A stretch of DNA of 64,000 nucleotides. It comes from an uncultured Planctomycetia bacterium. GTDB taxonomy: Bacteria > Omnitrophota > Gorgyraeia > Tantalellales > Tantalellaceae. The notes under the pieces were generated by a model. The model was not told where the DNA came from. It did not search any database and worked only from the letters and a program-made list of their open reading frames with translations. The translations under genes and the position numbers were made by a program. The stretch is from contig CAZMEZ010000004.1 in the NCBI GenBank assembly GCA_964565425.1, positions 24,907 through 88,906 on the forward strand, read 5' to 3'. This document shows positions 1 to 64,000 of this stretch, piece by piece. The first letter of the stretch is position 1. The number at the start of each line of letters is the position of its first letter.

Positions 1-1
1 G

Positions 2-709
2 GCGGCTTCGTCCGGGAACGTGCAGACCATACACGATAACGCTCAGGCGGCCGATCCCGCGCTGAAAGAACACCTCAGTTATGACCGGTACGGGAGGTAC
101 GGCCTTATTGACCATTTCCTCGGACGCGGGACGGACATCAGGTCTTTTTCCGGGTGTTCTTACCGGGAAGCCGGCGATTTCGTGAACGCGAAATACGGGT
201 TCGAGATCAATAAAAAGAATAAAGGCGTATCCGTTAACATGAAGAGAGAAGGCAGGGTCGATTCGTCCCGCATCTATATCGAGAAAGAGATCACCCTGCC
301 CAAAAAAGGTTCTTATTTCAGCGTCGATTATCTTATCGCCAACAGGGAGAGCGGTTCCGTTGAACTCCTTTTCGCTCCGGAATTCAACGTTACTATGCCG
401 GACTGCGATTCCGACCAGTACACCCTTGTCGCGGGGGAGAAGACCGTTCTCGGCCACCTGAGTGACCTGGTCGAAGAAAAGAGGACAGGCGGGATTCGGA
501 TAAAGGACGGTAAGGGGTTCTTTTCCTGGCAGATGAGCTTCAGCGATGATTGCATCCTCTGGCATTTTCCGGTCAAGACCGTATCCCAGTCCGAAAAGGC
601 CTATGAGCTGAATTATCAAAGCTCGGCCATAGTACCCGTGTTCTGTTTCAGGCTGGGGCCGGGGGAGGAGAAGAAGATCGGTCTCCGTTTTGATCTTGAT
701 CTGGGCTAG
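2..709 (+). CDS. C-terminal fragment of a GH57-associated alpha-amylase/4-alpha-glucanotransferase-type protein (DUF1926-like); 5' end lies outside the window
   Basis: Frame 2 is open from the window edge. The tail (LKEHLSYDRYGRYGLIDHFLG...) resembles the C-terminal domain found on GH57 enzymes. It sits in a GH57/glgC cluster. Confidence 0.45.
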   Translation, partial: AASSGNVQTIHDNAQAADPALKEHLSYDRYGRYGLIDHFLGRGTDIRSFSGCSYREAGDFVNAKYGFEINKKNKGVSVNMKREGRVDSSRIYIEKEITLPKKGSYFSVDYLIANRESGSVELLFAPEFNVTMPDCDSDQYTLVAGEKTVLGHLSDLVEEKRTGGIRIKDGKGFFSWQMSFSDDCILWHFPVKTVSQSEKAYELNYQSSAIVPVFCFRLGPGEEKKIGLRFDLDLG

Positions 710-808
710 ACCGTTACGAGGTACCCTGCGGGGCCGGCTTTGTAATAGAGACTAAAAAGAAAGCCTGGGCGGGGAGGCCGATAACTGGTTTATATAAAAA
801 GATTTCAG

Positions 809-838
809 TTGACATAAGCGAATGCGCGGCGTTAAAAT
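809..838 (+). promoter_or_regulatory. candidate sigma-70 promoter (TTGACA-18 nt-TAAAAT)
   Basis: TTGACA at 809-814 and TAAAAT at 833-838, about 70 nt upstream of the DUF4912 gene. Confidence 0.3.
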
Positions 839-903
839 TCTATTTGCGGGTAAACGATAATAACCCATAAGATATACACGAGTAAAAGTTATCATAACCG
901 GGA

Positions 904-1563
904 GTGGGGATGGAAAACTCTTTTTCGCAAGCGGGTTCTTCGCCGCATGGACGGGACGCGGGGCCGGCTTCAAGCAAGACTTTTTTGGTGAAGGACGCGA
1001 CATTTTCGATACCTCAGGGATACGGCGACAGTAAGGCGGTCCTCATGGTAAGGGATCCCTGGACCATCTTCGCTTACTGGGAGATCAAAAAAGAGGCCGA
1101 AGACAGGGTAAGGGAAGAGATAAAAAGCAGGGGGCTTACGGTTTCAAAAAGTCTGCTGCGAGTTTATGACGTTACCGGTATCGACCATGACAGCTGTTCG
1201 AATATAGCGCACGACTTCGAGCTCATGGATTTCGCCGACAGCTGGTACGTTCACGGTAAACCCGCGAGGGAGTGGGTCGCCGACATCGGCATATTGTGCA
1301 CTAATGGGGAGTTTTTCCGTCTTGTCAGGACGAACGTTGTCAGGACGCCTTCCAACCGCATATCCGACATCATCGACGAAGAATGGATGTGCCCCGAAGA
1401 CCTTTATCACAAGATGTTCCAGGTCTCTAAAGGCGTAGGCAAGAGTTCGCTCGGCATAAAAGAGCTCATAGAACGTTACCTGCGTAAATGGTTGTTCTCC
1501 GGCGGCGTAAGCTCCGGGCAGTTTGGCAGCGCTAGCTTTTTTATGGGCAGGAAGAAGAAGTAG
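904..1563 (+). CDS. DUF4912 domain protein (glycogen-cluster associated)
   Basis: Motif VRDPWTIFAYWEI is typical of DUF4912. The gene lies immediately upstream of the GH57 branching enzyme. The start is GTG 904 or ATG 910. Confidence 0.55.
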   Translation: MGMENSFSQAGSSPHGRDAGPASSKTFLVKDATFSIPQGYGDSKAVLMVRDPWTIFAYWEIKKEAEDRVREEIKSRGLTVSKSLLRVYDVTGIDHDSCSNIAHDFELMDFADSWYVHGKPAREWVADIGILCTNGEFFRLVRTNVVRTPSNRISDIIDEEWMCPEDLYHKMFQVSKGVGKSSLGIKELIERYLRKWLFSGGVSSGQFGSASFFMGRKKK

Positions 1564-1565
1564 TT

Positions 1566-3149
1566 ATGGCAAAAGGCTATTTAGCGCTGGTACTGCACGC
1601 ACACCTGCCTTTCATCAGGCATCCCGAACACGAGACCTTTCTCGAGGAAAACTGGCTGTTCGAGGCCATCACCGACACTTACATCCCGCTCATCAACGCC
1701 TTCGATAGGCTGGTCAATGACGGCGTAGATTTCCGCATAACCGTATCGCTCAGCCCCACTCTGATATGCATGATGAAGGACGAGCTTCTCGTGCAGAGGT
1801 ATCTCAATCATCTGGAAAAGATGATCAAGCTGGCCGATATGGAGGTCGAGAGAACGCGAGGCGATGAAAGGCTCCACCGGTTGGCCGTCATGTACAGCCA
1901 GCGGTTCAGGGACGCAAGGCAGGTCTTTACGGAAAAATACGGGTATGATCTTGTTTCCGCGTTCAAGAAGTTCCAGGACCTCGGAAAGGTAGAAGTAATA
2001 ACGTGCTGCGCTACCCATGGATATCTCCCGTTCATGGACCTCTACAAACCCGCGATACGGGCCCAGGTCAAGACCGCCGTAGATGTTTATAAGGAAACGT
2101 TCGGTACCGTGCCGAAGGGGATATGGCTTCCCGAATGCGCGTATCATCCGGGACATGACGATATCCTGGCCGAGTTCGGCATAAGGTATTTCTTCGTCGA
2201 GACCCACGGGGTCCTCTTCGCGACCCCCAGGCCCAAATACGGCGTCCACAGCCCCTGCCTTTGCAAGTCGGGTGTAGCCGTTTTCGGAAGGGATATGGAA
2301 AGTTCCAAGGCGGTATGGAGTTCGAAAGAAGGATACCCGGGGGATTATAATTACCGCGAATATTACCGTGATATAGGGTTCGATCTTGAATATGATTACG
2401 TAAAGCCCTTCATAAACGGCTGCGGGACGCGGGTGAACGTCGGGATAAAGTATCACAGGATAACCGGCGATACCGATCACAAGGATGTTTACGACAGGGA
2501 CGCCGCTCTCAGGACGGCTGCCGACCATGCCGGCAATTTCATGTTCAACAGGGAAAAGCAGGTCGAGCATCTCGGGGGAATAATGGACAGGTTGCCCATA
2601 ATAGTTTCGCCTTATGACGCCGAGCTTTTCGGGCACTGGTGGTTCGAAGGTCCCGAATGGCTTGAATACCTTTTCAGGAAGATGCATTATGACCAGGACA
2701 CCGTCAAGACCATAACCCCGGGCGAATACCTGAAGATATACGACAGGTACCAGGTCGTAACGCCCGCGATGTCAAGCTGGGGCTACAAAGGTTACGGCGA
2801 GGTATGGCTGGACGGGTGTAACGACTGGATATACAAGCATCTTCATAAGATAGCGGAACTCATGACAGCCGCTGTCAGGGATTATAACGCGCCCACGGAA
2901 CTAGAGGACAAGGTGCTGAAACAGATGGCAAGAGAACTGCTTCTGGCGCAATCGAGTGACTGGGCGTTCATAATGAAGACGGGCACGTTCACCGAGTACG
3001 CCGTCAAGAGGACGGTGAACCACGTAGGAAGGTTCCTTGCCCTGCACGAACAGCTCAGGAACGGTAAGATAGACATGGGACTGCTTACCGATGCGGAGAG
3101 CAAGGACAGTGTTTTCAGGAACATCGATTACAGCGTGTACGCTGGGTAA
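1566..3149 (+). CDS. GH57-family 1,4-alpha-glucan branching enzyme
   Basis: The N-terminus MAKGYLALVLHAHLPFIRHPEHETFLEENWLFEAITDTYIPL matches the conserved GH57 branching-enzyme start (xLVLHAHLPyvR...). Length is 527 aa. Confidence 0.85.
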   Translation: MAKGYLALVLHAHLPFIRHPEHETFLEENWLFEAITDTYIPLINAFDRLVNDGVDFRITVSLSPTLICMMKDELLVQRYLNHLEKMIKLADMEVERTRGDERLHRLAVMYSQRFRDARQVFTEKYGYDLVSAFKKFQDLGKVEVITCCATHGYLPFMDLYKPAIRAQVKTAVDVYKETFGTVPKGIWLPECAYHPGHDDILAEFGIRYFFVETHGVLFATPRPKYGVHSPCLCKSGVAVFGRDMESSKAVWSSKEGYPGDYNYREYYRDIGFDLEYDYVKPFINGCGTRVNVGIKYHRITGDTDHKDVYDRDAALRTAADHAGNFMFNREKQVEHLGGIMDRLPIIVSPYDAELFGHWWFEGPEWLEYLFRKMHYDQDTVKTITPGEYLKIYDRYQVVTPAMSSWGYKGYGEVWLDGCNDWIYKHLHKIAELMTAAVRDYNAPTELEDKVLKQMARELLLAQSSDWAFIMKTGTFTEYAVKRTVNHVGRFLALHEQLRNGKIDMGLLTDAESKDSVFRNIDYSVYAG

Positions 3150-3176
3150 AAAAACAGATATGAAAGGAAGGGGAAA

Positions 3177-3449
3177 ATGATAAAGAAGATAGCGAAAAGA
3201 CTTGCGAACAGGTCTTCCGCCGGTTCCAGCAAGGGCACCTGCAAGAAAGCCGCCACGAGCATGACAAAATCTTCCTCCAAGGCCAAGAAATCGACCTCGA
3301 GGAGAAAGAAGGTCAGCTGGGAGGAGTGGAACACCCTGATAGCCCAGAAGGCTTACGAGATATTCGAAAAAAGGGGCTATTCTCACGGTAACGATCAGAC
3401 GGACTGGTACGAAGCCGAAAAGATGGTCAGCAAGACCTACAAAGTCTGA
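3177..3449 (+). CDS. DUF2934 domain small protein with Lys/Ser-rich N-terminus
   Basis: C-terminal AYEIFEKRGYSHGNDQTDWYEAE is the DUF2934 signature. A GGAAGGGG RBS lies upstream. Confidence 0.5.
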   Translation: MIKKIAKRLANRSSAGSSKGTCKKAATSMTKSSSKAKKSTSRRKKVSWEEWNTLIAQKAYEIFEKRGYSHGNDQTDWYEAEKMVSKTYKV

Positions 3450-3483
3450 CAAGATCCCGTAAAGTAGCTGTTTGAAGAGACTC

Positions 3484-3522
3484 GGGCAGAGGCCCCGCGG
3501 GCTTCTGCCCTGTCTGTTTTTT
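3484..3522 (+). terminator. rho-independent terminator candidate
   Basis: A 12-bp GC-rich stem (gggcagaggccc / gggcttctgccc) with a 3-nt loop, followed by the U-rich tgtctgtttttt. Confidence 0.6.
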
Positions 3523-3542
3523 AACCGGAAAGGACGCATGTT

Positions 3543-4808
3543 ATGGCAATGCCGTCCAAAGAAGTGTTGTGCGTTATCCTCGGGGGAGGAAGAGGCTCCA
3601 GACTCTACCCCCTGACGAAGGAGAGATGCAAGCCCGCGGCGCCTCTCTTCGGGAAATACCGCCTTATAGACATACCCGTAAGTAATTGCCTTAATTCCGG
3701 GTTCAACCGGATATATATTCTCACCCAATTTCTGTCTGAATCCCTGAACAAGCATGTGAACAGGACCTACAAGATGGATCCCTTTTCGAGGGGGTTCATC
3801 GAAATAATCGCCGCAGAACAGTCGATGGAGGACACGGAATGGTTCCAGGGGACCGCCGACGCCGTGAGAAGGTGTCTTAAACACTTCAACGATCCGGCCA
3901 TAAAATACATCCTGGTTCTCTCGGGGGACCAGTTGTACAAAATGGACCTGAGGGAGATGTTCTATTATCATATTCAGAAAGAAGCCGAGGTCACGGTGGC
4001 CTGCAATCCCGTTTCAGCCGATGATGTCTCCCACTTCGGGATAATGGGGATAGGAGAGAACAATCGTATAAACAGGTTCATGGAAAAGCCCAAAGATCTG
4101 GAGCCCATAAAGGACCTGGAGATCAGAAAGGACGGAAAAAACTATTATCTCGGTTCCATGGGCATATATCTTTTCAACAAGACCACGCTTGTGGAGCTTC
4201 TCGAGAAAGACAAGAAGGTCGATTTCGGAAAAGAGATAATCCCGGAAGCGATAAAGACCAAATCGACGTCCGCGTTCCTTTTTGAGGGATACTGGCGCGA
4301 CATAGGCACGATCAAGTCTTTCTACGAAGAGAACCTCTCGCTCACGAAGGCCATACCCCCGCTCGACATGTTCGACGAGAGGTGGCTTATATTCACCAGG
4401 CCGAGATACCTTTGTCCCGCGAAATTCGAGGATAGCTGCATAGAGAGGAGTATAGTGGCGGAGGGCGCCATTATACTTTCAGCGAAGATATTACATTCCA
4501 TAATAGGCTTGAGGTTCCGAGTGAACAGCAGTTCCACCATAGAGGATACCATAGCGATGGGATCTGATTATTACGAGACGGTAGAGGAGATAGACGAAAG
4601 GGCGTCCAAAGGATTGCCCCCGCTCGGAGCGGGGAAAGACTGCCTCATAAGAAAGGCCATACTGGACAAGAACGTCAGGATAGGCGATAACGTCAGGATA
4701 ATAAACACCGAGAACAGGGAAAACTACGACGGACCGAACTATTTCATAAGGGATGGTATCGTAATAATCCCCAAGGGAGAGGTTATCCCTTCGGGGACGG
4801 TGATATAG
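3543..4808 (+). CDS. glgC: glucose-1-phosphate adenylyltransferase
   Basis: ILGGGRGSRLYPLTKERCKPAAPLFGKYRLIDIPVSNCLNSG N-terminal NTase motif plus a left-handed beta-helix C-terminus. Length is 421 aa. Confidence 0.85.
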   Translation: MAMPSKEVLCVILGGGRGSRLYPLTKERCKPAAPLFGKYRLIDIPVSNCLNSGFNRIYILTQFLSESLNKHVNRTYKMDPFSRGFIEIIAAEQSMEDTEWFQGTADAVRRCLKHFNDPAIKYILVLSGDQLYKMDLREMFYYHIQKEAEVTVACNPVSADDVSHFGIMGIGENNRINRFMEKPKDLEPIKDLEIRKDGKNYYLGSMGIYLFNKTTLVELLEKDKKVDFGKEIIPEAIKTKSTSAFLFEGYWRDIGTIKSFYEENLSLTKAIPPLDMFDERWLIFTRPRYLCPAKFEDSCIERSIVAEGAIILSAKILHSIIGLRFRVNSSSTIEDTIAMGSDYYETVEEIDERASKGLPPLGAGKDCLIRKAILDKNVRIGDNVRIINTENRENYDGPNYFIRDGIVIIPKGEVIPSGTVI

Positions 4809-4830
4809 CGCGATGTTGTGTGACGCTTTT

Positions 4831-4920
4831 GTCGTCCGTCGTCCGTCGTTCGAATTTCGGTACAGTTGGCACTTATCGCAGAGTGTAACACGGCATTCGG
4901 ATCCCGAACGACGAACGACG
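4831..4920. repeat. hairpin-forming spacer element E1 with arms built from GTCGTYC / CGAACGA heptamers
   Basis: cgtcgtccgtcgttcg (4837-4852) is the reverse complement of cgaacgacgaacgacg (4905-4920) with 1 mismatch. It is related to the element at 8347-8422. Confidence 0.8.
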
Positions 4921-4936
4921 TAAATTAGAATAACTC

Positions 4937-5512
4937 ATGAAAATACTGGGAATTTGCGGAAGTCCGAGAAAGAACGGTAATACGGAGACGCTTCTGGACA
5001 AGGCTCTTGAAGGAGCGGCCGCGTCCGGCGCCGAGACCGAAAAGGTTACAATAAGCGATCTTGATATATCGCCCATACGCGACCGGGAGTATGAGGAAGT
5101 TAACAGTGAAGGGCTTTCCGTGGTGGAAGACGATCTGAATCTCCTGATCAAAAAGATCCAGGGAGCCGATGCCGTGATAATGGCTTCACCGGTGTTCTTC
5201 GGGAGTCTTTCAACGCAAGCCAAAATGATGATCGACCGTTTTCAGTGCGTCTGGCTCGCGAAGAACATCCTGAAAAAAGACATATTCCCGGCAAGAAAGA
5301 AGGGCGCCTTCATATGCGTGGAAGCGACGGACCGGGATGATTTTTTCCAGAACGCGAAGGCCATAATCCGGCATTTTTTCGCTACCGTGAACATCGAATA
5401 CGGAGAAGAACTTTTCTGCCCCGGGTGCGATAAAAAAGGGTCGGTGCTTAAGCGCGCCGAGTGTCTCGAAAAGGCTTCAGAGCTCGGGAAAACCCTGGCG
5501 CCCGCCGCGTAA
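4937..5512 (+). CDS. flavodoxin-like NADPH-dependent FMN reductase / iron-sulfur flavoprotein family
   Basis: MKILGICGSPRKNGNTETLL start and SPVFFGSLS motif. Confidence 0.7.
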   Translation: MKILGICGSPRKNGNTETLLDKALEGAAASGAETEKVTISDLDISPIRDREYEEVNSEGLSVVEDDLNLLIKKIQGADAVIMASPVFFGSLSTQAKMMIDRFQCVWLAKNILKKDIFPARKKGAFICVEATDRDDFFQNAKAIIRHFFATVNIEYGEELFCPGCDKKGSVLKRAECLEKASELGKTLAPAA

Positions 5513-5551
5513 CGACAAAAACGCTTATTTTTTAAAAACCCGAAAAGGAGC

Positions 5552-6610
5552 ATGGACCTAATAACGGGTATCATAAAAGAAGCGTATTTCCTCCTGAACA
5601 AGATGTCCCCGTACCTCTTGTTCGGTTATCTTTTTGCCGGGATACTTCACGCTTTTATAAACACGGAAACCGTCGGCCGGCATCTCGGCAGCCGTTCCTT
5701 TTTGTCCGTGATCAAAGCTTCCCTTTTCGGTATCCCGCTGCCGCTCTGTTCCTGCGGCGTATTGCCGGCAGCCGTATCCCTCAGGAAACAGGGGGCGAGC
5801 AAGGGGGCCATCCTTTCATTCCTCATATCCACGCCAACGACCGGAGTGGATTCGATATTCGCGACGTATTCACTGCTGGGCGGTTTTTTTACGGTGTACA
5901 GGGTCATTGCTTCATTTGTCGCCGGTGTCTTTTCGGGAATACTGGCCAACCTGTTCCTGGACGAGGATCCCGCCGAGGGGCGGGAGGAAGAGAAAAAATG
6001 CAAATTTTGCGGTGAATCGGCGCCGCACCATCATACCGCCGCCCACAGGATAAAAGGCATGTTCGGTTACGCTTTCGGCGAACTCCTCGAGGATTCGGGA
6101 AGCTGGATCATCATGGGCGTGTTGATAGGGGGGCTGATATCCTATTTTCTCCCGGAAGAGTTCATACATACTTATCTCGGGACGGGATGGAAGGCCATGG
6201 TCGTGATGCTCATAGTCGGCATCCCGATGTACGTGTGCGCCAGCGGATCCATACCGATCGCGGTGGCGCTCATGCTGAAAGGCATGAACCCCGGAGCGGC
6301 GTTCGTTTTTCTCCTCGCGGGCCCCGCGACTAACGCCGTGGGGATGACGGTCGTTTCAAAGCAGATGGGGAAGAGGGCCCTAGCGCTGTATCTTTCATCG
6401 ATAGTGATCTCGAGCCTGGTGCTGGGCGGCCTGCTTGACATGACCTGGAATATCTTCAATAAGGAAGGGTTGAAGCATATCATGGAACACCAGGAGTTCA
6501 TGCCGGACTGGATCGGCATAGCTTCTTCCGTTGTCCTGGCCTCGTTGATACTTTACAACATGTTCAAGGTAAGGCTGACGCGACGGAAGCGCGCGCATAT
6601 GCACAATTGA
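5552..6610 (+). CDS. DUF318-type permease (ArsP / SO_0444-like transporter)
   Basis: Polytopic membrane protein with the CSCGVLPAAVSLRKQGASKGA motif and a His/Cys-rich loop (CKFCGESAPHHHTAAH). Confidence 0.6.
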   Translation: MDLITGIIKEAYFLLNKMSPYLLFGYLFAGILHAFINTETVGRHLGSRSFLSVIKASLFGIPLPLCSCGVLPAAVSLRKQGASKGAILSFLISTPTTGVDSIFATYSLLGGFFTVYRVIASFVAGVFSGILANLFLDEDPAEGREEEKKCKFCGESAPHHHTAAHRIKGMFGYAFGELLEDSGSWIIMGVLIGGLISYFLPEEFIHTYLGTGWKAMVVMLIVGIPMYVCASGSIPIAVALMLKGMNPGAAFVFLLAGPATNAVGMTVVSKQMGKRALALYLSSIVISSLVLGGLLDMTWNIFNKEGLKHIMEHQEFMPDWIGIASSVVLASLILYNMFKVRLTRRKRAHMHN

Positions 6611-6617
6611 ATGGGGG

Positions 6618-7139
6618 ATGGCGATGAAGGCGCTTATCGTGATGGACATGCTCAATGATTTTATCGATGAGAAGGGACCGTTGTATTGCGGCGAAGAGAG
6701 CAGGGAGATGGTCCCTTTTATCGGCAAAAAGATAGAAGAATACCGGCGTTCCGGAGATAAGGTCATCTATGTGTGCGACGCGCACGCCCCGGACGATAAG
6801 GAATTCCGTATGTTCGCCGGCCACGCCGTGAAAGGGACGAAAGGGGCGCAGGTCATTGAGGCCCTGAAGCCGGGGGCATCGGATGTGGTCATCGAGAAGA
6901 CCACGGTAAAACCTTTTTACGGGACCGGGCTGGAAAGTGCCCTTGAAGAAATAAAGCCCGAAGAGGTCGGCGTAGTGGGCGTATGCACGTCGATCTGCAT
7001 CATGGAAGTGGTGAGCGAGTTGAGGGTAAGGGGATATAAGACGGTCGTGTATCGCGAAGGCGTAGCCGATTTTGACAAAAAAGCCCATGAGTTCGCTCTC
7101 GCGCGCATGGAGAAGGTGTACGGGGCGATTGTTGAGTGA
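6618..7139 (+). CDS. pncA: nicotinamidase / isochorismatase-family cysteine hydrolase
   Basis: Asp (MDMLNDF), Lys and Cys (GVCTSICI) triad context. The gene is adjacent to nicotinate phosphoribosyltransferase. Confidence 0.7.
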   Translation: MAMKALIVMDMLNDFIDEKGPLYCGEESREMVPFIGKKIEEYRRSGDKVIYVCDAHAPDDKEFRMFAGHAVKGTKGAQVIEALKPGASDVVIEKTTVKPFYGTGLESALEEIKPEEVGVVGVCTSICIMEVVSELRVRGYKTVVYREGVADFDKKAHEFALARMEKVYGAIVE

Positions 7140-7259
7140 TGGGTGATGAGTGATGGGCAAGGCGCTGGGCGCGAGGCGCTAGTGATAAGTGATATGTAAT
7201 ACGTGATACGTACTGGGGACTGGCAACTGGGGACTGGGGACTTTTCTTGTGACTTGCAA
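7134..7259. repeat. phased heptanucleotide array (18 consecutive related 7-mers)
   Basis: gagtgat gggtgat gagtgat gggcaag gcgctgg gcgcgag gcgctag tgataag tgatatg taatacg tgatacg tactggg gactggc aactggg gactggg gactttt cttgtga cttgcaa. The array starts on the pncA stop codon. Confidence 0.9.
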
Positions 7260-7272
7260 CTAAAGGAACCGC

Positions 7273-8334
7273 ATGACAAAATGGCAATACGGGAAGAGAC
7301 TGAAGCCCTCGGTCTTTGATATACCCGTCAGGAAGATAAAGAGCGGGTGGTACAGCGACAAATATTTCGTCCGGACAAAAAAGATACTGGAAAAGGATAA
7401 TAATCACGCCCGGGCACTCATGCAGGTTTTCTGCAGGAAGGATGCCGTGGTATGCGGCCTTGACGAGGCCATAGCCGTACTTAAGCTTTGCGCCGGCAGG
7501 CCGAAAGAGCTCGTCATAAAGGCGCTGTACGACGGCGACAAGGTAAAGGCCGGCGATACGGTCATGACGATAGAGGGCGACTACGGCACTTTCGCGCATC
7601 TCGAAACGGTTTACCTGGGAGTAATAGCCAGACCGACCGCGGTCGCGACCGCTGTCAGAAAAGTGGTTAAGGCGGCAAAAGGGAAAAAAGTCCTGTTCTT
7701 CCCCGCCAGGTTCGATCACTACAGGGTGCAGACGACTGACGGGTATGCCGCTTTCATATCGGGCGCCCTGGGGGTGTCCACGGACGCGCAGGGCCTCTGG
7801 TGGGGGGAAAAGGGGCTGGGGACCGTGCCTCACGGGCTCATCGCGGCTTACGGCGGCGACACGGTAAAGGCCGCGGTCGCTTTCGACAAGTATATGCCGA
7901 AGGACATACAGAGGATAGTGCTCGTGGATTTCGAGAACGATTGCGTGGGGACATCGCTGGAGGTCGCCGAAGCTCTCGGCGACAGGTTGTGGGCGGTCCG
8001 GTTCGACACGGCCGAAGACGTCCGGGACGTGTCGGTCAAAGGCAAAGGAAAAGATTCGTACGGCGTGTGTCCCGAACTGGTTTTCCGGGCCAGAAAGGCC
8101 CTTGATGAACACGGTTATAAGAAAGTGAAGATAATAATCTCCAGCGGTTTTAACGAAGAAAAGATAAAAAGGTTCATAAGACTCAAGGTTCCCTTTGACG
8201 CGGTGGGCGTGGGGTCGGCCCTCATGCGCGAAAAGATAGATTTCACCGCCGACGTGGTCAAGGTCCACGGGAAGCCGCTCGCGAAGATAGGGAGGAAGTA
8301 TAATCCGAATCCGAGATTGAAGGTAGTGAGGTGA
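7273..8334 (+). CDS. pncB: nicotinate phosphoribosyltransferase (short, archaeal-like type)
   Basis: 353 aa, with the YSDKYF start region and GVGS near the C-terminus. It is paired with pncA. Confidence 0.7.
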   Translation: MTKWQYGKRLKPSVFDIPVRKIKSGWYSDKYFVRTKKILEKDNNHARALMQVFCRKDAVVCGLDEAIAVLKLCAGRPKELVIKALYDGDKVKAGDTVMTIEGDYGTFAHLETVYLGVIARPTAVATAVRKVVKAAKGKKVLFFPARFDHYRVQTTDGYAAFISGALGVSTDAQGLWWGEKGLGTVPHGLIAAYGGDTVKAAVAFDKYMPKDIQRIVLVDFENDCVGTSLEVAEALGDRLWAVRFDTAEDVRDVSVKGKGKDSYGVCPELVFRARKALDEHGYKKVKIIISSGFNEEKIKRFIRLKVPFDAVGVGSALMREKIDFTADVVKVHGKPLAKIGRKYNPNPRLKVVR

Positions 8335-8346
8335 CGCGTGACGGTT

Positions 8347-8422
8347 CCGTCGTTCGTCGTTCGAAATTCGGACACTAATTACAAAGCGTAATGCGATATT
8401 CGAACCCCGAACGACGGACGAC
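8347..8422. repeat. hairpin-forming spacer element E2 (same family as E1)
   Basis: cgtcgttcgtcgttcg (8348-8363) pairs with cgaacgacggacgac (8408-8422). The segment gcgatattcgaaccccgaacgacg recurs at 62021-62047. Confidence 0.8.
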
Positions 8423-8460
8423 TAGCTTGAACCGTGAACGAAAAAAACACGGAGCGCAAC

Positions 8461-9807
8461 ATGGAAAAAGAAAAAATAGTGCTACTGGTCGACGATGACG
8501 AGACGGTTTGCGGTCTTCTCGAGAAGATCGTGTCCCCGATGGTCGAAGAGAAGGTGGTCTGCGCTTTCACCGGCGCGGAAGCGAATAATATCATAAAGAA
8601 GAAGGAGCTCGCCCTCGCTATACTCGATTATAAGCTGCCCGATACGGACGGCATAGAACTGATGAAGAAGATAAAAGCCGTCGATAACGAAGTTCCCGTC
8701 GTAATAGTGACGGGCTTCGGCTCCATAGAGACGGGCGTCGAGGCGATCAAGCACGGCGCGTACGACTATCTTTTAAAACCTTTCCAGCCCGAGAAGATAC
8801 ACGCCCTTGTCAGGGGGCTCGTAAATTACAAGAAGCTCCGGGAGGAGAACCTTGCGCTCAGGGAAGAGCTTGGTTTGAGATACAGCATGGGGCGCCTGAT
8901 AGGTAAAAGCGAGAAGATACGCAAGATCTACGACCAGATCCCGAACCTCGTGAATACCGATTCGACGGTCCTCATACAGGGAGAAAGCGGAACGGGAAAA
9001 GAACTGCTCGCGAGGGCCATTCACTCTAATTCGCCGCGCAAGGACAAGCCTTTTGTCGTAGCCGACTGCACGGCGCTTGCCGAGAGTCTGCTGGAAAGCG
9101 AGCTCTTCGGGCACGAGAAAGGGTCGTTCACGGGGGCCATACGCCAGAAGATCGGGAGGTTCGAACAGGCGGATGGCGGGACGATATTCCTGGACGAGAT
9201 AGGCGATATCTCCGCGGCGGCGCAACTTAAGCTGCTCAGGGTACTCCAGGAGATGACCTTTGAAAGGGTCGGGGGCGAAGAGACCATAAAGGTCGACGTA
9301 CGCGTAATAGCCGCGACGAACAAAGACCTGGACAGGCTCATGCAGGAAGGCAAGTTCCGGGAAGACCTGTTCTACCGTCTCAGCGTTATACCCGTATACA
9401 TGCCGCCGCTTCGTGAACGAAAGGTGGATATACCGTCGCTTGCCAGGTGTTTCGTTGACCAGTTCGCGGTAAAGAACGCGAAAAAGATAGAGAACATTTC
9501 CGACGACGCGTTCAGGCTGCTTATGGATCATGACTGGCCGGGCAACATACGCGAGCTCGAGAACGCCATGGAGAGGGCGGTTGTCGTAGCCCGTGGGAAC
9601 ATTATCCAGGAAGAGGACCTTCCGCCGAAAATATACAAGCAGCCGACAGGTGCCCCGGCGAGCAGTAATTCCCTTAAGGAGAACGAGAAATTCCTGATAA
9701 GCAGGGTGCTTGCTGAATGCGGTAACAACATGCTCAAGGCCGCCAAAGAACTCGGCATTTCCCGATCCACGCTTTACGGTAAGATGAAGAAGCTGGGGAT
9801 AAGATAG
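8461..9807 (+). CDS. sigma-54-dependent response regulator (receiver + AAA+ + Fis-type HTH; NtrC family)
   Basis: Receiver domain (LLVDDD, ILDYKLPDTDG), Walker A GESGTGKE, the ESELFGHEKGSFTGA (GAFTGA-type) loop, and a C-terminal HTH. ATG 8461 has GGAG 6 nt upstream. GTG 8434 is the longest possible start. Confidence 0.85.
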   Translation: MEKEKIVLLVDDDETVCGLLEKIVSPMVEEKVVCAFTGAEANNIIKKKELALAILDYKLPDTDGIELMKKIKAVDNEVPVVIVTGFGSIETGVEAIKHGAYDYLLKPFQPEKIHALVRGLVNYKKLREENLALREELGLRYSMGRLIGKSEKIRKIYDQIPNLVNTDSTVLIQGESGTGKELLARAIHSNSPRKDKPFVVADCTALAESLLESELFGHEKGSFTGAIRQKIGRFEQADGGTIFLDEIGDISAAAQLKLLRVLQEMTFERVGGEETIKVDVRVIAATNKDLDRLMQEGKFREDLFYRLSVIPVYMPPLRERKVDIPSLARCFVDQFAVKNAKKIENISDDAFRLLMDHDWPGNIRELENAMERAVVVARGNIIQEEDLPPKIYKQPTGAPASSNSLKENEKFLISRVLAECGNNMLKAAKELGISRSTLYGKMKKLGIR

Positions 9808-9908
9808 GCGTGAGTCGTAGGTCTTGAGTGTATTCGTATTGCGTCGTGCGTATTGCGTGATGCGTATTGCGAACGTAATTATTGATTAATAGTTATTGGT
9901 TATGACAG
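9804..9908. repeat. phased heptanucleotide array (15 units)
   Basis: ataggcg tgagtcg taggtct tgagtgt attcgta ttgcgtc gtgcgta ttgcgtg atgcgta ttgcgaa cgtaatt attgatt aatagtt attggtt atgacag. The array begins on the stop codon. Confidence 0.85.
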
Positions 9909-10161
9909 ATTGCCGCGTCGCTTCGCTCCTCGCAATGACAGAAGAGGGCGACCCCAACTATTTACCATTCACGCCCTCCCTGCTCAGGCCATCCAATCCT
10001 CCCAAAACTGTACGAAAATCATACAATACCCGCCATATAGCTGTATTTCGTAATATGTTTTAAATAAAGCACTTACGAATGCATAGTGATTCATTGTGTC
10101 CGAAATGCGCACATAGCACTTTATCAGACATTTTTCGTCGAATTTACCTTCAAAAGATCTC

Positions 10162-10174
10162 TTCCGTTACGGAA
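10162..10174. promoter_or_regulatory. perfect 13-nt palindrome, candidate enhancer (UAS) site
   Basis: TTCCGTtACGGAA lies about 80 nt upstream of the sigma-54 -24 element, in an AT-rich spacer. Confidence 0.2.
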
Positions 10175-10251
10175 TTCACGATTTAATCCATTTAGTTTAA
10201 ACCATTTATAACAATTAATAATGCGTGAGTTTTAGGCCGGTATCTTCACTT

Positions 10252-10267
10252 TGGCACGGTTGTTGCA
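10252..10267 (+). promoter_or_regulatory. sigma-54 (-24/-12) promoter
   Basis: TGGCACggttgTTGCA matches the consensus TGGCACG-N4-TTGCW exactly. It lies 55 nt upstream of ATG 10322. Confidence 0.75.
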
Positions 10268-10321
10268 ACTTTATATAAGTTGAAGCAATGGAACGGTCTT
10301 TAAAAGGAAAGAGGTGACAAG

Positions 10322-10822
10322 ATGAAGATAACGGTTTACAAAATATTAATATTCACGGTGATCGCGATGGTCATGTTGAACGTAACGGCCGACGATATCC
10401 ACTCACAGGGCATCGGTTCCGCGCCTTATGCAGTCACAACGCCGAATGAACTCGCCGAATGGATGGAAAAAGATTTCAGGTATTGCCTGACTTTTCCCGA
10501 CAGGTGGCAAACCCCTGAAGAGACCATGGAGGCAGGATCAGGCGACTGCGAGGATTTTGCCACTCTCGCTTCATATGTTCTTGACCATATCGGCGTGTCC
10601 AACGAAATACTGATCGTAAAGTTCAAGGGAACGGACGCGGGGCACGTGATATGCATATGGAGAGAAACAGACGGAAGTTTCAGCTATATTTCGAACCGGA
10701 AATTGTACCGCACCGGTGAAACGGATATTAAAAAAGCGATAGAAAGGTATTACCCGGAATGGGAAAGCGCTATCCTGACGGACGGGGAAGGGATAAAACT
10801 GGGAATGATGGCCCGAGAATAA
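10322..10822 (+). CDS. small secreted protein with transglutaminase-like Cys-His core
   Basis: N-terminal signal/TM segment, then GSGDCEDFATLASYVL...GHVICIW, resembling a transglutaminase-like cysteine-peptidase core. An AAGAGGTG RBS is present. Confidence 0.4.
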   Translation: MKITVYKILIFTVIAMVMLNVTADDIHSQGIGSAPYAVTTPNELAEWMEKDFRYCLTFPDRWQTPEETMEAGSGDCEDFATLASYVLDHIGVSNEILIVKFKGTDAGHVICIWRETDGSFSYISNRKLYRTGETDIKKAIERYYPEWESAILTDGEGIKLGMMARE

Positions 10823-10852
10823 AAGAACACGGAAAGTCCATCGGCAGTAAAA

Positions 10853-10882
10853 AAGCCGGGCATGGCAGTGTCCGGCTTTTTT
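10853..10882 (+). terminator. rho-independent terminator
   Basis: aagccgg-12 nt loop-ccggctt followed by a T5 run. Confidence 0.65.
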
Positions 10883-10971
10883 GTATTGACGGCCCGAAAC
10901 GGATTTTGACATAATGATTCCAGGACGGGAGAAATTTCCGGTCCGGAACCTTTGCAAAAGGAGCCGATCTT

Positions 10972-12336
10972 ATGCCGGCGGATTACGGTATGGAAAGAAG
11001 CATGAGGCAGGTCCAGTATCTGTCCCAGCAGGCCCGGATAACGGTGCATATACTTCAGCTGCCCCTTCTTGAGCTGAGAGAGTACCTCGCGCGGGAACTG
11101 ACGGAAAATCCCATGCTCGAAGGAGACGAAGGGGAGCGGGACAGGGAGAACGTGGAGGATATCGAAAGCGCCAAAGAATACGACTTCATAACGAGAAGGT
11201 CGGGTGTTTACGACGAAGAAAGAGAAGAGAAGCGCAGGTACAGGGAAGCGCAGATAACCAAAGAAGAGACCCTCGAAGATCACCTCTTGTGGCAGCTGGA
11301 CATGTCCACCGAAGAAATAGATCACGGGATAGGGGAAGAGATTATAGGGGATCTTGACCGTAACGGATATCTCAGGTCCGATACCCGACGGATCGCCGAG
11401 AAGTTCTATGTTCCGCTCGAAAAGGTGGAGGAAATTTTGTTCCTGATCCAGGGGCTCCACCCGGCAGGGGTAGGGGCCAGGGACCTTAGGGAATGCCTTC
11501 TCGCGCAGCTGAGATCACAGGGCAAGGAAGATACCCTCGGTTACCGGATAGTGGAAACATGCCTTAAGGACCTTGAAAAAGGGGACGATGCGAGTCTCGC
11601 AAAAAAGCTTCGCGTAAAACAGGAAGATGTCGTGAAGGCCAGACAACTGATAAATTCGCTGGAACCCAAACCGGGAAGGATGTTCGCGCCCGGAGAAAGC
11701 GTTTGGGCCGTTCCGGATATAATTATCGAAAGGAAAGACGACAGGTTCAGCGTCAGCCTGAACGAACGGTTCCTGCCGAAACTGCGCCTGAGCTCTTATT
11801 ACTTAAAACTTCTGAAGGGCAAGAACGCGGATGATGATGTAAAGGGTTTTCTGGAAGAGAGGAAGACCAGGGCCCAGTGGGTGATAGAGGCGATCCTGCA
11901 AAGACGGGATACGATAAAGAAGGTCGCGGAATACATAGTGAATGTGCAGAAGGATTTTCTTGATGATCCGTGGGGCAGCGTCAAACCGCTTAAAATGGAA
12001 GAGATCGCCGAGGACCTGGGTGTAAGCAAATCGACAGTGAGCAGGGCGGTCGCGAAAAAATATGTCCAAACGGAATACGGGCTCCTGCCGCTCAAGCGTT
12101 TTTTCAGCACGGCATTGGCCGGGGAGAAGGGAGAAGATCTTTCGGCCGATCTTGTGAAGAAGAAGATCGGCGAAATGATCGCCGATGAAGACAAGCGAAC
12201 GCCGTTAAGCGATGCGGATATAGCCGGGCGGTTGGAAAAGGACGGGATAAACATAGCCCGCAGGACCGTGGCTAAATACCGCGAAGGATTGGGGATAGCC
12301 GCTCGTGGCCGAAGACGGAAAAAGCGGAAGGGCTGA
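10972..12336 (+). CDS. rpoN: RNA polymerase sigma-54 factor
   Basis: Gln/Leu-rich region I, an acidic region II, and a C-terminal RpoN box ARRTVAKYRE. An AAGGAG RBS lies 8 nt upstream. Confidence 0.9.
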   Translation: MPADYGMERSMRQVQYLSQQARITVHILQLPLLELREYLARELTENPMLEGDEGERDRENVEDIESAKEYDFITRRSGVYDEEREEKRRYREAQITKEETLEDHLLWQLDMSTEEIDHGIGEEIIGDLDRNGYLRSDTRRIAEKFYVPLEKVEEILFLIQGLHPAGVGARDLRECLLAQLRSQGKEDTLGYRIVETCLKDLEKGDDASLAKKLRVKQEDVVKARQLINSLEPKPGRMFAPGESVWAVPDIIIERKDDRFSVSLNERFLPKLRLSSYYLKLLKGKNADDDVKGFLEERKTRAQWVIEAILQRRDTIKKVAEYIVNVQKDFLDDPWGSVKPLKMEEIAEDLGVSKSTVSRAVAKKYVQTEYGLLPLKRFFSTALAGEKGEDLSADLVKKKIGEMIADEDKRTPLSDADIAGRLEKDGINIARRTVAKYREGLGIAARGRRRKKRKG

Positions 12337-12423
12337 TACGGCCGTTGTATCTCTTTCGCTCTTGTGTTAAAATAATCACCTGCCATTCGGCCATTTCACG
12401 AAGAACATACACGGAGGCATAAT

Positions 12424-13926
12424 ATGAGCGGTATTTTCGGCGTCGTTTCCAGGGGTGATTGTTCCGAAGCTCTTCTCTACGGGACGGACTACCATTCGCA
12501 TCTGGGGACCGAGTACGGCGGCATCGCCGTGCTTGGCGATGGTTTCCAGAGACAGATACACAATATAAACAACAGCCAGTTCAAATCCAAGTTTTATGAA
12601 GACTCAAAGCGCATGAAAGGCAACAAGGGCATAGGCGTCATCAGCGACAGCAATGAACAGCCGATGTACCTTAGTTCGAAGTTCGGGCCGTTCTGCATAG
12701 TAACGAGCGGTCTCATAGAGAATTCCGAAGAGCTCATGCGGAACCTCCTCAAAAAAGGCCTTTCCTTCAGCGAGATAGCCGGCGGCAGGGTGAACGTGAC
12801 GGAGCTCATAGCCAAACTTATCAGCCAGGGTGACGACCTGATAGACGGGATAGAAAGGATGTTCGATTGTATAGACGGGTCCTGTTCGCTTCTTATCCTT
12901 AACGAGGACGGGGTATATGCCGTGAGGGACCGGTGGGGCTATACCCCGCTTATTATCGGCAGGCGCGATGACGCGTGCCCTGTTAGAGGCGATGGATCTG
13001 GCGGGGATAGCGCCTCTAACTGGGCGTGGGCCGTTACATCCGAAACCAGCGCTTTTCCCAATAACCGTTTTGAGGCCGTCAAGGAACTGGAGCCCGGGGA
13101 AATAGCCCTTTTGCGCGAAAAAGGGATCGAGACCCTGAGGCCCGGGAACGGGAAAAAGCAGATATGCACTTTCCTGTGGATATACACGGGTTTCCCGGCG
13201 TCGAGCTATGAAGGCATCAATACCGAGACCGTGAGGGAAAGATGCGGCAGAGCGTTGGCCCGCAAAGATAAGGATATCGAAGTGGACCTTGTTTCCGGGA
13301 TACCGGATTCGGGTGTCGCGCACGCGCTGGGATACTCCATGGAGTCCGGCAAACCCCTCCGCCGGCCGCTCGTGAAGTACACTCCGGGATACGGCCGCAG
13401 CTATACACCGCCTTCCCAGGAGACCAGGGACCTTATCGCGACAATGAAGCTCATACCGATAAAGGATATCATCGAAGGGAACAGGATAGTCGTATGCGAA
13501 GACTCGATCGTCAGGGGCACCCAGCTCAAGAACTATACGGTGAAAAAACTCTGGGACTGCGGCGCTAAAGAGGTGCACGCAAGACCGGCATGCCCGCCTT
13601 TGATGTACCCCTGCAAGTTCTGCCTTTCCACCCGCAGCATCCACGAGCTTGCCGCGCGCAAGGCGATAAAGAGCATCGAAGGCCATGATGTCGACGATGT
13701 CCCGGAATATATCGACCATACCACGGATAAGTACCGGGAAATGGTCGAATGGATAAGGAAGGACCTTGATGTTACGACCCTGAGGTACCAGACCCTGGAC
13801 GACATGATCGACGCGGTCGGCCTGCCGAGGGAGAAGCTGTGCACCTATTGCTGGACGGGGGAATGTCCTTTGACGAAAACGCCGGAAGAGCCGCAGAAAA
13901 GACATACGGCCAAAGCCGTCGGCTAA
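12424..13926 (+). CDS. amidophosphoribosyltransferase (PurF)-like protein with Ser instead of the N-terminal Cys nucleophile
   Basis: MSGIFGV start (the canonical start is MCGI), PRTase motif VVCEDSIVRGTQLK, and C-terminal Cys clusters. A strong GGAGG RBS lies 6 nt upstream. Confidence 0.7.
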   Translation: MSGIFGVVSRGDCSEALLYGTDYHSHLGTEYGGIAVLGDGFQRQIHNINNSQFKSKFYEDSKRMKGNKGIGVISDSNEQPMYLSSKFGPFCIVTSGLIENSEELMRNLLKKGLSFSEIAGGRVNVTELIAKLISQGDDLIDGIERMFDCIDGSCSLLILNEDGVYAVRDRWGYTPLIIGRRDDACPVRGDGSGGDSASNWAWAVTSETSAFPNNRFEAVKELEPGEIALLREKGIETLRPGNGKKQICTFLWIYTGFPASSYEGINTETVRERCGRALARKDKDIEVDLVSGIPDSGVAHALGYSMESGKPLRRPLVKYTPGYGRSYTPPSQETRDLIATMKLIPIKDIIEGNRIVVCEDSIVRGTQLKNYTVKKLWDCGAKEVHARPACPPLMYPCKFCLSTRSIHELAARKAIKSIEGHDVDDVPEYIDHTTDKYREMVEWIRKDLDVTTLRYQTLDDMIDAVGLPREKLCTYCWTGECPLTKTPEEPQKRHTAKAVG

Positions 13927-13961
13927 GGATATAGGCCGTTTTGGCGGTCATGAAGCATTAA

Positions 13962-13996
13962 AGAGGGGCACACGGTATTTCAGGCGCCCCTCTTTT
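13962..13996 (+). terminator. rho-independent terminator candidate
   Basis: agaggggc-16 nt loop-gcccctct followed by tttt. Confidence 0.5.
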
Positions 13997-14032
13997 GACA
14001 TTTGACGTTGAATAACAGGATCCGGAGAACGC

Positions 14033-14956
14033 ATGGCGAGAAAGAAGCTTTTATCGGGCATTGTCCTCACGGCGTGCATTCTGGGTTTGATCCTTATGAA
14101 TGAGGCGTTCACCATGTCATCCCGCGCGAAATTCATCAATAGTGATTCCCTGATAAAGAGCAGGGACAACTCCGTTTACGACATCGATATCGGCCCCGAT
14201 GGCAGGATATACGTGCCTGATTTCCGTAACGATAATGTGCTGGTCCTTGACAGGAACCTCAACGAGATCAGGCGCATAAAGGTCCCGACGCCGCATGCTC
14301 TGGCGGTGGCGGCGGACGGGTCCCTTTACGTGGCGACGTATAAGAGCGGAAGGGTCCACAAATTCGACCCGTCGCTTAAGGAACTCAAGGGCTGGGACAG
14401 GTCGCTGGTAAGAGGTAAAAAGATAGGGCTGCCTCTTGGGGTCGATACTGATAAGGAAGGGAACCTGCTGATAGCCGATTACGCGCTGAAAACCATTATA
14501 AAAGCCGACGGCGAAGGCCGGTATATCGGGGAATTCGATACCGGGAAAATGGCCGGAGGATCGGATTTTCTGCCCCATTCCGTAATGACGGACGGGGAGA
14601 AGTTCGTTTACGCGGCGGACAGGGGAAAACAAAAGGATATTCGGGTATTCAGGATCGATGGAGGGTATGTAGGGGCATGGGGTTGCCCCGCGGTAAAATT
14701 CGACCCCCTTACCGTGCGTTTTTTGGACCATGGACTCTTATTGGTCCCGAACTACAAAGACAGCAAGTTACACCTTTTTGACCTTTCCGGAAAGTGGCTT
14801 ACCGATATCGGTTCATACGGCGATAAGCCGGGTGAATTCCTGCGTGTTACTAATCTTGTTTCCGATGGGAACGGGCATATTTACGTGGTCGAAGAGGGTG
14901 GGAACCGTATCCAGGAGATAGACATGAGCGGGCTTATCGAAACCTACCGGGATTAA
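14033..14956 (+). CDS. secreted NHL-repeat beta-propeller protein
   Basis: Signal peptide followed by repeated DGxIYVxD/ADxxN blades (GPDGRIYVPDFRNDNV, AADGSLYVATY, DKEGNLLIADY, DGNGHIYVVEEGGNRI). Confidence 0.6.
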   Translation: MARKKLLSGIVLTACILGLILMNEAFTMSSRAKFINSDSLIKSRDNSVYDIDIGPDGRIYVPDFRNDNVLVLDRNLNEIRRIKVPTPHALAVAADGSLYVATYKSGRVHKFDPSLKELKGWDRSLVRGKKIGLPLGVDTDKEGNLLIADYALKTIIKADGEGRYIGEFDTGKMAGGSDFLPHSVMTDGEKFVYAADRGKQKDIRVFRIDGGYVGAWGCPAVKFDPLTVRFLDHGLLLVPNYKDSKLHLFDLSGKWLTDIGSYGDKPGEFLRVTNLVSDGNGHIYVVEEGGNRIQEIDMSGLIETYRD

Positions 14957-15075
14957 AAGACCCCCATCCTGATTGGCCATGACCCTACCCTAATGTATCC
15001 TTACTGGGCGACCAATATTCCTCCTTTTGATTATTTAACAAAAAGCGCTTCCAAAAACCCTATCCAAAAAACAAA

Positions 15076-15104
15076 TTGACAGTATCTTATGTATTTACTA
15101 TAAT
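15076..15104 (+). promoter_or_regulatory. consensus sigma-70 promoter (TTGACA-17 nt-TATAAT)
   Basis: Perfect -35 (15076-15081) and -10 (15099-15104) hexamers with a 17-nt spacer. The -10 ends 8 nt before ATG 15113 and no SD is present. Confidence 0.65.
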
Positions 15105-15112
15105 ACTGTTCA

Positions 15113-15478
15113 ATGAATGAACACCCCTTAAAAGAGGATATATTTAAGATCCTTCGCCTGTTATCCAACCAGGAGGACATGTCCCAGCGGGACCTGTCCG
15201 GTCATCTCGACATGTCACTGGGCAAGACCAATTATCTTTTGAAATCGATGGTCCAGCGCGGTCTCATAATGGTGAAGAACTTCACTGTCAGGGACCAGAA
15301 GATGAAAAAGGTCAAATACATACTGACTACGAACGGCCTGGACGAGAAGGTCCGGTTGGCATATTACTATCTCAAAAAGAAGGAAGCGGAGTATCTGGAG
15401 CTCAAGAACGAGCTGGAGAACGGTTCGGCGGCCGTAGAGGCGGACGTGAAGCCTTTGCCCGAAAAATCAGAGGTATGA
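15113..15478 (+). CDS. MarR-family EPS-associated transcriptional regulator
   Basis: Winged helix (MSQRDLSGHLDMSLGKTNYLLKSMVQRGLIMVKNF) followed by a coiled C-terminus. It is the first gene of the glycan locus. Confidence 0.7.
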   Translation: MNEHPLKEDIFKILRLLSNQEDMSQRDLSGHLDMSLGKTNYLLKSMVQRGLIMVKNFTVRDQKMKKVKYILTTNGLDEKVRLAYYYLKKKEAEYLELKNELENGSAAVEADVKPLPEKSEV

Positions 15479-16380
15479 ACATGAAGGTATTTATTTCAAC
15501 GACGACTTTCGCGGAATACAGCAAAGAACCGCTTGAGCTCCTGCGTAAAAAGGGCATGGATTTCCGCATGAACCCGCACGGGAGAAAGCTCAACGAAGCG
15601 GAAATAGGCGATATCCTCGCCCGGCATGGATATGACGGCCTGATCGCCGGCACGGAGCCTTTGACCCGGAAAGTATTGGAAGGGGCCGGATCGCTTAAGG
15701 TCATATCCCGGGTCGGGGTGGGAACGGATAATGTGGATCTGGAAACGGCCGGGGAACTCGGGATAAAGGTCCTCAATACCCCTTCCGTCCTGGTCGATTC
15801 CGTGGCTGAACTCACCATAGGCATGATCATGTGCTGTCTGCGCAGGATCGTATCGGCGGACAGGAACGTGCGGAATAAAGCATGGAAGAAGGAGATGGGC
15901 GTGCTTTTCCGCGGCAAGACACTGGGGATCATAGGTCTGGGGAAGATAGGGAAAAGGGTCGCCCAGCTCGCGAAGGCGTTCGGGGCGAATGTTATCTTCT
16001 ATGACATCAAAAAGCTAAAAACAAGCCGGTACCGGCAGGTCAGCATGGAAAGGCTTCTGGCGGAGTCCGATATCATATCGGTCAACTCGTCCTCAAAGGA
16101 CGTCCTGATAACGGAAAAGGAAATATCAAGGATGAAAGACGGCGTGATCATCACGAACACTTCAAGGGGGTCGGCCGTTGACGAGGAAGGCCTCTATGAG
16201 GCCTTAAAAACAGGTAAGATATCGATGGCCGCGCTGGATGTTTTCAATGACGAGCCGTATCACGGCAAACTCGCCGAACTGGATAACGTGGTCATGACGC
16301 CGCACGTGGGTTCGTACGCCAGGGAGGCGCGGGTCATGATGGAGCTCGAAGCCGTGGAGAACCTGATAAGGGAATTATGA
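15475..16380 (+). CDS. D-isomer-specific 2-hydroxyacid dehydrogenase (phosphoglycerate/glycerate dehydrogenase-like)
   Basis: NAD fold GIIGLGKIGKRVA and a C-terminal TPHVGS motif. Confidence 0.8.
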   Translation: MNMKVFISTTTFAEYSKEPLELLRKKGMDFRMNPHGRKLNEAEIGDILARHGYDGLIAGTEPLTRKVLEGAGSLKVISRVGVGTDNVDLETAGELGIKVLNTPSVLVDSVAELTIGMIMCCLRRIVSADRNVRNKAWKKEMGVLFRGKTLGIIGLGKIGKRVAQLAKAFGANVIFYDIKKLKTSRYRQVSMERLLAESDIISVNSSSKDVLITEKEISRMKDGVIITNTSRGSAVDEEGLYEALKTGKISMAALDVFNDEPYHGKLAELDNVVMTPHVGSYAREARVMMELEAVENLIREL

Positions 16381-17054
16381 AGAAGGACGACGGGATGAAA
16401 ACGAATAGCGGAAAGGTCTGTTTCCTTTCTCACGTGATGAGCGAGGGCACATCGCTTTACGGAGGCGATAGATCTATCAGCCTGAGGCGGGAAAGGTCCA
16501 TCCCGCGGGGGGACCATTGCAATACGATGCGCTGGTCTTTCCCCAACCATTCCGGGACCCACGTTGACGCGCCGCTGCATTTCATGGAAACGGGGGCTGC
16601 CGTTCCCGATTTCGGGCCCGGGGACTGGGTGTTCGTCAAAGTTTTCCTGGCCGAGGTATCCGACGCGGAACCCGGCCGGATGATCGGGCGGGAAGACCTC
16701 AAAGCGCTTGCGGATTGCGAGATACTGCTCATAAGGACGGGATTTGAAAAATACCGTTCAGGGAATATTTACTGGCAGGAATCTCCGGGGCTGCGTCCGG
16801 ATCTGGCCGGGCATCTCAAACGGAGCTGTCCGTCTATAAGGGCCGTGGGAATGGATTTTATATCCGTATCAAGCCTTAAGGACCGGGAGACGGGAAGACG
16901 CGCCCACAGGTCTTTCCTGGAGAACGGCATACTGCTTATAGAGGACATGAAGCTTTCGCCGCTTGTCAAAGCGCCGAAAAAGATAGTGGTAGCGCCTCTT
17001 CTGGTCGAAGGCGCGGACGGATCTCCCTGCACGGTGTTCGCTATGGAGGAGTGA
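16377..17054 (+). CDS. putative cyclase / arylformamidase-family hydrolase
   Basis: HSGTHVDAPLHF metal-binding motif. Confidence 0.6.
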   Translation: MKKDDGMKTNSGKVCFLSHVMSEGTSLYGGDRSISLRRERSIPRGDHCNTMRWSFPNHSGTHVDAPLHFMETGAAVPDFGPGDWVFVKVFLAEVSDAEPGRMIGREDLKALADCEILLIRTGFEKYRSGNIYWQESPGLRPDLAGHLKRSCPSIRAVGMDFISVSSLKDRETGRRAHRSFLENGILLIEDMKLSPLVKAPKKIVVAPLLVEGADGSPCTVFAMEE

Positions 17055-17060
17055 AGGGGA

Positions 17061-17714
17061 ATGATGCCAAACACGGATAAATATCGTTATTTCTTTTTCG
17101 ACTTCGACGGGGTCATCGTGGACAGCCTCGGCATAAAAGCGGAGGCGTTCGGCAGCCTTTTCGAGGAGTACGGGCGGGAGGTGGTCGATAAGGTGATCGA
17201 TTACCACCTGACGAACGGCGGCGTATCGCGATACGAAAAGTTCAAATATTATTATACAAACCTGATACACGAGGAGATAACCCCTGAAATAATGGGTGAA
17301 CTGGACAGGCTCTATTCCTCGAAGGTAGTGGAAAAGGTCGTCGCGGCCGCCGAGATAGACGGTGTTGTGGATTTCATACGGCGGCGGAACGACGAAGGGA
17401 AACTGTGTTTCGTGGTTTCAGCCACGCCCCAGGAAGAGATAAGGAGGATAACCCGGCTAAAGGGCATAGACCGGATCTTCAAGGAGGTCGTCGGATCGCC
17501 GAGGAAGAAAAGCGAGAATCTGGGATATATATTGGAGAAGTATTCGATAGAGCGGGGCGAAGCCGTTTTTTTCGGCGACGCGAAGAGTGACTATGAAGCG
17601 GCGCTTGAGAACGGCGTGGATTTTATCGGTGTAGTTGACGAAAAGAACAGGGAATTGGCGCTGATCGACGGAATAACCAGGATAAGGGATTTCCGGCACT
17701 TCGGGGCGCAATAG
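17061..17714 (+). CDS. HAD-superfamily hydrolase/phosphatase
   Basis: Motif I FFFDFDGVIVDS and C-terminal FFGDAKSD. Confidence 0.7.
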   Translation: MMPNTDKYRYFFFDFDGVIVDSLGIKAEAFGSLFEEYGREVVDKVIDYHLTNGGVSRYEKFKYYYTNLIHEEITPEIMGELDRLYSSKVVEKVVAAAEIDGVVDFIRRRNDEGKLCFVVSATPQEEIRRITRLKGIDRIFKEVVGSPRKKSENLGYILEKYSIERGEAVFFGDAKSDYEAALENGVDFIGVVDEKNRELALIDGITRIRDFRHFGAQ

Positions 17715-17742
17715 GGATAAAGCATTTAAGGAGGAACACGAG

Positions 17743-18723
17743 ATGCTAAACGGCAGCACAGTACTTGTCACGGGAGGAACGGGTTCTTTCGGCAGGAAAT
17801 TCACGGAGATGGTCTTCGAAAGATACAAGCCGAAAAAACTCATCATATTCAGCAGGGACGAGTTCAAGCAGCACGAGATGTCCAAGACGTTCCCTCCCCA
17901 CGAATACCCCGTACGGTATTTTCTGGGGGATATCCGCGATAAGACCAGGCTTTACAGGGCTTTCGAAGGGGTAGATTACGTAATTCACGCCGCGGCGCTG
18001 AAACAGGTGCCGGCGCTCGAATATAACCCTATCGAAGCGGTAAGGACGAACGTCGCCGGCGCGGACAATATAGTGGACGCGGCCATCGATGTCGGCGTCA
18101 AAAAGGTCGTGGCGCTTTCCACCGATAAGGCCGTGAGCCCCATAAACCTGTACGGGGCGACAAAGCTCGTGGCGGAGAAGATATTCGTCGCGGCCAACGC
18201 TTACGGAGGGGAAAAAACCAAGTTTTCCGTAGTCAGGTACGGGAACGTGGTAGGTTCAAGAGGAAGCGTGATACCTTTTTATCTCGATCTCAAAAAGAAA
18301 GGCATAAATGAATTTCCGGTCACCGATAAAAAGATGACCCGTTTCTGGATAACGCTGGAGGAAGGCGTCGATCTGGTGCTAAAGGCGCTTGAAGAATCCG
18401 TCGGGGGCGAGGTCTTTATCCCGAAGATACCTTCGATGAAGATCGTTGACCTCGCCAGGGCGATAGACCCGGAGTGCGGGATAAAGGTAATAGGCATAAG
18501 ACCCGGGGAAAAGATGCACGAAACGCTTGTATCCGAGGACGAAGCCAGGAACGTCAGGGTATTCGACGGGTTATACGTAATGCTCCCGCAGTTCTTCGAA
18601 AAGGCGGAAGCCCATGAAAAGTACGATTCTTGTCCGCTGGTGCCGGAAGGATTTGTTTACAGGAGCGATAAGAACGACCGGTGGCTTCACGTGGACCAGC
18701 TCCATGAAATGATAAGGATGTGA
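17743..18723 (+). CDS. pseB: UDP-N-acetylglucosamine 4,6-dehydratase (inverting)
   Basis: VLVTGGTGSFGRKF, the YGATK catalytic motif, about 326 aa, adjacent to pseC. Confidence 0.85.
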   Translation: MLNGSTVLVTGGTGSFGRKFTEMVFERYKPKKLIIFSRDEFKQHEMSKTFPPHEYPVRYFLGDIRDKTRLYRAFEGVDYVIHAAALKQVPALEYNPIEAVRTNVAGADNIVDAAIDVGVKKVVALSTDKAVSPINLYGATKLVAEKIFVAANAYGGEKTKFSVVRYGNVVGSRGSVIPFYLDLKKKGINEFPVTDKKMTRFWITLEEGVDLVLKALEESVGGEVFIPKIPSMKIVDLARAIDPECGIKVIGIRPGEKMHETLVSEDEARNVRVFDGLYVMLPQFFEKAEAHEKYDSCPLVPEGFVYRSDKNDRWLHVDQLHEMIRM

Positions 18724-18727
18724 CGTT

Positions 18728-19873
18728 ATGAGGCTTATACCGTACGGCCGGCAGCATATCGACGCGAGCGACATAAAAGAAGTGGCAAGCGCGCTCGGAT
18801 CGGACTGGATAACCCAGGGACCGAGGATAAAAGAGTTCGAGGACGCGCTTTGCGGGTATACCGGGGCCCTGTACGCGGTAGCGGTATCCAACGGGACCGC
18901 GGCGCTGCATATAGCGTGCCTTGCTGCGGGCATAACAAAGGACGACGAGGCAATAACCTCTCCCATGACCTTTGTCGCTTCGGCGAACTGCGTTCTTTAT
19001 TGCGGAGGAAAACCGGTATTTGCCGACGTAAAGGAAAACACGGCGAATATCGATCCGGACCAGATAAAGAAAAAGATCACCGGTAGAACAAAAGCGATCA
19101 TACCGGTGCATTTTGCCGGACATCCCTGTGACATTGAGGAGATAAAAGGGATCGCCGACAAGCACGGTCTCATGATAATAGAGGACGCGGCGCACGCGTT
19201 AGGCGCGGAATACGGTGGCGGCAAAGTGGGATCATGCGAGCATTCCGACATGGCGATATTCAGTTTCCATCCGGTTAAGTCGATAACCACGGGCGAAGGA
19301 GGGGCGGTCCTTACCAACCGGAAGGACCTTTATGAAAAGCTTTTGATGCTGAGAGCCCACGGGATAACAAAGGATAACGGGCGGATGTCCTCCGGCGAGG
19401 GGGCCTGGTATTACGAGCAGCAGCAGCTGGGGTTCAACTACCGTATAACGGATTTCCAGTGCGTGCTCGGCCTGAACCAGCTTAAGAAACTCGAAGAGTT
19501 CGTATCCCGCAGAAGGGAGATAGCCGGCATCTATGCCCGCGGGCTGTCACGGGAAAGCGCTCTCATGCTGCCCGGCGAGGAAGGGCCCGTAAGATCGGCG
19601 TGGCATATTTACTGCGTACGCGTTAAGGACGCCGCAAAAAGAAAGCCCTTGTTCGATCATTTGAGGAAAGCGGGCATAATTCCCCAGGTCCATTATATCC
19701 CGGTGTATTTTCATCCATATTACAAAGGGCTCGGTTACGAAAAAGGCATCTGTCCTAGGGCCGAGGATTTTTACGCGCGGGAAATAAGCATACCCCTTTA
19801 CCCGGCGATGACGGATGAAGACGCGGCATATGTAATAAAGATGATCTCCAAATTCTGCGGGGAGGGAAGATGA
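18728..19873 (+). CDS. pseC: UDP-4-amino-4,6-dideoxy-N-acetyl-beta-L-altrosamine transaminase (DegT family)
   Basis: IPYGRQHIDASDIKEVASALGSDWITQGPRIKEFE start and PLP lysine context FSFHPVKSITTGEGG. Confidence 0.8.
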   Translation: MRLIPYGRQHIDASDIKEVASALGSDWITQGPRIKEFEDALCGYTGALYAVAVSNGTAALHIACLAAGITKDDEAITSPMTFVASANCVLYCGGKPVFADVKENTANIDPDQIKKKITGRTKAIIPVHFAGHPCDIEEIKGIADKHGLMIIEDAAHALGAEYGGGKVGSCEHSDMAIFSFHPVKSITTGEGGAVLTNRKDLYEKLLMLRAHGITKDNGRMSSGEGAWYYEQQQLGFNYRITDFQCVLGLNQLKKLEEFVSRRREIAGIYARGLSRESALMLPGEEGPVRSAWHIYCVRVKDAAKRKPLFDHLRKAGIIPQVHYIPVYFHPYYKGLGYEKGICPRAEDFYAREISIPLYPAMTDEDAAYVIKMISKFCGEGR

Positions 19874-20613
19874 AGGTCGGGGCGATAATACAGGCGAGAA
19901 CGACTTCGACCAGGCTTCCTCGAAAGGTGCTGAAGGAGTTGCCGCGCGGCAGCGGTATCACGGTCCTGGAACAGGTGATAAGAAGGCTAAAGAGGGCAAA
20001 GAAGCTGGATGCGATAGTAGTCGCCACCACTACGGACCGGGAAGACGACCCCATCGTCGCGATCGCGGAAAAAGAAAAAGTGGACGTTTTCCGCGGCAGC
20101 AGGGACGACGTCCTGTCCCGGTATTATCTGGCGGCGAAGGAGAACGGCCTGGACGCGGTGGTGAGAGTGACGAGCGATTGTCCGTGCATCGATCCGGCCG
20201 TATTGGATATCGTGACCGAAGCGCACGTCAGGCACGGGGTGGATTACACCTCGAACACCTTGACGAGGACATATCCGCGCGGTCTTGACGTGGAAGCGAT
20301 AAGTTTCAGCGCTCTTGAGACGGCGCACGAGAAGGCGGAGCTGAAATCGGACAGGGAACACGTTACCTCTTACATATACAGGACGCGTCCGGATTTTTTC
20401 AGCAAGAGACAGATAACGGCGCCGGAAGGGGATGACGCCTCCGCTATCAGGGCGACTTTGGACACGGAGGAAGATTACGGGCTCCTCTCCGCCGTGTTCG
20501 ATCACCTGTATCCCGAAAATGAATTTTTCGGAGTCAATGAGCTCGTGCGCTTTTTCGATAACAATCCGTGGGCAAAAAAGATAAACGAAAAAATAAACCA
20601 AAAGAAGATATGA
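19870..20613 (+). CDS. SpsF/FlmC-like cytidylyltransferase-family protein
   Basis: MKVGAIIQARTTSTRLPRKVL N-terminus. The ATGA overlaps the pseC stop. Confidence 0.6.
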   Translation: MKVGAIIQARTTSTRLPRKVLKELPRGSGITVLEQVIRRLKRAKKLDAIVVATTTDREDDPIVAIAEKEKVDVFRGSRDDVLSRYYLAAKENGLDAVVRVTSDCPCIDPAVLDIVTEAHVRHGVDYTSNTLTRTYPRGLDVEAISFSALETAHEKAELKSDREHVTSYIYRTRPDFFSKRQITAPEGDDASAIRATLDTEEDYGLLSAVFDHLYPENEFFGVNELVRFFDNNPWAKKINEKINQKKI

Positions 20614-20629
20614 CGGGCAAGGGCGTATC

Positions 20630-21253
20630 GTGAATAAGAGGGTCTCTATAATAGATTACGGGATGGGAAACCTGAAGTCCATAGCGAACGCGCTTACCGC
20701 CGTCGGGGCGGACGTAAAGGTGGCGGTATCCCCGAATGATCTTGGAGCGGCAGCCCGCATCGTGCTTCCGGGAGTTGGGGCTTTCGGCGACGGGATGAGC
20801 AGCCTTAAAGAACGCGGTTGGATGGAGGCACTGAACGAAGAGGTCATGATAAAGAAAAAAACTTTTCTCGGCGTTTGTCTCGGGATGCAGCTCCTGGCGT
20901 CGGCAAGTACGGAGCACGGGGAGCATGAAGGATTCGGGTGGATATCCGGCAGGGTGGACAAGATAAGTTCGGCCGGCGTACGAGTTCCCCATATAGGGTG
21001 GAATGACGTCAGGCTGGTCAAGAGAGAAGGGCTTTACTCGGGGATAGACGATCCACAGGCATTCTATTTCGTTCATAGTTATGTGTTCCGTCCGGATGAT
21101 CCCTCCGTTGTCAGCGGGGTATGTTCCTACGGAACGGATTTTGCGGCCAGCATAGAAAAAGAGAACATATATGCCACGCAGTTTCACCCGGAAAAAAGCC
21201 ATAAGAAGGGGCTGGCGGTATTGAAGAACTTCCTGGAGGCGCGGGGATGCTGA
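20630..21253 (+). CDS. hisH: glutamine amidotransferase, HisH paralogue (WbuY-type, glycan amidation)
   Basis: IIDYGMGNLKSIANAL, nucleophile elbow GVCLGMQLL, and C-terminal FHPEKS. Confidence 0.85.
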   Translation: MNKRVSIIDYGMGNLKSIANALTAVGADVKVAVSPNDLGAAARIVLPGVGAFGDGMSSLKERGWMEALNEEVMIKKKTFLGVCLGMQLLASASTEHGEHEGFGWISGRVDKISSAGVRVPHIGWNDVRLVKREGLYSGIDDPQAFYFVHSYVFRPDDPSVVSGVCSYGTDFAASIEKENIYATQFHPEKSHKKGLAVLKNFLEARGC

Positions 21254-22035
21254 AGAAAAGACTTATACCGGTATTGCTCCTGCAGAACGGCCTGTTGGTA
21301 AGGAGCGAGCTTTTCAAGATACACCAGATAATCGGGAACCCGATACACGAGGTGCAGAGGTTCAACGAATGGAACGTGGATGAACTGGTATATCTGGATA
21401 TCACTAAAGACGACAACTATGATCTAAGGAGAAGCGACGGCAAGGTGAAAGGCCTGGGCGACCCTTTAAGCATTCTCGACGCGGTGAGCGATACCTGTTT
21501 TATGCCGCTCACGTGGGGAGGGCGCATCCGCAGGGTCGAGGACATGAGAACGTTCATCAGCCACGGCGCGGATAAAGTGACGATCAATACGGCGGCCGTG
21601 AAGACCCCCGGTCTTATCACGCGGGGAGCCAGGACTTTCGGCAGCCAGGCGATAGTCGTCAGTATAGATGTCCTGCGTCATGCTGGCGGCAAAACGGAGG
21701 TATTCATAGAAGGCGGACGGACTCCAACGGGCAAGAGACCCGAGGGATGGGCCAAGGAAGCGGAAGACCGTGGCGCGGGAGAGATACTCCTGCAGTCGAT
21801 CGACCGTGACGGCACGGGAGAAGGTTATGATCTCGAGCTTATCGAGGCGGTATCTTCGGCCGTTACCATACCCGTGATCGCGTGTAGCGGGGTCGGGGTT
21901 TACGAACATTACCCGCAGGCCGTCAAGGCGGGAGCGTCAGCCGTAGCGGCCGCGAACATATGGCATTTTAAGGAATTGTCCGATAAGGGGGGCAAACGCG
22001 CCCTGGCGCGCGCCCAGGTCGAAATACGCACTTAA
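21247..22035 (+). CDS. hisF: cyclase-subunit HisF paralogue (WbuZ-type)
   Basis: KRLIPVLLLQNGLLVRS start and a (beta/alpha)8 HisF-like sequence. It overlaps the hisH paralogue. Confidence 0.85.
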   Translation: MLKKRLIPVLLLQNGLLVRSELFKIHQIIGNPIHEVQRFNEWNVDELVYLDITKDDNYDLRRSDGKVKGLGDPLSILDAVSDTCFMPLTWGGRIRRVEDMRTFISHGADKVTINTAAVKTPGLITRGARTFGSQAIVVSIDVLRHAGGKTEVFIEGGRTPTGKRPEGWAKEAEDRGAGEILLQSIDRDGTGEGYDLELIEAVSSAVTIPVIACSGVGVYEHYPQAVKAGASAVAAANIWHFKELSDKGGKRALARAQVEIRT

Positions 22036-22049
22036 CATAGGAGAAGTAT

Positions 22050-23249
22050 ATGTCGGTCCGGTATTGCAGCAAATGTGTCTATCCGGCTATAGCGGCTACG
22101 CCGCTCACTTTCGACGACGACGGCGTGTGTTCCGGATGCCGGGTTTCCGGTCAAAAGGACACCATCGACTGGGAAAAAAGAGGCAGGATGCTGAAGGATC
22201 TGGCGGACGGGTACAAGACGGGAAGTAACTATGATATCGTCATACCCGTCAGCGGCGGCAAGGACAGTTATTTCCAGGCCCATTATGCGGTGAAAGAACT
22301 GGGCCTTAAACCTCTTCTCGTGACCTATCACGGGAACAATTATCTCCCGGAAGGAGAGTACAACCTTTTCAGGATGAGGGAGGTCTTTGACTGTGACCAC
22401 ATAATTGTGAGGCCGAGTGTTGAAACGCTGGTCAAGATGAACCGCATAGGGTTCAAGCTCCAGGGCGACATGAACTGGCACGCGCATTGTGGCATATTCA
22501 CCGTGCCTATACAGATCGCCGTTAGATACAAAGTGCCGCTGATGATGTGGGGGGAGCACGGGTTCATGGACCTGGGGGGGATGTATTCGCACAATGATTT
22601 CGTGGAGTTCACGGCGAAATTCCGGCTTGAACACGCGCTGAGAGGATACGACTGGTACGATTTTACGGACGAAGGCCTTGAAAAACTGGGCAGGCCCGAG
22701 ATCAAGGAGGGGCTGACCGCGCGGGACCTTTTGTGGGCGCGGTACCCGGGCGACGACGAGATAGACGAGGTAGGGGTGCGCGGTATATACCTCGGTAACT
22801 ACGCGCATTGGGACGCGAACCGCCATTCCCGCATGGTAATGGAAAAATACGGTTGGAAACCGGCACAGAGAGAGTTCGAACGCACCTACAGGAAGATATC
22901 CAACCTTGACGACATGCACGAGAACGGTATCCACGATTATCTCAAATTCGTGAAATTCGGGTATGGCCGGGGCACCGACCATTCGTGCAAGGATATCCGC
23001 GCGGGCATAATGACGCGCGGGCAGGCCGTAGAAATGGTCAGGAAATACGATCACGTCAAGCCCAGGTTCGATCTGGACAGGTGGCTGAAATATGTGGACA
23101 TGACCGAAGAGGAATTCGACCATATCTGCGACACTTTCAGGGACGGACGTGTGTGGCGACAGGAAAAGGGACAATGGGTAAAAGATAACGTCTGGGGGGA
23201 ACCGTCCGCGTACGGACCGGTACACGCGACGGGTTCTTTGGTGAAATGA
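22050..23249 (+). CDS. N-acetyl sugar amidotransferase (PP-loop; WbuX/PseA-like)
   Basis: N-terminal Zn ribbon CSKC...CSGC and the PP-loop IPVSGGKDS. Confidence 0.85.
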   Translation: MSVRYCSKCVYPAIAATPLTFDDDGVCSGCRVSGQKDTIDWEKRGRMLKDLADGYKTGSNYDIVIPVSGGKDSYFQAHYAVKELGLKPLLVTYHGNNYLPEGEYNLFRMREVFDCDHIIVRPSVETLVKMNRIGFKLQGDMNWHAHCGIFTVPIQIAVRYKVPLMMWGEHGFMDLGGMYSHNDFVEFTAKFRLEHALRGYDWYDFTDEGLEKLGRPEIKEGLTARDLLWARYPGDDEIDEVGVRGIYLGNYAHWDANRHSRMVMEKYGWKPAQREFERTYRKISNLDDMHENGIHDYLKFVKFGYGRGTDHSCKDIRAGIMTRGQAVEMVRKYDHVKPRFDLDRWLKYVDMTEEEFDHICDTFRDGRVWRQEKGQWVKDNVWGEPSAYGPVHATGSLVK

Positions 23250-23273
23250 CCATATTAATAAAGGCCGAAAAGT

Positions 23274-24431
23274 ATGGATAAAACACGCAAGTTGTACGAG
23301 AAGGCCAGGAAATTGATGCCGGAGAGAAACAGGTTCCTTTCCGAAGAACCGGAGCTGCGTTTCCCGGACATCTGGCCCGTTTATTACAAAGGGGCCAGGG
23401 GGTGCGAGATAAGGGATCTCGACGACAGGCGATATGTCGATATGAGCTGCATGAACACGGGTTCATGTATCCTGGGGTACTCGGACGAGGATGTCGACGG
23501 CGCCGTGAAGGCCGTTATAGAAAAGGGATCGATGTCGACGCTTAATTGCCCCGAAGAAGTGGAGCTTGCCGAGCTTTTGTGTGGAATACATCCATGGGCC
23601 GACAGGGTCGTTTTCACCGGCGTCGAGAAAGAAGCCGCGCGCATGGCGGCCGACGCGGCAAGGGTAAAGACTGGCAGGGACACCGTCCTTTTCTGCGGTC
23701 GCCGGGACAAAGGTCCCTCCTTCGCGTATAACGATATCGAAGGTTTTCTTGAGGCGGCCGACAAGAACAAAGACAGGATAGCCGCGGTGGTGATGGAACC
23801 CGCGCGGGACCGCATGCCCGTAAAGAATTTCCTCGAGATCATAAGGGAAAGAACGCAGAAAGAGGGTACGGTCCTTATTTTCGACGAGACAGTGTCCGGG
23901 TGGCGTCTTAACCTGGGCGGGGCCCACATGGGGTTCGGCGTAAAACCCGACATGGCGATATTCTCAAAAAGCACGGGTAACGGTTATTCTGTTTCGGCGG
24001 TAATAGGAACCACGGAAGCGATGGACGGTTTTGGGGGAGCCGCTTGTCCGCCGGAAAGGATAGGGGCCGCGGCCGCGATAACGGCCATAAGAAAGATGCG
24101 AAAACATAACGTCGCGGCGCACCTGGTGGAAGCCGGAAAAACGGTCAGGGAGGGATGGAGGAAGGCGGCGGAGAGACAGGGGCTGAAAATAGAGGTAAGG
24201 GGTATTCCGCCTTTAAGCTGGTTTTCATTCTGCTATGACGGCCCCCTTGCGCCGGAATCTCTTTTTGCCCAGTTCATGCTTAAAGAGGGGTTTCTGGCCG
24301 TTAACATGTTCTGCGCTTCGTACGCGCACAAGAAAGAGGACGTGGAAAAGTATTTAAAGGCTTCGGAAGGGTCTTTCGGGGCCATAGCGAGGGCAATAGA
24401 GGAAGGGAACCCGGCTAAATACATGAAGTAG
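23274..24431 (+). CDS. class-III aminotransferase (glutamate-1-semialdehyde aminomutase-like)
   Basis: 385 aa with a class-III fold pattern. FDETVSGWR and IFSKSTGNGY form the PLP-Lys context. Confidence 0.65.
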   Translation: MDKTRKLYEKARKLMPERNRFLSEEPELRFPDIWPVYYKGARGCEIRDLDDRRYVDMSCMNTGSCILGYSDEDVDGAVKAVIEKGSMSTLNCPEEVELAELLCGIHPWADRVVFTGVEKEAARMAADAARVKTGRDTVLFCGRRDKGPSFAYNDIEGFLEAADKNKDRIAAVVMEPARDRMPVKNFLEIIRERTQKEGTVLIFDETVSGWRLNLGGAHMGFGVKPDMAIFSKSTGNGYSVSAVIGTTEAMDGFGGAACPPERIGAAAAITAIRKMRKHNVAAHLVEAGKTVREGWRKAAERQGLKIEVRGIPPLSWFSFCYDGPLAPESLFAQFMLKEGFLAVNMFCASYAHKKEDVEKYLKASEGSFGAIARAIEEGNPAKYMK

Positions 24432-24484
24432 GCGGGGTCCACTGCAGGACAAGGGAGCCGCTGAAGCCGCGGGAAAGAGGCGAT

Positions 24485-25243
24485 ATGCGCGCAGTGAAAA
24501 TAATTTTTCTTGGGACCAACGGATGGTACACGACTGAGACGGGGAATACCACGTGTGTTTTCATGGAAACGAAGGATAACTATATAGTCCTCGACGCGGG
24601 GAACGGCATTTACCGGCTTGACGAGTATGTGAAGAGCGTCGATAAACCGATCTACGTTTTCCTGAGCCATTTCCACCTGGACCATATAAGCGGGCTTCAC
24701 ATCCTGGCCAAGTTCAGATTTCCCCAGGGCATGACCATATGCGGGCACAGGGGAACAAGGGAGATCCTTGATGGTATCATGCGGCAACCGTTCACGGTCC
24801 CGCTCGAAGATATTCCTTTCAAGATCGAGGTAAAGGAAATCGAAGAAGGGGTCGCCTCGGCCTTTCCGTTCCACGTTGAGGCGCGAGAGGTCCCGCATTC
24901 CTCGATGTGCCTGGCCTACAGGTTCGAAGTAGAGGGCAGGATAGTGACGTATTGCACCGACGCGGGGTATTGCCGGGCGGCGGTAGAGTTGGCCCGGGAC
25001 TCGAACGTGCTCATAGCCGAGTGCACGTTGAAGCCCGGCGAGAAGAACGAGAAATGGCCGCATCTTAATCCCGCGGACTCCGCGAGGATCGCGCAAGAAG
25101 CGGGAGCGGAGAAACTCGTGCTCATGCATTTTGACGCCGACAATTACCGGAGCATTTATGACAGGGAAAAAGCCCAGGCCGTGGCGGAGAAGGTTTTTAA
25201 GAACACAACGGCTGCCAGGGACGGAATGGTGGTGGAGCTGTAG
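24485..25243 (+). CDS. MBL-fold metallo-hydrolase
   Basis: SHFHLDH motif and a downstream His/Asp pattern. Confidence 0.75.
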   Translation: MRAVKIIFLGTNGWYTTETGNTTCVFMETKDNYIVLDAGNGIYRLDEYVKSVDKPIYVFLSHFHLDHISGLHILAKFRFPQGMTICGHRGTREILDGIMRQPFTVPLEDIPFKIEVKEIEEGVASAFPFHVEAREVPHSSMCLAYRFEVEGRIVTYCTDAGYCRAAVELARDSNVLIAECTLKPGEKNEKWPHLNPADSARIAQEAGAEKLVLMHFDADNYRSIYDREKAQAVAEKVFKNTTAARDGMVVEL

Positions 25244-25586
25244 AGAGATCGCATAGCGCAAAGCGCATAGCGGTTCGCGATGTGCGGTTAGCGGGTCGAG
25301 AAAGTAAATAATAAGTGATACGTGATACGCAGGCTAGAGGCACGAGGCTAGAGGCACGAGGCTAGAGGCAAGAGGCAAGAGGCAAGAGGCGAAAGAAAGG
25401 CGTTGATTACGAAGATTAAGACGCAGACGATGATCTTAGATTACGAAGATCTGATCCCCGTAATCTATTTAAATCTTCGTAATCAAATTATATAGTACGC
25501 GTTATCTGTGATCATCTGTTTTAAATCTGTGCTCATCCGTGTTTTAAGGAAAAACGAACGACGAACGGCGAACAACGGACGACGAT
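25241..25586 (+). repeat. mosaic spacer A: heptamer arrays, a core element of about 100 bp, and a CGAACGA array
   Basis: The order is cgcatag words, gtgatac words, then a 14-mer/7-mer tandem at 25332-25389 (GAGG every 7 nt, 8 times). The core follows at 25389-25487, including a perfect 12-bp hairpin (gattacgaagat 25439-25450 / atcttcgtaatc 25473-25484). The spacer ends with gaacgac gaacggc gaacaac ggacgac. Confidence 0.9.
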
Positions 25587-27050
25587 ATGAAAAATAACAT
25601 GCGGGTTTATATAGTTACCGAAGGGGGCGAGGGTATCGGTTACGGACACGTAACGAGGTGCCTCTCGCTTTGCCAGGCTTTTGAAGGGGAGGGCATCTCT
25701 CCGATATTCATAATAAACGGGGATAAAAGCATTAAGAATATCATCGGCGGAAGGGACTGCGTGACGTTCAACTGGCTTAAAGAGGGGGAAAAGCTGCTGA
25801 AGATCATCGATGGTTCGGATATAACGATAATAGATTCCTATAAAGCGAGCCGCGCCATCTACGCGAAAATATCGGAACTGGCGCTTTTACCGGTCTTTCT
25901 GGACGATTACAAGAGAATAGACTATCCGGAAGGGGTCGTGCTGAACGGAGGCATCCACGCCGAAAGCCTTGCGTACCCCAGGAAAAGGGGGAAGACATAT
26001 CTTCTCGGCGCGAAATACGCTCTTTTGAGAAAAGACTACTGGAAGACCTCCGGCAAGAAGATCAGGAAGAGCGTTGAAAAGATACTCGTTACGTTCGGGG
26101 GGAGCGATACGGATAACTTTACCGCCGAGGTTCTTAAAGCGCTGGACGAGGCGTATCCGGAGATATCAAGAACGGCGGTTATAGGAAAGGCGTCCGGTAC
26201 GTCGCCCGTGGCAGGAAGGGCCGCGGGAGGCGGTACGCGGTTCGTTTTTGACGCGGATGCCGCGGAGATGAAGAAGGTCATGATGGAGGCCGATATCGCT
26301 GTCGCCGCCGCCGGACAAACCACATATGAACTTGCGGCGGTAGGTGTGCCCACGGTCGCGGTCTGCGTTGCCCCGAACCAGAAAATGAACCTTGTGAACT
26401 GGATGGAAAAAGGGTTTCGCGGCTGCGCGCTTGCCGGTCGCAGGATCCCGAAGGAGAAGGTCCTCGAAGGCGTGGAGTATTTTCTGCCTTACAAGAATAG
26501 AAGCGAATTTTATAAGAGCACCAGAGATCTTGTTTCCGCCGACGGGGCGCGCAACGCCGTAAAAGAACTGCTTGGCGCGTACGGTTCCGTTAAATTGAGA
26601 GGGGTCAAAAGGGACGATTGCCGTGATCTCTGGATATGGCGAAACCATCCCAGGGCGAGAAAATGGAGTTTTTGCCATGACGCGATAAGTTATCCCGACC
26701 ACGAAAAGTGGTTCGCCAAAAAGCTCGGGGATAGAAGGGCGCGGATATATATCGCTGAAGACATCCGCGGCCGAAAGATCGGGCAGGCGCGTTTTGAGGT
26801 GTTTCCCTCGAGCGCGATGATCAGCGTGAACCTGAACCCCATGTTCTACGGCAGGGGGTTCGGTTCAAAGGTAATAGAGGGCGCGACCCGGACCTTTCTC
26901 GAAGAAAGGCCGCAGGTAAAAGAGATAACGGCCGAGGTAAACGCGGCGAACATAGCGTCGATCAAGGCCTTTAAAAGAGCCGGATACGAGTTCTCGTCAA
27001 AGGAGCGGAAAGCCGGCGAGAACGCCGATATCTTCAAGTACAGGACCTAA
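25587..27050 (+). CDS. pseG: PseG-PseH fusion: UDP-2,4-diacetamido-2,4,6-trideoxy-beta-L-altropyranose hydrolase fused to a GNAT N-acetyltransferase
   Basis: N-terminal MRVYIVTEGGEGIGYGHVTRCLSLCQAF (PseG type) and a GT-B-like core. From about aa 335 (nt about 26589) a GNAT domain begins (RGRKIGQ...GRGFGSKVIE). Confidence 0.7.
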   Translation: MKNNMRVYIVTEGGEGIGYGHVTRCLSLCQAFEGEGISPIFIINGDKSIKNIIGGRDCVTFNWLKEGEKLLKIIDGSDITIIDSYKASRAIYAKISELALLPVFLDDYKRIDYPEGVVLNGGIHAESLAYPRKRGKTYLLGAKYALLRKDYWKTSGKKIRKSVEKILVTFGGSDTDNFTAEVLKALDEAYPEISRTAVIGKASGTSPVAGRAAGGGTRFVFDADAAEMKKVMMEADIAVAAAGQTTYELAAVGVPTVAVCVAPNQKMNLVNWMEKGFRGCALAGRRIPKEKVLEGVEYFLPYKNRSEFYKSTRDLVSADGARNAVKELLGAYGSVKLRGVKRDDCRDLWIWRNHPRARKWSFCHDAISYPDHEKWFAKKLGDRRARIYIAEDIRGRKIGQARFEVFPSSAMISVNLNPMFYGRGFGSKVIEGATRTFLEERPQVKEITAEVNAANIASIKAFKRAGYEFSSKERKAGENADIFKYRT

Positions 27051-27051
27051 A

Positions 27052-28077
27052 ATGGCGAAGAAGAAAAGATCCAACAGGTGTTTGATGGTAGCGGAGGTGT
27101 CAGCCAACCACGGCCGGAACTTAAGGCAGGCTGTGGCCATGATAAGGAAGGCGAAGGAATGCGGCGCCGACGCGGTAAAGTTCCAGACGTACACTCCGGA
27201 TACGCTTACGATCGATTCGGACAGGAGTTTCTTCAGGGTCAAACACCCCAAATGGAAGGGGCAGACGCTTTACCAGCTTTACGGGAAGGCATATACGCCC
27301 TGGGAATGGTTCGCGAAACTCAAAAAAACGGCGGATTCCGAAGGTATCATGTTCTTCTCGACCGCTTTTGACAGGACGTCGGTCGATCTTCTCGAGAAGC
27401 TCAATGTGCCCGTTCATAAAATAGCTTCGTTCGAGCTTGTCGACCTGCCGCTCATCGAGTACGCGGCAAAGACCGGTAAACCCCTGATCATGTCCACGGG
27501 CATGGCGACGAAGGCGGAGATAAAAGAAGCCGTGGATGTCGCGAGAAAGGCCGGGGCTAAGGATATAACGCTTTTAAAATGCGTGTCGAGTTATCCGGCG
27601 GAACCGCGCGAAATGAATCTCCTGACCCTGCGGGATATGAAGGAGAGTTTCGGCTGCCCGGTCGGCCTTTCGGACCACAGCATGGGGATAGGCGCATCGA
27701 TAGCCGCGGTTGCCCTGGGGGCGACCGTGATAGAGAAGCATTTTACCTTATCAAGGAAGATAAGGACGCCGGACAGCTTCTTCTCGATCGAGCCGGATGA
27801 GCTGGAAAGGCTCATCGTGAACGCGAGAATAGCGGAGAAGGCCGTGGGGAAGGTCCGTTACGGCCTTACCGGGGACGAAAAGAAGAGCAAGGCGTTCAGG
27901 CGGTCGCTTTTCGCGGTCAAGGATATAAAGAAAGGAGAAGTTCTCAACGCCGAGAACGTGAGGTCCGTGAGGCCCGCGAACGGCCTGAGCCCCAAATACG
28001 CGGACGCGGTTTACGGCAAAAAGGCGAAAAAAGGCATCAAAAAAGGCACCCCGCTGGGGTGGGAGCATATATCGTGA
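27052..28077 (+). CDS. pseI: pseudaminic acid synthase (NeuB family)
   Basis: MVAEVSANHGRNLRQAVAMIRKAKECGADAVKFQTY, GLSDHS, and a C-terminal SAF domain. Confidence 0.85.
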   Translation: MAKKKRSNRCLMVAEVSANHGRNLRQAVAMIRKAKECGADAVKFQTYTPDTLTIDSDRSFFRVKHPKWKGQTLYQLYGKAYTPWEWFAKLKKTADSEGIMFFSTAFDRTSVDLLEKLNVPVHKIASFELVDLPLIEYAAKTGKPLIMSTGMATKAEIKEAVDVARKAGAKDITLLKCVSSYPAEPREMNLLTLRDMKESFGCPVGLSDHSMGIGASIAAVALGATVIEKHFTLSRKIRTPDSFFSIEPDELERLIVNARIAEKAVGKVRYGLTGDEKKSKAFRRSLFAVKDIKKGEVLNAENVRSVRPANGLSPKYADAVYGKKAKKGIKKGTPLGWEHIS

Positions 28078-28817
28078 AGGAACTCATCAGAAATTGCCAG
28101 CATTACGGGTCCCATCATACCTTTCTTTTGAGGGGGCGGGACGGTAACGTGGTCGGGGTCGAGAAAAAGACCTTCAGCGAGACCGGGATCCGGGACCTGG
28201 ACCGTGAGGCGGAAGGACTGGAATGGTACTGCCGCCTGATCGGCAGGGACGCGTCCGAGATGATCGGTTCTTTCGAAAAGGCCGCCGGGTACGGACGGCT
28301 GGAAATAAAATACCACGACGGCGCGGTTATAACGACGCCCGCCAGTCCCGATCTTGTCAAAGGAAAGCTGAGGGCGGCGGTCGAGCATTATCTCGAGGTA
28401 TTCGGCAGGGACTCTTTCAGGTTCTCGCACGGTGATTATTTTCTCGGGAACATAGTCTACACGGGCGACAGGGTCGCCTGGGTGATAGATTGGGAACACT
28501 TCAACGACAAGCTTCCCGCGGGATATGACGCGCTGAATTGCGTAACCCAGGTATTTCTTTCCGCGCACGGGAAGAAAAGGCGGTATTCGAGGGAAAGCGT
28601 TGAATCGGCCCGCGCTCTTATCGCGAAAATATCCGAAAGAGCGGCTTTGCCGGAAGAGGCGATCTCCTCCCCGGCGCTCTGGTGCAGGAACACGGCTGCC
28701 GAACGCAGTGATGTCTGGGGAGGCCAGCACGGCAAACTTCCTCATCTTGATTATCCGCGCGAGACCTGCGCGGAGGTGGACAGGATAATAGGGGTCATGA
28801 ACGGAGGCGGGATATGA
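28074..28817 (+). CDS. APH/choline-kinase-fold phosphotransferase
   Basis: Brenner-type motif FSHGDYFLGNIVY followed by VIDWEHF. The GTGA overlaps the pseI stop. The track ORF starts at 28059. Confidence 0.5.
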   Translation: MKELIRNCQHYGSHHTFLLRGRDGNVVGVEKKTFSETGIRDLDREAEGLEWYCRLIGRDASEMIGSFEKAAGYGRLEIKYHDGAVITTPASPDLVKGKLRAAVEHYLEVFGRDSFRFSHGDYFLGNIVYTGDRVAWVIDWEHFNDKLPAGYDALNCVTQVFLSAHGKKRRYSRESVESARALIAKISERAALPEEAISSPALWCRNTAAERSDVWGGQHGKLPHLDYPRETCAEVDRIIGVMNGGGI

Positions 28818-29500
28818 AAAAAGAGATAGTAGCGCTCATACCGGTCAAGGGTTCGTCGGAACGGGTGAAAGCCAAGAACACGAGACCCTTCCACGACACC
28901 AGCCTGTATGAACTGAAGCTCAGGCATATGAAGGAAGTCGGGGGATTCGCGAACGTCATAGTGTCTTCCGAGAGCAAGGATATACTCAGGGCGGCGAAAA
29001 AGACGGGATTTGACACCCACCTCCGTGATCCTAAATATTCCACGAGCACGGTCCCCATGAGCGACGTCTATTCATATATCGCCTCCGAGATAAAGGGGGA
29101 GCATATCGCGTGGGTCAACGTTACTAACCCGCTGGCGGGGCCGGAAGTATATGAAAAAGCCATAGAAAAATATAATTCCATGGGCCCCGGGCATGACTGT
29201 CTTTTGAGCGTTTCGGAGATGAAAGAATACCTTTTCCATGACGGCAGGCCTGTCAATTTCCGTCCCAACCCGTGGCCGAGATCCCAGGACCTCCAGGACG
29301 TGTATGCCATGTCCTTCATAATAAACATCCTCAGGAGAGAGGACATGGTCAGGTGGGGTTCGTGCGTCGGCGAGAAGCCGTATTTCTTCTGCCTGGACAG
29401 GGTTACCTCGAAGGACGTGGATTTTCAGGAGGATTTCGATTTTTGCGAGACGATCTATAAGAAGCGCTGTGAAGCCGTGAAACAGGAGAGTTGCAGGTGA
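28814..29500 (+). CDS. pseF: acylneuraminate/pseudaminate cytidylyltransferase
   Basis: IVALIPVKGSSERVKAKNTRPF N-terminal CMP-NeuAc-synthetase motif. The ATGA overlaps the upstream gene. Confidence 0.75.
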   Translation: MKKEIVALIPVKGSSERVKAKNTRPFHDTSLYELKLRHMKEVGGFANVIVSSESKDILRAAKKTGFDTHLRDPKYSTSTVPMSDVYSYIASEIKGEHIAWVNVTNPLAGPEVYEKAIEKYNSMGPGHDCLLSVSEMKEYLFHDGRPVNFRPNPWPRSQDLQDVYAMSFIINILRREDMVRWGSCVGEKPYFFCLDRVTSKDVDFQEDFDFCETIYKKRCEAVKQESCR

Positions 29501-30996
29501 CGGAAATTTTGAATTTCTCACATGACCGTAACGCGCCCTTCGAGCGGTCCGCTGCCGAGCTGAGGGACACTATAGACGCCTTCGCCGTCCGTCCGGAGTT
29601 GAACGGGTTGTATGACCATTTCGAACGTGATTATTCGTTGCCGCGCGACGTGGTGAGGCAGCAGATAAGGAAATATCTTGAAAAGGCGTATGATTATAAG
29701 ACATGCCGGTTTTCGGAGGATCTCTCCACGCGAAAGATCGCCTATATGGCGCTTAGACACATAGCATATCTACTGTACGTGGTTTTCACGTCGAGAAAAT
29801 ATGGAAAGCCCCCCAAGCGGTACGAACTGATATGCGAATGGGTCCTCGAGGGCGAAGAGATCGACCGGCTTTCCAGGCTCATCGGCCTTTTCGGGCGGGA
29901 GAATGTTTTGATCACTACCCCGTGCCCGGTGAATAAGCCGGGCTATAATATCGAATATCGTCCCTCCCCCTCCGCGACCCAAACCCAAAAGCAAAGTTTT
30001 TATGTCCCCAGGCTTTATGACCGGGAAGAGACGCTCAGGGCCTTTTCCCGGGAGATGCGCGAACTTAAGGTTTACGCGGACCTCTCGCGCAGGACAGGAG
30101 TGAACCTTCTGCCGGTCGCGGGCCATATAGTTAACCAGTACCTGTATTATACCTCTATATTCAAGCATAACCGGGCTAAATACTGTATACAGGAACGCCA
30201 TTACCAGACAAGCGCCATAAAGAACTTCCTGTTCCGTAAATACGGGGGCAAGTGTTCCGCGGCCACGCAGAAGAATATCCACCAGATCTCCAACTGCGGG
30301 TTTTATTATGACGCCGATGCTTTTTTCTCCCTGGGCAACAGGACCGCGGAAAGGGCTCTTGATTACGGCGCCAGGATCGGGCAGGTCGTGCCCGTAGGTT
30401 CGCTCTTCATGGAGCACGCCTGGTTCAATGGCGCGAAAGACAAGGGCCGTCCGGATAAGAGATACGATATCGTCTACCTGGGGATAAATTTCGCGAGGGC
30501 CAAAGACAACCTGGACAGCTATGCCTCTTTCGTCGACGACTATTACGAGACCTTCAGGTGGCTGGCCAGACTTTCCAGGGAAAACCCGGCCCTCAAGATA
30601 GGTATCAAGCATCACGGGAGCAACCATATCGACGAAAAAGAGACGGATATCATAAAGGGCAGCAATATCGAAACAATAGACCAGAAATTGAATTCTTACG
30701 ATATTGGTTTCAGCTCAAGATGCGCCGTGACCTATTGTTCGACGATGGGATATGAGCTTATTGCCCACGGTCTGCCGGTCCTTTTCCTGGACCCGGACAG
30801 GAGGAACGTCACGTGGTTCTCCGAGAAAAGCCTGGTGGACAATTGCCGTGTCACCACTTATAGCCAGTTTGACAGGGCGATAAAGGACCTGCTCGGGGGC
30901 AAGAACGCGCGCATGGAGACCGATGATATCTGCCTTAACAGCGCGGACGTTTCGGGAAGGATATACGAATATTTCAGGAAAGAGGTGAAGATATAA
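29491..30996 (+). CDS. hypothetical protein; C-terminal half resembles GT-B CMP/CDP-dependent transferases
   Basis: No family recognised. IKHHGSNH ... VTYCSTMGYELIAHGLPVLFLD resembles the HP / S-T motifs of TagF, KpsS and sialyltransferase-like enzymes. The start could be GTG 29497. Confidence 0.3.
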   Translation: MQVTEILNFSHDRNAPFERSAAELRDTIDAFAVRPELNGLYDHFERDYSLPRDVVRQQIRKYLEKAYDYKTCRFSEDLSTRKIAYMALRHIAYLLYVVFTSRKYGKPPKRYELICEWVLEGEEIDRLSRLIGLFGRENVLITTPCPVNKPGYNIEYRPSPSATQTQKQSFYVPRLYDREETLRAFSREMRELKVYADLSRRTGVNLLPVAGHIVNQYLYYTSIFKHNRAKYCIQERHYQTSAIKNFLFRKYGGKCSAATQKNIHQISNCGFYYDADAFFSLGNRTAERALDYGARIGQVVPVGSLFMEHAWFNGAKDKGRPDKRYDIVYLGINFARAKDNLDSYASFVDDYYETFRWLARLSRENPALKIGIKHHGSNHIDEKETDIIKGSNIETIDQKLNSYDIGFSSRCAVTYCSTMGYELIAHGLPVLFLDPDRRNVTWFSEKSLVDNCRVTTYSQFDRAIKDLLGGKNARMETDDICLNSADVSGRIYEYFRKEVKI

Positions 30997-31943
30997 TGGC
31001 GATCGAAAAGATAACAAGCGGCAATATCTCCGAACTGAACGAACGCTTCGAGCGCTCGCTGGACTGTTATTTCGCGAACGGCGAATTGAAGCCCGAATTC
31101 ATAGAGCATGTCAAATGCCCGAACTGCGGTAAGGGGGAAGGGAGATCCTTCAGGCAGAAAAGGTTCAATTATGTCCGGTGCGATAGCTGCGGAATGGTCT
31201 ATGCCTCTCCGAGGTTCACGGAAAAGATAAACGAGGAGATCCATTCTCAGGACAAGTACGTCGAACACTTCAAGTGCAAGGTCATACCGTCCATCGATTA
31301 CAGGAGAAACGTTCTCGCCGGGAACAAATACCGGCAGCTCGCGGAGTTCTTTGACGGCCCCGGCAAGGTCCTGGATATAGGGTGCGGCCTGGGCGACGTG
31401 CTGAGCGTTTTCAAGGAACACGGGTGGGATTGCACGGGCATAGATTTCAACGATTTTGCCGTAAAATACGCCGACGAGCATTTCGGGGTAAAGATAATCA
31501 AGGAGAATATCTTCAATATCAGCACGGAAGAGCGGTATGACCTCATCATGCTGTGGGGCGTGCTCGAGCACGTCTACGCGCCGCATGAACTTTTGAAGAA
31601 GGCCAATTCGTTGCTGAAAAAAGGGGGGCTTCTTCTGGTCGAGGTCCCGTCGGCGGATTCCCTGCTGGTCAGGTACTGTGAGCAAACGGGAGCGGAGGCC
31701 CACAGGACGTTCGAGTCGGCGAGGCATATAATGCTTTTTTCGCGTAAGGCGCTCCTGGACATGTGCGGAAAAAACGGGTTTACATGCGAGAAATTGGTAA
31801 GTAACGGCCTGGATATAGCGACGCTCTCCAGGATGGACGGCCTTGGGATCCCCGAGGAGGAGACGGGGAAATTGCAGAAACTGCTCGACGACTCGCTGCA
31901 GGGTGATCTGCTCCGGGGGTTTTTCAGGAAAAAGCGCAAATAA
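30996..31943 (+). CDS. class I SAM-dependent methyltransferase with N-terminal Zn ribbon
   Basis: CPNCG...CDSCG followed by VLDIGCGLGDVL (motif I). Confidence 0.75.
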   Translation: MAIEKITSGNISELNERFERSLDCYFANGELKPEFIEHVKCPNCGKGEGRSFRQKRFNYVRCDSCGMVYASPRFTEKINEEIHSQDKYVEHFKCKVIPSIDYRRNVLAGNKYRQLAEFFDGPGKVLDIGCGLGDVLSVFKEHGWDCTGIDFNDFAVKYADEHFGVKIIKENIFNISTEERYDLIMLWGVLEHVYAPHELLKKANSLLKKGGLLLVEVPSADSLLVRYCEQTGAEAHRTFESARHIMLFSRKALLDMCGKNGFTCEKLVSNGLDIATLSRMDGLGIPEEETGKLQKLLDDSLQGDLLRGFFRKKRK

Positions 31944-31960
31944 AGGGGTATATCCGGGAC

Positions 31961-33394
31961 ATGGCGAAAATATTGCTTATACATCCGCCTTTCGGCACCG
32001 GGGACGATAAACGTCCGCCGGACATCTTTGATCCGCATTTCCCCTGGGGCCTTGGCTATATAAGCGGGACGCTTAAGAAAGAAGGATACGATATCAAGGT
32101 CTTTGACATATACGTCCACCAGTGGGACAAGGCCGAGACCCTCGAAAAACTGAAGCTCGAGGAATACGACCTCGCGCTGATAACGGCCATGGCGACGCAA
32201 TATTTATACGTGAAATGGCTGGCCGGGGAGCTCAAAAAGAACCAAAAAGTGTGTAAGGTGATCCTCGGCGGCCAGCTTGCCACGTTCAGCCATGAAGTCG
32301 TCCTCAGGAATACGGCGGTCGATATCTGCGTCATAGGGGAAGGCGACGTAACGATAGTGGATCTTGTAAAGAACATCGATACTCCTCGCAGTGTTAAAGG
32401 GATAGCGCTCGGGGATGGAGATAAAGTGCTTAAGACCGGCCCCAGGGAGCTCATCAAGGACATCGACAGCATCCCGAACCCCGCGTACGAGCTTTTCAGG
32501 ATGGATATTTACAGGACGAACAAGCTTTATATACACCATAAATCGGCGGTCCTGTACAGCGAGCGGAAAAGGCCGCACGTGATGGCGATGATCACCGGGA
32601 GGGGGTGTCCCTTCGGTTGTAATTTTTGCAGCAGGACCTTCAGGAATATAAGGATAAGGTCCGTCGAATCGATCGTGAGGGAGATAGATTTTTTCATCAA
32701 GGAATACGGCGTAGGCGGCATAAACTTCGTGGACGAACTGCTGTTCCTAAAACAGGACACGATAGACCGCCTGGCGGAAGAACTCGGGAAGAGGGGGATC
32801 CTGTGGAACGGGCAGGCGAGGGTGGATACCATAAATCTTGAACGCCTGGAATTTTACAAGAAGAACGGCCTGGTCTCCATAGGGTTCGGAGTGGAATCGG
32901 GAAGCGACCTCATGCTCGAGAAGATGAATAAGGGCATCACCAGAGAGAAGATAGAAAGGGCGATACGGAAGACGCTGGAAGCGGGCCTGCATCTCAAGAT
33001 GACGCTGATCTTCGGGTATCCGGGAGAAACCCGCGAGACCCTGGAAGAGACGGTCGACATGTTCAGGCGCCTCAGGCATCCCGGCAGGAGGTTCTGTATT
33101 TTAACTCCTTTGCCCGGGTCGAAAGTCTATGAGTCGGCGAAGGAAGAGGGATTGATCTCCGATGAGGACGAATACCTTTCCAGCATATGCGAAGGGTATT
33201 GGAGAAGGGCCGTGAACATGACGGGGTTCGGGGATGACGAATTCGAGAAGGTCCGCTCGGAGACCGAAAGGAAGATGAGGGAGAATTATAAAGAATATCT
33301 TTCATCGCTGCCTCAGGACGAGGCGCGAGAACAATATTTACTGTGTGAAGAGGATTTCGAAAAGGATTTTATCAACAGACCGAAAGTGCAGTAG
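31961..33394 (+). CDS. B12-binding-domain radical SAM protein (paralogue 1)
   Basis: N-terminal Rossmann-like B12 domain (MAKILLIHPPF...) and the CxxxCxxC motif GRGCPFGCNFCS. Confidence 0.85.
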   Translation: MAKILLIHPPFGTGDDKRPPDIFDPHFPWGLGYISGTLKKEGYDIKVFDIYVHQWDKAETLEKLKLEEYDLALITAMATQYLYVKWLAGELKKNQKVCKVILGGQLATFSHEVVLRNTAVDICVIGEGDVTIVDLVKNIDTPRSVKGIALGDGDKVLKTGPRELIKDIDSIPNPAYELFRMDIYRTNKLYIHHKSAVLYSERKRPHVMAMITGRGCPFGCNFCSRTFRNIRIRSVESIVREIDFFIKEYGVGGINFVDELLFLKQDTIDRLAEELGKRGILWNGQARVDTINLERLEFYKKNGLVSIGFGVESGSDLMLEKMNKGITREKIERAIRKTLEAGLHLKMTLIFGYPGETRETLEETVDMFRRLRHPGRRFCILTPLPGSKVYESAKEEGLISDEDEYLSSICEGYWRRAVNMTGFGDDEFEKVRSETERKMRENYKEYLSSLPQDEAREQYLLCEEDFEKDFINRPKVQ

Positions 33395-33412
33395 GGCCGG
33401 ATATCAAGGAGG

Positions 33413-34351
33413 ATGGATATGAATAACGGGAAAAACGCAAAAAAGGGCCTGAATATAATGGTGACGGGCGGGTCGGGCTTCCTCGGAAGCCATATAGCGG
33501 ACGCCTTGACGGGCGCCGGGCACAAGGTGACCATATTCGACATCAAGGAGTCGCCGCATCTCAGGGCCGGGCAGCAAATGGCCCGGGGGGATATTCTTGA
33601 CGCGGAAGAACTTGTCCGCCGGATGAAGGGCATGGACGTCGTGTTCCACCTCGCGGCGCTGGCCGACCTCGACGCGGCCTACGACAAACCCCACGAGACG
33701 ATGAAGATCAACGTCCTGGGGACGGCCAACGTGCTGGAGGCCGCCCGTATCAACAACGTGGGCCGGGTGGTGTTCGCCAGCACCATATACGTGAACAGCC
33801 GCACGGGATCGTTCTACCGGGTGAGCAAGCATTCCTGCGAGCTGCTGTTCGAGGGGTACCACGAGAGGTACGGCCTGGATTACACGATCCTCCGGTTCGG
33901 AACGCTCTACGGCCCTCGCGCCAGCGACAATAACAGCGTTTTCAGGTACCTGAAAGAGGCGCTGGATACCGGGAAAATAAAGTACAAGGGGACGGGCGAA
34001 GAGGTAAGGGAATATATTCACGTCCGCGACGCGGCCAGGATATGCGCGAAGATCCTGGACGGCGATTTCAGGGGCAAGACGCTGATCCTGACCGGCCACC
34101 ACCGCATGAGGTTGGAAGAACTCCTGAACATGGTGAAGGAAATACTCGACAGCAGGGACAGGAAGATAGAGATAACCTGCAACCCGAAGGAATCGGAATC
34201 GCATTACGTCCAGACCCCGTATTCCTACATACCCCGCGTAGGCGAAAAGATAATAACCAATACCTACTGCGATCTCGGGCAGAGCCTTGTCGAGATACTG
34301 GACGAGATCGGGTCGAAAAGGTCCCATAAAGAGATAGAGATAAAGATCTGA
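33413..34351 (+). CDS. NAD-dependent sugar epimerase/dehydratase (SDR)
   Basis: VTGGSGFLGSH and YRVSK. Confidence 0.8.
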   Translation: MDMNNGKNAKKGLNIMVTGGSGFLGSHIADALTGAGHKVTIFDIKESPHLRAGQQMARGDILDAEELVRRMKGMDVVFHLAALADLDAAYDKPHETMKINVLGTANVLEAARINNVGRVVFASTIYVNSRTGSFYRVSKHSCELLFEGYHERYGLDYTILRFGTLYGPRASDNNSVFRYLKEALDTGKIKYKGTGEEVREYIHVRDAARICAKILDGDFRGKTLILTGHHRMRLEELLNMVKEILDSRDRKIEITCNPKESESHYVQTPYSYIPRVGEKIITNTYCDLGQSLVEILDEIGSKRSHKEIEIKI

Positions 34352-34361
34352 AGGCAAAAAG

Positions 34362-36185
34362 ATGAAGAATAATAAGTTCGAGACGATTAAGAACCTGGGA
34401 TATCTGATAAAACGGAGGCCGGGAGCGCTTGCCTGGTTCACCGGTGTAATAACCCTCGCCGGTGTCCTGGAGGCCTTCGGCATAGGTCTGTTGTATCCCA
34501 TCATGAGCGTGCTGGAGGACCACGCGAAAAGAGCGGGATACGTGACGCGGGTCAATGACCTGCTGGGGACCAGCCTGACGGAAAGCGTATTCATAACCGC
34601 GCTTCTCTCGACGGCTCTTTTGCTTTTCATCCTTCGTGGCCTGTCCATAATAGGTTCGTATTACGGGCAATACCGGCTGACCGAGGGGCTGCGAATAGAT
34701 TTCCAGTCGACCATATTCACGAATGATCTGGACCAGGAATACGAATATTTCGTGAAACACAGGACAGGGGACCTGGTGCAGAAACAAATGATACACACCG
34801 AAATGGCCGGGGACGCGGTCCTGTACTCCTGCCAGATAGCCCGCAACCTTTTTACCGCCGCGTGTCTTTACGTGACGCTTTGTATCGTTTCGCTGAAAGG
34901 GGCGCTAATGCTCACGGGGATAATGGCCGTGCTGACAGTGGTAGCGCTTATAGTTTCCAAAGTGAAGATATACGCGGCTTCACAGGAACATGCCGACCTG
35001 CAGAAGAGGGCGTATTCCATCGCGGTCGAGACGATGACGGGCATAAGGCAGGTAAAGGCTTTCCTGGCCGAGCAATTCTTCTCGAAAAAATTCGGAGAAA
35101 CGATTACAAGGAAAGCCGCTATCTACAGGAAGAACGCCACCATAGGCCAGATGCCCACGCCTGTCATGCAGACGAGCGTCCTGGTGGGGGTCGTAGCGGT
35201 GCTTTTTCTCGCGTTCAGGTATAAAGGCAGCGTGAGCGGACTCCTTCCCCTGGTGGTCGTTTTCGGGGGAGGCGCTTACAGGATAATCTCTTCCGTGGCG
35301 GGACTCAACAGCAGCTTCATGCAGATAGCGCACCTCTTGCCTTCGGTGAACATAGTCGCGGACCTCTTGAAGTGGAAGCCCGTTCATGAAAACCTTGCCG
35401 GGGCGGGCCGTTTTGAAAAGGATATAGTCTTCGAGGAAGTGGAATTCTCGTACCCGAGGGAAGGGTTCAAGCTTTCCGGCATCGACCTCGAGTTCGAGAA
35501 AGGGAAATTTTACGGTATCGTGGGGTCTTCCGGCAGCGGGAAATCCACTCTGGTGGACCTTATCATAAAGTTCTATCACCCCGGGAGGGGCAGGATACTG
35601 GTCGACGGGAAGGACCTTAAGGGGATGGACGCGCGCTCCTGGCGCAAGCAGATCGGCCTCATAAGCCAGGAGACGTTCATATTTAACGGGACAATAGAGG
35701 AGAACATATCTTTCGCGGTGGACGAGGCGGAAAAGGATACAGGCAGGATAGAGGCAGCCGCGAGGACCGCCGACCTGCACGACTTTATTAAAAGCCTGCC
35801 GGAAGGTTACGGGACGATTGTGGGAGAAAGAGGCCTCACGCTCTCCGGGGGGCAGAGGCAGCGGCTCGCGATCGCGAGGGCCGTTTACAGGGATCCCGAG
35901 ATATACATATTCGACGAGGCGACGAGTTCCCTGGACACGCATTCGGAGAAAAGGATACAAGGGGCCATAGAAGAACTGAGCCGGTCAAAGACCGTCATAG
36001 CGGTGGCCCACAGGTTGTCCACGGTGGTCCATGCCGACGAGATCATCGCGATGAAGGACGGCAGGATAATGGAAAAAGGCCCTCATTCGGATCTGATGGA
36101 AAGGGAAGGTTTCTACGCCGGGCTATACACGCACCAATACTCCGCGGAACGGAGACAGAAGGAAGGGGACGCGGTAAGCTCTTAA
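34362..36185 (+). CDS. ABC transporter, fused permease/ATPase (MsbA/PglK-like exporter)
   Basis: Six-TM N-terminal half, Walker A GSSGSGKST, signature LSGGQRQR, Walker B IYIFDEATS. Confidence 0.85.
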   Translation: MKNNKFETIKNLGYLIKRRPGALAWFTGVITLAGVLEAFGIGLLYPIMSVLEDHAKRAGYVTRVNDLLGTSLTESVFITALLSTALLLFILRGLSIIGSYYGQYRLTEGLRIDFQSTIFTNDLDQEYEYFVKHRTGDLVQKQMIHTEMAGDAVLYSCQIARNLFTAACLYVTLCIVSLKGALMLTGIMAVLTVVALIVSKVKIYAASQEHADLQKRAYSIAVETMTGIRQVKAFLAEQFFSKKFGETITRKAAIYRKNATIGQMPTPVMQTSVLVGVVAVLFLAFRYKGSVSGLLPLVVVFGGGAYRIISSVAGLNSSFMQIAHLLPSVNIVADLLKWKPVHENLAGAGRFEKDIVFEEVEFSYPREGFKLSGIDLEFEKGKFYGIVGSSGSGKSTLVDLIIKFYHPGRGRILVDGKDLKGMDARSWRKQIGLISQETFIFNGTIEENISFAVDEAEKDTGRIEAAARTADLHDFIKSLPEGYGTIVGERGLTLSGGQRQRLAIARAVYRDPEIYIFDEATSSLDTHSEKRIQGAIEELSRSKTVIAVAHRLSTVVHADEIIAMKDGRIMEKGPHSDLMEREGFYAGLYTHQYSAERRQKEGDAVSS

Positions 36186-36199
36186 GGCGGGTAAAGATC

Positions 36200-37942
36200 A
36201 TGGAACGATCGGGTAAAGAACTGATAATACTTGTGGATAAGGCCGGGCTGGCGGCCGCAGGCCGTTCGCTCCTGGAAAGGTGCGATCGTGTTGCCATGAC
36301 CCCGGACGCGATACTCGCCTTAGAGGAAGAAGGTCTGTCCTTTTCCACGTTCGACGATATTTACGGGTACAGGCAGTTTCGCGAGGACAACCTAAGGATG
36401 ATGGATGAGACGGAAGACCTGTTCAGGGATCTGGACAGGAAATACAGCGCGTCTTTGGAGTATCCCCGCGCTTTTACGGGCAATATACTGTGGTTCCTGG
36501 TGTTCTTTGCCAACGCCCTTTATCTTTCGAAAGTGTGCCGGTGGGCTAAGAACAACTATACTAAGGTCCATTTGGCCGGTAGCGCTAAGTACGACAGGCC
36601 GCTCAGGATAGACCTGGATTTCTCCGAAAGGGGGCTCGCGTTCTGCGATTTTAACCGGGAACTGGCCAGCAAGGTCAGCATGCTGAGGGATGTTTTATCC
36701 CCGGATTGTTACTGGAGCGCCAATGCCCCCCAAAGGGGCGCCGGACGGCCCGTCGGTAGACAACAGCTGTTATTTTCCGCGAGGCAGACGGTCAAAAAGC
36801 CTTTAGTCAGAGCGAGAGCGTTTTTTGAAGAACATTCAGGTAAAGATAAGGATGTCATATTCGTAGTGCGGGACAGCAATGAAGTGAATTTCGTAAAAAG
36901 ACACATGGGGGATGTTGCTCTCAAGAAACCGCTCAAGAGAATGCTCGAGGACGCGTTCGAAGGGCGTTTGGAGAAGCAGGATATCGAATGCTCTTTCGAA
37001 ACAGAGATCCGGAGTTTCGCGTTGAAATGGTTCCCGGAATTCGAAAAGCGCGTCCTGGAAGCGTTCGAGGCCTATTTTGAAAAAGCGGTTCGCTGTCTCC
37101 GGGCATTTATGGACAAAGTAGAGGAAGCGTTCAAAGCGGACTCCCCGAAGGCGGTGTTCTATTCGTTTTCCCCCAACAGGGTATACGAGGACGTGCTCGC
37201 TTACGCGGCGAACGAGAGGAACATACCCGTGTTCGCTTTCTGGCATGTCGGTTCTCATGAAAAAGACAAGGATATTTACGCGAAGTACCTGGAGAGCAAT
37301 GAAAACGTGAAAATGGATGTCCTGGAGGTAAGCAAATTCTACAACCTGCATCTGGACCGGAAGAGCGGCAGGGGCAAAGGTATTTTATACTTCCCCGGGA
37401 TCTTTAATTCATACAACTACAAGGATCTCATGGTCAACGTTCCCGATAGAGCGCTTTTTGAGGTTACCAGGGACATAGTGGAGGTTGTCGGCGAGTTCGG
37501 CGCGGAGATGGATATAAAGATACACCCTAATGACGAAGAATACAATTATACGTATTTCAGCAACCTGCTGAAGGCAAAGGGGGCCGGGAACATCGGCATA
37601 CTCAGGGGATTCCCGGCGGAAAAGATAATGAAGCATTACAGTCTCTTTATATTCGATTACGCCGGGACCAGCTTGATACCGGCTGCCGGGGTTTTCGACA
37701 CGCCGGCTATATTGTATATAACCGACGATAGTGTTTTGAGGGAGAAAGCGATCCCGGACCTGGAGAGAAAGTTCCATATGGCTCGGCACAGATCCGATCT
37801 TGTGAAGCACATTAGCCTTTATGTGCAGGGAAAACTGGAAACAAAAATAACGGGTGAGCACGCTTTCCCGGCAGGGGAAGAAGCCCCTTGCGTTAAGATG
37901 GCAGGGTATGTGAAGAGCGTGATCGATACCGTAAAAACCTGA
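36200..37942 (+). CDS. hypothetical protein; possible GT-B-like transferase distantly related to 29491-30996
   Basis: No family recognised. DIKIHPND ... IFDYAGTSLIPAAGVFDTPAILYITDD has the same motif order as the other orphan. Confidence 0.25.
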   Translation: MERSGKELIILVDKAGLAAAGRSLLERCDRVAMTPDAILALEEEGLSFSTFDDIYGYRQFREDNLRMMDETEDLFRDLDRKYSASLEYPRAFTGNILWFLVFFANALYLSKVCRWAKNNYTKVHLAGSAKYDRPLRIDLDFSERGLAFCDFNRELASKVSMLRDVLSPDCYWSANAPQRGAGRPVGRQQLLFSARQTVKKPLVRARAFFEEHSGKDKDVIFVVRDSNEVNFVKRHMGDVALKKPLKRMLEDAFEGRLEKQDIECSFETEIRSFALKWFPEFEKRVLEAFEAYFEKAVRCLRAFMDKVEEAFKADSPKAVFYSFSPNRVYEDVLAYAANERNIPVFAFWHVGSHEKDKDIYAKYLESNENVKMDVLEVSKFYNLHLDRKSGRGKGILYFPGIFNSYNYKDLMVNVPDRALFEVTRDIVEVVGEFGAEMDIKIHPNDEEYNYTYFSNLLKAKGAGNIGILRGFPAEKIMKHYSLFIFDYAGTSLIPAAGVFDTPAILYITDDSVLREKAIPDLERKFHMARHRSDLVKHISLYVQGKLETKITGEHAFPAGEEAPCVKMAGYVKSVIDTVKT

Positions 37943-39649
37943 ATGGAGCGGCCTAAAATGGAAAAAATAAGAGATATACGCGAAGCTTTTGAAAGACCGG
38001 GATTGGCCCGGATAGTCGGGGCGCACGACGGGCTTACGGCGAAGCTTGTGGAGAAGAACGATTTTGACGGGGTGTGGGCGAGCGGCCTCGAGATATCCGC
38101 TTCCTACGCTATCCCCGACGCCAGCATTCTCACGATGTCGCAATACCTGGAAAGGGCCTGTGAAATGAAAGACGCGGTATCGATCCCCGTCGTCGCGGAC
38201 TGCGATACCGGATACGGCAATTCAAACAACGTGATACACATGATCAAGAAGTATGAAGCGGCGGGGATCTCCGGAGTATGCATAGAGGATAAGAGGTTCC
38301 CCAAAGTGAACAGCCTTCTCGCGGAAGGAAGGCAGGAGCTCGCTCCGATAGCCGAATTCGTGGGCAAGATAATGGCCGCGAAGAACGCCCAATGCTCGGA
38401 AAGGTTCATGGTAATAGCGAGGGTGGAAGCCCTTATAGCCGGGTGGGGGGAGCAGGAAGCCCTTCTCAGGGCCGAAAAATACGCCGAGGCCGGGGCGGAT
38501 GCCATCCTGATACATTCCAAGGCGAATACCGCCGATGAAGTCATAAGTTTCGCCCGAAAGTGGGACAGGAGGCTGCCTTTGGTCATAGTGCCTACCAATT
38601 ATCCGTCGGTCATGATGGATCTTGGTGAGAAGGAGCTGCTTGATCTGGGCATAAAAATGGTGATCTTCGCGAATCAGGGATTAAGAAGCGCTATCAGGGC
38701 CATAAACGACACTTTCGCCGAGATAAAACAGGCGGGAGGCATACATACGGTGGATGGGAAGATCGTCAGTCTTGATGAAGTTTTCCACCTGCAGGGCATG
38801 ACCGATTTCAAGAAGCAGGAGAAGGAATACCTGAAGTCGGAGAATGAAGATGTTGCCGTTATCATGCCCGCTGCCGGGAAACCGGCCCACCAGGATTCCA
38901 TCGTGCCGCTGCTCACGGACAGGCCGCTTTGCATGATAGATATCAACGGGAAGACCCTGCTTGAAAGGAATCTGAACACCCTGAAGGAATTGCGTATCAA
39001 GAACGTGAATATGGTTGTCGGCTACAAGAAAGAGAGCATCCTCAAGGGGCTCGACCTGGACGGCATAAATCTCATCACGAACGACGATTACAGGACCAAA
39101 CACCTGCTCCATTCCATCATGCTTGCCGAGCGGGAGATGAAAGACAGGACGCTTATAGTCTACGCCGACATACTGTTCGATAAGAATCTCGTCAGCAGGA
39201 TCCTGGGTCTCAAGGAGGACATAGTCCTGGTGGGGGATAACACCTACAAGAAGTATGGGAAACGCAACAAGAAACTCGAGCTGATCAAAACATCCGAACC
39301 CATGACCACCGGCAAACGGGAGATCGCCAACGACGAACTTTTTAGCGTGGAGAGGATCGGCAGGGAAGTGGACGAGGCACCCTCGAATTTTGAATTCGCG
39401 GGCATAGCTTATTTGTCAAGGAAAGGGACGCAGTCGCTGAAAAGACTTTATTGCGAAAGGAAAAAAGAATTGGAAGGCGGGGACGAAAGGTTCCATGAAG
39501 CCGGGGGTTTCGACCAGGCGTCATTTACGGATATAATACAGGAAGCGATCGACAGCGGGATTTCGGTAAAGGTGTTGCCCGTGAATTCCGGTTGGATGGA
39601 GATACATGAATTCGAGGATTACAGGTTCGCCTGTGAAAAGATAAAGTAA
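37943..39649 (+). CDS. pepM: phosphoenolpyruvate mutase fused to a C-terminal nucleotidyl(cytidylyl)transferase domain
   Basis: IVGAHDGLTAKL, ADCDTGYGN and the diagnostic EDK-x5-NS motif (EDKRFPKVNS, nt 38285-38314). From about aa 303 (nt about 38849) an NTase fold begins (VAVIMPAAGKPAH...). Confidence 0.85.
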   Translation: MERPKMEKIRDIREAFERPGLARIVGAHDGLTAKLVEKNDFDGVWASGLEISASYAIPDASILTMSQYLERACEMKDAVSIPVVADCDTGYGNSNNVIHMIKKYEAAGISGVCIEDKRFPKVNSLLAEGRQELAPIAEFVGKIMAAKNAQCSERFMVIARVEALIAGWGEQEALLRAEKYAEAGADAILIHSKANTADEVISFARKWDRRLPLVIVPTNYPSVMMDLGEKELLDLGIKMVIFANQGLRSAIRAINDTFAEIKQAGGIHTVDGKIVSLDEVFHLQGMTDFKKQEKEYLKSENEDVAVIMPAAGKPAHQDSIVPLLTDRPLCMIDINGKTLLERNLNTLKELRIKNVNMVVGYKKESILKGLDLDGINLITNDDYRTKHLLHSIMLAEREMKDRTLIVYADILFDKNLVSRILGLKEDIVLVGDNTYKKYGKRNKKLELIKTSEPMTTGKREIANDELFSVERIGREVDEAPSNFEFAGIAYLSRKGTQSLKRLYCERKKELEGGDERFHEAGGFDQASFTDIIQEAIDSGISVKVLPVNSGWMEIHEFEDYRFACEKIK

Positions 39650-39662
39650 GGGGAAAAAGGAT

Positions 39663-41213
39663 ATGGCCAGGAAAGGAAAGATTTTGATCATGTCCCCGAA
39701 CCTCAAAGGGGTGAAAGGCGGCGTCAACCGTATCCAGCCGAGCCTCGGCGTGGGGTATCTGGCGGCGGTCCTCGAGAGAGAGGGGCATGAGGTCCACATA
39801 CGCGACACGGCGCTCGAAGGGCACGGCAATGAAGTGCTTCTGGAGGACGGGAAGACGATCATGAGGGGGGAATCGGACGCCGAGATCGCGAAATACGTCT
39901 CATCCCTCGGTCCGGATATCGTGGGGATCTCGGTCCTTTTTTCCAATCTCGCGGAACATGCCCATAAGATCGCGAAGATCGTAAAGGAAACGGATCCGGA
40001 TATCAAAGTCGTCATGGGCGGCAATCACATAACCAATTCCGCCCGGGACTATATCTATGCCCTTACGCCGGGAAACGAAGATTCGAATCTCGGCAGGATC
40101 TTTTCCGATATGGAAGACCGTAATATCGATTACGCCATGGCCGGCGAATGTGATTTCCAGTTCGCGGAACTGGTGGACGCTTTATTGAACAAAAAGGACC
40201 CGAAAAACATCGCCGGACTTGTTTACAGGAAGCCCGGGTGCGGGACGCCGGACGCGAACGTTACGGTCAATCCCAATTTCTCGGACAGGCCGGATATAAG
40301 GAGATTGCCGCATCCCGCGCGGCATCTCATGAACATGGAAGGATATTTCAAAATAGATCTTTTTCATTCGACCAAATCGCATTCGGAAAGGGTCCTCAAC
40401 GTCATGGCGGCGCGGGGTTGCCCGGAAAAGTGCGCTTTTTGCACCACTCCTTCTACGTGGGGCAACAGGATCAGGTGGAGGGATCCCCTGGATATTTACG
40501 AGGAGATCGTCTCATGCGTCGAAAGATACGGCATCGGAGAGATCCAGTTTGAGGACGATACGTTAACAAGCAGCAAAGCGCACATAATGGACCTGTGCGA
40601 ACTCATGGAACCCCTGGGCATCCCGTGGTGTACCCCGAACGGGACGAAGGTCAATTATTACATGGAACACCAGCTCGAGATGTTCAGGAGAATGGCGAAG
40701 GCCGGATGCTACCAGGTAACGTTCGGGTGTGAAAGCGGAGTGCAACGGGTACTTGACCGGATAGTCCGCAAGAATCTGCGTATCGAACAGATACCGCGCG
40801 CCATAGATAACGCTAAAAAAGCCGGCCTTTTGGTGCATACCTTCTGGATCGTCGGGTTCCCGGGCGAGACCAGGCGGGAGATGGAAGAGACCGTGGAATT
40901 CGCCGCACGGGCCGGAGCTGACAGTTATTCTATATCCACTTTCTCGCCTTTGCCCGGCACGCCCATTTACAGGCAGGTCGTAAAGGAGAATCTCTGGTGG
41001 GACCCTGAAGTCAGGACGAAAGACATGCTTTTCAGGAATTCCCTTATCAGGGTCGACGAGTTCAGCGGTCCGGAGGAATTCCAGGCGTGGGTGGACGAGA
41101 AGAACGCCCATCTTAACGGTCTACTTGAAGAAAAGGACCCGGAGCGGGCGAAATGGGTGCGCGAGAGCAATGCGAGACGCCTCAGGCACGAGGCGAAGTT
41201 CAAATATACCTGA
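39663..41213 (+). CDS. B12-binding-domain radical SAM protein (paralogue 2; Fom3/PhpK-like by context)
   Basis: B12-domain N-terminus and ARGCPEKCAFCTT. It is wedged between pepM and ppd. Confidence 0.8.
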   Translation: MARKGKILIMSPNLKGVKGGVNRIQPSLGVGYLAAVLEREGHEVHIRDTALEGHGNEVLLEDGKTIMRGESDAEIAKYVSSLGPDIVGISVLFSNLAEHAHKIAKIVKETDPDIKVVMGGNHITNSARDYIYALTPGNEDSNLGRIFSDMEDRNIDYAMAGECDFQFAELVDALLNKKDPKNIAGLVYRKPGCGTPDANVTVNPNFSDRPDIRRLPHPARHLMNMEGYFKIDLFHSTKSHSERVLNVMAARGCPEKCAFCTTPSTWGNRIRWRDPLDIYEEIVSCVERYGIGEIQFEDDTLTSSKAHIMDLCELMEPLGIPWCTPNGTKVNYYMEHQLEMFRRMAKAGCYQVTFGCESGVQRVLDRIVRKNLRIEQIPRAIDNAKKAGLLVHTFWIVGFPGETRREMEETVEFAARAGADSYSISTFSPLPGTPIYRQVVKENLWWDPEVRTKDMLFRNSLIRVDEFSGPEEFQAWVDEKNAHLNGLLEEKDPERAKWVRESNARRLRHEAKFKYT

Positions 41214-41234
41214 TCTTACAAAGGATGATCGAAG

Positions 41235-42392
41235 ATGATAGATTGTTCGGATTTTTTTGAAGCGCTTAAAAACAGGAACCTGGCCTTTTTCACGGGCGTT
41301 CCGGATTCTTTGCTCAAGGATATCTGCGCCTGTATTTCCGATAATACGGGACCGGGAAACAACATCATCGCGGCGAATGAAGGGAACGCCGTCGCTTTGG
41401 CTGCCGGTTATCACCTGGCTACAGGAGAGATAGGCACCGTATACATGCAGAATTCAGGGCAAGGGAACGCGGTCAACCCCTTGACCTCCCTGGCGGACCC
41501 CGACGTTTACGGGATACCCATGCTGATGATCATCGCCTGGAGGGGTGAACCCGGAGGGAAGGACGAACCGCAGCATCTTAAACAGGGAAAGATCACATTG
41601 GAGATGCTCGACACCCTTAATATTCCTTATTCTGTTTTGCCGGAGGACACGATGGGATCCGGGAAGGTCCTGGATAGAGCTGTTGGATATATGGGGGACA
41701 AAAAGGCTCCGTACGCGTTGATCGTCAGGAAGGGCATTTTTGGGCCATATGTTACGCGGGACGTTGATATGCCGACCGGCGGACTTATGAAAGAAGAAGC
41801 GCTTAAACTCGTGGTCGGGAGTGTAGGGGAGCGGGACGTGATCGTCTCCACGACGGGAACGACCTCGAGAGAACTCTTCGAGCACAGGAAAGAGATCAAA
41901 GAAGGCCAGGGGAGGGATTTCTTGACAGTCGGTTCCATGGGGCATGCTTCCTCCATTGCTTTGGGGATAGCGCTCAGGAAGAAGGAACGGGATATTTATT
42001 GTCTGGACGGCGACGGGGCGGCCATCATGCACATGGGAGCGCTCGCCGTTATAGGCGACCAGTGCCCCCAGAACTTCAGACACATCATTTTTAATAACGG
42101 GGCCCATGATTCCGTGGGAGGGCAACCGACTGCCGGGTTCAGGATCGATTTTCCGGCTATCGCCATGGCTTGCGGGTACAAGGCGGCATTCAAGGCGGAA
42201 AACGCGGAGGAGATAGTGGAAAAGATGTCTTTATTGCGGGAGATTGACGGCCCGGCCCTGTTGGAAATAAGGGTAAGGAAAGGCTCGAGAAAGGACCTGG
42301 GACGTCCTTCGGTATCGCCGGTAGAAGGGAAAAAAGCTTTTATGGATTTTTTGTTCGAAAAGGATAAAGATCGCCAATCTCCGGAGGGATAG
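41235..42392 (+). CDS. ppd: phosphonopyruvate decarboxylase
   Basis: MIDCSDFFEALKNRNLAFFTGVPDSLLK start typical of Ppd/AepY, and the ThDP motif GDGAAIMHMG...NNGAHDS. Confidence 0.8.
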   Translation: MIDCSDFFEALKNRNLAFFTGVPDSLLKDICACISDNTGPGNNIIAANEGNAVALAAGYHLATGEIGTVYMQNSGQGNAVNPLTSLADPDVYGIPMLMIIAWRGEPGGKDEPQHLKQGKITLEMLDTLNIPYSVLPEDTMGSGKVLDRAVGYMGDKKAPYALIVRKGIFGPYVTRDVDMPTGGLMKEEALKLVVGSVGERDVIVSTTGTTSRELFEHRKEIKEGQGRDFLTVGSMGHASSIALGIALRKKERDIYCLDGDGAAIMHMGALAVIGDQCPQNFRHIIFNNGAHDSVGGQPTAGFRIDFPAIAMACGYKAAFKAENAEEIVEKMSLLREIDGPALLEIRVRKGSRKDLGRPSVSPVEGKKAFMDFLFEKDKDRQSPEG

Positions 42393-43513
42393 TGTTGAAT
42401 TATCGCATGCCGACGAACATAAATTTTGGTAAAGATTGCCTGGCCGGTCTGGCCGATGTTATCGCGCCTGGCCCGGCGGGGAAAGTCCTTGTTTTCACGG
42501 GAACAGGATCGGCTAAAATTTCAGGCGCTCTTGACCGTATAACCGGGATATTGTCCGGGTGCAACCCGGTCTTTTTTGAAGGTATAGAGCCCGATCCCGC
42601 CTTAGAGAGCCTGGAAAGAGGCATAGAAGTGTGCAGGCGGGAGGTCCCGGACCTCATCATAGCGGTCGGCGGAGGCAGCGTTATCGATTACGCGAAAGCG
42701 GTTTCCGTCCTGGCGGGGGAAGAAGGGGAAGTGTCGGATTTCTTCAGGGGCGGACGGAAACTAAAAGGCGGCAGGGCCGCGTTTATCGCGGTCCCGACCA
42801 CTTTCGGCACTTCGAGCGAGATAACCCCTTACGCGGTGATGACCGATACGGTAAACGGTATCAAGATCACCCTGGAAGACGCGAGCATATTCCCGGACCG
42901 GGCGTTCATTGACCCGAAATTTACCTTGACGATGCCGGAAGAGCTCGTGGCCGCCTCCTGCGCGGATCTCCTGTCCCACGCTGTCGAGGCGTACTGGAAC
43001 GTGAACGCCACGGAACTCACGGATATTTTCGCGTTGCAGGCCATAAGAACTTTCATGGGATCCTACAAGCGGACGTTCGAATCCCCCGCCGATACGGCAG
43101 CCAGGGGAAGGATAGTCCTGGCGGGCATATGCGCCGGATTGGCTTTTTCGAACACCAGGACAACGGCGTGCCACTCCATCTCATATCCGATGACCGCTGT
43201 CTTCGGCGTGCCTCACGGCATGGCATGCGTTTTAACGCTGGGCGAGATGCTGGAGTTCAATTCGACGGCTAGCGGGGAAAAGCTCCTGGCGTTGTGCGGC
43301 GCCATGGATTGCGGTGATGTGCGGGAAGCGAAACAGAAAATAGGATCTATCCTGAAAGATCTGCGCATTAAAACAAGATTAAGGGATTACGGCCTGAAAA
43401 AGGGCGATCTTGCCCTTATCCTGGACAAGGGGTTCACCCCGGAGAGGATGGCGAACAATCCCGGTAAGGTCACCAGGGACGACCTGGAAAAAATGCTGGA
43501 GAGGATATATTGA
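42392..43513 (+). CDS. iron-containing (group III) alcohol dehydrogenase; phosphonoacetaldehyde reductase by context
   Basis: GGGSVIDYAKA and the metal His cluster HSISYPMTAVFGVPHG. The start is uncertain (GTG 42392, TTG 42395 or ATG 42407). Confidence 0.7.
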   Translation: MLNYRMPTNINFGKDCLAGLADVIAPGPAGKVLVFTGTGSAKISGALDRITGILSGCNPVFFEGIEPDPALESLERGIEVCRREVPDLIIAVGGGSVIDYAKAVSVLAGEEGEVSDFFRGGRKLKGGRAAFIAVPTTFGTSSEITPYAVMTDTVNGIKITLEDASIFPDRAFIDPKFTLTMPEELVAASCADLLSHAVEAYWNVNATELTDIFALQAIRTFMGSYKRTFESPADTAARGRIVLAGICAGLAFSNTRTTACHSISYPMTAVFGVPHGMACVLTLGEMLEFNSTASGEKLLALCGAMDCGDVREAKQKIGSILKDLRIKTRLRDYGLKKGDLALILDKGFTPERMANNPGKVTRDDLEKMLERIY

Positions 43514-45000
43514 TGAAGAGACCCGAACAATTCAAGGTGCTGCTGGTCCTGGCTAACGGCTACATGGACTCACTGATACCGCCGAACATCTCGCTCTTGT
43601 CGGCCTACCTGAAGAGAGAAGCTTTCCAGGTAAGGCTTTTCGACACCGTTTTTTATAAAACAAAGGAAAAAACAGGCGACGATGTCCGGTATGAAACGCT
43701 GCAGGTCAAATCGGCTAACGTGGCCGAGTATGGCGTTACGCGCAAAGACGGTGACCTGATCGGGGATTTCAGAAAAGCCGTACTGGAATACGAACCTGAC
43801 CTCGTAGCGCTGTCGACGATAGAGGCTACGCATCCCCTGGGCATGTCGCTCCTGCGGAGCATAAGCGATATCGAGGTTGAAAAAATAGTAGGGGGGATAT
43901 ATACCACTATCAGCCCGGATGAAGTGATAAATGAAGATTGCGTCGATATCATCTGTATCGCTGAAGGGGACAACGCGCTGATCGAGCTGTGTCACAGGAT
44001 GAGGAAGGGAGAGGATTATTCCGATATCCGGAACCTGTGGGTAAAAAAGAACGGTTCGGTGTCCCGGAATGAACTGGCCACCCCCGTAGATATAAATAAA
44101 ATGCCCTTCCAGGACTGGTCGATATTCGACAAAAAACGTCTGTACAAGTCCATGGGGGGAAGGGTCAATATCACGGGATGCATCGAGCTGAACAGGGGAT
44201 GTCCTTATAACTGTACTTACTGCTGCAACGCGAAATTGCATGAACTGTACGAGAACAGGTTCTACCGGGAGCGGGATGTGAAGAACTTCGTGGCGGAAGT
44301 TGTGGAAAAAAAGGAAAAATACGACCTGGGTTATGTCTATGTAGCCGCCGAATCTTTCTTGACGACAAGAGAAGAAAGGTTCGAAGAATTCATCAAGCTG
44401 TACGGGGACGTGAAGATCCCGTTCTGGGTGCAGTCAAGGCCCGAGGCGATCCGGGAAGAAAGGATAGTCAAACTGGGATCCGTCGGCTGCGAGGGTTTGA
44501 GCGTAGGGGTCGAGAGCGGTAACGAGGAATACAGGAGGGACGTGTTGAACAGGAGGATGAGCAACGATGATATCGTCAGGGCGTTCAAGGTCCTGAGCAG
44601 GCATCCGGAGATCAGGAATTGCGCGAACAGCGTGATCGGGTTCCCCGACGAGACCAGGGGGCATATCTTTGAGACCATAGAATTGATCAAGAGGGTGCAG
44701 CCGAGGAACGTGATGGTCCACATATTCAACCCCTACAGGGGCACCAAACTGCACGATATATGCGTGGAAAAAAATTACCTGTCGAAGGACAGTCTGTGCG
44801 GGGACTACAGGATGGACGTGGCCATTGAGAATCCCAACCTGACCAAAGAAGAGATCAGGGGATTGCAGAGGACGTTCGCGTTATACGTGAGGTTCCCGGA
44901 GAACCGTTATAAGGAAATAGAACGCGCCGAGAAATTCGACAAAGAGGGTAATGAGTTGTTCGGGAAATTAAGCGTGGAATTCAAAAGCAAGTATTTATGA
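43513..45000 (+). CDS. B12-binding-domain radical SAM protein (paralogue 3)
   Basis: B12-domain N-terminus and NRGCPYNCTYCCN. ATG 43513 overlaps the ADH stop by 1 nt (the track gives TTG 43510). Confidence 0.85.
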   Translation: MKRPEQFKVLLVLANGYMDSLIPPNISLLSAYLKREAFQVRLFDTVFYKTKEKTGDDVRYETLQVKSANVAEYGVTRKDGDLIGDFRKAVLEYEPDLVALSTIEATHPLGMSLLRSISDIEVEKIVGGIYTTISPDEVINEDCVDIICIAEGDNALIELCHRMRKGEDYSDIRNLWVKKNGSVSRNELATPVDINKMPFQDWSIFDKKRLYKSMGGRVNITGCIELNRGCPYNCTYCCNAKLHELYENRFYRERDVKNFVAEVVEKKEKYDLGYVYVAAESFLTTREERFEEFIKLYGDVKIPFWVQSRPEAIREERIVKLGSVGCEGLSVGVESGNEEYRRDVLNRRMSNDDIVRAFKVLSRHPEIRNCANSVIGFPDETRGHIFETIELIKRVQPRNVMVHIFNPYRGTKLHDICVEKNYLSKDSLCGDYRMDVAIENPNLTKEEIRGLQRTFALYVRFPENRYKEIERAEKFDKEGNELFGKLSVEFKSKYL

Positions 45001-45019
45001 TACCGCGAAGGATCTATCG

Positions 45020-45739
45020 ATGAAAGCAGTTATAGTAGCGGCAGGAAGATCGAGCAGGTTGTATCCATTGACCCTGGACACGCCGAAACCTCTCCTGGAG
45101 GTCAACGGCAGGTCCATCATCGAGCGTTCCATTTCCAATCTTCGCCGGAACGGCATAGACGAGATCGGGGTAGTGGTCGGCTATCTGCGGGAACGGTTCC
45201 TTGAAGCGCTGAAGGACGGGGTGACGTTCATCGATAACCCGCGTTACGCGACCACGAACAACATGGCTTCCCTCTGGTATGCCAGGGATTTCGTGGGGGG
45301 TGACGAGTTCGTGTATCTGCACGGGGACGTAGTGTACCACCCGGACATACTTGAAGATTGCCTGAGGTGCGACGGTGATATCACCCTGATGGTCGACAAA
45401 AAGAAGTGCGACGAAGAGGACATGAAGGTAAGGGTTGCGGGTGACCGCTTCCTGGGATCCAGCAAGGACATACCGGTGAATGAGTCCTACGGGGAGTGGA
45501 TAGGGATCGCTAAATTTTCCGCCAAGGGCGGGAGCCTGGTATTCAGCGAAATAGACAAGGTGCTGGACGACGGGAAGAACAACGCTTATGACACCTATGC
45601 TTTTACGGGACTGGCCATGCGGGATCACCCGATAGATATCTGCCATACGCGGGGCTTGTCCTGGGTCGAAATAGATTTTCCGGAAGAACTGGAAAGAGCA
45701 AAGAAGATATGCCTGGCCATGGAGAAAGAGGGGGAATGA
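45020..45739 (+). CDS. LicC-like sugar/alcohol-phosphate nucleotidyltransferase
   Basis: MKAVIVAAGRSSRLYPLTLDTPKPLLEVNGRSIIE NTase signature. Confidence 0.8.
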   Translation: MKAVIVAAGRSSRLYPLTLDTPKPLLEVNGRSIIERSISNLRRNGIDEIGVVVGYLRERFLEALKDGVTFIDNPRYATTNNMASLWYARDFVGGDEFVYLHGDVVYHPDILEDCLRCDGDITLMVDKKKCDEEDMKVRVAGDRFLGSSKDIPVNESYGEWIGIAKFSAKGGSLVFSEIDKVLDDGKNNAYDTYAFTGLAMRDHPIDICHTRGLSWVEIDFPEELERAKKICLAMEKEGE

Positions 45740-46653
45740 TGAGGTCCTTGAAGGATATCAGGAAAATGCAGTACGAGTATCATTACGAACATGAGATGTG
45801 CCAGTTCTTCAGGGATTGGAAGAAGGCCCCGTACTCGTATTTCAGGGGTATCATGTGGATGGAGATGAGCTCGTTCGTCGTTTATATCCTGCAGAGAACG
45901 AAGGTCACGCCCAATGCCCTCTCGGTCGCTTATTGCCTGTCCGGATTGGCCGGCGGGGTCCTGCTGGCTATCCCGATGAAGGCGACCATCCTTGCCGCTG
46001 TCTTTGTGTTCTTTTTTAAGGCGATATTCGACTGGTGCGACGGCTTGCTCGCGCGCGTAACGCGCAAATTCTCTCTTGTAGGGGATATACTGGATTGCTA
46101 CGGTGCCATTTTGGGAGCCATGGGGCTTGAGATAGGACTGGGATTCTATGTAGCCCACAGATCCGGCATGGCCCTGTATTACTATCTTATACCTCTTATT
46201 CCCTTATTTTTCTTTGGTAAGCTGCACTCGTTCGTGTTTCACATATTTTACAAGAACTATATTACGACCCCGAGATTGAAGGAACTTTTCGGCAAACAGG
46301 CGCGGGATCACGCGGCACAGGCCGCCGGCAGCGGTCCGGAAAAGGTCCTTAGCGGGGGGTTCGAAAAAATAAGGAATTTCATCAACAATTTTCTGGATCA
46401 TCGTTCCAGGACCATAGATCTTATATGCCTGTTGCTTTTGGTGGAGCAGTTCACGCCCGTTTTCGTCACATGGATAGTGTTCCTGGGGTTTGTGATCAAG
46501 GAATTTCTGTTGTTCTCGGCTTCGTTCTATGTCGTAGCGAGGCGCGGGTGGGCGGAAAAAGAGATGGAAAAGAAACTTGCAGAGATATCGGGATCTTTCC
46601 CGCGGGGGGCGGAAAAGAGCGGCGCCGAAGTTCCGGTATCGCCGGAGGAGTGA
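45736..46653 (+). CDS. CDP-alcohol phosphatidyltransferase-family membrane protein (variant motif)
   Basis: Multi-TM protein. The motif FDWCDGLLAR-x8-G-x3-D-x3-A (nt 46030-46107) matches D-x2-DG-x2-AR-x8-G-x3-D-x3-D except that the last Asp is Ala. The ATGA overlaps the upstream gene (the track gives 45709). Confidence 0.6.
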   Translation: MMRSLKDIRKMQYEYHYEHEMCQFFRDWKKAPYSYFRGIMWMEMSSFVVYILQRTKVTPNALSVAYCLSGLAGGVLLAIPMKATILAAVFVFFFKAIFDWCDGLLARVTRKFSLVGDILDCYGAILGAMGLEIGLGFYVAHRSGMALYYYLIPLIPLFFFGKLHSFVFHIFYKNYITTPRLKELFGKQARDHAAQAAGSGPEKVLSGGFEKIRNFINNFLDHRSRTIDLICLLLLVEQFTPVFVTWIVFLGFVIKEFLLFSASFYVVARRGWAEKEMEKKLAEISGSFPRGAEKSGAEVPVSPEE

Positions 46654-46660
46654 TCAATCC

Positions 46661-47701
46661 ATGAACATAGAAAATCTGATAGACAGCCCGTTGAAAAAGG
46701 AAGGGGATATATGGTACGGCCCCGAGGGCGGGTACTGGTCCAACCTGGAGAGGTCCAAGAGTGAGATCTATCTGAAGGACCTGGAGGCCCTGGGTTCGAT
46801 GGAGACCATGAAAAAATATTTTCCGCAGCACGGGGACGTCATTTCCCTGAAAAGGATGGGCGGGGCCGCGACACTTGACCTTGCCCCGGGCGAAAAGGTG
46901 CTTGACGCGGGTTGCATGTGGGGAGCGCTCGCGGTGCCGCTTGCCAGGACACGGGCGGAGGTCATTGCGGTCGACCAGACCAGGGAAAGCATGCTGTTCC
47001 TGGCCAAAAGAAAGGAAGAAGAGGCCCTGGAGAACCTGCACCTGGTGTGCGGCGACCTGAAGGAAATAAAATTCAGGGAGAAGATTTTCGATAAAGTGAT
47101 CGTGAACGGCGTGCTGGAATGGGTCCCCGAAACGCAAACGGTCGAGGTGGGGAATTTTATCAGGCGGAAAAATCCTTTCCTCGAGAACCTGAAACTCCTC
47201 TTCTCGAAGCGGGAGAGAAAGGATTCCCCGAGGGAAAAACAGCGTCGTTTCCTGGGTAAGATACAAAGGGCGCTCAAGGATGACGGCACCCTTTACCTGG
47301 CGATAGAGAACAGGTACGATGTTTTTTATTTCTTCGGTATTCCCGAACCGCATTGCGGGATCAGGTTCATTTCGCTCTTGCCGCGGTGGGCGCAGGACAT
47401 CCTGTCGCTGCTCCTCAGGGGGAGGAGGTTCAGGTTGTGGACTTATTCGAAAAAGGAACTGGAGGACCTGTTGCGCGCGTCCGGGTTCTCGAAAATAAAG
47501 TTCCATTACGCTTTTCCGGATTATAAGGAACCGGAGCAGGTCTTGACGGATGAAGGGATGGAACTCTTCAGGTATTGCAAATCCGCGGGAGATAAGCCGT
47601 TCTATAAAAAGGCCGTCCTGCGGTTTATCGAGGAAGTCGTGTTCAAAAGGATGAAACTGACGTTCTTCGCGCCGAGCTTTATCGTGCACGCGGAGAAGTG
47701 A
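46661..47701 (+). CDS. class I SAM-dependent methyltransferase
   Basis: VLDAGCMWGALAVPLA motif I. The internal ATG 46661 avoids overlap with the upstream gene (the track gives 46577). Confidence 0.7.
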   Translation: MNIENLIDSPLKKEGDIWYGPEGGYWSNLERSKSEIYLKDLEALGSMETMKKYFPQHGDVISLKRMGGAATLDLAPGEKVLDAGCMWGALAVPLARTRAEVIAVDQTRESMLFLAKRKEEEALENLHLVCGDLKEIKFREKIFDKVIVNGVLEWVPETQTVEVGNFIRRKNPFLENLKLLFSKRERKDSPREKQRRFLGKIQRALKDDGTLYLAIENRYDVFYFFGIPEPHCGIRFISLLPRWAQDILSLLLRGRRFRLWTYSKKELEDLLRASGFSKIKFHYAFPDYKEPEQVLTDEGMELFRYCKSAGDKPFYKKAVLRFIEEVVFKRMKLTFFAPSFIVHAEK

Positions 47702-47865
47702 TAAGCAATAAGTGATAGGTGATAGGTAATACGTGGGCGAAAGGCTAGAGGCGAAATTGATTACGAAGATTTTGAAGTAGACGATAATCTTAGATTACGA
47801 AGATGTAATCTCCGCGATCTCATTTAAATCTCGTAATCAACGAAAAACGAATAACGCAATACGAA
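47698..47865 (+). repeat. mosaic spacer B: GTGATAR words, core element and NAACGAA words
   Basis: gtgataa gcaataa gtgatag gtgatag gtaatac, then the core at 47743-47841 (53 nt at 47743-47795 identical to 61580-61632), then caacgaa aaacgaa taacgca atacgaa. Confidence 0.9.
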
Positions 47866-47918
47866 TTTAGCCGGGATCTTAAAGTTTACGGCTTACAGCT
47901 GACAAAGAAAGGTATGAT

Positions 47919-48803
47919 ATGAATATATTCGTGACGGGAGCGGCGGGCATGCTGGCCGAGGATGTAGCGAAGGTCTTTCGGAAAGAAGGACACCGGCTTA
48001 TTTTGACGGACATCAACAAGAGGCTCCCCGATATTGAAGCGCTGGATGTCGCCAATGACGCGGAAGTGCTTCGCCGGATAGAAGAGGCCCGCCCGGATTA
48101 CGTGTTCCACCTGGCGGCGGAAACGAACGTTGACCTCTGCGAGGAAGACCCGGAGCACGCTTACAGGGTGAACGTCAAAGGCACCGGCAACATCGCGCGC
48201 GCTTGCGGCCAGACCGGCGCGGCCATGCTCTATATCTCCAGCGGCGCCATTTTCGACGGGAAAAAAGACGCGCCGTACACGGAGGACGACAAGCCCGCCC
48301 CCGTGAGCGTGTACGGCCGCACCAAGCTTGAGGGGGAATACGAGGTAAAGGGTCTTTTGGAAAAATATTTCATTGTCCGTGCCGGATGGATGATAGGCGG
48401 ATGGGAACTCGATAAGAAGTTCGTGTACAAGATCGTCCGGCAGCTTAAAGAAGGCAGAAAGGAACTCAGGGTCGTGTCCGATAAGTTCGGAAGCCCCACT
48501 TTTACATGGGATTTCGCCGCGAACCTGATGGACCTGGTGAAAAGCGGCAAATTCGGGCTCTATCACATGGCGAATAAAGGCACCTGTTCGCGTTACGATA
48601 TCGCCGTAAAGATCGTGGAATTCATGGGGCTTAAGGGTAAGGTAAAAGTGACCCCGATAAGTTCGGACGAGTTCCCTCTGCCGGCGCCGCGGGCGCGTTC
48701 AGAGATGATAGAGAACCGGAACCTTGAAAAGCTCGGGATAAATAATATGCCGCGCTGGGAGGGATCACTGGCAAGGTATATCAGGGAGAATAAAGACAAG
48801 TAA
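47919..48803 (+). CDS. RmlD-like NAD(P)-dependent sugar-nucleotide reductase (dTDP-4-dehydrorhamnose reductase family)
   Basis: IFVTGAAGMLAEDV, YGRTK, 294 aa. Confidence 0.75.
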   Translation: MNIFVTGAAGMLAEDVAKVFRKEGHRLILTDINKRLPDIEALDVANDAEVLRRIEEARPDYVFHLAAETNVDLCEEDPEHAYRVNVKGTGNIARACGQTGAAMLYISSGAIFDGKKDAPYTEDDKPAPVSVYGRTKLEGEYEVKGLLEKYFIVRAGWMIGGWELDKKFVYKIVRQLKEGRKELRVVSDKFGSPTFTWDFAANLMDLVKSGKFGLYHMANKGTCSRYDIAVKIVEFMGLKGKVKVTPISSDEFPLPAPRARSEMIENRNLEKLGINNMPRWEGSLARYIRENKDK

Positions 48804-48823
48804 GGAGACATTGTTACCGGAAC

Positions 48824-49759
48824 ATGAAGTTTTCGATCACCATACCTTTATTTAACGGCGCGAAATTCATAGCGAATACGCTTGATTCGGTCCTGGCGCA
48901 GACATACAAGGATTATGAAGTGATCCTGGTCAACGACGGTTCACCGGATAACATCGGTGAAGTGGTCCGCGAATACATGGGCGCGCACCCCGAAACGCGT
49001 TTTATTTACGTGGAGCAGGAGAACCGCGGGTTGGGAGGGGCGAGGAACACCGCCATAAAGCACGCTTCCGGCGATATCATAGCGATCCTGGACCAGGATG
49101 ACATCTGGTACCCGGAAAAGCTGGAGAGGGTGGCGTATATATACCGGCAGTCCCCCGAAGTCGACGTTGTATGCCACGGCCAGATAGTGCGCCGGGACGG
49201 GAAGGTGGTGCGCATTTTCGATCCCGGTCCGGACAACAATATTCACCGGAGGCTGCTCTTTGTCGATAACATGCTTTCCACCTCGGCTACGACCTTCAGG
49301 AAAGCCATTATAGATGAAATAGGGGGTTTTTCGGAGGACAGGGAGAACTTTCATTTCGCCGAGGACTATGACCTTTGGCTGAGGATGGCGGATAAAGGAT
49401 ACAAGTTCCGTTTCACCGGCGAGATCCTCGGCGAATACAGCGAACATGATTCTAATTTTTCACATAATCTGGAAGTGATGCTGGATAGCGAGATAAACGT
49501 TTTATTGAAACATTATAAGTCCTTTAAAAGCAAGAACTTAAAGGATATTTACCTGATGAGGAGGAACCTCGCGGTGGTATATTTCCGCATCTCGAGAAAA
49601 TATTTCCGGCAGAAACGCGCTCTTTACGGTCTCGGATACCTGACAAGGGCTTTCCTGCAGGACCCGTTTTTTATCGTGACATACACACCGCATTACATCG
49701 AGAAGTTAATGCGCAAAAGGGATCCGGAGATCTCGCTCGGAGAAGAATTCCGATCATGA
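48824..49759 (+). CDS. family 2 glycosyltransferase
   Basis: SITIPLFNGAKFI, VNDGSPD, and a DQDD (DxD) motif. Confidence 0.85.
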   Translation: MKFSITIPLFNGAKFIANTLDSVLAQTYKDYEVILVNDGSPDNIGEVVREYMGAHPETRFIYVEQENRGLGGARNTAIKHASGDIIAILDQDDIWYPEKLERVAYIYRQSPEVDVVCHGQIVRRDGKVVRIFDPGPDNNIHRRLLFVDNMLSTSATTFRKAIIDEIGGFSEDRENFHFAEDYDLWLRMADKGYKFRFTGEILGEYSEHDSNFSHNLEVMLDSEINVLLKHYKSFKSKNLKDIYLMRRNLAVVYFRISRKYFRQKRALYGLGYLTRAFLQDPFFIVTYTPHYIEKLMRKRDPEISLGEEFRS

Positions 49760-51228
49760 AAATATTGTTCGTTTATCCGGGATATATCGTTAGAGAAGTG
49801 CCGCTTAACGTGATGTACGTGAGCGCGGCTATTGAAAAAGCCGGGCACCAGAGTCGTCTCTTTCACTTCAGTCCTTACCGCAGGCTTACCTGGACCAAGG
49901 ATGTCGCGGAAAGGATCGAAGAAGGTTTTCTGGAGATGATGAACGATTTCAAGCCGGATCTCGTGGCCTTCTCGGTAATGGTCCAGGATTATAACATAAC
50001 GAAATGGCTCTCCTGGCTTGCGCGTGATCGTTACAAATTACCGGTGGTATGGGGAGGCATACAGCCTATCCTTGAGCCCGACCGGAGCATAAGCGAACCC
50101 GAAGTGGATTACATATGCACGGGCGAGGGAGAGAGGGTATTCCCGGAATTCCTTGACCGGCTCCAGAGGGGCAGAGGATCGATGGAAGTGCCGGGTATCT
50201 GGGGCAAAGACGCCTCGGGAACGGTTTACCGCAACGGCCGGCCGGACTTGATCGAGGACCTGGATGAATTGCCGTTCCCGAACAGGGATCTTTTTGAGCC
50301 CGGGTATTACCGCGCGGAATTGACCGGGGCTAATATCCTCACGGCGCGCGGATGTCCTTTTCCCTGCAGCTTCTGCCAGAACAAGGCGCTGATAGAGACT
50401 TACAGGGGTAAAGGGAAGTTCATACGCTACAGGAGTTTTGATAACGTGTTCCGTGAGATGGAAGAGGTCATTGAAAAATACCAGGCGCCGTCATTCTATT
50501 TTTCCGACGAAATGTTCACGCTTAATAAGCAACGGGCGCTGGATTTCTGCCGGGAATACAAAAACCGCATCAATAAACCTTTTATGGTGCAGACCCGCGC
50601 TGATTACGTGGACGAAGAACTGGCGCGCGCTTTGAGCGGAGCCGGATGCGCAATGGTTAACATGGCCATCGAAAGCGGAAACGAACATATACGGAACAAT
50701 GTCCTCAAAAAGAGCATACCGACGGAAAAGATAATGCGCGCTTATAAGCTTATGGACGATTACGGCATGATGTCCAGCAGTTTTAACATGATAGGCGTGC
50801 CGGGGGAGACTTTAGATACCATCTGGGATACCATCGAGATAAACAAAAAGCTTAAACCGGACCGTATATTGTGCTCCATATTCATGCCCCTGCCGGGCAC
50901 CGAACTCGGTGATTACTGCAAAAAGACCAGGCTGATAACGGAGGATGTGGCGGAGACTACGAATTATTATTCACAGGTCACTATCAGGAATCCCAACCTG
51001 TCGGCGCGGACGCTTATCGGTTACCAGGGGTTTTTCGACTGGTTCGTGCTTCTCCCGACCAAATTCCACGGGCTGGTGCATGTTCTGAGGATGATCTATC
51101 AGGGGCTTGTTACGCCGAAAATACCCAAAAACCCGATAAAAAGGAAACTGAGGGAAATGATCGTTGAGGCGGTGTACCAGATGAAAGCTTATCTGCCTCA
51201 AAAGAAATTTCACGCTAAAACGCGTTAG
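49756..51228 (+). CDS. B12-binding-domain radical SAM protein (paralogue 4)
   Basis: B12-domain N-terminus and ARGCPFPCSFCQN. The ATGA overlaps the GT2 gene. Confidence 0.85.
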   Translation: MKILFVYPGYIVREVPLNVMYVSAAIEKAGHQSRLFHFSPYRRLTWTKDVAERIEEGFLEMMNDFKPDLVAFSVMVQDYNITKWLSWLARDRYKLPVVWGGIQPILEPDRSISEPEVDYICTGEGERVFPEFLDRLQRGRGSMEVPGIWGKDASGTVYRNGRPDLIEDLDELPFPNRDLFEPGYYRAELTGANILTARGCPFPCSFCQNKALIETYRGKGKFIRYRSFDNVFREMEEVIEKYQAPSFYFSDEMFTLNKQRALDFCREYKNRINKPFMVQTRADYVDEELARALSGAGCAMVNMAIESGNEHIRNNVLKKSIPTEKIMRAYKLMDDYGMMSSSFNMIGVPGETLDTIWDTIEINKKLKPDRILCSIFMPLPGTELGDYCKKTRLITEDVAETTNYYSQVTIRNPNLSARTLIGYQGFFDWFVLLPTKFHGLVHVLRMIYQGLVTPKIPKNPIKRKLREMIVEAVYQMKAYLPQKKFHAKTR

Positions 51229-51244
51229 TGAGCAGGGATATCTT

Positions 51245-52591
51245 ATGGCAAAAGTACTTTTAATATCACCGCCGTTCTACAGGCTGATGAGGAGCCATTA
51301 TAACGGCCTGGACCTGGGGCTTTCTTACATAGCTTCTTTTCTCAGGCGCGGCGGCCATGAGGTCGTCATATATAACGCCGATTTTTACGACGACGACCAT
51401 TACCTGGACCAGAGGCGGCTTTTCGCCAATTTCGATCATTTCAAGATCGCCCTGGATAACCTGGAACATCCGATCTGGAGAGAAGTCCGGTTCGCGATAG
51501 GGGATATCGCTCCCGACTTCATCGGCATACAGGTCTATACCGGGACCTTCATCAGCGCCGGGAATGTAGCCGCTATAGCCAGGGAGGTGGACCCCGTCGT
51601 GAAGATAATAGCGGGCGGGACCCATCCGACGCTTGACCCCGCGGGCACCATCAAGTCAGGGGTATATGATTACGTGGTCAGGGGTGAAGGCGAGCAGGTC
51701 ATGCTGGATATAGCCAACAACGCGGATCCCCGCGGGATCAAAAGCCTGACGTTCATAGACAGTGACGGGAAGGTCGTGAACAACGATCACAACGGGTTCA
51801 TCGAAGACCTCGATTCGCTCCCATTCCCTATGAGGGACGGGTTTTATCCCGCGAAGGGTAAGGTGGACGTGGGCGCCGTCATCACGTCCCGTGGCTGTCC
51901 TTTTGAATGCACTTATTGCGCTTCACCGCGGATATGGGAGAGGAAAGTGCGGTACAGGAGCGTCGATAACGTGCTGGCGGAGCTGGAATACATGGTCAAG
52001 GCCCGCGGCGTTGAGCTGGTCAGGTTCCAGGATGACACCTTCACCCTCAATAAGGCAAGGACCATGGAAATACTGGACAAGATGATGACAAAAGGGCTTA
52101 ACGTCAAGTGGCTCTGCGATACCAGGATAGACGTTCTGGACGCAGAGATGCTCAGGATGATGAAACGGTCGGGGTGCGTCAGGCTTAAGACCGGCGTGGA
52201 ATCCGGAAGCGATAAGATACTTAAGAAGATAAAAAAAGGCATCTCGGTCGACCAGGTCAAAAAAACCGTAAAACTTATAAAGAACACGGGCATACCCCTG
52301 ACGGCATATTTCATGATAGGTTTTCCCGGAGAGACGGACGAAGACATTAGAAAGACGATAGGGCTCGCCGACGAGATCAACGCTGATTACAACAGCTTGA
52401 GCATCGTCGCGCCATATTTCGGCACGCAGGTTTACAAAGACCTCATTGATTCGGGGTTCGATTTTACGAAGCCGCACTGGGAATATTTTTACCACCAGAG
52501 CAAGGAGATGATACTCAACGCGAATATTTCCAAGCATCTTATAGACGAATTTTTCAGTCTTAACGAAAAAAGCAGGGAAGGAAGAATATGA
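51245..52591 (+). CDS. B12-binding-domain radical SAM protein (paralogue 5)
   Basis: MAKVLLISPPF start and SRGCPFECTYCAS. Confidence 0.85.
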   Translation: MAKVLLISPPFYRLMRSHYNGLDLGLSYIASFLRRGGHEVVIYNADFYDDDHYLDQRRLFANFDHFKIALDNLEHPIWREVRFAIGDIAPDFIGIQVYTGTFISAGNVAAIAREVDPVVKIIAGGTHPTLDPAGTIKSGVYDYVVRGEGEQVMLDIANNADPRGIKSLTFIDSDGKVVNNDHNGFIEDLDSLPFPMRDGFYPAKGKVDVGAVITSRGCPFECTYCASPRIWERKVRYRSVDNVLAELEYMVKARGVELVRFQDDTFTLNKARTMEILDKMMTKGLNVKWLCDTRIDVLDAEMLRMMKRSGCVRLKTGVESGSDKILKKIKKGISVDQVKKTVKLIKNTGIPLTAYFMIGFPGETDEDIRKTIGLADEINADYNSLSIVAPYFGTQVYKDLIDSGFDFTKPHWEYFYHQSKEMILNANISKHLIDEFFSLNEKSREGRI

Positions 52592-53748
52592 AGATGGAGA
52601 TACCGTTACTGAGACTTCAGTACGATGAAGACGACATAAGCTATATAAGGAAAGAGATCGAGAAGGTCCTGAAGAGCGGATACCTCACCATGGGTTCCAG
52701 GGTAAGGGAATTCGAGGAAAGGTTCGCCGATTTTTGCGGGGTAAAGTACGCTGTCGCCACCAATTCCGGGACCAGTTCCATCGAGATAATACTGCGGGCG
52801 ATAGGGGTAGAGGGCTCCACCGTCATAGTCCCGTCCAACACCTACATGGCCACGCCCATCGCGGTGGTGAAAGCGGGCGGGAGAGTGATCTTCGCCGAAT
52901 GCCGCAGGGACGATTTTCAGCTGGACCCGGACGATATCGAAGGGAAGATACAGTCCGATACGAAAGGGGTGATCATAGTGCACATAGGCGGCATCATTTC
53001 TCCGCATTTCGACAGGATAAAAGAGATATGCGAGAAAAGAGGCCTCTTTCTGATCGAGGACGCCGCGCACGCCCATGGAGCGACGATAGACGGCAGGATG
53101 GCGGGATCTTTGGCGTTTGCCGGATCCTTTTCGTTCTACCCCACGAAGGTCCTTACTACCGCTGAAGGCGGCATGATGACCACGGATAGCGGGGAACTTT
53201 ACAAAAAAGCGCTTATTCTCAGGGAGCACGGTAAGGCCGACCATGATTTTAACGTCCATACGGAGTTCGGGGACAACTGGAGGTTCAGCGAGATACACGC
53301 CGTTCTGGGGATAAGACAGATGGAAAAAGCCGGATGGATCCTTGACGAAAGACGGAAGATAGCGAGATTCTATGATGAGAGATTGGCGGGAGCTGAAGGG
53401 ATCAGGCTCCTCGGCATCCCTTCCAACATAGAACCCTCTTATTACAAGTATATCGTCTATCTGGATGACAGGCTTAAGAGGGACGAGTTGAAAACGCTCA
53501 TGAAGGAAAGATACGGAGTTTCGCTCACAGGGGAAGTGTATTCAGACCCGTGTCACAGTCAGCCGGTATTCAGGAAATACCCGGATAAAATAGCGAACCG
53601 GGAAGATGACAGATTCCCCGAAACGGAGTACGTGTGCAGGCAGCATATATGCCTGCCGTTGTATCCCGGCCTTTCGGAGAAGGAAGCGGAATATGTGGTA
53701 TCGTCCCTTAAGGAGGCAGTGAATGAATGTCTTGATAACAGGCGGTAG
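52588..53748 (+). CDS. DegT/DnrJ/EryC1/StrS-family sugar aminotransferase
   Basis: PLP-Lys context FSFYPTKVLTTAEGG. Confidence 0.85.
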   Translation: MKMEIPLLRLQYDEDDISYIRKEIEKVLKSGYLTMGSRVREFEERFADFCGVKYAVATNSGTSSIEIILRAIGVEGSTVIVPSNTYMATPIAVVKAGGRVIFAECRRDDFQLDPDDIEGKIQSDTKGVIIVHIGGIISPHFDRIKEICEKRGLFLIEDAAHAHGATIDGRMAGSLAFAGSFSFYPTKVLTTAEGGMMTTDSGELYKKALILREHGKADHDFNVHTEFGDNWRFSEIHAVLGIRQMEKAGWILDERRKIARFYDERLAGAEGIRLLGIPSNIEPSYYKYIVYLDDRLKRDELKTLMKERYGVSLTGEVYSDPCHSQPVFRKYPDKIANREDDRFPETEYVCRQHICLPLYPGLSEKEAEYVVSSLKEAVNECLDNRR

Positions 53749-54592
53749 CGGTTTTATAGGCAGCCATGTGGTGGATAAACTCATGGAAGCGGGGTATAAA
53801 GTGCGCGTGCTTGACGTCAAAGCGCCTTATCGCGATGACGTGGAGTTCATGAAGGGAGATGTCCTTTCGAGGCCGGTCCTGGCCAAAGCCCTGAACGGCA
53901 TGGAGGTCGTCTATCATTTAGCGGGTTTTTCCGATATAAACCTCGTGAAAGGCGATCCGGTCCGGACGATAGAATCCAATATTCTGGGCACGGCCTATCT
54001 TCTCGAAGAATGCCGTAAAGCGGGGGTGAAACGTTTTCTTTTCGCGAGCAGCGTTTACGCGCACAGCCGGAAAGGTCACCTCTATACGACCTCAAAACTT
54101 TCCTCGGAGATGCTTTGCGGGGATTACAACACCCTTTACTCCCTCCCGTATACCGTTCTGCGGTATGGCACCGCTTACGGGCCCCGGAGCCGCGAAGCCG
54201 ACGTCATATCGATCTTCGTTGAAAGGGCGCTCAAGGATCAGGATCTGGTCATCCATGGTTCCGGCGGCCAGAAAAGGAATTTTATATATGTCGAGGACAT
54301 GGCATCGGGAAGCGTAGCGGCATTAAAAAAGGGGGGCGAGAATAAAACGTATGTTTTCGCGGGCACCGAGACCGTTTCTATCCGGAGCCTGGCTGAGATC
54401 GTGAAGGGCGAAATAAATGACCGGGTGAAGATACTGTTGGATGTTTCCGGGGAAAGGGAGGACGATTACCAGGGCGAGCTCGATGGCCTGGAAAAGACCA
54501 TCGCCGAGTTGGACTGGACGCCGGCGACTTCCCTGCCGGAGGGTATACGGAAGTACGGCGAGTGGTACAGCAGCAAGTATTCGTTGAAATGA
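53723..54592 (+). CDS. NAD-dependent sugar epimerase/dehydratase (SDR)
   Basis: ITGGSGFIGSH and YTTSK. It overlaps the upstream gene by 26 nt. Confidence 0.8.
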   Translation: MNVLITGGSGFIGSHVVDKLMEAGYKVRVLDVKAPYRDDVEFMKGDVLSRPVLAKALNGMEVVYHLAGFSDINLVKGDPVRTIESNILGTAYLLEECRKAGVKRFLFASSVYAHSRKGHLYTTSKLSSEMLCGDYNTLYSLPYTVLRYGTAYGPRSREADVISIFVERALKDQDLVIHGSGGQKRNFIYVEDMASGSVAALKKGGENKTYVFAGTETVSIRSLAEIVKGEINDRVKILLDVSGEREDDYQGELDGLEKTIAELDWTPATSLPEGIRKYGEWYSSKYSLK

Positions 54593-54614
54593 AAAACGCA
54601 GAGGCTCCTGAAAA

Positions 54615-55760
54615 ATGAAGATATGTTACTTGTCGAGCGTTCTTACCGTGCATGACAGGAGATTCCTCGTCGGATTGTCAAAGAGGAACACGGAGGTATG
54701 TCTCGTCACTTATTATGAAAACGACCTGCCCGCGGGCATGACCGCTATACCGGGGGTGAGGATAATACATCGCAGACCCAGGTATTTCCGCGATTTTCAG
54801 AAATATCTGTTCGCCGCCAAGGCGAGCGATTTTCGCGGCGTCCTCAGGGAGGAAAGGCCCGATATTATCCATGGAGGATACGCGTGGAAAGACGGGCTTC
54901 TGGCGGCGCTTTCGGGTTTTCACCCTTATCTCCTGATGCCGTGGGGATCGGATATACTGCAGGAACCCGGGAAGTCAAGGATATGCCGCTGGATGGTGAG
55001 TTACGCGATCGGCAAGGCGGATGCTATTGCCTGCGACTGCCGGGCCGTCAAAGAAAGGATCATGGAATTGGCGGATTATCCCGGGGAAAAGATAAAGATC
55101 TTTCCCTGGGGTATCGATCTAAGCCTTTTCAAACCCGCCGCCGGCATATCCGGGGTCAGGAAGAAATTGGGATGGGAAGATAGCAAGGTCATCATCTCGA
55201 CCCGTTCGTTCTATCCGGGATACGCCGTTGATACTCTCATCGCGGCCTTGCCCGGAGTTCTTTCGGCGGAACCTTCCGCTAAGATGCTGCTGGTGGGCGC
55301 GGGGCCGGAAGAGGGCAGATTGCGTAAAATGGTAGAGGAAAAAGGACTGGACGACGCGGTCCACTTCGCGGGAAAGATCTCGAACCCGGATATGCCGGAC
55401 TATCTGAAAGCCGCTGATATTTATGTTTCAAGTTCCGCGACCGACGGCACTTCGATAAGCCTGCAGGAGGCTATTGCCTGCGGCCTGCCGGTCGTGGTTA
55501 ACGACGTGCCGGCCAACCTTGAATGGGTAGAGGACGGGGTGAACGGCCTTGTCGCCAGGATAGGAGACAGCGGGGAACTTGCCGACAGGATGATCCGGCT
55601 TCTGAAGGATCAGGTGATGCGGGGATCCATGAGCGAGAATAATCTTCGCCTCGCGAGGGAAAGGGCTGATTGGGAAAAAAACTTTGACGAATTGCAAAAG
55701 GTTTACGCGGGACTCGTCGAGTCTTTCGCGAAAAAGAAAGAGGCCGCCCGGGCGCGCTGA
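54615..55760 (+). CDS. GT-B (family 4/1) glycosyltransferase
   Basis: C-terminal nucleotide-binding pattern SSSATDGTSISLQEAIACGLPVV (E-x7-E type). Confidence 0.8.
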   Translation: MKICYLSSVLTVHDRRFLVGLSKRNTEVCLVTYYENDLPAGMTAIPGVRIIHRRPRYFRDFQKYLFAAKASDFRGVLREERPDIIHGGYAWKDGLLAALSGFHPYLLMPWGSDILQEPGKSRICRWMVSYAIGKADAIACDCRAVKERIMELADYPGEKIKIFPWGIDLSLFKPAAGISGVRKKLGWEDSKVIISTRSFYPGYAVDTLIAALPGVLSAEPSAKMLLVGAGPEEGRLRKMVEEKGLDDAVHFAGKISNPDMPDYLKAADIYVSSSATDGTSISLQEAIACGLPVVVNDVPANLEWVEDGVNGLVARIGDSGELADRMIRLLKDQVMRGSMSENNLRLARERADWEKNFDELQKVYAGLVESFAKKKEAARAR

Positions 55761-55811
55761 AATTTCGAAGCTGTTATATATTACGGGGGGAATTATTTTT
55801 GGCGGAGGGCC

Positions 55812-55839
55812 TTTAACTTTTTAAAATTAACGGTATAAT
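55812..55839 (+). promoter_or_regulatory. candidate internal sigma-70 promoter (TTTAAC-16 nt-TATAAT)
   Basis: It lies in the only spacer longer than 100 nt inside this block. AAAGGAGAG plus the GTG start follow. Confidence 0.35.
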
Positions 55840-55872
55840 AAAACATCAAAAAAAAAGAAAAAGGAGAGTGGC

Positions 55873-56859
55873 GTGACGAAGATAGGCGTAATAGGCGCCG
55901 GTTACTGGGGGAAGAACCTGGTGAGGAACTTTTATCAGCTCGGGGCGCTTTCCGCGGTGTGCGATACGCGTGAGGAAGCCCTGGAAAAGCTGAAGAAAGA
56001 TTATGCCGATGTCAGGCTGGCGCAATGCAAGGATGACCTGTTGGATGACGGGGATATAGACGGTGTCGTCATCGCGTCTCCCGCCGCGCTCCATTACGGG
56101 CTCGCGAAAGAGGCGCTCGAGAAGGGGAAACACGTGTTCGTGGAGAAACCGCTCGCCTTGAACATACAAGAGGGCGAGGAGTTGGTGCGGTTGTCCGGGA
56201 AAAAGAAAAAAACGCTTATGGTCGGGCACATACTCCAGTATCATAATGCCGTTATAAAGCTGAAAGAGCTGGTGGACGGCGGCGAACTGGGAAAGCTCCG
56301 TTATATTTATTCCAACAGGCTGAATATAGGAAAGATACGGACGGAAGAGAACATACTTTGGAGTTTCGCGCCGCATGACATATCGGTAATACTGATGCTG
56401 CTCGGGGAATCTCCCGAATCGCTGTTCACCACGGGCGGCACTTATCTGCAACACAACGTAGCGGACGTTACCATGACGAACATGAGTTTTTCCGACGGCG
56501 TCAGGGCGCACATATTCGTTTCATGGCTGCATCCTTTTAAAGAGCAGAAGCTGGTTGTGGTAGGGGACAGGAAAATGGCCGTCTTTGACGATATGACGGA
56601 GGAGAAACTTTTTTTGTATCCCCATAAAGTGGAATGGAAGAACAGCGTGCCGGTGGCCTCGAAGGCCGGGAAAGAAGCGGTTCCTTTCGATATGGTCGAG
56701 CCGCTCAGGGCCGAATGCCGGCATTTTATCGATTGCATGGAAAAAGGCGGGACGCCAAGAACGGACGGCAAGGAGGGCCTCAGGGTCCTCGGGGTCCTTC
56801 AGGCCTCGCAGGAATCGCTGGATAATTCAGGGAAGCTTATCCGTTTTTCAAGAGCCTGA
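55873..56859 (+). CDS. Gfo/Idh/MocA-family sugar-nucleotide oxidoreductase (WbpB-like)
   Basis: IGVIGAGYWGKN Rossmann start. GTG start with a strong RBS. Confidence 0.8.
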   Translation: MTKIGVIGAGYWGKNLVRNFYQLGALSAVCDTREEALEKLKKDYADVRLAQCKDDLLDDGDIDGVVIASPAALHYGLAKEALEKGKHVFVEKPLALNIQEGEELVRLSGKKKKTLMVGHILQYHNAVIKLKELVDGGELGKLRYIYSNRLNIGKIRTEENILWSFAPHDISVILMLLGESPESLFTTGGTYLQHNVADVTMTNMSFSDGVRAHIFVSWLHPFKEQKLVVVGDRKMAVFDDMTEEKLFLYPHKVEWKNSVPVASKAGKEAVPFDMVEPLRAECRHFIDCMEKGGTPRTDGKEGLRVLGVLQASQESLDNSGKLIRFSRA

Positions 56860-56871
56860 CAGGGGGATTAA

Positions 56872-57444
56872 ATGGATCATTTTGTTCACGGATCTTCTTA
56901 CGTTGACGAAGGCGTAGAAATAGGAAAAGGCACGAAGATATGGCATTTTTGCCACATCATAAAGGGGTCCAGGATAGGCAAGGACTGCAAGATAGGGCAG
57001 AACGTGGTAATAGGCCCCGACGCGACAGTGGGGAACAACTGTAAGATACAGAATAACGTTTCGGTCTACACGGGCGTTACGCTTGAAGACGACGTCTTTT
57101 GCGGGCCTTCCATGGTATTCACGAACGTTTATAACCCCAGGAGCGCGGTTCCCCGCATGCGCGAGTTGAAAGAAACTCTAGTGAAAAAAGGCGCGACCAT
57201 CGGAGCGAATTCCACGATAGTGTGCGGGAACACCATAGGCCGGCATGCCTTTATAGGCGCCGGGGCGGTAGTGATAAAAGACGTTGCCGATCACGCCCTC
57301 GTGGTCGGCAATCCGGCGCGACAGGTCGGATGGATGTGCGAATGCGGCGTAAAGCTCGAATTCGCCGGCGAGAAGAGCGCGTGTCCGGCATGCGGTGTGA
57401 AATACGAAAAGAAGGAAGGCGCCGTAAAAAAGGAAGGAAAATGA
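56872..57444 (+). CDS. left-handed beta-helix N-acetyltransferase (WbpD-like)
   Basis: Hexapeptide repeats ([27 protein letters not shown] ...). Confidence 0.8.
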
Positions 57445-58184
57445 GCGTAGACAGGATCACATTACTGGGGTGCCCTATCGATAACCTGTCTATCGGGGAG
57501 ATGACTTCCGTTGTCGACGGCTTCATTAAAAGCAGAAAGCCCCACCAGTACGTGGCCATAAACGCCGACAAGATCGTCAAGATGCGCAAGGATCCCGAAT
57601 TCAGGGATATTATAATGCAGAGCGACCTCAATATAGTCGATGGCCAGCCGCTGGTGTGGGTTTCGAAGTTGTTCGGCAGGCCGGTAAAACAAAGATACGG
57701 GGGGCTCGATATAATGGACGCCCTGATACCCAGGGGTTACGGGGTCTATTTCCTGGGCGCCGAAGAAGATGTTATAAAAGAAGTCGTCGATAAGTACCGG
57801 AACTTGTATCCGGATATGAAGCTTGCCGGCTGGCGGAACGGCTATTGGTCGGAAGACGAGGAGAAGGGCGTGGTGGAGGGGATAAAGAGGTCGTCCCCCG
57901 ATATCCTTTTTTTCGCCATGAGCTCGCCGAAAAAAGAAAAATTCCTGAAAAAATATTTGAAAGAAATGAAAGTGCCTTTTGTCGCCGGTGTAGGAGGGGC
58001 GTTCGACATAGTAGCCGGCAAGACGAAACGCGCTCCGAAATGGATGCAGGACACCGGGCTTGAATGGCTGTTCCGCGTCATGCAGGAACCGAGGCGCCTG
58101 TGGAAAAGATATCTGGTAGGGAATGCCGGGTTCATATGGATAGTCCTGAAGGATTTCATCGGAATAGAAAGGCCACGGGTATGA
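57441..58184 (+). CDS. WecB/TagA/CpsF-family glycosyltransferase
   Basis: [12 protein letters not shown] start and VDGQPLVW motif. ATG 57441 overlaps the upstream stop (ATGA). The Arg-rich track extension from 57222 is rejected. Confidence 0.8.
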
Positions 58185-59383
58185 CAGGAAACGCGCTCGT
58201 CGCGCTGAAGAAAAGAGTAATGCCCGAAGAGGCGCCTTACAGATATTTTATTATCTCCGGTATATTTTTTTTCGTGTTCCTTTGCGGGCTCCATTTCGCG
58301 TCGGGACGTTCCCTGTGGCTGGACGAAAGGTCCATACTTGAGAACATCACGATGCTCCAGCCGCATGAACTTCTGGGTCCATTGAGGCATTCCCAGGCAT
58401 TTCCGCATCTTTACCTCTTTGCCGTGCAGAGCGTCTCAAGAGTCTTTGATTACAGCGTTTACAGTCTTCGGGTGATACCCTTTATATTGATGTTATGCGC
58501 ATTCTATACCTGGCTGCGCCTTTTTAAAAAGGAAGAAGGCGCGGGCCTGAACTATACGCTTTTTATCCTTGCCTGGTGCGGTTCACACCTAATGTCGTAT
58601 TACGCGGCTGAACTGAAACAGTATTCAGGGGACGTCCTCATCGCGGCGCTTTTCTCCATTTTTATACTGGATCAAAGAGAACAGCTGAGAGATCAGGAGA
58701 TACGTCCTTTATCGGCGCTTAAATATCTCGCGATGCCCGCGCTGGTGCTTTTGTCCTACACGGCGAATTTTTTCGTCCTGATCCCTTTGTATAATCTCAT
58801 TTTAAGTATAAAGGGTAACCGGAAGAACGTCCTGTATGCCTGTATCTATTTCGTATCCACGGCCGCGTTCATGAGCGTGTCCTATTTTTATGACGCCAGG
58901 CACGCCCGGGTGGTGGAAGATTTCCCCGTTTACTGGAATGATTATTTTATATTAACCGGTTCCTTCCCCGAATTCATACAGTCTTTCAGCGAGGGGTTCA
59001 GGAACGTTTTCGTAAGGTGGTTCGTAGAGACAAGCCTGGTTCGGCGCGTAATGACGATATTCCTCCCTTTCGCGGTCTATTTTCTGGCGGTACCGGGGTA
59101 CAGGCGCTTCAGGGAGGATAAGTTCAGGTTGTTGTCATTAAGGACCATTATCCCCGCCGTTCTTATCGGCATGATGATCGCGGGAGTCCTCAAATATTAT
59201 CCCTTTACGGGGACAAGAGTTACGCTTTTCATAGCCCCGTTTATCTTCTATTCCATAATAAAGGGGATGGAGACCGTCAAGCCAAGATTCCCTCTGGCCT
59301 ATAAAGGGCTGGTATCCGTGTACGTTCTTACCCTGATCTCCACGTCGGTGTACGTGACGCTCAGGTATCTTGCGTTATATTAG
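58181..59383 (+). CDS. polytopic membrane protein, possible GT-C-fold glycosyltransferase
   Basis: About 11 hydrophobic segments, with a DE in the first loop (LWLDERS) as in ArnT/PMT-like enzymes. ATGA overlap start (the track gives 58064). Confidence 0.35.
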   Translation: MTGNALVALKKRVMPEEAPYRYFIISGIFFFVFLCGLHFASGRSLWLDERSILENITMLQPHELLGPLRHSQAFPHLYLFAVQSVSRVFDYSVYSLRVIPFILMLCAFYTWLRLFKKEEGAGLNYTLFILAWCGSHLMSYYAAELKQYSGDVLIAALFSIFILDQREQLRDQEIRPLSALKYLAMPALVLLSYTANFFVLIPLYNLILSIKGNRKNVLYACIYFVSTAAFMSVSYFYDARHARVVEDFPVYWNDYFILTGSFPEFIQSFSEGFRNVFVRWFVETSLVRRVMTIFLPFAVYFLAVPGYRRFREDKFRLLSLRTIIPAVLIGMMIAGVLKYYPFTGTRVTLFIAPFIFYSIIKGMETVKPRFPLAYKGLVSVYVLTLISTSVYVTLRYLALY

Positions 59384-59782
59384 TCCCTGGTTTCCAGTTG
59401 CCAGTCCCCGGTAAAATTCACAAGATACCAGATACTAGATACAAACTTCATTCCCGCTACTCATCACCTATCGCGTATTATGTATTACTTACTTTGTACG
59501 TCCCTTTAGCCCCTCGCCTTTAGCCTCGTTACTCGTCGTTCGTTTTTCGTCGTTCGTCGTTCGTTGTTCGTTAAAACACGGATGATCACTGATATTGCGT
59601 ATTACGTGAGTTGATCGCGGAGATTTAAATGGGATTACGGAGATTACATCTTCGTAATCTAAAAGAGGGTGTCAAACTGCAAATCTTCGTAATCAACGCC
59701 TTTCTTCCGCCTTTATCCTTTAACCTTTATCCTTTAACCTTTATCCTTTAACCTTTATCCTTTAACCTTCATCCTTGCCTCA
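59381..59782 (-). repeat. mosaic spacer C: same word families and core as A/B/D but in inverted orientation
   Basis: tagtccc tggtttc cagttgc cagtccc ... gtcgttc gtttttc gtcgttc gtcgttc gttgttc, then the core (reverse complement) at 59610-59711, then the 14-mer cctttatcctttaa repeated 4.6 times at 59710-59774. Confidence 0.9.
59502..59659. repeat. left arm of the long inverted repeat bracketing the priming transferase gene
   Basis: 59570-59659 is the reverse complement of 61418-61507 with 1 mismatch in 90 nt. The match extends to 59502 with two short indels. Confidence 0.9.
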
Positions 59783-59853
59783 TTGCCCTGCGCCAAGCCC
59801 CATGCTCCATACCTGTCCGCTGGACGCCGGACGCTGCCCGCTGAACTAAACCG

Positions 59854-59882
59854 TTGCATCAAATCCCCATTAGCGATAAACT
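59854..59882 (+). promoter_or_regulatory. candidate sigma-70 promoter (TTGCAT-17 nt-TAAACT)
   Basis: Located inside the IR-bracketed segment, about 50 nt upstream of ATG 59930. Confidence 0.25.
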
Positions 59883-59929
59883 ATTATAATATTGCTTATG
59901 GCACAAACATATGTAAACGGCAGGAAGAG

Positions 59930-61342
59930 ATGATAAAACCGACAAAAAAGATATATCCCGTATATTTCCTCGTGGATATCGCCATAATAAGCCTGTGCTT
60001 CATCGCATCTTACCTGGTGAGGTACAATTCTCCCGATGAGATATTCCGCGAGGCCTATTTTCCGAACCTCGAAGGCTATTCTTTTGTCTTTCTGCTTTGG
60101 ACAACGTTCATAGTCATTTCCTTCAAGAGGCGGAATCTTTACATGACGGACAGAAGCCTGAACATACCGCGGGAGATGTTCAGGGTGATAATAAGCGTTT
60201 TTTATACCGGGATCCTGATAGGCGCGGTGATATTCTTCGCCCAGTACAAGTTCTTTTCGCGCCAGGTATACCTGACGAGTTTTGTTTCATTGGCGGTTTT
60301 CCTGAGCCTCTGGCGTATCATAAAGAGGCTTATCCTTAGGAAACTTATAGCCGAGGGTTATCATAACGTCAACGTGCTTGTGGTCGGCATCGGCCGGGTA
60401 GGAAAGATAATCCTGGAAGAGATAAAAAAGACGCCCTGGGTCGGTCTCAGGGCAGCAGGTGTCCTGGACGATTTCGTAGAGGGCAAGATCGAAGGGGTGC
60501 CTGTCCTGGGCAGGCTTGATGATTTCCCCGTGGTGGCTAAAAAGTATTTTATCGACGAAGTCATAGTTACTATACCATCGGAGAAAATAGCGGTTTCCGG
60601 GATAATACGCCAGGCGAAACAGATGCGGCTCGGCGTGAAGGTCGTCCCCGAGAACTTCGAGGAACCGCTCCCGGTCTTAAACATAAATTATCTGGGGGTC
60701 ATACCGCTTCTGACCTACAAGGAGAGGCGACATCACCCGGCGGAATTCGCGATGAAACGCTTCGTCGATTTTATTTTATCTTTCCTGCTCCTGGCGGTAA
60801 CGGCTCCCGTGTTCGCGGTCATAGCCGTCCTGATAAAGATCGATTCCAAAGGCCCCGTGTTCTATGTCCAGAAGAGAGTGGGGTTCAAGGGGAAGAAATT
60901 CAGTTTCTACAAGTTCCGTTCGATGGCCGCGGGCGCCGACAAAATGAGGGTGGAGCTTTCGGAAAAGAACGAGGTCAAGGACGGCGTTATATTCAAGATC
61001 AGGGAAGATCCCCGCGTCACGCGCGTCGGTAAGGTTCTGAGAAGATACAGTCTGGACGAACTCCCGCAGCTCATCAATGTCCTGCGCGGCGATATGAGCC
61101 TCGTGGGGCCGAGACCGCCGCTCGCCGACGAGGTCGAAAAATACAGCCCCGCGCACATGCAGAGGCTTTCCATAAGGCCCGGCATGACCGGCCTCTCCCA
61201 GATAAGGGGAAGAAGCGAACTCACCTTCCAAAGATGGGTAAAATGGGACCTCTGGTACATAAACAACTGGTCCATAGGCCTGGACCTCCAGATAATCCTG
61301 AGGACGATACCGGCGGTGCTAAGGGGCGAGGGAGCGTATTGA
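59930..61342 (+). CDS. polyprenyl-phosphate glycosylphosphotransferase (WbaP/EPS priming sugar transferase)
   Basis: N-terminal TM bundle, a central NAD-like linker ([10 protein letters not shown]), and a C-terminal bacterial sugar transferase domain ([10 protein letters not shown] ... [22 protein letters not shown]). ATG 59930 has a GGAAGAG RBS (the track gives 59783). Confidence 0.85.
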
Positions 61343-61704
61343 GGGTATCGCATAGCGCTAAGCGCATAGCGGGTTAAGTGATGCGTGATACGCAGGCTAA
61401 AGGCAAGAGGCGAAATTGATTACGAAGATGTAATCTCCGTAATCCCATTTAAATCTCCGCGATCAACTCACGTAATACGCAATATCAGTGATCATCTGTG
61501 TTTTAACGAACAACGAACGACGAACGACGAACGACGAAAAACGAACGACGAGTAACGAGGCGAAAGGCTAAAGGCGAGGGGCTAGAGGCGAAATTGATTA
61601 CGAAGATTTTGAAGTAGACGATAATCTTAGATCGCGAAGATCCGATCTCCGTAATCCCATTTAAATCTCCGCGATCAACATAATGAACCCAAGACCCAAG
61701 ACTA
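61343..61704 (+). repeat. mosaic spacer D: two core copies (61395-61467 and 61580-61679) separated by CGAACGA and AGG-ending heptamers
   Basis: It reads as 51 successive related heptamers from 61344 to 61700 (catagcg ctaagcg catagcg ... aacgaac aacgaac gacgaac gacgaac gacgaaa aacgaac gacgagt aacgagg cgaaagg ctaaagg cgagggg ctagagg ... acccaag acccaag). Confidence 0.9.
61418..61588. repeat. right arm of the long inverted repeat
   Basis: Reverse complement of 59502-59659 (see the left-arm entry). Confidence 0.9.
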
Positions 61705-61962
61705 ATGAATAAATACTGCGTTTATATCGTGAAATGCAGGGACAACACATTCTATGCCGGGTGTACGAATAACCTGGAAAAGCGTATCAAGGCACATAAC
61801 GAAGGAAAGGGCGCGAAGTATACCAGGGGCAGGATCCCGGTAAAACTGGCATATGTTCTGGAATGCAGGGGCCATAAAGACGCGTTGCGCGCGGAGAGGG
61901 ACATCAAAAAGCTTACCCGGAAACAGAAAGAGAAGCTTGTAAGGGAGTTAAGTGATAGGTGA
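61705..61962 (+). CDS. stand-alone GIY-YIG nuclease-domain protein (UPF0213-like)
   Basis: YCVYIVKCRDNTFYAGCTNNLEKRIKAHNEGKGAKYTRGR is the GIY-YIG core. Length is 85 aa. Confidence 0.8.
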   Translation: MNKYCVYIVKCRDNTFYAGCTNNLEKRIKAHNEGKGAKYTRGRIPVKLAYVLECRGHKDALRAERDIKKLTRKQKEKLVRELSDR

Positions 61963-62094
61963 TGAGGCGAAGGTTAAAGGTTAAAGGTTAAAGGGCCCGA
62001 TAAACCGGGCAACTACGGTTTACGATATTCGAACCCCGAACGACGAACGATGGATTACGACTCACGATTCACGACTTACGATTCACGATCATAA
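61963..62094 (+). repeat. heptamer-built spacer (GGTTAAA x3, half E element, TYACGAY x5)
   Basis: ggttaaa x3 at 61972-61992, gatattcgaaccccgaacgacg at 62024-62045 (matching 8396-8417), and ttacgac tcacgat tcacgac ttacgat tcacgat at 62055-62089. Confidence 0.85.
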
Positions 62095-62835
62095 ATGAGC
62101 AAAATATCCCTCTTTATTCCCATCTTTAACGCCTCAAGACTCATCAGGGATGACCTTAGAAAATGTTATGACGCTTTGCTGCGGCTGGGCGACGATTTTG
62201 AGATCGTTCTCGTCGACGATAATTCGACTGATGAGTCGTACAGGTTCCGGCGCGTGATCGAGAGGGCAAGACAGGCGACGGGCAGGGAGATAAAGTATCT
62301 TTCGTATGATAAGGGGCCCTCGCGCAGGGAGAACCTTGCCAGGTCTTTCTATGCCGCCAGGTACGATATCATCGCTTTCATGGATGCCGACCTTTCCTGT
62401 GATGTCTCTTTTCTCATTAAAGCGATAGACCTCTTGAAAAAAGAGTCAGCCGACATCGTGACGGGCAGCCGCTACGTCAGGGGCGCCAGGGTCCGGCGCC
62501 GGCCCCTCAGGAGGATCTTCAGTTTTTTCTATAACTCCTCGCTCAGGATGCTTTTCAACTCGCGGATAAAGGACCACCAGTGCGGGCTTAAGATTTTCCG
62601 CAAAGATAAGGTAATGCCCCTCATCGATGAAATGGGGTATGATGAAAAATTCGTCAGAGGCTGGTTTTGGGATGCCGAACTTCTGATACGTTCACAGAAG
62701 GCGCGTCTCAAAGTGGTCGAGATGCCCGTTGAATGGCATTACGCGGATACGAGCACTTTTGATTTCAGAAGAGAAGTGAGGTGTCTCCGGTCCATAGTCA
62801 GGCTCAGAAAGGAACTCGGCCGTATTCGTCAGTAA
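62095..62835 (+). CDS. family 2 glycosyltransferase, polyprenyl-phosphate sugar synthase type (ArnC/GtrB/DPM1-like)
   Basis: ISLFIPIFNAS, VLVDDNSTDES, FMDADLS (DxD). Short soluble GT2 next to a GT-C gene. Confidence 0.75.
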   Translation: MSKISLFIPIFNASRLIRDDLRKCYDALLRLGDDFEIVLVDDNSTDESYRFRRVIERARQATGREIKYLSYDKGPSRRENLARSFYAARYDIIAFMDADLSCDVSFLIKAIDLLKKESADIVTGSRYVRGARVRRRPLRRIFSFFYNSSLRMLFNSRIKDHQCGLKIFRKDKVMPLIDEMGYDEKFVRGWFWDAELLIRSQKARLKVVEMPVEWHYADTSTFDFRREVRCLRSIVRLRKELGRIRQ

Positions 62836-62839
62836 TAAT

Positions 62840-64000
62840 ATGAATATCTTATCTGTGTTGAGGAGTTTTACCGGTAGAGACGGCAGATCGCTCGTTGTTC
62901 TGTTCTTTGTTCTTTATTTCTTTCTGGGGTTGGCGGTCTTTGACGACTACGGTGTCTCCTGGGACGAGGATTTTTCGAGATCCAACGGAGAAGTTTCCGT
63001 CAAATACGCCCTTTACGGGGATGAACGGCTCTTCGCGCACTGGGAGAAATATCACGGACCGGTTTTTGAGATGTTCCTGTATCTTATGGAAAAGGCCCCG
63101 GGGATAACCGAAAACCCCAGAGCAGCTTATCTCATGAGGCACCTGGCCACTTTCCTGCTCTTTTATGCCGGGATGTGGTTCTTTTATCTTTTGTGCAAGC
63201 GCAGGTTCAGGAGCCGGAAGGTCGCTCTTTTGGGGTGCGTGTTTCTCTTGATAAGCCCCCGTATTTTCGCTCATTCTTTCTATAATTCAAAGGACATAGC
63301 TTTTCTATCCCTTTTTATTATAAGCATTTACACGCTTTTGCGGTATCTGGACAAAAAGACATTTTTCAGGGCATCGATCCATGCGCTGGTCTCGGCCCTC
63401 TTGATCGATGTCCGGATAATGGGCCTTATCATTCCGGTCTTTACCCTGGTCTTTGCCGCTTCCGATCTATGCATGAAAGGAGTAACGCGGAAGAGACGAC
63501 AAGCCGGCAGCCTGTTCTTGTACGCGGTTTTCCTGCCGTCCTTAGTCGTGCTATTCTGGCCCACGTTGTGGTCCGATCCTCTGGGGAATTTCATACAAGC
63601 CATCAAACAGATGAAGAGTTTTCCCTGGGAGGCGCCCGTTTTATATTTGGGAGAATATGTGAGAGCCACTAACCTGCCGTGGCATTATATTCCCGTGTGG
63701 CTTGTCATAACGACACCGGTCCTGTACACGTTATTTTTCCTTGCGGGCTGTTCCGTCGAGATAAGGTCCATGCTGAAAGGGTGGGGCGGCTTCTACCGCG
63801 AGAGAAGGGAAGACCTTATATATCTCTTGTGGTTCTTCCTGCCCCTGGTTACCGTAATAGGCGCCGGCACGGTCCTTTACGATTCATGGAGGCACATGTT
63901 CTTTATCTATCCCGCGTTCTTGATATTATCTCTCGTGGGGATGGTATCGATGTACGATTACGTCAGGCGCGTGTTGAGCGGTCGGAATTTTCAATCGTTC
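62840..64000 (+). CDS. GT-C-fold membrane glycosyltransferase (ArnT/PMT family 39/83-like); 3' end lies outside the window
   Basis: This ORF is not in the supplied track because it has no stop. ATG 62840 is followed by 387 open codons to the window end. It is polytopic, with a first-loop VSWDEDF acidic motif. Confidence 0.6.
   Translation, partial: MNILSVLRSFTGRDGRSLVVLFFVLYFFLGLAVFDDYGVSWDEDFSRSNGEVSVKYALYGDERLFAHWEKYHGPVFEMFLYLMEKAPGITENPRAAYLMRHLATFLLFYAGMWFFYLLCKRRFRSRKVALLGCVFLLISPRIFAHSFYNSKDIAFLSLFIISIYTLLRYLDKKTFFRASIHALVSALLIDVRIMGLIIPVFTLVFAASDLCMKGVTRKRRQAGSLFLYAVFLPSLVVLFWPTLWSDPLGNFIQAIKQMKSFPWEAPVLYLGEYVRATNLPWHYIPVWLVITTPVLYTLFFLAGCSVEIRSMLKGWGGFYRERREDLIYLLWFFLPLVTVIGAGTVLYDSWRHMFFIYPAFLILSLVGMVSMYDYVRRVLSGRNFQSF

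Follow-up and report, generated by a model that had tools for sequence, protein, structure and literature searches.

Early fosfomycin biosynthesis in Streptomyces runs from PEP through phosphonopyruvate, phosphonoacetaldehyde and 2-HEP to CMP-HEP, a CMP conjugate on which a cobalamin radical SAM enzyme then acts (PMC6697681, PMC8158854). The enzymes are Fom1 (PepM-cytidylyltransferase), Fom2 (Ppd), FomC (Fe-ADH) and Fom3 (B12 radical SAM methyltransferase); the Fom1 cytidylyltransferase produces CMP-HEP (PMC6697681), and Fom3 methylates the CMP-HEP conjugate (PMC8158854). In work on the Pnt pathway (Rice et al. 2019, PMC6697681), 33% of Ppm proteins were fused to PF12804, with such pathways assigned to surface tailoring, and LicD-like phosphotransferases were the kind of enzyme present in Pnt gene neighbourhoods. 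AEP decorates the Bacteroides fragilis capsule and the C. difficile flagellin glycan (PMC8861647). The locus described here resembles those of bacterial phosphonoglycans in its PepM- and Ppd-based phosphonate, its predicted surface glycan and the placement of pepM in a polysaccharide locus. Exopolysaccharides of Glycomyces and Stigmatella reportedly bear 2-HEP (Yu et al. 2014). In our literature searches, no described phosphonoglycan tied its phosphonate genes to the synthesis of nonulosonates or to tailoring by B12 radical SAM enzymes.

We analysed a 64,000-nucleotide stretch of DNA (the window) from an uncultured Planctomycetia bacterium (GCA_964565425.1 CAZMEZ010000004.1:24907-88906). With about even probability, we propose that positions 25587-47701 form the central stretch of a surface-glycan island whose product is a surface glycoconjugate that contains a nonulosonate and is decorated with a phosphonate.

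An 18-gene run within a larger island

ORF listing and translation placed 18 consecutive + strand genes (g1 to g18) in 25587-47701, with successive intergenic gaps of 1, -4, -4, -4/-10, -1, 17, 18, 10, 14, 0, 13, 21, -1, -1, 19, -4 and 7 nt. The widest gap is 21 nt (41213 to 41235), in agreement with the earlier note, and all eight of the overlapping or abutting junctions that it named are real; its gene functions, including PseG/H, PseI and a complete PepM-Ppd-Fe-ADH route, are likewise borne out by domain assignments. The g3 start codon at 28074 is GTG, not ATG. The g5 start is most likely GTG 29497 (overlapping the stop at 29500 as GTGA), since an AGGAGAG ribosome-binding site lies 6 nt upstream and an identical database protein, P0132, has 499 aa; TTG 29491 is less likely. 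g18 starts at ATG 46661 and encodes 346 aa, the same length as in relatives.

The run is the middle of a one-strand island of ~42 kb (15113-57444). Tight packing belongs to the whole island and not to the 18 genes alone: 8 of 11 upstream junctions (15113-25243) and 6 of 8 downstream junctions (47919-57444) measure 21 nt or less. The surrounding features are:

15475..17714, +, 2-hydroxyacid dehydrogenase/cyclase/HAD hydrolase trio, outside the run (NCBIfam and Pfam matches)
17743-18723, +, PseB, early pseudaminic acid step (TIGR03589, 496.6 bits; cut-off 407.75)
18728-19873, +, PseC, early pseudaminic acid step (TIGR03588, 499.8 bits; cut-off 423.5)
19870..20613, +, CTP1 cytidylyltransferase in the PseF position (weak KdsB-type NCBIfam matches; PDB 6oew, E=1.6e-38)
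20630-21253, +, WbuY/HisH-like, acetamidino (sugar amidation) set (ORF translation)
21247-22035, +, WbuZ, acetamidino set (TIGR03572, 248.7 bits)
22050-23249, +, WbuX, acetamidino set (TIGR03573, 317.7 bits)
23274-24431, +, class III aminotransferase
24485-25243, +, MBL-fold hydrolase
47919..57444, +, island remainder: RmlD, GT2, two B12 radical SAM enzymes, DegT-type aminotransferase, SDR, GT4, Gfo/Idh oxidoreductase, hexapeptide acetyltransferase
59783..61342, +, initiating polyprenyl-phosphate sugar phosphotransferase, Bac_transf + CoA_binding_3 (PF02397, 7.7e-69; hydrophobic segments)

The structure matched by CTP1, 6oew, is labelled 'Cytidylyltransferase', and the gene is kept after PseC in L007 and L010; we take CTP1 to be SpsF-like. 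The class III aminotransferase and MBL-fold hydrolase are absent from this position in L007. The earlier view of the 18 genes as one bounded unit did not hold. They are not self-contained: PseB, PseC and the acetamidino genes lie a short way upstream in the same orientation, both flanking spacers are repeat insertions specific to the lineage, and the dehydrogenase/cyclase/HAD trio, outside the run here, belongs to the corresponding block of L008 and L009, where it sits between the SDR and ABC genes.

Repeat-built spacers

The run is flanked by two spacers:

25244..25586, upstream spacer, heptamer arrays and a GATTACGAAGAT hairpin element (TRF, sequence)
47702..47918, downstream spacer, heptamer arrays and a second GATTACGAAGAT hairpin copy (TRF, sequence)

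Their repeat-built nature was confirmed by TRF, with heptamer arrays at 25250-25272, 25311-25329, 25331-25390 and 25554-25585 and a 21-mer array at 25504-25547 upstream, and arrays at 47708-47735 and 47839-47866 downstream. Each spacer has a hairpin element of ~90 nt with GATTACGAAGAT arms, and the motif count is 23 against 6.75 expected. The run could be a true, separately regulated operon in which the repeat spacers act as promoter/terminator regions: these are the only gaps above 112 nt inside 15113-57444, their hairpins are stable (-27.4 kcal/mol, z=-3.98, upstream; -23.3 kcal/mol downstream), and a promoter-like TTTAAA-17-TATAGT lies in the upstream spacer at 25468-25496. However, the same repeat mosaic recurs at 59.4-59.8 kb and 61.3-62.1 kb and so is a general spacer feature of the genome, neither hairpin is followed by a U-tract in the sequence, and promoter and terminator scans gave counts equal to shuffled expectation. 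Both spacers are, moreover, missing at the matching junctions in relatives, which measure 5 nt in L007 (WbuX to PseG-H) and 63 nt, without the hairpin element, in L001 (methyltransferase to RmlD). We regard separate regulation as a less probable reading; the spacers are copies of a genome-wide mosaic, and the 'obligatory co-expression' of the earlier note goes further than sequence alone can support.

Nonulosonate genes and the middle block

The first ten genes comprise:

25587..27050, +, g1, PseG-PseH-like fusion (TIGR03590, 143.8 bits, cut-off 153.55; GNAT residues 336-482; PseH 48.4 bits, cut-off 93.1)
27052..28077, +, g2, PseI, pseudaminic acid synthase (TIGR03586, 466 bits, cut-off 340.25; NeuB + SAF domains)
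28074..28817, +, g3, small APH/choline-kinase-fold kinase (PF01636, 23.3 bits; HGDxxxxN and IDWE motifs in translation)
28814..29500, +, g4 (CTP2), NeuA-type CMP-ulosonate cytidylyltransferase (PF02348; NeuA structures, E=1e-7)
29497..30996, +, g5, uncharacterised soluble GT-B-fold protein, paired with g4
30996..31943, +, g6, class I SAM methyltransferase (PF13489, 1.6e-28)
31961..33394, +, g7, B12-binding radical SAM enzyme (PF02310 + PF04055)
33413..34351, +, g8, SDR sugar epimerase/dehydratase family (PF01370, 5.4e-45)
34362..36185, +, g9, fused TMD-NBD ABC exporter, HepA/MsbA/PglK-like (PF00664 + PF00005)
36200..37942, +, g10, uncharacterised soluble GT-B-fold protein, its stop abutting the PepM start

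The window resembles the PseB-C-H-G-I-F pathway of Campylobacter/Helicobacter, with PseB, PseC and PseI passing curated cut-offs, and shares PseG-like and GNAT (PseH-like) domains and the WbuX/Y/Z set with that pathway and its acetamidino tailoring. It differs in that PseG and PseH are fused and both under cut-offs, that neither of two cytidylyltransferases reaches the PseF cut-off, and that PseI and g4 are separated by a small kinase, which has homologues in L006 (58%) and L007 (45%). Among the window genes scanned, neither a flagellin nor a Maf-type transferase was found. The earlier label of g4 as a CMP-nonulosonate synthetase stands as to NeuA-type family (66-74% identity across Omnitrophota), but the assignment is ambiguous because its PseF score is far under cut-off (61 bits against 205.7) and CTP1 lies upstream.

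The ABC protein g9 does belong to the MsbA/PglK/HepA-like fused exporters, with HepA, MsbA and PglK model scores of 378, 347 and 266 bits, each under its own cut-off, and hydrophobic segments in the first 316 residues. g7 has 65-66% identity in L008 and L009. The two proteins formerly called orphans, g5 and g10, are now read as soluble GT-B folds of uncharacterised families; matches of g10 include the CMP/CDP-donor enzymes WaaA, TagF, TarL, Cps3D and SiaD.

Phosphonate cassette

The last eight genes form the cassette:

37943..39649, +, g11, PEP mutase (PepM) with C-terminal LicC/PntC-type nucleotidyltransferase (PF13714, 2.9e-53; PF12804)
39663..41213, +, g12, B12 radical SAM enzyme (best model: phosphonate/phosphinate methyltransferase)
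41235..42392, +, g13, phosphonopyruvate decarboxylase, Ppd (TIGR03297, 476.4 bits; cut-off 312.5)
42392..43513, +, g14, Fe-dependent alcohol dehydrogenase, Fe-ADH (PF00465, PF25137; Phn_Fe-ADH model 252.5 bits, cut-off 423.7)
43513..45000, +, g15, the cassette's second B12 radical SAM enzyme
45020..45739, +, g16, free-standing LicC/PntC-type cytidylyltransferase (1jyk LicC, 2.6e-17; 6pd1, 8.5e-13)
45736..46653, +, g17, membrane CDP-alcohol phosphotransferase family protein (PF01066, 8e-10; hydrophobic segments)
46661..47701, +, g18, class I SAM methyltransferase

PDB 6pd1 is presumably the T. denticola PntC-AEPT fusion (Rice et al.). The g11 translation contains EDKRFPKVNS, which fits the PepM motif EDKxxxxxNS (PMC6697681), and its C-terminal domain matches LicC 1jyk at 5e-8. 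By predicted gene content this half of the run encodes an early pathway of the fosfomycin kind, with an identical set of enzyme types and identical logic, and with g14 as the predicted phosphonoacetaldehyde reductase yielding 2-HEP. It departs from fosfomycin in its cytidylyltransferase domain, which is C-terminal and of LicC/MobA type (PF12804) where that of Fom1 is N-terminal PF01467, in having two B12 radical SAM enzymes, and in adding a LicC/PntC-type enzyme and a CDP-alcohol phosphotransferase. g12 reaches 236 bits with the Sden_1168 P-methyltransferase model (cut-off 575) and 119.5 bits with PhpK; because g12 and g15 fall far short of all curated cut-offs, their methylation of CMP-HEP is an analogy and not an assignment. 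g15 is conserved more widely than g12 (89% in L001; 72% in L005, which is without g12).

Such an enzyme set (PMC6697681, PMC8158854), together with an ABC exporter two genes upstream of PepM, would also suit a secreted small-molecule phosphonate, that is, a fosfomycin-like antibiotic or signal with the ABC protein as its efflux pump. We consider this highly improbable. Neither Fom4/HppE-type epoxidase nor FomD-type CMP-hydrolase families were matched among the 18 genes or neighbours; the neighbours are sugar-nucleotide enzymes, glycosyltransferases and an initiating phosphoglycosyltransferase; Ppm-PF12804 fusions are tied to surface tailoring (PMC6697681); and conservation of the ABC gene follows the g4-g10 block and not PepM.

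The cassette shares with Pnt the Ppm-PF12804 fusion, a free LicC/PntC-type enzyme and a surface-glycan neighbourhood. Unlike Pnt, it has no match to AEP transaminase in the phosphonate half and has Fe-ADH instead, which predicts a cargo derived from HEP and not AEP; nor is a LicD-like transferase present, GT-B protein g10 filling that position and the PF01066 enzyme lying further along. The g16-g17 pair (4-nt overlap), also present in L001 and L025, joins a LicC/IPCT-like cytidylyltransferase to a PF01066 membrane enzyme and shares with IPCT/DIPPS and LicC/LicD phosphocholine systems the logic of CMP activation followed by passage of a phospho group to an alcohol, although it scores far under the IPCT/DIPPS family cut-offs (78 bits against 580) and its predicted substrate is a phosphonate. 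Cassette content predicts a CMP-activated 2-hydroxyethyl/propyl-phosphonate passed to an acceptor.

Conservation in relatives

Nonulosonate and PepM genes are neighbours in roughly four of eight lineages of relatives. The L001/L006/L017 lineage, whose PepM is 83% identical, shares gene order with the window (NeuB ... kinase, CTP2, g5, rSAM, SDR, ABC, g10, PepM-NTP, rSAM, Ppd, Fe-ADH, rSAM, NTP, CDP-OH, MT, RmlD, GT2), and in L001 RmlD (70%) and GT2 (66%) likewise come after the cassette. Three further links are independent. In L024, legionaminic-type genes directly precede an orphan gene and PepM; a CTP_transf_3 gene lies within the L005 PepM cluster; and in L015, a single-cell genome from the Pelagibacteraceae, the gene right after a cytidylyltransferase-PepM fusion is of the g5 family. 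Physical linkage of nonulosonate and phosphonate genes recurs, but PepM-NTP cassettes (53-72% identity) in the glycan loci of L023, L025, L026 and L027 have no nonulosonate genes in the available DNA. Because of these, and because identity between the window and L001 is 81-89% for the cassette against 37% for PseI and 40% for PseG-H, we regard the cassette as modular.

The gene before PepM overlaps or abuts it in the window, L001, L005, L024 and L025, and in L023 a LicD-like gene occupies this position, 55 nt upstream. Profile comparison detected no relationship among g5, g10 and the slot proteins of L024 (401 aa) and L025 (608 aa), so the argument from this slot is one of position.

These data bear on a less probable reading, in which at least two separate products are made, the nonulosonate on one glycan and the phosphonate as a phosphonolipid (g16 + g17) or on another polymer, their adjacency reflecting the genome's habit of long same-strand envelope-gene arrays. 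The island is equally tight throughout and mixes sugar pathways (RmlD, GT2, GT4, Gfo/Idh-acetyltransferase pair), the cassette is portable and differs from the nonulosonate genes in conservation level, PF01066 enzymes typically form lipid head groups, and, among named relatives, IPCT/DIPPS and phosphatidylinositol-phosphate synthases come closest to the g16-g17 pair. On the other side, L024 shows the adjacency again with another nonulosonate pathway, as does L015, through the g5 family, in another phylum, and in several lineages an abutting or overlapping stop and start joins g10 to PepM and so connects the ABC-exporter block with it; moreover, g17 is not a constant partner, as the L005 and L023 cassettes have no PF01066 gene in view. 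From gene linkage, a single product with both a pseudaminic-type sugar and a phosphonate is plausible.

Proposed pathway

For such a glycoconjugate, PseB, PseC, PseG-H and PseI, on the gene identities given above, would build a pseudaminic-acid-type nonulosonate, which WbuXYZ probably amidate and CTP1 or g4 would CMP-activate. As a soluble GT-B protein regularly paired with g4, g5 is the best candidate transferase for the CMP-activated sugar acid. The methyltransferase, B12 radical SAM enzyme and SDR may tailor the sugar or glycan.

On the phosphonate side, enzyme families suggest that PepM would convert PEP to phosphonopyruvate, Ppd would yield phosphonoacetaldehyde and Fe-ADH 2-hydroxyethylphosphonate, with the PepM-fused LicC/PntC-type domain and/or g16 making the CMP conjugate and g12 and/or g15 possibly C-methylating it in a Fom3-like manner. 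Since no epoxidase or CMP-hydrolase family was matched, the CMP-phosphonate may be kept as donor; the embedding of the cassette in a glycan island likewise makes the conjugate probably a donor, unlike the transient fosfomycin intermediate. g10 and/or membrane g17 could hand it to a hydroxyl group. Counter-evidence comes from g10-family genes that adjoin NeuB in L018 and L022, where no PepM is in view, cassette modularity and the slot proteins without detectable relationship; the usual substrates of the g17 family are lipids or small alcohols, which makes a phosphonolipid possible. g9 would flip or export a lipid-linked intermediate begun by the Bac_transf enzyme at 59783, and this initiating phosphoglycosyltransferase and further glycosyltransferases in the island provide a context of lipid-linked assembly.

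Organization of the 18-gene unit

The ORF list and translations confirmed 18 consecutive + strand genes (g1–g18), and all eight overlapping or abutting junctions described in the earlier note were present. From g1 to g18 the intergenic distances are 1, −4, −4, −4 (or −10), −1, 17, 18, 10, 14, 0, 13, 21, −1, −1, 19, −4 and 7 nt, the start of g14 overlapping the stop of the phosphonopyruvate decarboxylase gene (Ppd, g13) by 1 nt. The start codon at 28074 is GTG and g18 starts at 46661, both of which correct that note. A third correction concerns g5, which almost certainly starts at GTG 29497: this start gives a GTGA overlap and has an AGGAGAG site 6 nt ahead of it, and the identical protein in the database has 499 aa. 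The main features are as follows.

15113–57444, + strand: glycan gene array of about 42 kb (the island), with the unit in its middle
17743–19873, + strand: PseB and PseC
19870–20613, + strand: CTP1, the cytidylyltransferase gene after PseC
25587–47701, + strand: g1–g18

Table. Domain assignments from Pfam and NCBIfam scans (model scores with family cut-offs).
g1: PseG-like and GNAT fusion, both domains present; PseG 143.8 (cut-off 153.55), PseH 48.4 (93.1)
g2: PseI; TIGR03586 466, above its cut-off of 340.25; NeuB_NnaB model 316.5, under 399.65
g3: small APH/choline-kinase-fold kinase; catalytic HGDxxxxN and IDWE motifs intact
g4: NeuA-type cytidylyltransferase (CTP2); TIGR03584 (PseF) 61.1 (205.7); NeuA structures E = 1e-7
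g5: GT-B protein
g6: class I methyltransferase; PF13489
g7: B12 radical SAM; PF02310 and PF04055
g8: SDR; PF01370
g9: fused TMD-NBD ABC exporter; nearest models HepA 378 (725), MsbA 347 (602), PglK 266 (1000)
g10: GT-B protein
g11: PepM (PF13714, 2.9e-53; EDKRFPKVNS) with a C-terminal PF12804 domain that matches LicC (5e-8)
g12: B12 radical SAM; best models phosphonate/phosphinate P-methyltransferases, sub-threshold at 236 bits (575)
g13: Ppd; TIGR03297 476.4, above its cut-off of 312.5
g14: Fe-ADH; PF00465 and PF25137; Phn_Fe-ADH model 252.5, under 423.7
g15: second B12 radical SAM; PF02310 and PF04055
g16: LicC/PntC-type cytidylyltransferase; 1jyk (LicC) 2.6e-17, PDB 6pd1 8.5e-13
g17: membrane CDP-alcohol phosphotransferase; PF01066
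g18: class I methyltransferase

The unit lies within a larger glycan island

The earlier note had treated the unit as a bounded entity, which was not borne out: same-strand genes flank it on both sides, and relatives are without both spacer borders. Upstream lie a 2-hydroxyacid dehydrogenase/cyclase/HAD trio, PseB, PseC, CTP1, WbuY/Z/X amidation genes, a class III aminotransferase and an MBL hydrolase; downstream lie RmlD, a GT2, two more B12 radical SAM genes, a DegT aminotransferase, an SDR, a GT4, a Gfo/Idh oxidoreductase and an acetyltransferase, followed by a multi-pass membrane protein, a Bac_transf initiating phosphoglycosyltransferase and another GT2. Throughout the island, the two repeat spacers are the only gaps longer than 112 nt. 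In the related locus L001 the methyltransferase–RmlD gap is 63 nt, and in L007 the order PseB, PseC, CTP1, WbuY, WbuZ, WbuX, PseG-H, PseI, kinase, CTP2, g5, methyltransferase runs unbroken. In L008 and L009 the equivalent of the unit includes the dehydrogenase/cyclase/HAD trio, flanked there by the SDR and ABC genes.

Sigma-70 and intrinsic-terminator scans of 24–50 kb gave counts equal to those of shuffled sequence and are therefore uninformative; these are consensus scans, which do not cover Omnitrophota promoter types. The sigma-54 consensus occurred at chance level overall, with no perfect site in the spacers. Scans of the complete window for Rfam families and for tRNAs were negative, and the spacers therefore hold no cobalamin riboswitch or RNA gene.

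Upstream of the island (8434–12336) we observed a sigma-54-dependent response regulator (8434–9807) and RpoN (10972–12336); the sole perfect −24/−12 consensus (TGGCACGGTTGTTGCA) is at 10252–10267, ahead of a 166-aa ORF (10322–10822). A flagellin glycosylation island was considered and dropped, with no flagellar gene among the window genes scanned.

Nonulosonate and tailoring genes

Both PseB (TIGR03589, 496.6; cut-off 407.75) and PseC (TIGR03588, 499.8; cut-off 423.5), upstream of the unit, score above the cut-offs of their Pse-pathway families. The CMP-nonulosonate synthetase reading of g4 is ambiguous: its likeness to NeuA goes no further than E = 1e-7, and the PseF cut-off was not reached; CTP1 had no PseF match in NCBIfam. 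Either g4 or CTP1 may perform the PseF step.

The fused TMD-NBD architecture of g9 is common to PglK/MsbA-type lipid-linked glycan flippases, but its scores lie below all cut-offs. Five B12-binding radical SAM enzymes are encoded in the island (31961–33394, 39663–41213, 43513–45000, 49756–51228 and 51245–52591), and none of the five reaches any curated family cut-off. This is an unusual density for sugar tailoring in one island, and points to unexplored radical glycan tailoring.

The phosphonate cassette belongs to the HEP branch

The phosphonate module reported within the unit was upheld by Pfam and NCBIfam, as the identities of PepM, Ppd and Fe-ADH stand. The g11 product carries the PEP mutase motif EDKxxxxxNS (PMC6697681) and scores 303.4 against TIGR02320, slightly under the 319.55 cut-off, and the Fe-dependent alcohol dehydrogenase g14 adjoins Ppd, the arrangement that marks the HEP branch. 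The reaction of Ppd draws the otherwise unfavourable equilibrium of the mutase forward. No AEP transaminase (PhnW-like, class V) was found, there being no aminotransferase among the 18 genes (the nearest are class III at 23274 and DegT types at 18728 and 52588), and neither HppE epoxidase (Fom4) nor FomD CMP-hydrolase had a family match in 15113–57444 in Pfam or NCBIfam. We therefore place the cassette in the HEP branch, HEP-type neighbourhoods constituting ~8.5% of ppm neighbourhoods (PMC8942020). Judged from sequence, the genes for a complete route to 2-HEP are present.

The cassette mirrors the first half of fosfomycin biosynthesis, where the Fom1 cytidylyltransferase gives CMP-HEP, which Fom3 methylates (PMC6697681, PMC8158854), but nothing here frees or epoxidises the product. 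By their B12-binding and radical SAM domains, g12 and g15 are candidates for a Fom3-type step on CMP-HEP, the best model for g12 being a P-methyltransferase. A secreted small-molecule phosphonate is very unlikely, since the enzymes that would finish it are missing and the surrounding genes are those of glycan synthesis. As in the Pnt pathway (PntC), a LicC-like cytidylyltransferase is fused to or near PepM (Ppm), here as the PepM-fused PF12804 domain and g16; PF12804 is fused to 33% of Ppm proteins and hence common (PMC6697681). The LicD-like phosphotransferase of the Pnt pathway, which would carry the phosphonate to the glycan, had no match in the window proteins scanned.

Two GT-B proteins of no assigned family

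The g5 and g10 products belong to no assigned family in Pfam or NCBIfam, have no hydrophobic segments and show the GT-B fold of sialyl/polysialyltransferases or TagF-like CMP/CDP-dependent transferases. Neither had a significant match in Pfam at lax thresholds, in NCBIfam, or in the PDB, which was queried both by single sequence and by profile. The family-level signature sought was an HP motif together with a D/E-D/E-G motif, or the Glyphos_transf profile. In g10 we found a DIKIHP motif with a near-invariant Pro, and H349 and K440 are invariant; PF07388 matched its family faintly (E = 0.055, 2 of 29 members), and Glyphos_transf did not match g10. A shared family for every gene preceding PepM was also considered and dropped: profile comparisons set the g10 family against the LIC12162-type protein of L025, the 401-aa protein of L024 and the g5 family, and the probabilities were below 1%.

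Compared with its aligned homologues, window g10 (36200–37942) is without ~22 residues (KINIYxSKxEKE..., alignment columns ~378–400) that are present in 6 of 6, and reads FWHVG in place of FQHGG or FQHAG, which may mean a functional variant or, alternatively, a copy in decay. The model PF27859 ('LIC12162') matches the protein upstream of PepM in L025 (3101–4927) and, weakly, a g10 homologue in L008 (20217–21455). Its name is presumably a Leptospira interrogans locus tag, and related genes may occur in Leptospira surface-glycan loci.

In a Bdellovibrionaceae (UBA6776) locus, L012 (2613–12147), an FGGY kinase, Fe-ADH, nucleotidyltransferase and class II aldolase precede a g5-family gene, which is followed by CTP_transf_3. 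The arrangement resembles a CDP-alcohol-type set and suggests a more general use of CMP/CDP-linked donors by the g5 family.

Nonulosonate and phosphonate genes in relatives

The relatives of the window's organism are Candidatus Omnitrophota genomes, and co-occurrence was assessed in a sample, not a census, of at least 7 loci from a genome scan and at least 7 from a metagenome scan. The link between the two gene sets, which the earlier note described as fused into one unit with obligatory co-expression, held in part. The nearest lineage (L001/L006/L017), with a PepM that is 83% identical, preserves the complete gene order between NeuB and GT2; some PepM cassettes elsewhere are without visible nonulosonate genes. 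The block CTP2-g5-(methyltransferase)-radical SAM-SDR-ABC-(PIG-L)-g10 is kept in several Omnitrophota (L008, L009, L010, L016), and it persists where NeuB is of another type (36% identity), g4 still being 66–74% identical.

Table. Gene directly upstream of PepM in the window and in the other loci of the nearest PepM clade (PepM identity in brackets).
Window (100%) and L001 (83%): g10 family, abutting
L005 (66%): 423-aa orphan, overlapping
L024 (64%): 401-aa orphan, overlapping
L025 (65%): 608-aa LIC12162-type protein, overlapping
L023 (72%): LicD-like gene (weak), 55 nt away; the only locus with LicD there

No relationship among these upstream proteins was detectable, the one exception being the orphans of L005 and L024 (60% identical). 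In L024 a legionaminic-type set (DegT, NeuB, hydrolysing epimerase, CBS-nucleotidyltransferase, CTP_transf_3) lies immediately upstream of the orphan and PepM; this is an independent link between a nonulosonate pathway and PepM. A Pelagibacteraceae single-cell genome (AG-360-D04; L015, 1508–4289) encodes a PF01467 cytidylyltransferase-PepM fusion followed 28 nt later by a g5-family GT-B gene, whose product may act as the phosphonate or ulosonate transferase of phosphonate producers in the marine SAR11 group.

On the other side, the available DNA around the PepM-nucleotidyltransferase cassettes of L023, L025, L026 and L027 reveals no nonulosonate genes, and g10-family genes stand beside NeuB with no PepM in view in L018 and L022. 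Identity between the window and L001 is 81–89% in the cassette, 37% for PseI and 40% for PseG-H, which fits a portable cassette in a variable sugar locus. These observations are evidence against obligatory fusion. Separate products, for example a phosphonolipid made through g16 and g17, appear somewhat unlikely.

Proposed route to a phosphonate-bearing glycoconjugate

We take as established the enzyme families, two LicC/PntC-type activating enzymes, two GT-B proteins, the PF01066 enzyme, a flippase-like ABC protein, an initiating phosphoglycosyltransferase in the island, and the recurrent synteny. In the proposed route, a Pse-type nonulosonate would be made, amidated and CMP-activated, and g5, as the partner of g4, would transfer it. 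HEP would be CMP-activated and then C-methylated by g12 and/or g15, and g10 and/or g17 would use the CMP-phosphonate as donor, onto a lipid-linked glycan translocated by g9. That a single glycoconjugate bears both nonulosonate and phosphonate is, in our estimate, an evenly balanced proposition.

A more specific version, in which CMP-hydroxyalkylphosphonate is esterified directly onto the Pse-type sugar or the neighbouring glycan by the g10 family (~300 representative clusters) or the g5 family, is rather improbable; if true, both the glycan, as a phosphonylated nonulosonate glycan, and the enzyme, as a phosphonyl transferase of GT-B fold, would be the first of their kind. The pairing of g5 and PepM in Pelagibacteraceae is a hint that marine SAR11 phosphonate producers use the same chemistry, and the g5 family may tie the locus to the phosphonoglycoproteins postulated for marine bacterioplankton (PMC8931226).

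Surface delivery of phosphonates after CMP activation is an open step of phosphonyl tailoring, its transferases being largely unassigned (PMC6697681). The main value of the locus and its relatives lies in concrete candidates for this missing phosphonyl-transfer step, of which two are conserved, namely the PepM-abutting GT-B protein and the pair of LicC-type cytidylyltransferase and CDP-alcohol phosphotransferase; the locus also indicates a likely and defined partner sugar. Glycans and glycoproteins that bear phosphonates have been documented or postulated (PMC8861647, PMC8931226). Our literature searches, which paired phosphonate with pseudaminic, legionaminic or nonulosonic acids, or with Omnitrophota, turned up no published system in which the two are joined. 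The locus is therefore no new kind of system but combines known modules in a new way, adding two transferase families that are uncharacterised and an unusual number of B12 radical SAM enzymes, five in all. Should the link prove real, a new class of surface glycan is predicted, uniting a sialic-acid-like sugar and a C–P compound, in Omnitrophota, a phylum of ultra-small, host-dependent bacteria (PMC10066038).

Repeat spacers

Both spacers flanking the unit are built of repeats, as the earlier note had stated; the repeats are heptamer tandem arrays, and each spacer also holds a ~90-nt hairpin element with GATTACGAAGAT inverted arms; this motif occurs 23 times against 6.75 expected. The spacers at 25244–25586, 47702–47918, 59420–59780 and 61345–62090 are mosaics of differing heptamer tandem arrays (CGCATAG, ATACGTG, AGGCNAG, ACGAACG, CCTTTAT, GATTCAC). 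Since the same mosaic fills the spacers at 59.4–59.8 and 61.3–62.1 kb, it is a property of the genome, and the repeat and hairpin elements are missing from the corresponding junctions in relatives.

A 1.8-kb stretch (6610–8434) holds no credible + strand gene and has heptamer arrays at 7136–7242; its sole long ORF (7000–8268, − strand, 422 aa) has no Pfam match and looks spurious. Between repeat arrays, a small ORF at 61696–61950 (+ strand; MNKYCVYIVKCRDNTFYAGCTNNLEKRIKAHNEG...) carries what we take to be a GIY-YIG nuclease motif, and may be connected with the spread of the repeat mosaic.

Follow-up and report, generated by a model that had tools for sequence, protein, structure and literature searches.

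Two predicted GT-B proteins in a large surface-sugar cluster as candidate nonulosonate transferases

Two proteins encoded in a large surface-sugar cluster, here called ORF A and ORF B, most likely attach Pse-type sugars to a lipid-linked glycan, a reading that is plausible but unproven. Taken as a whole, the best explanation—that ORF A is a candidate CMP-nonulosonate transferase and ORF B a candidate second nonulosonate transferase—has, in our estimate, a probability of roughly 0.55. ORF A is probably a CMP-nonulosonate transferase; for ORF B, a putative second nonulosonate transferase is the most likely assignment, favored over a phosphonate transferase. Both proteins are additional candidates of an enzyme class that is already known. 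The analysis observed a predicted fold, motif conservation, and gene linkage for them. The window referred to throughout is the whole 64,000-nt stretch of DNA analyzed, with positions counted from its first letter; every feature given below with start and end coordinates lies on the plus strand.

ORF A (29497..30996) encodes 499 amino acids with a predicted GT-B fold. An alternative TTG start would extend it to 29491-30996 and 501 amino acids. The GTG at 29497 is the more likely true start: it is better spaced from an AGGAGA site than the TTG at 29491, and it is the start of the NCBI protein P0001 (499 aa). Residue numbers for ORF A are counted from this GTG. ORF B (36200..37942) encodes 580 amino acids with a predicted GT-B fold and extra N-terminal elements, and is a candidate second cytidine-nucleotide-dependent transferase. 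An earlier note on this DNA described these two ORFs and quoted motifs from them, and ORFs and motifs are present as it gave them: IKHHGSNH at residues 370-377 and VTYCSTMGYELIAHGLPVLFLD at 411-432 of ORF A, IKIHPND at 439-445 and IFDYAGTSLIPAAGVFDTPAILYITDD at 484-510 of ORF B. The spacing that it gave as 40-50 residues between the His and the Ser/Thr segments measures 42 in ORF A and 48 in ORF B. Its account of the adjoining genes was also accurate. The gene that it took for a CMP-nonulosonate synthetase, a NeuA/PseF-like cytidylyltransferase of the CTP_transf_3 type (CTPtr3_2; 28814..29500), lies directly before ORF A and is translationally coupled to it through a 4-nt GTGA overlap, while the stop codon of ORF B abuts the ATG of a PEP mutase–nucleotidyltransferase fusion (TGAATG). 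Pfam and NCBIfam scans of the two window proteins returned nothing except a sub-threshold PF07388 match for ORF B (E 0.055), and PF01973 (MAF_flag10, the Maf flagellin nonulosonate transferases) was absent from both in the Pfam scan at E ≤ 0.1.

A GT-B fold is predicted for both proteins, in agreement with the fold that the earlier note had expected: the predicted models each contain two Rossmann-like α/β domains separated by an inter-domain cleft. For ORF B, the fold is supported by similarity to WaaA (12.9) and Cps3D (12.6) and by a Foldseek E of 1e-7. DSSP assignments on the AlphaFold models place the His motif after C-domain strand 2 (strand 368-371 in ORF A, 437-440 in ORF B) and the Ser/Thr in the turn that follows C-domain strand 4 (407-412 and 482-485, respectively). 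Both proteins thereby carry the conserved His motif and Ser/Thr turn where HP-motif GT-B enzymes with CMP or CDP donors have them, as the note had proposed; the Ser/Thr turn would, by this likeness, bind the donor phosphate. The shared motif pattern that it described therefore stands as a matter of position in the two models, but the sequence similarity between the proteins is at chance level. The pairwise alignment that it put forward as a check produced nothing significant and no specific relation: BLASTP gave a best E of 1.7, full-length hhalign a probability of 0.2%, and hhalign of the C-domains alone a score of 12 (P 0.33). Because all three comparisons are at chance, a common family for ORF A and ORF B is rejected.

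ORF A belongs to a large family, with 720 or more clusters at 50% identity (counted as matches with E ≤ 1e-3 to representatives at that identity), so the label "orphan" given to both proteins by the note does not hold for ORF A; it holds roughly for ORF B, with eight database matches and about 11 metagenomic loci. Among 125 members of family A, the His motif K371-H372-H373 (30607..30615), directly after C-domain strand 2, is conserved at 79-86% (K371 in 108, H372 in 99, H373 in 100), and Pro follows at position 374 in only 24 (19%). C-domain strand 4 is followed by the segment S415-T416-M-G-Y-E420 (30739..30756), a turn that leads into a helix; S415 and E420 occur without exception (125/125), and position 416 is T in 108 members and S in 14 more (T/S in 122/125).

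Among the E. coli proteins compared with ORF A by sequence, the closest are transferases of ulosonic acids. When it was compared by hhalign with 12 E. coli references, three CMP-Kdo enzymes topped the list: KpsS (score 40.2, probability 52%, E 1.4e-4), KpsC (28.7), and WaaA (28.6), with the other references at about 22 or below (WecB 15.9-25.6, NeuC about 22). Shuffled versions of KpsS (n = 80) reached a maximum of 25.5, against 40.2 for the real protein. The best alignment of the C-terminal half is to E. coli KpsS, with the IKHH and ST..E/ST.G motifs in register; the His motif aligns to IKHHP of KpsS and YKPHP of KpsC, and the Ser/Thr segment to NSTAG and SLSGFE, respectively. The KpsS/KpsC/KpsS1 group as a whole (Capsule_synth; GT107 and GT118, with the related GT99 enzyme WbbB) carries IKHH(P) and (V/T)T-x-x-S-T-x-G-x-E...HG-x-P in register with the C-domain of ORF A. 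The likeness has limits. The QxxxD motif is the source of the Asp nucleophile in the retaining double-displacement mechanism. In KpsS it lies on the first C-domain strand (LQVYND), which faces LGINFA in ORF A and sets the non-conserved G329 opposite the Q and the non-conserved A333 opposite the D; this sets ORF A apart from standard retaining Kdo/Pse transferases. Of the 125 family members, 110 have G or A at position 329, unlike the QxxxD by which GT99, GT107, and GT118 are recognized. Pfam Capsule_synth is matched by only 2 of 99 relatives of ORF A (E 0.03), the window protein having no Pfam match, and no likeness to this group turned up in the N-terminal domain. ORF B gave no signal against KpsS/KpsC-type references by hhalign. 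The donors of KpsS, KpsC, and KpsS1 are CMP-Kdo or CMP-Pse (PMC12887879), and the same source, citing Walklett 2024, gives KpsS1, a relative of KpsS, as a proven Pse transferase.

A second link leads to a genetically proven Pse/Leg transferase of Tannerella forsythia. BFO_1060 is the orthologue of Tanf_01245/TFUB4_00887, and when these genes are knocked out, the terminal Pse/Leg derivative is lost (PMC5420450). Compared through the NF046086 model and the published description, this family and ORF A share a GT-B/TagB-like character, a length of about 445-500 aa, an HP-type motif, and a gene position beside a CMP-nonulosonate biosynthesis locus and a neighboring methyltransferase gene (PMC5420450). 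ORF A is the longer protein, and its His motif is K-H-H, followed by Pro in few family members. The BFO_1060 glycosyltransferase family is matched by 6 of 99 divergent members of family A (best 7.5e-8), while NF046086 had no match at E ≤ 0.1 to the window ORF A and none to members of family B. Other divergent members match TIGR04396, "surface carbohydrate biosynthesis protein" (17/99; best 6.8e-9), or LA_1612, "Leptospira O-antigen" (TIGR04441/PF27908; 5/99), and the relative P0020 has a weak precomputed PF27908 match; for the window protein, both models are below detection. Both are families of uncharacterized proteins similar in size to ORF A; as their function is unassigned, these matches are mechanistically uninformative. 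PDB searches with ORF A, by single sequence and by profile, returned nothing. The links of ORF A to curated families thus run through relatives or stay sub-threshold, and the window protein itself has no curated match.

Gene linkage points to the same donor class. CTPtr3_2 matches PF02348 (2e-12), the PseF model (1e-16, below cut-off), and NeuA structures in the PDB (1e-7). Across the ORF A loci compared, which span Omnitrophota, Stahlbacteria, Bdellovibrio, and Proteobacteria, 10 of the 11 distinct loci have a homologue of this gene no more than 10 kb from ORF A, and in five it is directly upstream. Its identity is 51-74% in nine of the ten other loci and 33% in the remaining one (L014), a conservation that exceeds that of ORF A itself. 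On the other side, a Zn-ribbon and class I SAM methyltransferase gene (30996..31943; Methyltransf_23, 1.6e-28) has a start that overlaps the stop of ORF A (TAATG), and one 805-aa protein (P0056) is a fusion of an ORF A homologue with this Zn-ribbon/SAM-type methyltransferase. The earlier suggestion that ORF A uses a CMP-nonulosonate gains support from this dedicated NeuA/PseF-like gene, from the KpsS-like motifs above the shuffle null, and from the weak BFO_1060 links.

The window also encodes the enzymes that would supply such a donor. The Pse pathway (17743..28077) comprises PseB, PseC, a cytidylyltransferase (19870), HisH/HisF-like proteins, WbuX, a PseG–PseH fusion (25587), and PseI (27052). 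NCBIfam matches exceed the cut-off for PseB (497 bits), PseC (500), PseI (466), and the amidotransferase WbuX (318), and fall just below it for PseG (144 bits). With PseB, C, G–H, and I and two cytidylyltransferases, the pathway is complete without ORF A and ORF B, which are therefore not needed there as hydrolases. A point against the preferred reading is that the window has a single NeuB/PseI gene for two candidate transferases and two cytidylyltransferases. Downstream are a GT2 gene at 48824, a GT4 glycosyltransferase at 54615, and a WbaP-like undecaprenyl-phosphate sugar-1-phosphate transferase (59783..61342; PDB WbaP, E 8e-51), the initiating enzyme of the cluster.

Family B is small, at about 20 sequences, and a profile search and a scan of genome contigs found no new members. 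Its HP motif, K440-I-H442-P443 (37517..37528), follows C-domain strand 2; among 14 C-domains, K440 is present in all and H442 and P443 in 13, the exception (P0052) having LSL. The turn D486-Y-A-G-T490-S (37655..37672) follows strand 4, with Ser/Thr at position 490 and E474 each in 14 of 14. The HP motif lies inside the weak PF07388 match, which covers residues 415-506 and profile positions 222-314 of 316 at 13.4 bits, against a gathering threshold of 23.3, and which is seen in only one of nine family members, ORF B itself. PF07388 describes the GT38 polysialyltransferases, which share an HP motif with ORF B and use CMP-sialic acid; hhalign against E. coli NeuS was at null level. In most related loci, ORF B is preceded by a gene for an MsbA/PglK/HepA-like ABC exporter with NCBIfam and Pfam matches (34362..36185 in the window).

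The chief competing explanation for ORF B is a TagF-like phosphonyl transferase that would take CMP-HEP or a methylated derivative from the PEP mutase–nucleotidyltransferase and pass the phosphonate to a glycan hydroxyl, releasing CMP; we regard it as unlikely. The fusion next to ORF B (37943..39649; PEP mutase motif EDKRFPKVNS) opens a phosphonate block ending at 45739, and the same adjacency is found in L016 and L007, even though ORF B is only 35-41% identical among the three. Of the roughly 11 informative loci, however, only these three show it. L022 retains ORF B without the entire block (PEP mutase, Ppd, Fe-ADH, and NTase) and has a CDP-alcohol phosphotransferase directly after it; L019 holds ORF B between complete Pse and complete Leg gene sets, with no phosphonate or CDP-alcohol genes there; and Pse/Leg operons likewise surround ORF B in L018, L006, and L024, where the available sequence is free of phosphonate genes. 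These loci weaken the earlier suggestion that ORF B uses a CMP-phosphonate and, given how rarely PEP mutase adjoins the gene, make a nonulosonate the likelier substrate.

Sequence likeness to TagF offers some encouragement to the phosphonyl-transferase reading: residues 452-514 of ORF B align to TDYSS...P.I.Y..D in a TagF-like domain from E. coli K2 at an hhalign score of 27.6, above the maximum of 22.0 from 100 shuffles. In terms of the TagF/TarL/TagB phosphotransferases for CDP-glycerol or CDP-ribitol (Glyphos_transf) and the TagF-like capsule polymerases Cps3D and Bcs3, D-Y-x-G-T-S...P-x-I-x-Y-x-x-D of ORF B aligns with K2 TDYSS...PVIYYAYD. The likeness is limited to about 60 residues at an hhalign probability of 2-4%, and the surroundings of ORF B are mainly of nonulosonate genes and not of CDP-alcohol genes. 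PF04464 (Glyphos_transf) had no match at E ≤ 1 in ORF A, ORF B, or members of either family. Further, the Tannerella Pse/Leg transferase has itself been called TagB-like (PMC5420450), so likeness to TagF cannot separate the two donor types. An alternative route for transfer of the activated phosphonate is also at hand, in that an NTP transferase and a CDP-alcohol phosphotransferase (45020 and 45709; 45020..46653) close the window's own phosphonate block. No transferase has yet been assigned to activated phosphonates (PMC6697681), which leaves room for such a role, and our literature searches found no characterized phosphonate-to-glycan transferase; searches of the marine phosphonate papers (preprint and PNAS versions) gave no passage on genes for nonulosonates, glycosyltransferases, or cytidylyltransferases in the vicinity of pepM. 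More doubtful still is the broader proposal that ORF B, and possibly distant members of family A, move CMP-activated HEP- or AEP-type phosphonates onto surface glycans; the distant members would include a Pelagibacteraceae copy, 27% identical to ORF A and directly after a cytidylyltransferase–PEP mutase fusion. If phosphonyl transfer were the true function, this cluster would place phosphonate on a nonulosonate-containing glycan, and family B would be a new family of TagF-like phosphonyl transferases.

It is improbable that ORF A, ORF B, or both are GT-B nucleotide-sugar 2-epimerases or hydrolases of the NeuC/LegG/PseG type, acting in nonulosonate biosynthesis. The top Foldseek matches of ORF B are 2-epimerases, its profile matches the epimerase 4hwg (E 0.0044), and PDB searches with it gave weak matches only, to a 2-epimerase and ALG13; among 99 relatives of ORF A, three match Epimerase_2 (PF02350; best 1.8e-5) and two match wecB. 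Neither window protein has a Pfam match to PF02350, however, and the H-x-E-A-G catalytic loop of 4hwg faces F-W/Q-H-G in ORF B, where the Glu is not conserved and has Q or W opposite it. The UDP-binding His of 2-epimerases follows C-domain strand 1, whereas the conserved His of ORF A follows strand 2, as do the aligned motifs of KpsS and KpsC, and the WecB and NeuC scores of ORF A both fall below that of KpsS. A PseG/NeuC-like role is largely rejected because genuine copies sit alongside: the PseG–PseH fusion in the window and, beside ORF B in L019, a gene resembling PseG together with a true Epimerase_2 (298 bits). Least probable is a LicA/LicC/LicD-type scheme in which a small APH-like kinase (28059) would phosphorylate an alcohol, the 28814 enzyme would turn the product into a CDP-alcohol, and ORF A, as a LicD/TagF-style phosphotransferase, would pass the phospho-alcohol to the glycan: the window and L016 have the order kinase-like gene, cytidylyltransferase, ORF A, but most loci, L003, L005, L009, and L011-L014 among them, lack the kinase-like gene beside ORF A, on which ground the scheme receives low weight; the 28814 protein belongs to the NeuA/KdsB fold family, which activates free ulosonic acids, not phosphate esters; and the best matches of ORF A are KpsS, KpsC, and WaaA, with the TagF-like K2 protein at only 17.7-21.7, the null level.

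The preferred reading, with nonulosonates as the donors for both proteins, suggests the following scheme, in which we infer what the donor and the acceptor are and which catalytic roles the conserved residues play. ORF A and ORF B would be cytoplasmic or peripheral GT-B transferases of the cytidine-nucleotide-donor class, whose traits are a His motif that follows strand 2 of the C-domain and a Ser/Thr turn that follows strand 4 and binds phosphate. ORF A and its coupled cytidylyltransferase would form a pair for donor synthesis and transfer: the 28814 synthetase would make the CMP ester of a Pse-type nonulosonate, probably a tailored one, and ORF A would move the nonulosonate onto a glycan with release of CMP. 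The WbaP-like initiator and the GT2 and GT4 enzymes may build that glycan on undecaprenyl phosphate, and the PglK/MsbA-like ABC protein would export it. ORF B may be a second nonulosonate transferase serving a different linkage, acceptor, or derivative.

Pseudaminic and legionaminic acids decorate many bacterial surfaces. To our knowledge, the known Pse/Leg transferases are few and comprise the Maf proteins, KpsS1/GT118, and the Tannerella enzyme. The identity of the donor used by ORF B bears on how activated phosphonates reach cell-surface glycans. Members of family A are found in Omnitrophota, Bdellovibrio, SAR11, and further lineages, and a dedicated CMP-synthetase nearly always accompanies them. 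With its size, wide spread, and synthetase pairing, the family therefore offers many testable candidates for nonulosonate transferases, which would be useful for glycobiology and chemoenzymatic synthesis.

ORF A (29491-30996, forward strand), the candidate CMP-nonulosonate transferase, and ORF B (36200-37942, forward strand), a 580-aa candidate for a second cytidine-nucleotide-dependent transferase, are both present in the window, and their translations contain the motif strings quoted in the earlier note. The better start for A would be the GTG at 29497, since it lies ~8 nt after AGGAGA, overlaps the upstream stop (GTGA) and yields the 499-aa NCBI protein P0001; residues of A are numbered from this codon. 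A PF02348 cytidylyltransferase gene (28814-29500) directly precedes A, the ATG of a Zn-ribbon methyltransferase gene overlaps its TAA stop (TAATG), and a PEP mutase-nucleotidyltransferase fusion begins with an ATG that abuts the TGA stop of B. A had no Pfam or NCBIfam match, and B had none except a sub-threshold match of residues 415-506 to polysialyltransferase PF07388 (13.4 bits, E 0.055). The N-terminal part of each protein contains one very hydrophobic helix (A, residues 83-101, window 29743-29799, IAYMALRHIAYLLYVVFTS; B, residues 96-114, window 36485-36541, ILWFLVFFANALYLSKV), and these helices could be membrane-association elements.

The reading that best fits A is a CMP-nonulosonate transferase that works with a dedicated synthetase. 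In 10 of 11 distinct loci (from Omnitrophota, Stahlbacteria, Bdellovibrio, one gammaproteobacterium and Pelagibacteraceae) a homologue of the cytidylyltransferase at 28814 is found no more than 10 kb from A, and in five of them directly upstream of it. Identity to the window enzyme is 51-74% in nine of the ten other loci and 33% in the Pelagibacteraceae locus; A itself, at 27-51%, is less conserved than its cytidylyltransferase. The 28814 enzyme matches the PseF model weakly (1e-16), with weak matches also to NeuA structures in the PDB. P0056, an 805-aa protein from an Omnitrophota MAG, joins an A-family protein to the Zn-ribbon class I methyltransferase that is encoded after A in the window, which suggests that the two act on one substrate, although the record is partial and could be an assembly or frameshift artefact. 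Two NeuA/KdsB-fold cytidylyltransferases (19870-20613, 28814-29500) accompany a single NeuB/PseI (27052) in the window. A small APH-like (kinase-fold) ORF (28059-28817) sits between PseI and the A-coupled cytidylyltransferase; a 57% identical ORF holds the same position in locus L016 (1079-1804), where a sulfotransferase-like ORF (2489-3439) is also inserted between cytidylyltransferase and A homologue, and the APH-like ORF is missing from most other A loci.

When an alignment of 39 A sequences was compared by hhalign with 12 E. coli reference proteins, KpsS scored highest (40.2, probability 52%, E 1.4e-4), followed by KpsC (28.7) and WaaA (28.6), with the other nine at ≤22; 80 shuffled KpsS sequences reached a maximum of 25.5 (median 15.3). 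The top three are the set's three CMP-Kdo enzymes. IGIKHHGS of A aligns on LVIKHHPM of KpsS, and AVTYCSTMGYELIAHGLP aligns on AVVTINSTAGISALIHNKP of KpsS and TMTSLSGFEALLHGKH of KpsC. Transfer of Pse5Ac7Ac has been proven for KpsS1, a relative of KpsS (PMC12887879). The QxxxD segment of KpsS falls on the non-conserved G329/A333 of A, so A is probably not a standard member of the retaining families to which KpsS belongs.

The family of A is large: a word-indexed search returned 46 relatives, and an exhaustive profile search of 1.84 billion representatives gave 720 matches at E≤1e-3, including 221 at E≤1e-30. The best 150 of the 720 are mostly full-length proteins of ~480-500 aa, along with some fragments. 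Across 125 aligned sequences G301, Y401, S415 and E420 are invariant, and S197, N203, G251, Q258, D274, S302, D324, W355, P433 and C479 are at least 90% conserved; the His motif is retained less strictly (K371 in 108, H372 in 99 and H373 in 100), and a Pro follows K-H-H in only 24. Window A is below detection for all curated models. Among 99 divergent members, 17 matched TIGR04396, five TIGR04441/LA_1612 and six NF046086, the BFO_1060 family glycosyltransferase (best 7.5e-8). In strain 92A2, BFO_1060 corresponds as orthologue to Tanf_01245/TFUB4_00887; deletion of these genes costs the Tannerella forsythia O-glycan its terminal Pse or Leg (pseudaminic or legionaminic acid) derivative, and the authors of that work called them TagB/GT-B-like with an HP motif (PMC5420450).

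The motif pattern that A and B had been proposed to share is no better than chance at the sequence level, since BLASTP (best E 1.7), full-length profile-profile hhalign (probability 0.2%) and hhalign of the C-terminal domains (score 12, P 0.33) were all null, though the last does set IKHH over IKIHP. In the structural models of both, strand two of the C-terminal Rossmann domain (A 368-371, B 437-440) leads into the His motif, and strand four (A 407-412, B 482-485) into a Ser/Thr turn. For both proteins the assignment to a GT-B fold is firm, and both probably use donors of the cytidine-nucleotide class.

Family B is small: only eight proteins came out of database searches, to which a profile search contributed nothing and a metagenome scan 10 further loci. 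Among 14 C-domains, K440, E474 and a Ser or Thr at position 490 occur in all, and H442 and P443 in 13 each; in the N-terminal half, an F-Q-H349-G-G loop hardly varies. In P0052 (locus L006, 8164-9969) LSL replaces the I-H-P motif, so this protein could be a divergent paralogue or an inactive one. In hhalign comparisons with the 12 E. coli references B gave nothing above the null; residues 452-514 matched ILITDYSSIAFDFFVMNRPVIYYAYD, in the TagF-like domain of an E. coli K2 capsule protein, with a modest score of 27.6 (maximum of 100 shuffles, 22.0).

For B, a role as a second nonulosonate transferase is more probable than one as a phosphonate transferase. The latter role, though less likely, has some support: the PEP mutase-NTase gene lies directly downstream of B in the window, L016 and L007, an adjacency recurring in three diverged lineages, and in a Pelagibacteraceae single-cell genome (L014) a distant, 27% identical A homologue (2853-4274) directly follows a cytidylyltransferase (HxGH motif) fused to a PEP mutase (1496-2809; EDKVGLKKNS, the EDKxxxxxNS motif). 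However, B accompanies nonulosonate genes more consistently than it does phosphonate genes. L022 has the same Omnitrophota-type cluster, but lacks PEP mutase, Ppd, Fe-ADH and NTase, B being followed directly by a CDP-alcohol phosphotransferase and a methyltransferase. L019 (metagenome contig Ga0233425_10000458, 1-21785) has a single B homologue flanked by complete gene sets for Pse and for Leg (the latter including Epimerase_2, 298 bits, a PglD-like acetyltransferase, and a second copy each of NeuB and CTP_transf_3), with no phosphonate or CDP-alcohol genes and no A homologue within 10 kb. In L018, L006 and L024, B adjoins NeuB, WbuX and acetyltransferases; in L006, PseG-like, carbamoyltransferase, NeuB, WbuX-like, GNAT and radical SAM genes precede P0052. 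Nor does the TagF-like signal of B argue for a phosphonate donor, since the Tannerella Pse/Leg transferase is itself TagB-like. The earlier proposal of CMP-pseudaminate and/or CMP-phosphonate transferases is partly supported: a nonulosonate donor for A gains support from its KpsS and BFO_1060 links and coupled synthetase, and loci without phosphonate genes make a phosphonate donor for B less likely.

The phosphonate block itself (37943-45739) resembles the early steps of fosfomycin synthesis, comprising the PEP mutase-NTase fusion, a first B12 radical SAM gene with a weak match to the Sden_1168/PhpK-type P-methyltransferase, phosphonopyruvate decarboxylase (476 bits), Fe-ADH, another B12 radical SAM gene and an NTP transferase. 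Because it is wholly absent from the otherwise collinear L022, the block appears to have been inserted between B and the CDP-alcohol phosphotransferase. Five B12-binding radical SAM genes (31961, 39663, 43510, 49756, 51245) are unusually many for one surface-glycan cluster. The rival reading of A and B as epimerases or hydrolases draws on their best fold matches and on a few weak Epimerase_2 matches. It loses weight because the neighbouring genes include genuine PseG and Epimerase_2, and because the catalytic loop is not conserved.

Neither A nor B is needed to complete the Pse pathway of the window, which has PseB, PseC, the amidotransferase WbuX and HisH/F-like genes, a PseG-PseH fusion, PseI and a second cytidylyltransferase (19870). 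Upstream of PseB (15475-17714) lies a trio of 2-hydroxyacid dehydrogenase, cyclase-family protein and HAD phosphatase, found between SDR and ABC exporter in Omnitrophota loci, which may make an acyl or glyceroyl substituent. The cluster also holds a WbaP-like initiating transferase, GT2 and GT4 enzymes and a PglK/MsbA-like ABC exporter, which together suggest that the acceptor is a lipid-linked glycan. Towards the 3' end of the examined region, the GT4 glycosyltransferase (54615-55760) and the WbaP-like undecaprenyl-phosphate sugar-phosphate transferase (59783-61342) point to a glycan that would be Und-PP-linked.

What the first reader, a model, noticed from the sequence alone, without database searches (positions are those of the whole stretch)
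31961..52591. Five paralogous B12-binding radical SAM enzymes in one glycan locus
Five ORFs share the same architecture: 31961-33394, 39663-41213, 43513-45000, 49756-51228 and 51245-52591. Each has an N-terminal B12-binding Rossmann-like domain (for example MAKILLIHPPF and MAKVLLISPPF) followed by a CxxxCxxC radical SAM cluster (CPFGCNFC, CPEKCAFC, CPYNCTYC, CPFPCSFC, CPFECTYC).

Established knowledge: this class includes cobalamin-dependent methylases acting on unactivated carbon or phosphorus (Fom3, PhpK, GenK, HpnP) and a few non-methylating rearrangement enzymes.

One is explained by the phosphonate context. The other four sit between sugar-nucleotide enzymes and glycosyltransferases (epimerase, GT2, DegT, methyltransferase). 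This implies several radical C-methylations or rearrangements of sugars in a structural polysaccharide. That density is more typical of antibiotic gene clusters than of envelope glycan loci.
Basis: partly seen in the sequence, partly recalled or inferred. Interest (0 to 1): 0.75.

Follow-up and report, generated by a model that had tools for sequence, protein, structure and literature searches.

The report
Five B12-radical-SAM genes in glycan locus
A cell-surface sugar gene cluster from an uncultured Omnitrophota-like bacterium really does carry five distantly related B12-type radical SAM enzymes, from families that recur next to sugar or phosphonate genes in many uncultured microbes but have no characterised member, so they point to unexplored surface-sugar chemistry rather than to anything already understood.

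Summary
All five ORFs have a B12-binding domain plus a radical SAM core with CxxxCxxC. They are not recent paralogues: they share only 22-30% identity, and none reaches any NCBIfam equivalog cut-off.

The locus is a co-directional supercluster of about 45 kb. It holds a pseudaminic-acid (acetamidino) pathway, a phosphonate cassette, an amino-sugar cassette, glycosyltransferases, an ABC exporter and a WbaP-like initiating transferase.

Two enzymes, not one, belong to phosphonate chemistry:
- rS2 and rS3 sit inside a Ppm/cytidylyltransferase, Ppd, Fe-ADH string that resembles the early fosfomycin pathway.
- Distant relatives of both lie beside Ppd, AEP-transaminase and cytidylyltransferase genes.

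rS5 forms a cassette with a DegT aminotransferase and a 289-aa SDR. That cassette is conserved in at least six bacterial lineages. rS4 often travels with rS5 or with a GT2 and an epimerase. rS1 sits in a block linked to nonulosonic acid genes.

Glycan loci with three or four such enzymes also occur elsewhere, so the density is not unique.

Chemistry is inferred, not shown. Cobalamin-dependent C-methylation is most likely. An AprD4-like dehydration is a live rival for rS5.

Verdict: real, uncharacterised, moderately interesting.

The parts
31961..33394 (+). rS1: B12-binding/radical SAM protein (477 aa, CPFGCNFC) in the block linked to nonulosonic acid genes
   Evidence: Pfam domains. Best NCBIfam model is BchE, 171 bits against a cut-off of 481. 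An Omnitrophota orthologue (65%) sits in the same block: cytidylyltransferase, unknown ~500 aa, methyltransferase, rS1, epimerase. A 41% relative lies directly downstream of NeuB in an Elusimicrobia MAG.
28814..31943 (+). Conserved partners upstream of rS1: CTP_transf_3 cytidylyltransferase (28814-29500), unknown 501-aa soluble protein (29491-30996), class I SAM methyltransferase (30996-31943)
   Evidence: Pfam. Identities to L088 are 72%, 50% and 64%. The 501-aa protein has no Pfam, NCBIfam or PDB hit.
33413..36185 (+). SDR epimerase/dehydratase (33413-34351) and fused TMD-NBD ABC exporter (34362-36185) downstream of rS1
   Evidence: Pfam. Conserved in L088 at 68% and 56%.
37943..39649 (+). 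PEP mutase fused to a C-terminal NTP_transf_3 nucleotidyltransferase
   Evidence: PF13714 at 181 bits plus PF12804. The Ppm-specific motif EDKRFPKVNS is at residue 115. That motif and this type of fusion are described in PMC6697681.
39663..41213 (+). rS2: B12-binding/radical SAM protein (516 aa, CPEKCAFC) inside the phosphonate cassette
   Evidence: Pfam. Best NCBIfam model is the Sden_1168 P-methyltransferase family, 236 bits against a cut-off of 575. A 33% relative lies next to Ppd, an AEP-type transaminase and a CDP-OH transferase in Lentisphaerae. The family is small: about 10 clusters at 39% identity or more.
41235..43513 (+). Phosphonopyruvate decarboxylase-like TPP enzyme (41235-42392) and Fe-dependent alcohol dehydrogenase (42392-43513)
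   Evidence: TPP_enzyme_N/C and Fe-ADH domains. The best NCBIfam model for the ADH is the phosphonate-associated Phn_Fe-ADH, 252 bits against a cut-off of 424.
43513..45000 (+). rS3: B12-binding/radical SAM protein (495 aa, CPYNCTYC) inside the phosphonate cassette
   Evidence: Pfam. Closest to rS4 at 30% identity. Relatives at 52% and 43% lie next to Ppd, an AEP transaminase, and an NTP-transferase or CTP-transferase-LicD fusion.
45020..47701 (+). Nucleotidyltransferase (45020-45739), CDP-alcohol phosphotransferase-family membrane protein (45709-46653), SAM methyltransferase (46577-47701)
   Evidence: Pfam. The pair resembles the cytidylyltransferase/CDP-alcohol transferase arrangement of IPCT/DIPPS. 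The CDP-OH transferase and methyltransferase are present in L088 without the phosphonate genes.
47919..49759 (+). RmlD reductase (47919-48803) and GT2 glycosyltransferase (48824-49759). The GT2 overlaps rS4 by 4 nt.
   Evidence: RmlD scores 254 bits, above its cut-off of 224. GT2 Pfam hit. A GT2 lies directly upstream of rS4 orthologues in L085, L086 and L087.
49756..51228 (+). rS4: B12-binding/radical SAM protein (490 aa, CPFPCSFC)
   Evidence: Pfam. About 75 orthologues at 39% identity or more, mostly 489-491 aa, then a drop to 36% and below. AF2 model pLDDT 92.9; top structural matches are MgmA, TsrM and AprD4.
51245..52591 (+). rS5: B12-binding/radical SAM protein (448 aa, CPFECTYC)
   Evidence: Pfam. 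More than 100 full-length orthologue clusters at 48% identity or more. AF2 model pLDDT 90.6; top structural match is AprD4 (TM 0.74), then MgmA.
52588..55760 (+). DegT-family aminotransferase (52588-53748), short 289-aa SDR (53723-54592) and GT4 glycosyltransferase (54615-55760). The aminotransferase and SDR are conserved partners of rS5.
   Evidence: Pfam. DegT is 48-82% identical and the SDR is 42-74% identical next to rS5 orthologues in Omnitrophota, Deltaproteobacteria, Chloroflexi, Nitrospinales and Pelagibacteraceae loci. In the Lentisphaerae locus L086 the adjacent SDR is only 28% identical.
55873..61342 (+). Rest of the assembly module: GFO/IDH/MocA oxidoreductase, hexapeptide acyltransferase, WecG/TagA glycosyltransferase, multi-TM 439-aa protein, WbaP-like initiating phosphoglycosyl transferase
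   Evidence: Pfam. TM scan. Syntenic in the Omnitrophota MAG locus L005 at 74-79% identity.
17743..28077 (+). Pseudaminic-acid pathway with acetamidino modification
   Evidence: PseB 497 bits (cut-off 408), PseC 500 (424), PseI 466 (340), WbuX amidotransferase 318 (203), HisH 242 (105). The HisF/WbuZ-like protein and the PseG-PseH fusion fall just below their cut-offs.

Best explanation
The window carries one large, co-directional cell-surface glycan supercluster, roughly 15.1-62.8 kb, from an Omnitrophota-like bacterium. Five anciently diverged class-B-type radical SAM enzymes each tailor a different building block of it.

**1. Phosphonate cassette (rS2, rS3).**
- The Ppm-nucleotidyltransferase fusion, Ppd and Fe-ADH make 2-hydroxyethylphosphonate and activate it as a nucleotide conjugate. 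This parallels Fom1/Fom2/FomC of fosfomycin biosynthesis.
- rS2 and rS3 then modify the C2-phosphonate skeleton. The most likely reaction is Fom3-like methylcobalamin-dependent C-methylation, once or twice.
- The downstream nucleotidyltransferase, CDP-alcohol-transferase-family membrane protein and methyltransferase would attach the head group to a glycan or lipid acceptor and finish it.

**2. Amino-sugar cassette (rS4, rS5).** These two work with a DegT aminotransferase, a short SDR and GT2/GT4 glycosyltransferases on an amino-deoxy sugar.

**3. Nonulosonic-acid block (rS1).** rS1 works with a cytidylyltransferase, an unknown 500-aa protein, a methyltransferase and an SDR, next to a pseudaminic-acid pathway.

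**Shown:** domain architecture, gene order, and conservation of each cassette in other lineages.

**Inferred:** cobalamin use, methyl transfer, and the exact substrates.
For: **Architecture.** B12-binding plus radical SAM domains and CxxxCxxC motifs in all five.

**Packing.** 43 co-directional ORFs from 15113 to 62835 have a median gap of 8 bp. Many overlap by 1-4 nt, including GT2/rS4 and rS5/DegT.

**Glycan nature of the locus.**
- PseB, PseC, PseI and WbuX all score above their equivalog cut-offs.
- The window also holds GT2, GT4, WecG, a WbaP-like transferase and an ABC exporter.

**Phosphonate cassette.**
- The Ppm motif EDKxxxxxNS is present.
- Ppd and a phosphonate-type Fe-ADH are present.
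- Fom3 is a class-B enzyme that acts on CMP-HEP made by a Ppm-fused cytidylyltransferase (PMC9088020).
- rS2's best model is a phosphonate-cluster P-methyltransferase family.
- rS2-like and rS3-like genes sit beside Ppd, AEP transaminase and cytidylyltransferase genes in Lentisphaerae and in metagenome contigs.
- The cassette is absent between the same flanking genes in another Omnitrophota locus.

**Amino-sugar cassette.**
- The rS5-DegT-SDR set is conserved at 38-86%, 48-82% and 42-74% identity in at least six lineages. In Lentisphaerae rS5 and DegT are conserved, but the adjacent SDR is only 28% identical.
- rS4 co-occurs with rS5, or with GT2 plus an epimerase.

**rS1 block.** Conserved in Omnitrophota. 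Relatives are adjacent to NeuB.

**Fold.** Models with pLDDT 91-93 match the class I B12-radical SAM structures MgmA, TsrM, CysS, TokK and OxsB.

**Prior.** Most characterised class-B enzymes are methyltransferases (review PMC12931638).
Against: - None of the five reaches the cut-off of any characterised NCBIfam family, so function cannot be transferred by homology.
- No Fom3, GenK or GenD1 sequence or model was available for comparison.
- The best structural match of rS5 is AprD4, a sugar 1,2-diol dehydratase that does not use cobalamin (PMC12931638).
- No sequence motif diagnostic of cobalamin binding exists.
- The residue aligned with the lower-axial Trp76 of TokK is not conserved among the five. 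That alignment is low-confidence.
- There is no cobalamin riboswitch in the window, and no B12 uptake or synthesis gene was found among the annotated ORFs. This is uninformative for the whole genome.
- Why one phosphonate would need two such enzymes is unexplained.
- The CDP-alcohol transferase family is treated as a phospholipid/phosphonolipid marker in the Ppm-neighbourhood inventory (PMC8942020). The phosphonate may therefore end on a lipid rather than a glycan.
Confidence: 0.55

Rival explanations
1. rS5, and possibly rS4, is an AprD4-like, cobalamin-independent radical SAM dehydratase. It would remove a hydroxyl from a vicinal diol on a sugar to give a keto-deoxy sugar. The conserved DegT partner would then transaminate that sugar, or the conserved SDR partner would reduce it, as AprD3 does after AprD4. 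The result would be a radical route to deoxy-amino sugars for the glycan.
For: - AprD4 with paromamine (6fd2) is the top Foldseek match of the rS5 model: TM 0.74/0.73, E 3e-24. It is also the top PDB sequence hit for four of the five.
- Both proteins are compact two-domain proteins of about 450 aa.
- The invariable partners are a keto-sugar aminotransferase and an SDR.
- An rS5-like cassette occurs in a Pelagibacteraceae single-cell genome. From my own knowledge, not tested here, that lineage is regarded as lacking B12-dependent enzymes.
Against: - The N-terminal domain of rS5 matches PF02310 B12-binding well above its cut-off (64.5 against 32.1).
- The AprD4 NCBIfam model scores only 126 bits against a cut-off of 500, and it aligns only to the radical SAM core, residues 187-405.
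- HpnJ, ApyD and BchE models score higher and cover the N-terminal domain.
- MgmA, TsrM, CysS and TokK match the fold almost as well. For rS4, MgmA is the top match.
Confidence: 0.2
2. One reading: one enzyme serves the phosphonate pathway, and the other four are C-methylases or rearrangement enzymes acting on sugars of a structural polysaccharide.
For: All five lie in a glycan locus. The sugar-gene context of rS1, rS4 and rS5 is conserved.
Against: - Both rS2 and rS3 are embedded in the phosphonate cassette, which is kept as a unit in L085 and L091.
- Relatives of rS3 at 43-52% identity sit beside Ppd, an AEP transaminase and a cytidylyltransferase or cytidylyltransferase-LicD fusion.
- rS2-like genes sit beside Ppd and an AEP transaminase in Lentisphaerae.
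Confidence: 0.15
3. Some or all of the five act on a lipid carrier, a lipid anchor or a protein rather than on a sugar or phosphonate. Possible substrates are a polyprenyl-phosphate-linked intermediate, a phosphonolipid head group or a glycoprotein. The sugar genes would be neighbours only because they feed the same envelope structure.
For: - Top-scoring models include HpnJ (hopanoid-linked sugar), the ladderane-lipid family and BchE.
- The cassette contains a CDP-alcohol transferase-family membrane protein.
- PMT_2 GT-C transferases occur in related loci. A DedA/VTT protein occurs in the Pelagibacteraceae locus. Both suggest polyprenyl-phosphate-linked intermediates.
Against: - All these model scores are 2.5- to 5-fold below their cut-offs.
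- No hopanoid, ladderane or tetrapyrrole genes are present.
- The tightest and most conserved neighbours are soluble sugar-nucleotide-type enzymes: DegT, SDR and NeuB.
Confidence: 0.1

Closest known systems
Fom3 with Fom1/Fom2/FomC (early fosfomycin pathway, Streptomyces)
   Same: The gene set matches: PEP mutase fused to a nucleotidyltransferase, phosphonopyruvate decarboxylase, Fe-dependent alcohol dehydrogenase, and a class-B radical SAM enzyme. Fom3 methylates C2 of CMP-HEP (PMC9088020).
   Different: - The nucleotidyltransferase is C-terminal to Ppm here, but N-terminal in Fom1.
- There are two radical SAM enzymes instead of one.
- There is no HppE epoxidase and no FomD.
- The cassette is followed by a CDP-alcohol transferase and a methyltransferase, and it sits inside a glycan locus. 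The product is therefore presumably a surface decoration, not an antibiotic.
- Sequence orthology to Fom3 was not tested.
PhpK / SD_1168 P-methyltransferases
   Same: rS2's best NCBIfam model is the Sden_1168 family (E 6e-70). It also hits PhpK. Both are class-B enzymes of phosphonate/phosphinate clusters.
   Different: Scores are 236 against 575 and 120 against 600, so rS2 is not a member. None of the window ORFs scanned matched an H-phosphinate pathway family.
GenK / GenD1 (gentamicin sugar C-methyltransferases)
   Same: These are class-B radical SAM enzymes that methylate unactivated carbons of amino sugars. They work beside an oxidoreductase and a DegT-type aminotransferase. That is the same logic as the rS4/rS5-DegT-SDR cassette. 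(Own knowledge plus the listing in PMC12931638.)
   Different: They belong to antibiotic pathways in actinomycetes, not to envelope glycans.
AprD4 / AprD3 (apramycin C3'-deoxygenation)
   Same: AprD4 is the best structural and PDB sequence match of rS5. It has the same compact two-domain size, a sugar substrate and a reductase partner.
   Different: AprD4 does not bind cobalamin (PMC12931638). rS5's N-terminal domain is a significant PF02310 match. The NCBIfam AprD4 cut-off is not met (126 against 500).
HpnJ (with HpnI GT2) of hopanoid cyclitol-ether biosynthesis
   Same: HpnJ is the top NCBIfam model for rS4 and rS5. A class-B enzyme paired with a GT2 and acting on a lipid-linked amino sugar would resemble the GT2-rS4 pairing.
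   Different: Scores are 130 and 196 against a cut-off of 578. No hopanoid genes are present.
MgmA/QCMT (9CCB), the MCR glutamine C-methyltransferase
   Same: MgmA is the top structural match of rS4 and the second of rS5. It is a compact class I B12-radical SAM fold without a C-terminal extension.
   Different: It has a protein substrate. Identity is about 20%. The NCBIfam model TIGR04014 scores 81-123 against a cut-off of 360.

Membership tests
Class B (cobalamin-dependent) radical SAM enzymes | Radical SAM core with a CxxxCxxC [4Fe-4S] motif | tested here: met
   PF04055 scores 64-113 bits against a cut-off of 29.5 in all five. Motifs were read directly from the translations.
Class B (cobalamin-dependent) radical SAM enzymes | N-terminal Rossmann-type B12-binding domain (PF02310) | tested here: met
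   rS1, rS2, rS4 and rS5 score 47-65 bits against a cut-off of 32.1. rS3 scores 31.7, marginally below, but is homologous to rS4 along its full length. Predicted folds of rS4 and rS5 match MgmA, TsrM, CysS, TokK and OxsB.
Class B (cobalamin-dependent) radical SAM enzymes | Actual cobalamin binding and use | not testable with these tools
   No diagnostic sequence motif exists. AprD4 shows that the fold can occur without cobalamin.
Fom3-type CMP-HEP C-methyltransferase | Genomic context of Ppm (nucleotidyltransferase-fused), Ppd and Fe-ADH producing activated HEP | tested here: met
   The arrangement is conserved in L085 and L091.
Fom3-type CMP-HEP C-methyltransferase | Sequence orthology to Fom3 | not tested
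PhpK / Sden_1168 P-methyltransferases | NCBIfam equivalog/subfamily cut-off | tested here: not met
   rS2 scores 236 against 575 (NF038361) and 120 against 600 (TIGR04479). The other four score lower.
HpnJ | TIGR03471 equivalog cut-off | tested here: not met
   The best score is rS5 at 196 against 578.
HpnJ | Hopanoid gene context | tested here: not met
   No hopanoid genes were found in the window.
BchE anaerobic cyclase | TIGR02026 equivalog cut-off | tested here: not met
   The best score is rS1 at 171 against 481. No bacteriochlorophyll genes are present.
AprD4 radical SAM diol dehydratase | NF033070 equivalog cut-off | tested here: not met
   The best score is rS5 at 126 against 500, and only the core is aligned.
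AprD4 radical SAM diol dehydratase | Overall fold similarity | tested here: met
   TM 0.74 for rS5 (top hit) and 0.67-0.75 for rS4. The test is not discriminating, because B12-dependent methylases match nearly as well.
PEP mutase (for the cassette) | EDKxxxxxNS catalytic motif | tested here: met
   EDKRFPKVNS is at residue 115. The criterion comes from PMC6697681.
Pseudaminic acid pathway (locus context) | PseB, PseC and PseI above their equivalog cut-offs | tested here: met
   497 against 408, 500 against 424, and 466 against 340.

The most novel reading that the evidence does not exclude
The rS5 (with or without rS4)-DegT-SDR cassette encodes a previously unknown radical route to a branched (C-methylated) or radically deoxygenated amino sugar. 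That sugar would be built into the surface glycans of many uncultured lineages: Omnitrophota, Chloroflexota, Lentisphaerota, Deltaproteobacteria, Nitrospinales and even Pelagibacteraceae.

Separately, the twin radical SAM enzymes of the phosphonate cassette would generate a new, once- or twice-C-methylated hydroxyalkylphosphonate head group (for example 2-hydroxypropylphosphonate or a further homologue) displayed on the cell surface.
Probability: 0.35. Interest if true: 0.75.

Novelty: new variant of a known kind. Interest (0 to 1): 0.55.

Why it matters
Class-B radical SAM enzymes are a very large subfamily. The rS2 search alone found 44,518 representative clusters at E 0.001 or better. Characterised members act almost only on antibiotics, cofactors, peptides and hopanoids.

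This locus and its relatives show at least five uncharacterised families whose conserved neighbours are sugar-nucleotide, nonulosonic-acid or phosphonate enzymes of envelope glycan loci. If they methylate or deoxygenate sugars and phosphonates, two things follow:
- Surface glycans of uncultured anaerobes contain monosaccharides and phosphonate head groups not yet in any glycan catalogue.
- A simple three-gene cassette (rS5-DegT-SDR) becomes a tractable entry point for finding new radical sugar chemistry.

It would also tie surface-glycan synthesis to B12 availability in these organisms.

Tried and rejected
- **Source contig look-up.** Exact look-up of rS1 and of P0001 (100% identical to rS5) found nothing on record. 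The organism is therefore inferred only from the closest relatives. These are an Omnitrophota MAG at 86% to rS5, and Omnitrophota-named orthologues of rS1 and rS4.
- **Literature.** Searches for B12-radical SAM enzymes in O-antigen, capsule or nonulosonic-acid loci found no relevant paper. The phosphonate inventory mentions radical SAM only beside Campylobacter ppm-ppd.
- **Promoter and terminator scans.** Counts over 24-64 kb were no higher than in shuffled sequence, so they were uninformative.
- **Rfam.** Scanning the window found no cobalamin riboswitch or any other family.
- **PDB sequence searches.** The two unknown 501-aa and 580-aa proteins gave nothing.
- **Lower-axial residue.** I mapped the lower-axial cobalamin residue (TokK Trp76) onto the five sequences through a weak HMMER alignment. 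The result was non-conserved small or polar residues. I reject this as a test, because the alignment is at about 20% identity.
- **Fold search.** It could not separate a methylase from a dehydratase, since AprD4 and MgmA match about equally.
- **'Recent local gene family expansion'.** Rejected, because identities are 22-30% and each gene has its own orthologue set.

Full report
**Observation.** The five ORFs are real and lie on the + strand at the given coordinates.
- Each combines PF02310 (B12-binding) with PF04055 (Radical_SAM). Only the B12-domain score of rS3 (43513-45000) is marginal, at 31.7 bits against a cut-off of 32.1. rS3 still aligns with rS4 over 461 residues.
- All-against-all BLASTP gives only 22-30% identity, with rS3-rS4 the closest pair at 191 bits. 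These are five old, separate lineages of one superfamily, not a local expansion.

**What the locus is.** Every sizeable ORF of the window is on the + strand.
- From 15113 to 62835 there are 43 co-directional ORFs with a median gap of 8 bp and many 1-4 nt overlaps. The only gaps over 200 bp are at 25.2, 47.7, 59.4 and 61.3 kb.
- *Pseudaminic-acid pathway with an acetamidino branch.* PseB, PseC, PseI, the WbuX amidotransferase and HisH all score above their NCBIfam cut-offs. A PseG-PseH fusion and a HisF/WbuZ-like protein fall just below.
- *Block around rS1.* It contains a second cytidylyltransferase, an unknown 501-aa protein, a methyltransferase, rS1, an SDR and an ABC exporter.
- *Phosphonate cassette.* It runs Ppm-nucleotidyltransferase fusion, rS2, Ppd, Fe-ADH, rS3, nucleotidyltransferase, CDP-alcohol transferase, methyltransferase. 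The Ppm carries the diagnostic EDKxxxxxNS motif (criterion from PMC6697681).
- *Amino-sugar and assembly module.* It runs RmlD, GT2, rS4, rS5, DegT, a 289-aa SDR, GT4, a GFO oxidoreductase, a hexapeptide acyltransferase, a WecG-type transferase, a multi-TM protein and a WbaP-like initiating transferase.
- Upstream lie RpoN, an NtrC-type activator and glycogen genes.

**Source.** The window's own contig could not be retrieved.
- The closest genome representative is a Candidatus Omnitrophota MAG: 86% identity to rS5, and syntenic from the GT2 to the initiating transferase.
- Named orthologues of rS1 and rS4 are also from Omnitrophota.

**Placement of the five proteins.**
- None reaches the cut-off of any NCBIfam model. 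Best models: rS1 and rS3, BchE (171 and 113 against 481). rS2, the Sden_1168 P-methyltransferase family (236 against 575). rS4 and rS5, HpnJ (130 and 196 against 578).
- The best PDB sequence hits are AprD4 (6fd2) and 9ccb. 9ccb is the MCR glutamine C-methyltransferase MgmA/QCMT.
- AlphaFold models built from orthologue alignments are confident: rS5 pLDDT 90.6 and rS4 pLDDT 92.9.
- Foldseek returns the class I B12-radical SAM structures. For rS5 the order is AprD4 (TM 0.74), MgmA, TsrM, OxsB, CysS, TokK. For rS4 it is MgmA, TsrM, AprD4, CysS.
- The fold therefore confirms the superfamily. It cannot separate a methylase from the cobalamin-free dehydratase AprD4.
- Current reviews give no sequence motif that proves cobalamin binding.

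**Phosphonate cassette: two enzymes, not one.**
- The whole string from Ppm to GT4 recurs at 54-89% identity on two metagenome contigs.
- In a Lentisphaerae MAG the order is Ppd, an rS2-like gene (33%), a nucleotidyltransferase, a class-V (AEP-type) transaminase, a CDP-alcohol transferase, a methyltransferase-kinase fusion, a second rS2-like gene, GT2, rS4 (60%), rS5 (49%), DegT.
- One rS3 relative (52%) lies beside a transaminase-nucleotidyltransferase fusion and Ppd. Another (43%) lies beside Ppd, a methyltransferase, a transaminase and a cytidylyltransferase-LicD fusion.
- Both families are therefore phosphonate-linked well beyond this genome, with HEP here and apparently AEP elsewhere.
- In another Omnitrophota locus the unknown ~600-aa gene is followed directly by the CDP-alcohol transferase and methyltransferase, with no Ppm, rS2, Ppd, ADH or rS3. 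The phosphonate genes thus behave as an insertable cassette.
- The gene set parallels Fom1/Fom2/FomC/Fom3, in which the class-B enzyme Fom3 methylates CMP-HEP (PMC9088020). No epoxidase is present.
- I infer C-methylation of the activated C2-phosphonate by rS2 and/or rS3. I cannot explain why there are two enzymes. Iterative or regio-distinct methylation is the simplest idea.
- rS2's family is small, about ten 50%-identity clusters at 39% identity or more.

**Amino-sugar cassette.**
- rS5 has more than 100 full-length orthologue clusters at 48% identity or more, nearly all about 448 aa.
- Its downstream DegT and short SDR are conserved with it in Deltaproteobacteria, Chloroflexi/Dehalococcoidia, Nitrospinales, Lentisphaerae, a further MAG and a Pelagibacteraceae single-cell genome. 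Identities are DegT 48-82% and SDR 42-74%. In the Lentisphaerae locus the adjacent SDR is only 28% identical.
- rS4 has about 75 orthologues at 39% identity or more, mostly 489-491 aa, then a drop to 36% and below.
- rS4 shares contigs with rS5 repeatedly, judging by matching longest-contig lengths in the two hit lists. In one MAG the order is rS5, rS4, DegT, SDR.
- Elsewhere rS4 occurs without rS5, as GT2-rS4-epimerase-GT2 or as rS4-epimerase-GT2 among housekeeping genes.
- The two families are homologous end to end (hhalign, 27% identity).
- The logic of an oxidoreductase, an aminotransferase and a class-B enzyme is that of garosamine/purpurosamine tailoring in gentamicin (GenD2/GenS2/GenD1, GenK; own knowledge, and the enzymes are listed in PMC12931638). 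It is equally that of AprD4/AprD3. I rank methylation first on base rates and on the strong PF02310 match. I rank dehydration second.

**rS1.**
- Orthologues at 56% identity or more number about 15. The named ones are from Omnitrophota. A broad family follows at 37-44%.
- The block cytidylyltransferase, unknown ~500 aa, methyltransferase, rS1, SDR is conserved at 50-72% in another Omnitrophota locus, next to nonulosonate genes.
- A 41% relative lies directly after NeuB in an Elusimicrobia MAG. Another lies among GT2, Glyphos_transf and flippase genes.
- The substrate is unknown. A CMP-activated acidic sugar or its N-acyl group is the obvious candidate.

**Density.** Related glycan loci also carry several such genes:
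- A Lentisphaerae locus carries four B12-type radical SAM genes within 12 kb.
- A deltaproteobacterial locus and another MAG carry three each.
- Chloroflexi and Elusimicrobia loci carry two plus a SPASM radical SAM gene.
- Several Bathyarchaeota loci carry four or five, though their context was not examined.

Five in one locus is therefore at the high end, but it is part of a general and unstudied pattern. I found no paper that treats it.

**Verdict.** The chemistry is still inferred. These are new, uncharacterised families of a known enzyme class in a context with no characterised precedent. They are a good lead for enzymology rather than a categorical surprise.

Noticed in passing
window 17743-28077: A complete-looking pseudaminic-acid pathway with an acetamidino branch: PseB, PseC, PseI, WbuX amidotransferase, HisH, a HisF/WbuZ-like protein and a PseG-PseH fusion. 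It also holds a class-III aminotransferase and an MBL-fold protein of unknown role.
   Followed up: partly
window 29491-30996 and 36200-37942: Two large soluble proteins (501 and 580 aa) with no Pfam, NCBIfam or PDB sequence hit. Both are conserved in related Omnitrophota loci (50% and 36-41% identity). One precedes the rS1 methyltransferase and the other precedes the phosphonate cassette. They are candidate novel transferases.
   Followed up: partly
L081 7575-13473 (Pelagibacteraceae single-cell genome AG-464-G19): A small island between YidC and dCTP deaminase/MurA holds a DedA/VTT protein, an FkbM methyltransferase, an rS5-like B12-binding radical SAM protein (38%), DegT (48%) and an SDR (45%). 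From my own knowledge, not tested here, this lineage is regarded as independent of B12.
   Followed up: partly
L014, L023, L025, L030 (Bathyarchaeota MAG loci): Four or five B12-radical SAM genes within about 20 kb. Their gene context was not examined.
   Followed up: no
Proteins P0377, P0380, P0384, P0409, P0415, P0419, P0441, P0498: Giant proteins of 1500-2330 aa with two to six separate stretches matching rS2. They appear to be multi-unit fusions of B12-radical SAM modules.
   Followed up: no
L088 17053-21446 compared with window 36200-47701: In another Omnitrophota locus the unknown ~600-aa gene is followed directly by the CDP-alcohol transferase, a methyltransferase and an APH-like kinase. 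The seven phosphonate genes of the window are missing there, so they look like an inserted cassette.
   Followed up: partly
L087 9249-13362 and L108 10001-13271: A minimal rS4-epimerase (306 aa)-GT2 set occurs outside any large glycan locus. In the Aminicenantes MAG it lies among housekeeping genes.
   Followed up: partly
window 47919-48803: RmlD passes its equivalog cut-off (254 against 224), but no RmlA, RmlB or RmlC is present in the window.
   Followed up: no
window 15475-17714: A trio of D-2-hydroxyacid dehydrogenase, cyclase-family protein and HAD hydrolase lies upstream of PseB here. In L088 it lies directly downstream of the rS1-epimerase pair, which suggests it belongs functionally to the rS1 block.
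   Followed up: no
window 1-64000: All ~56 sizeable ORFs are on the + strand, with positive GC skew almost throughout. RpoN and an NtrC-type sigma-54 activator lie just upstream of the glycan supercluster (8434-12336). No Rfam family was detected.
   Followed up: no
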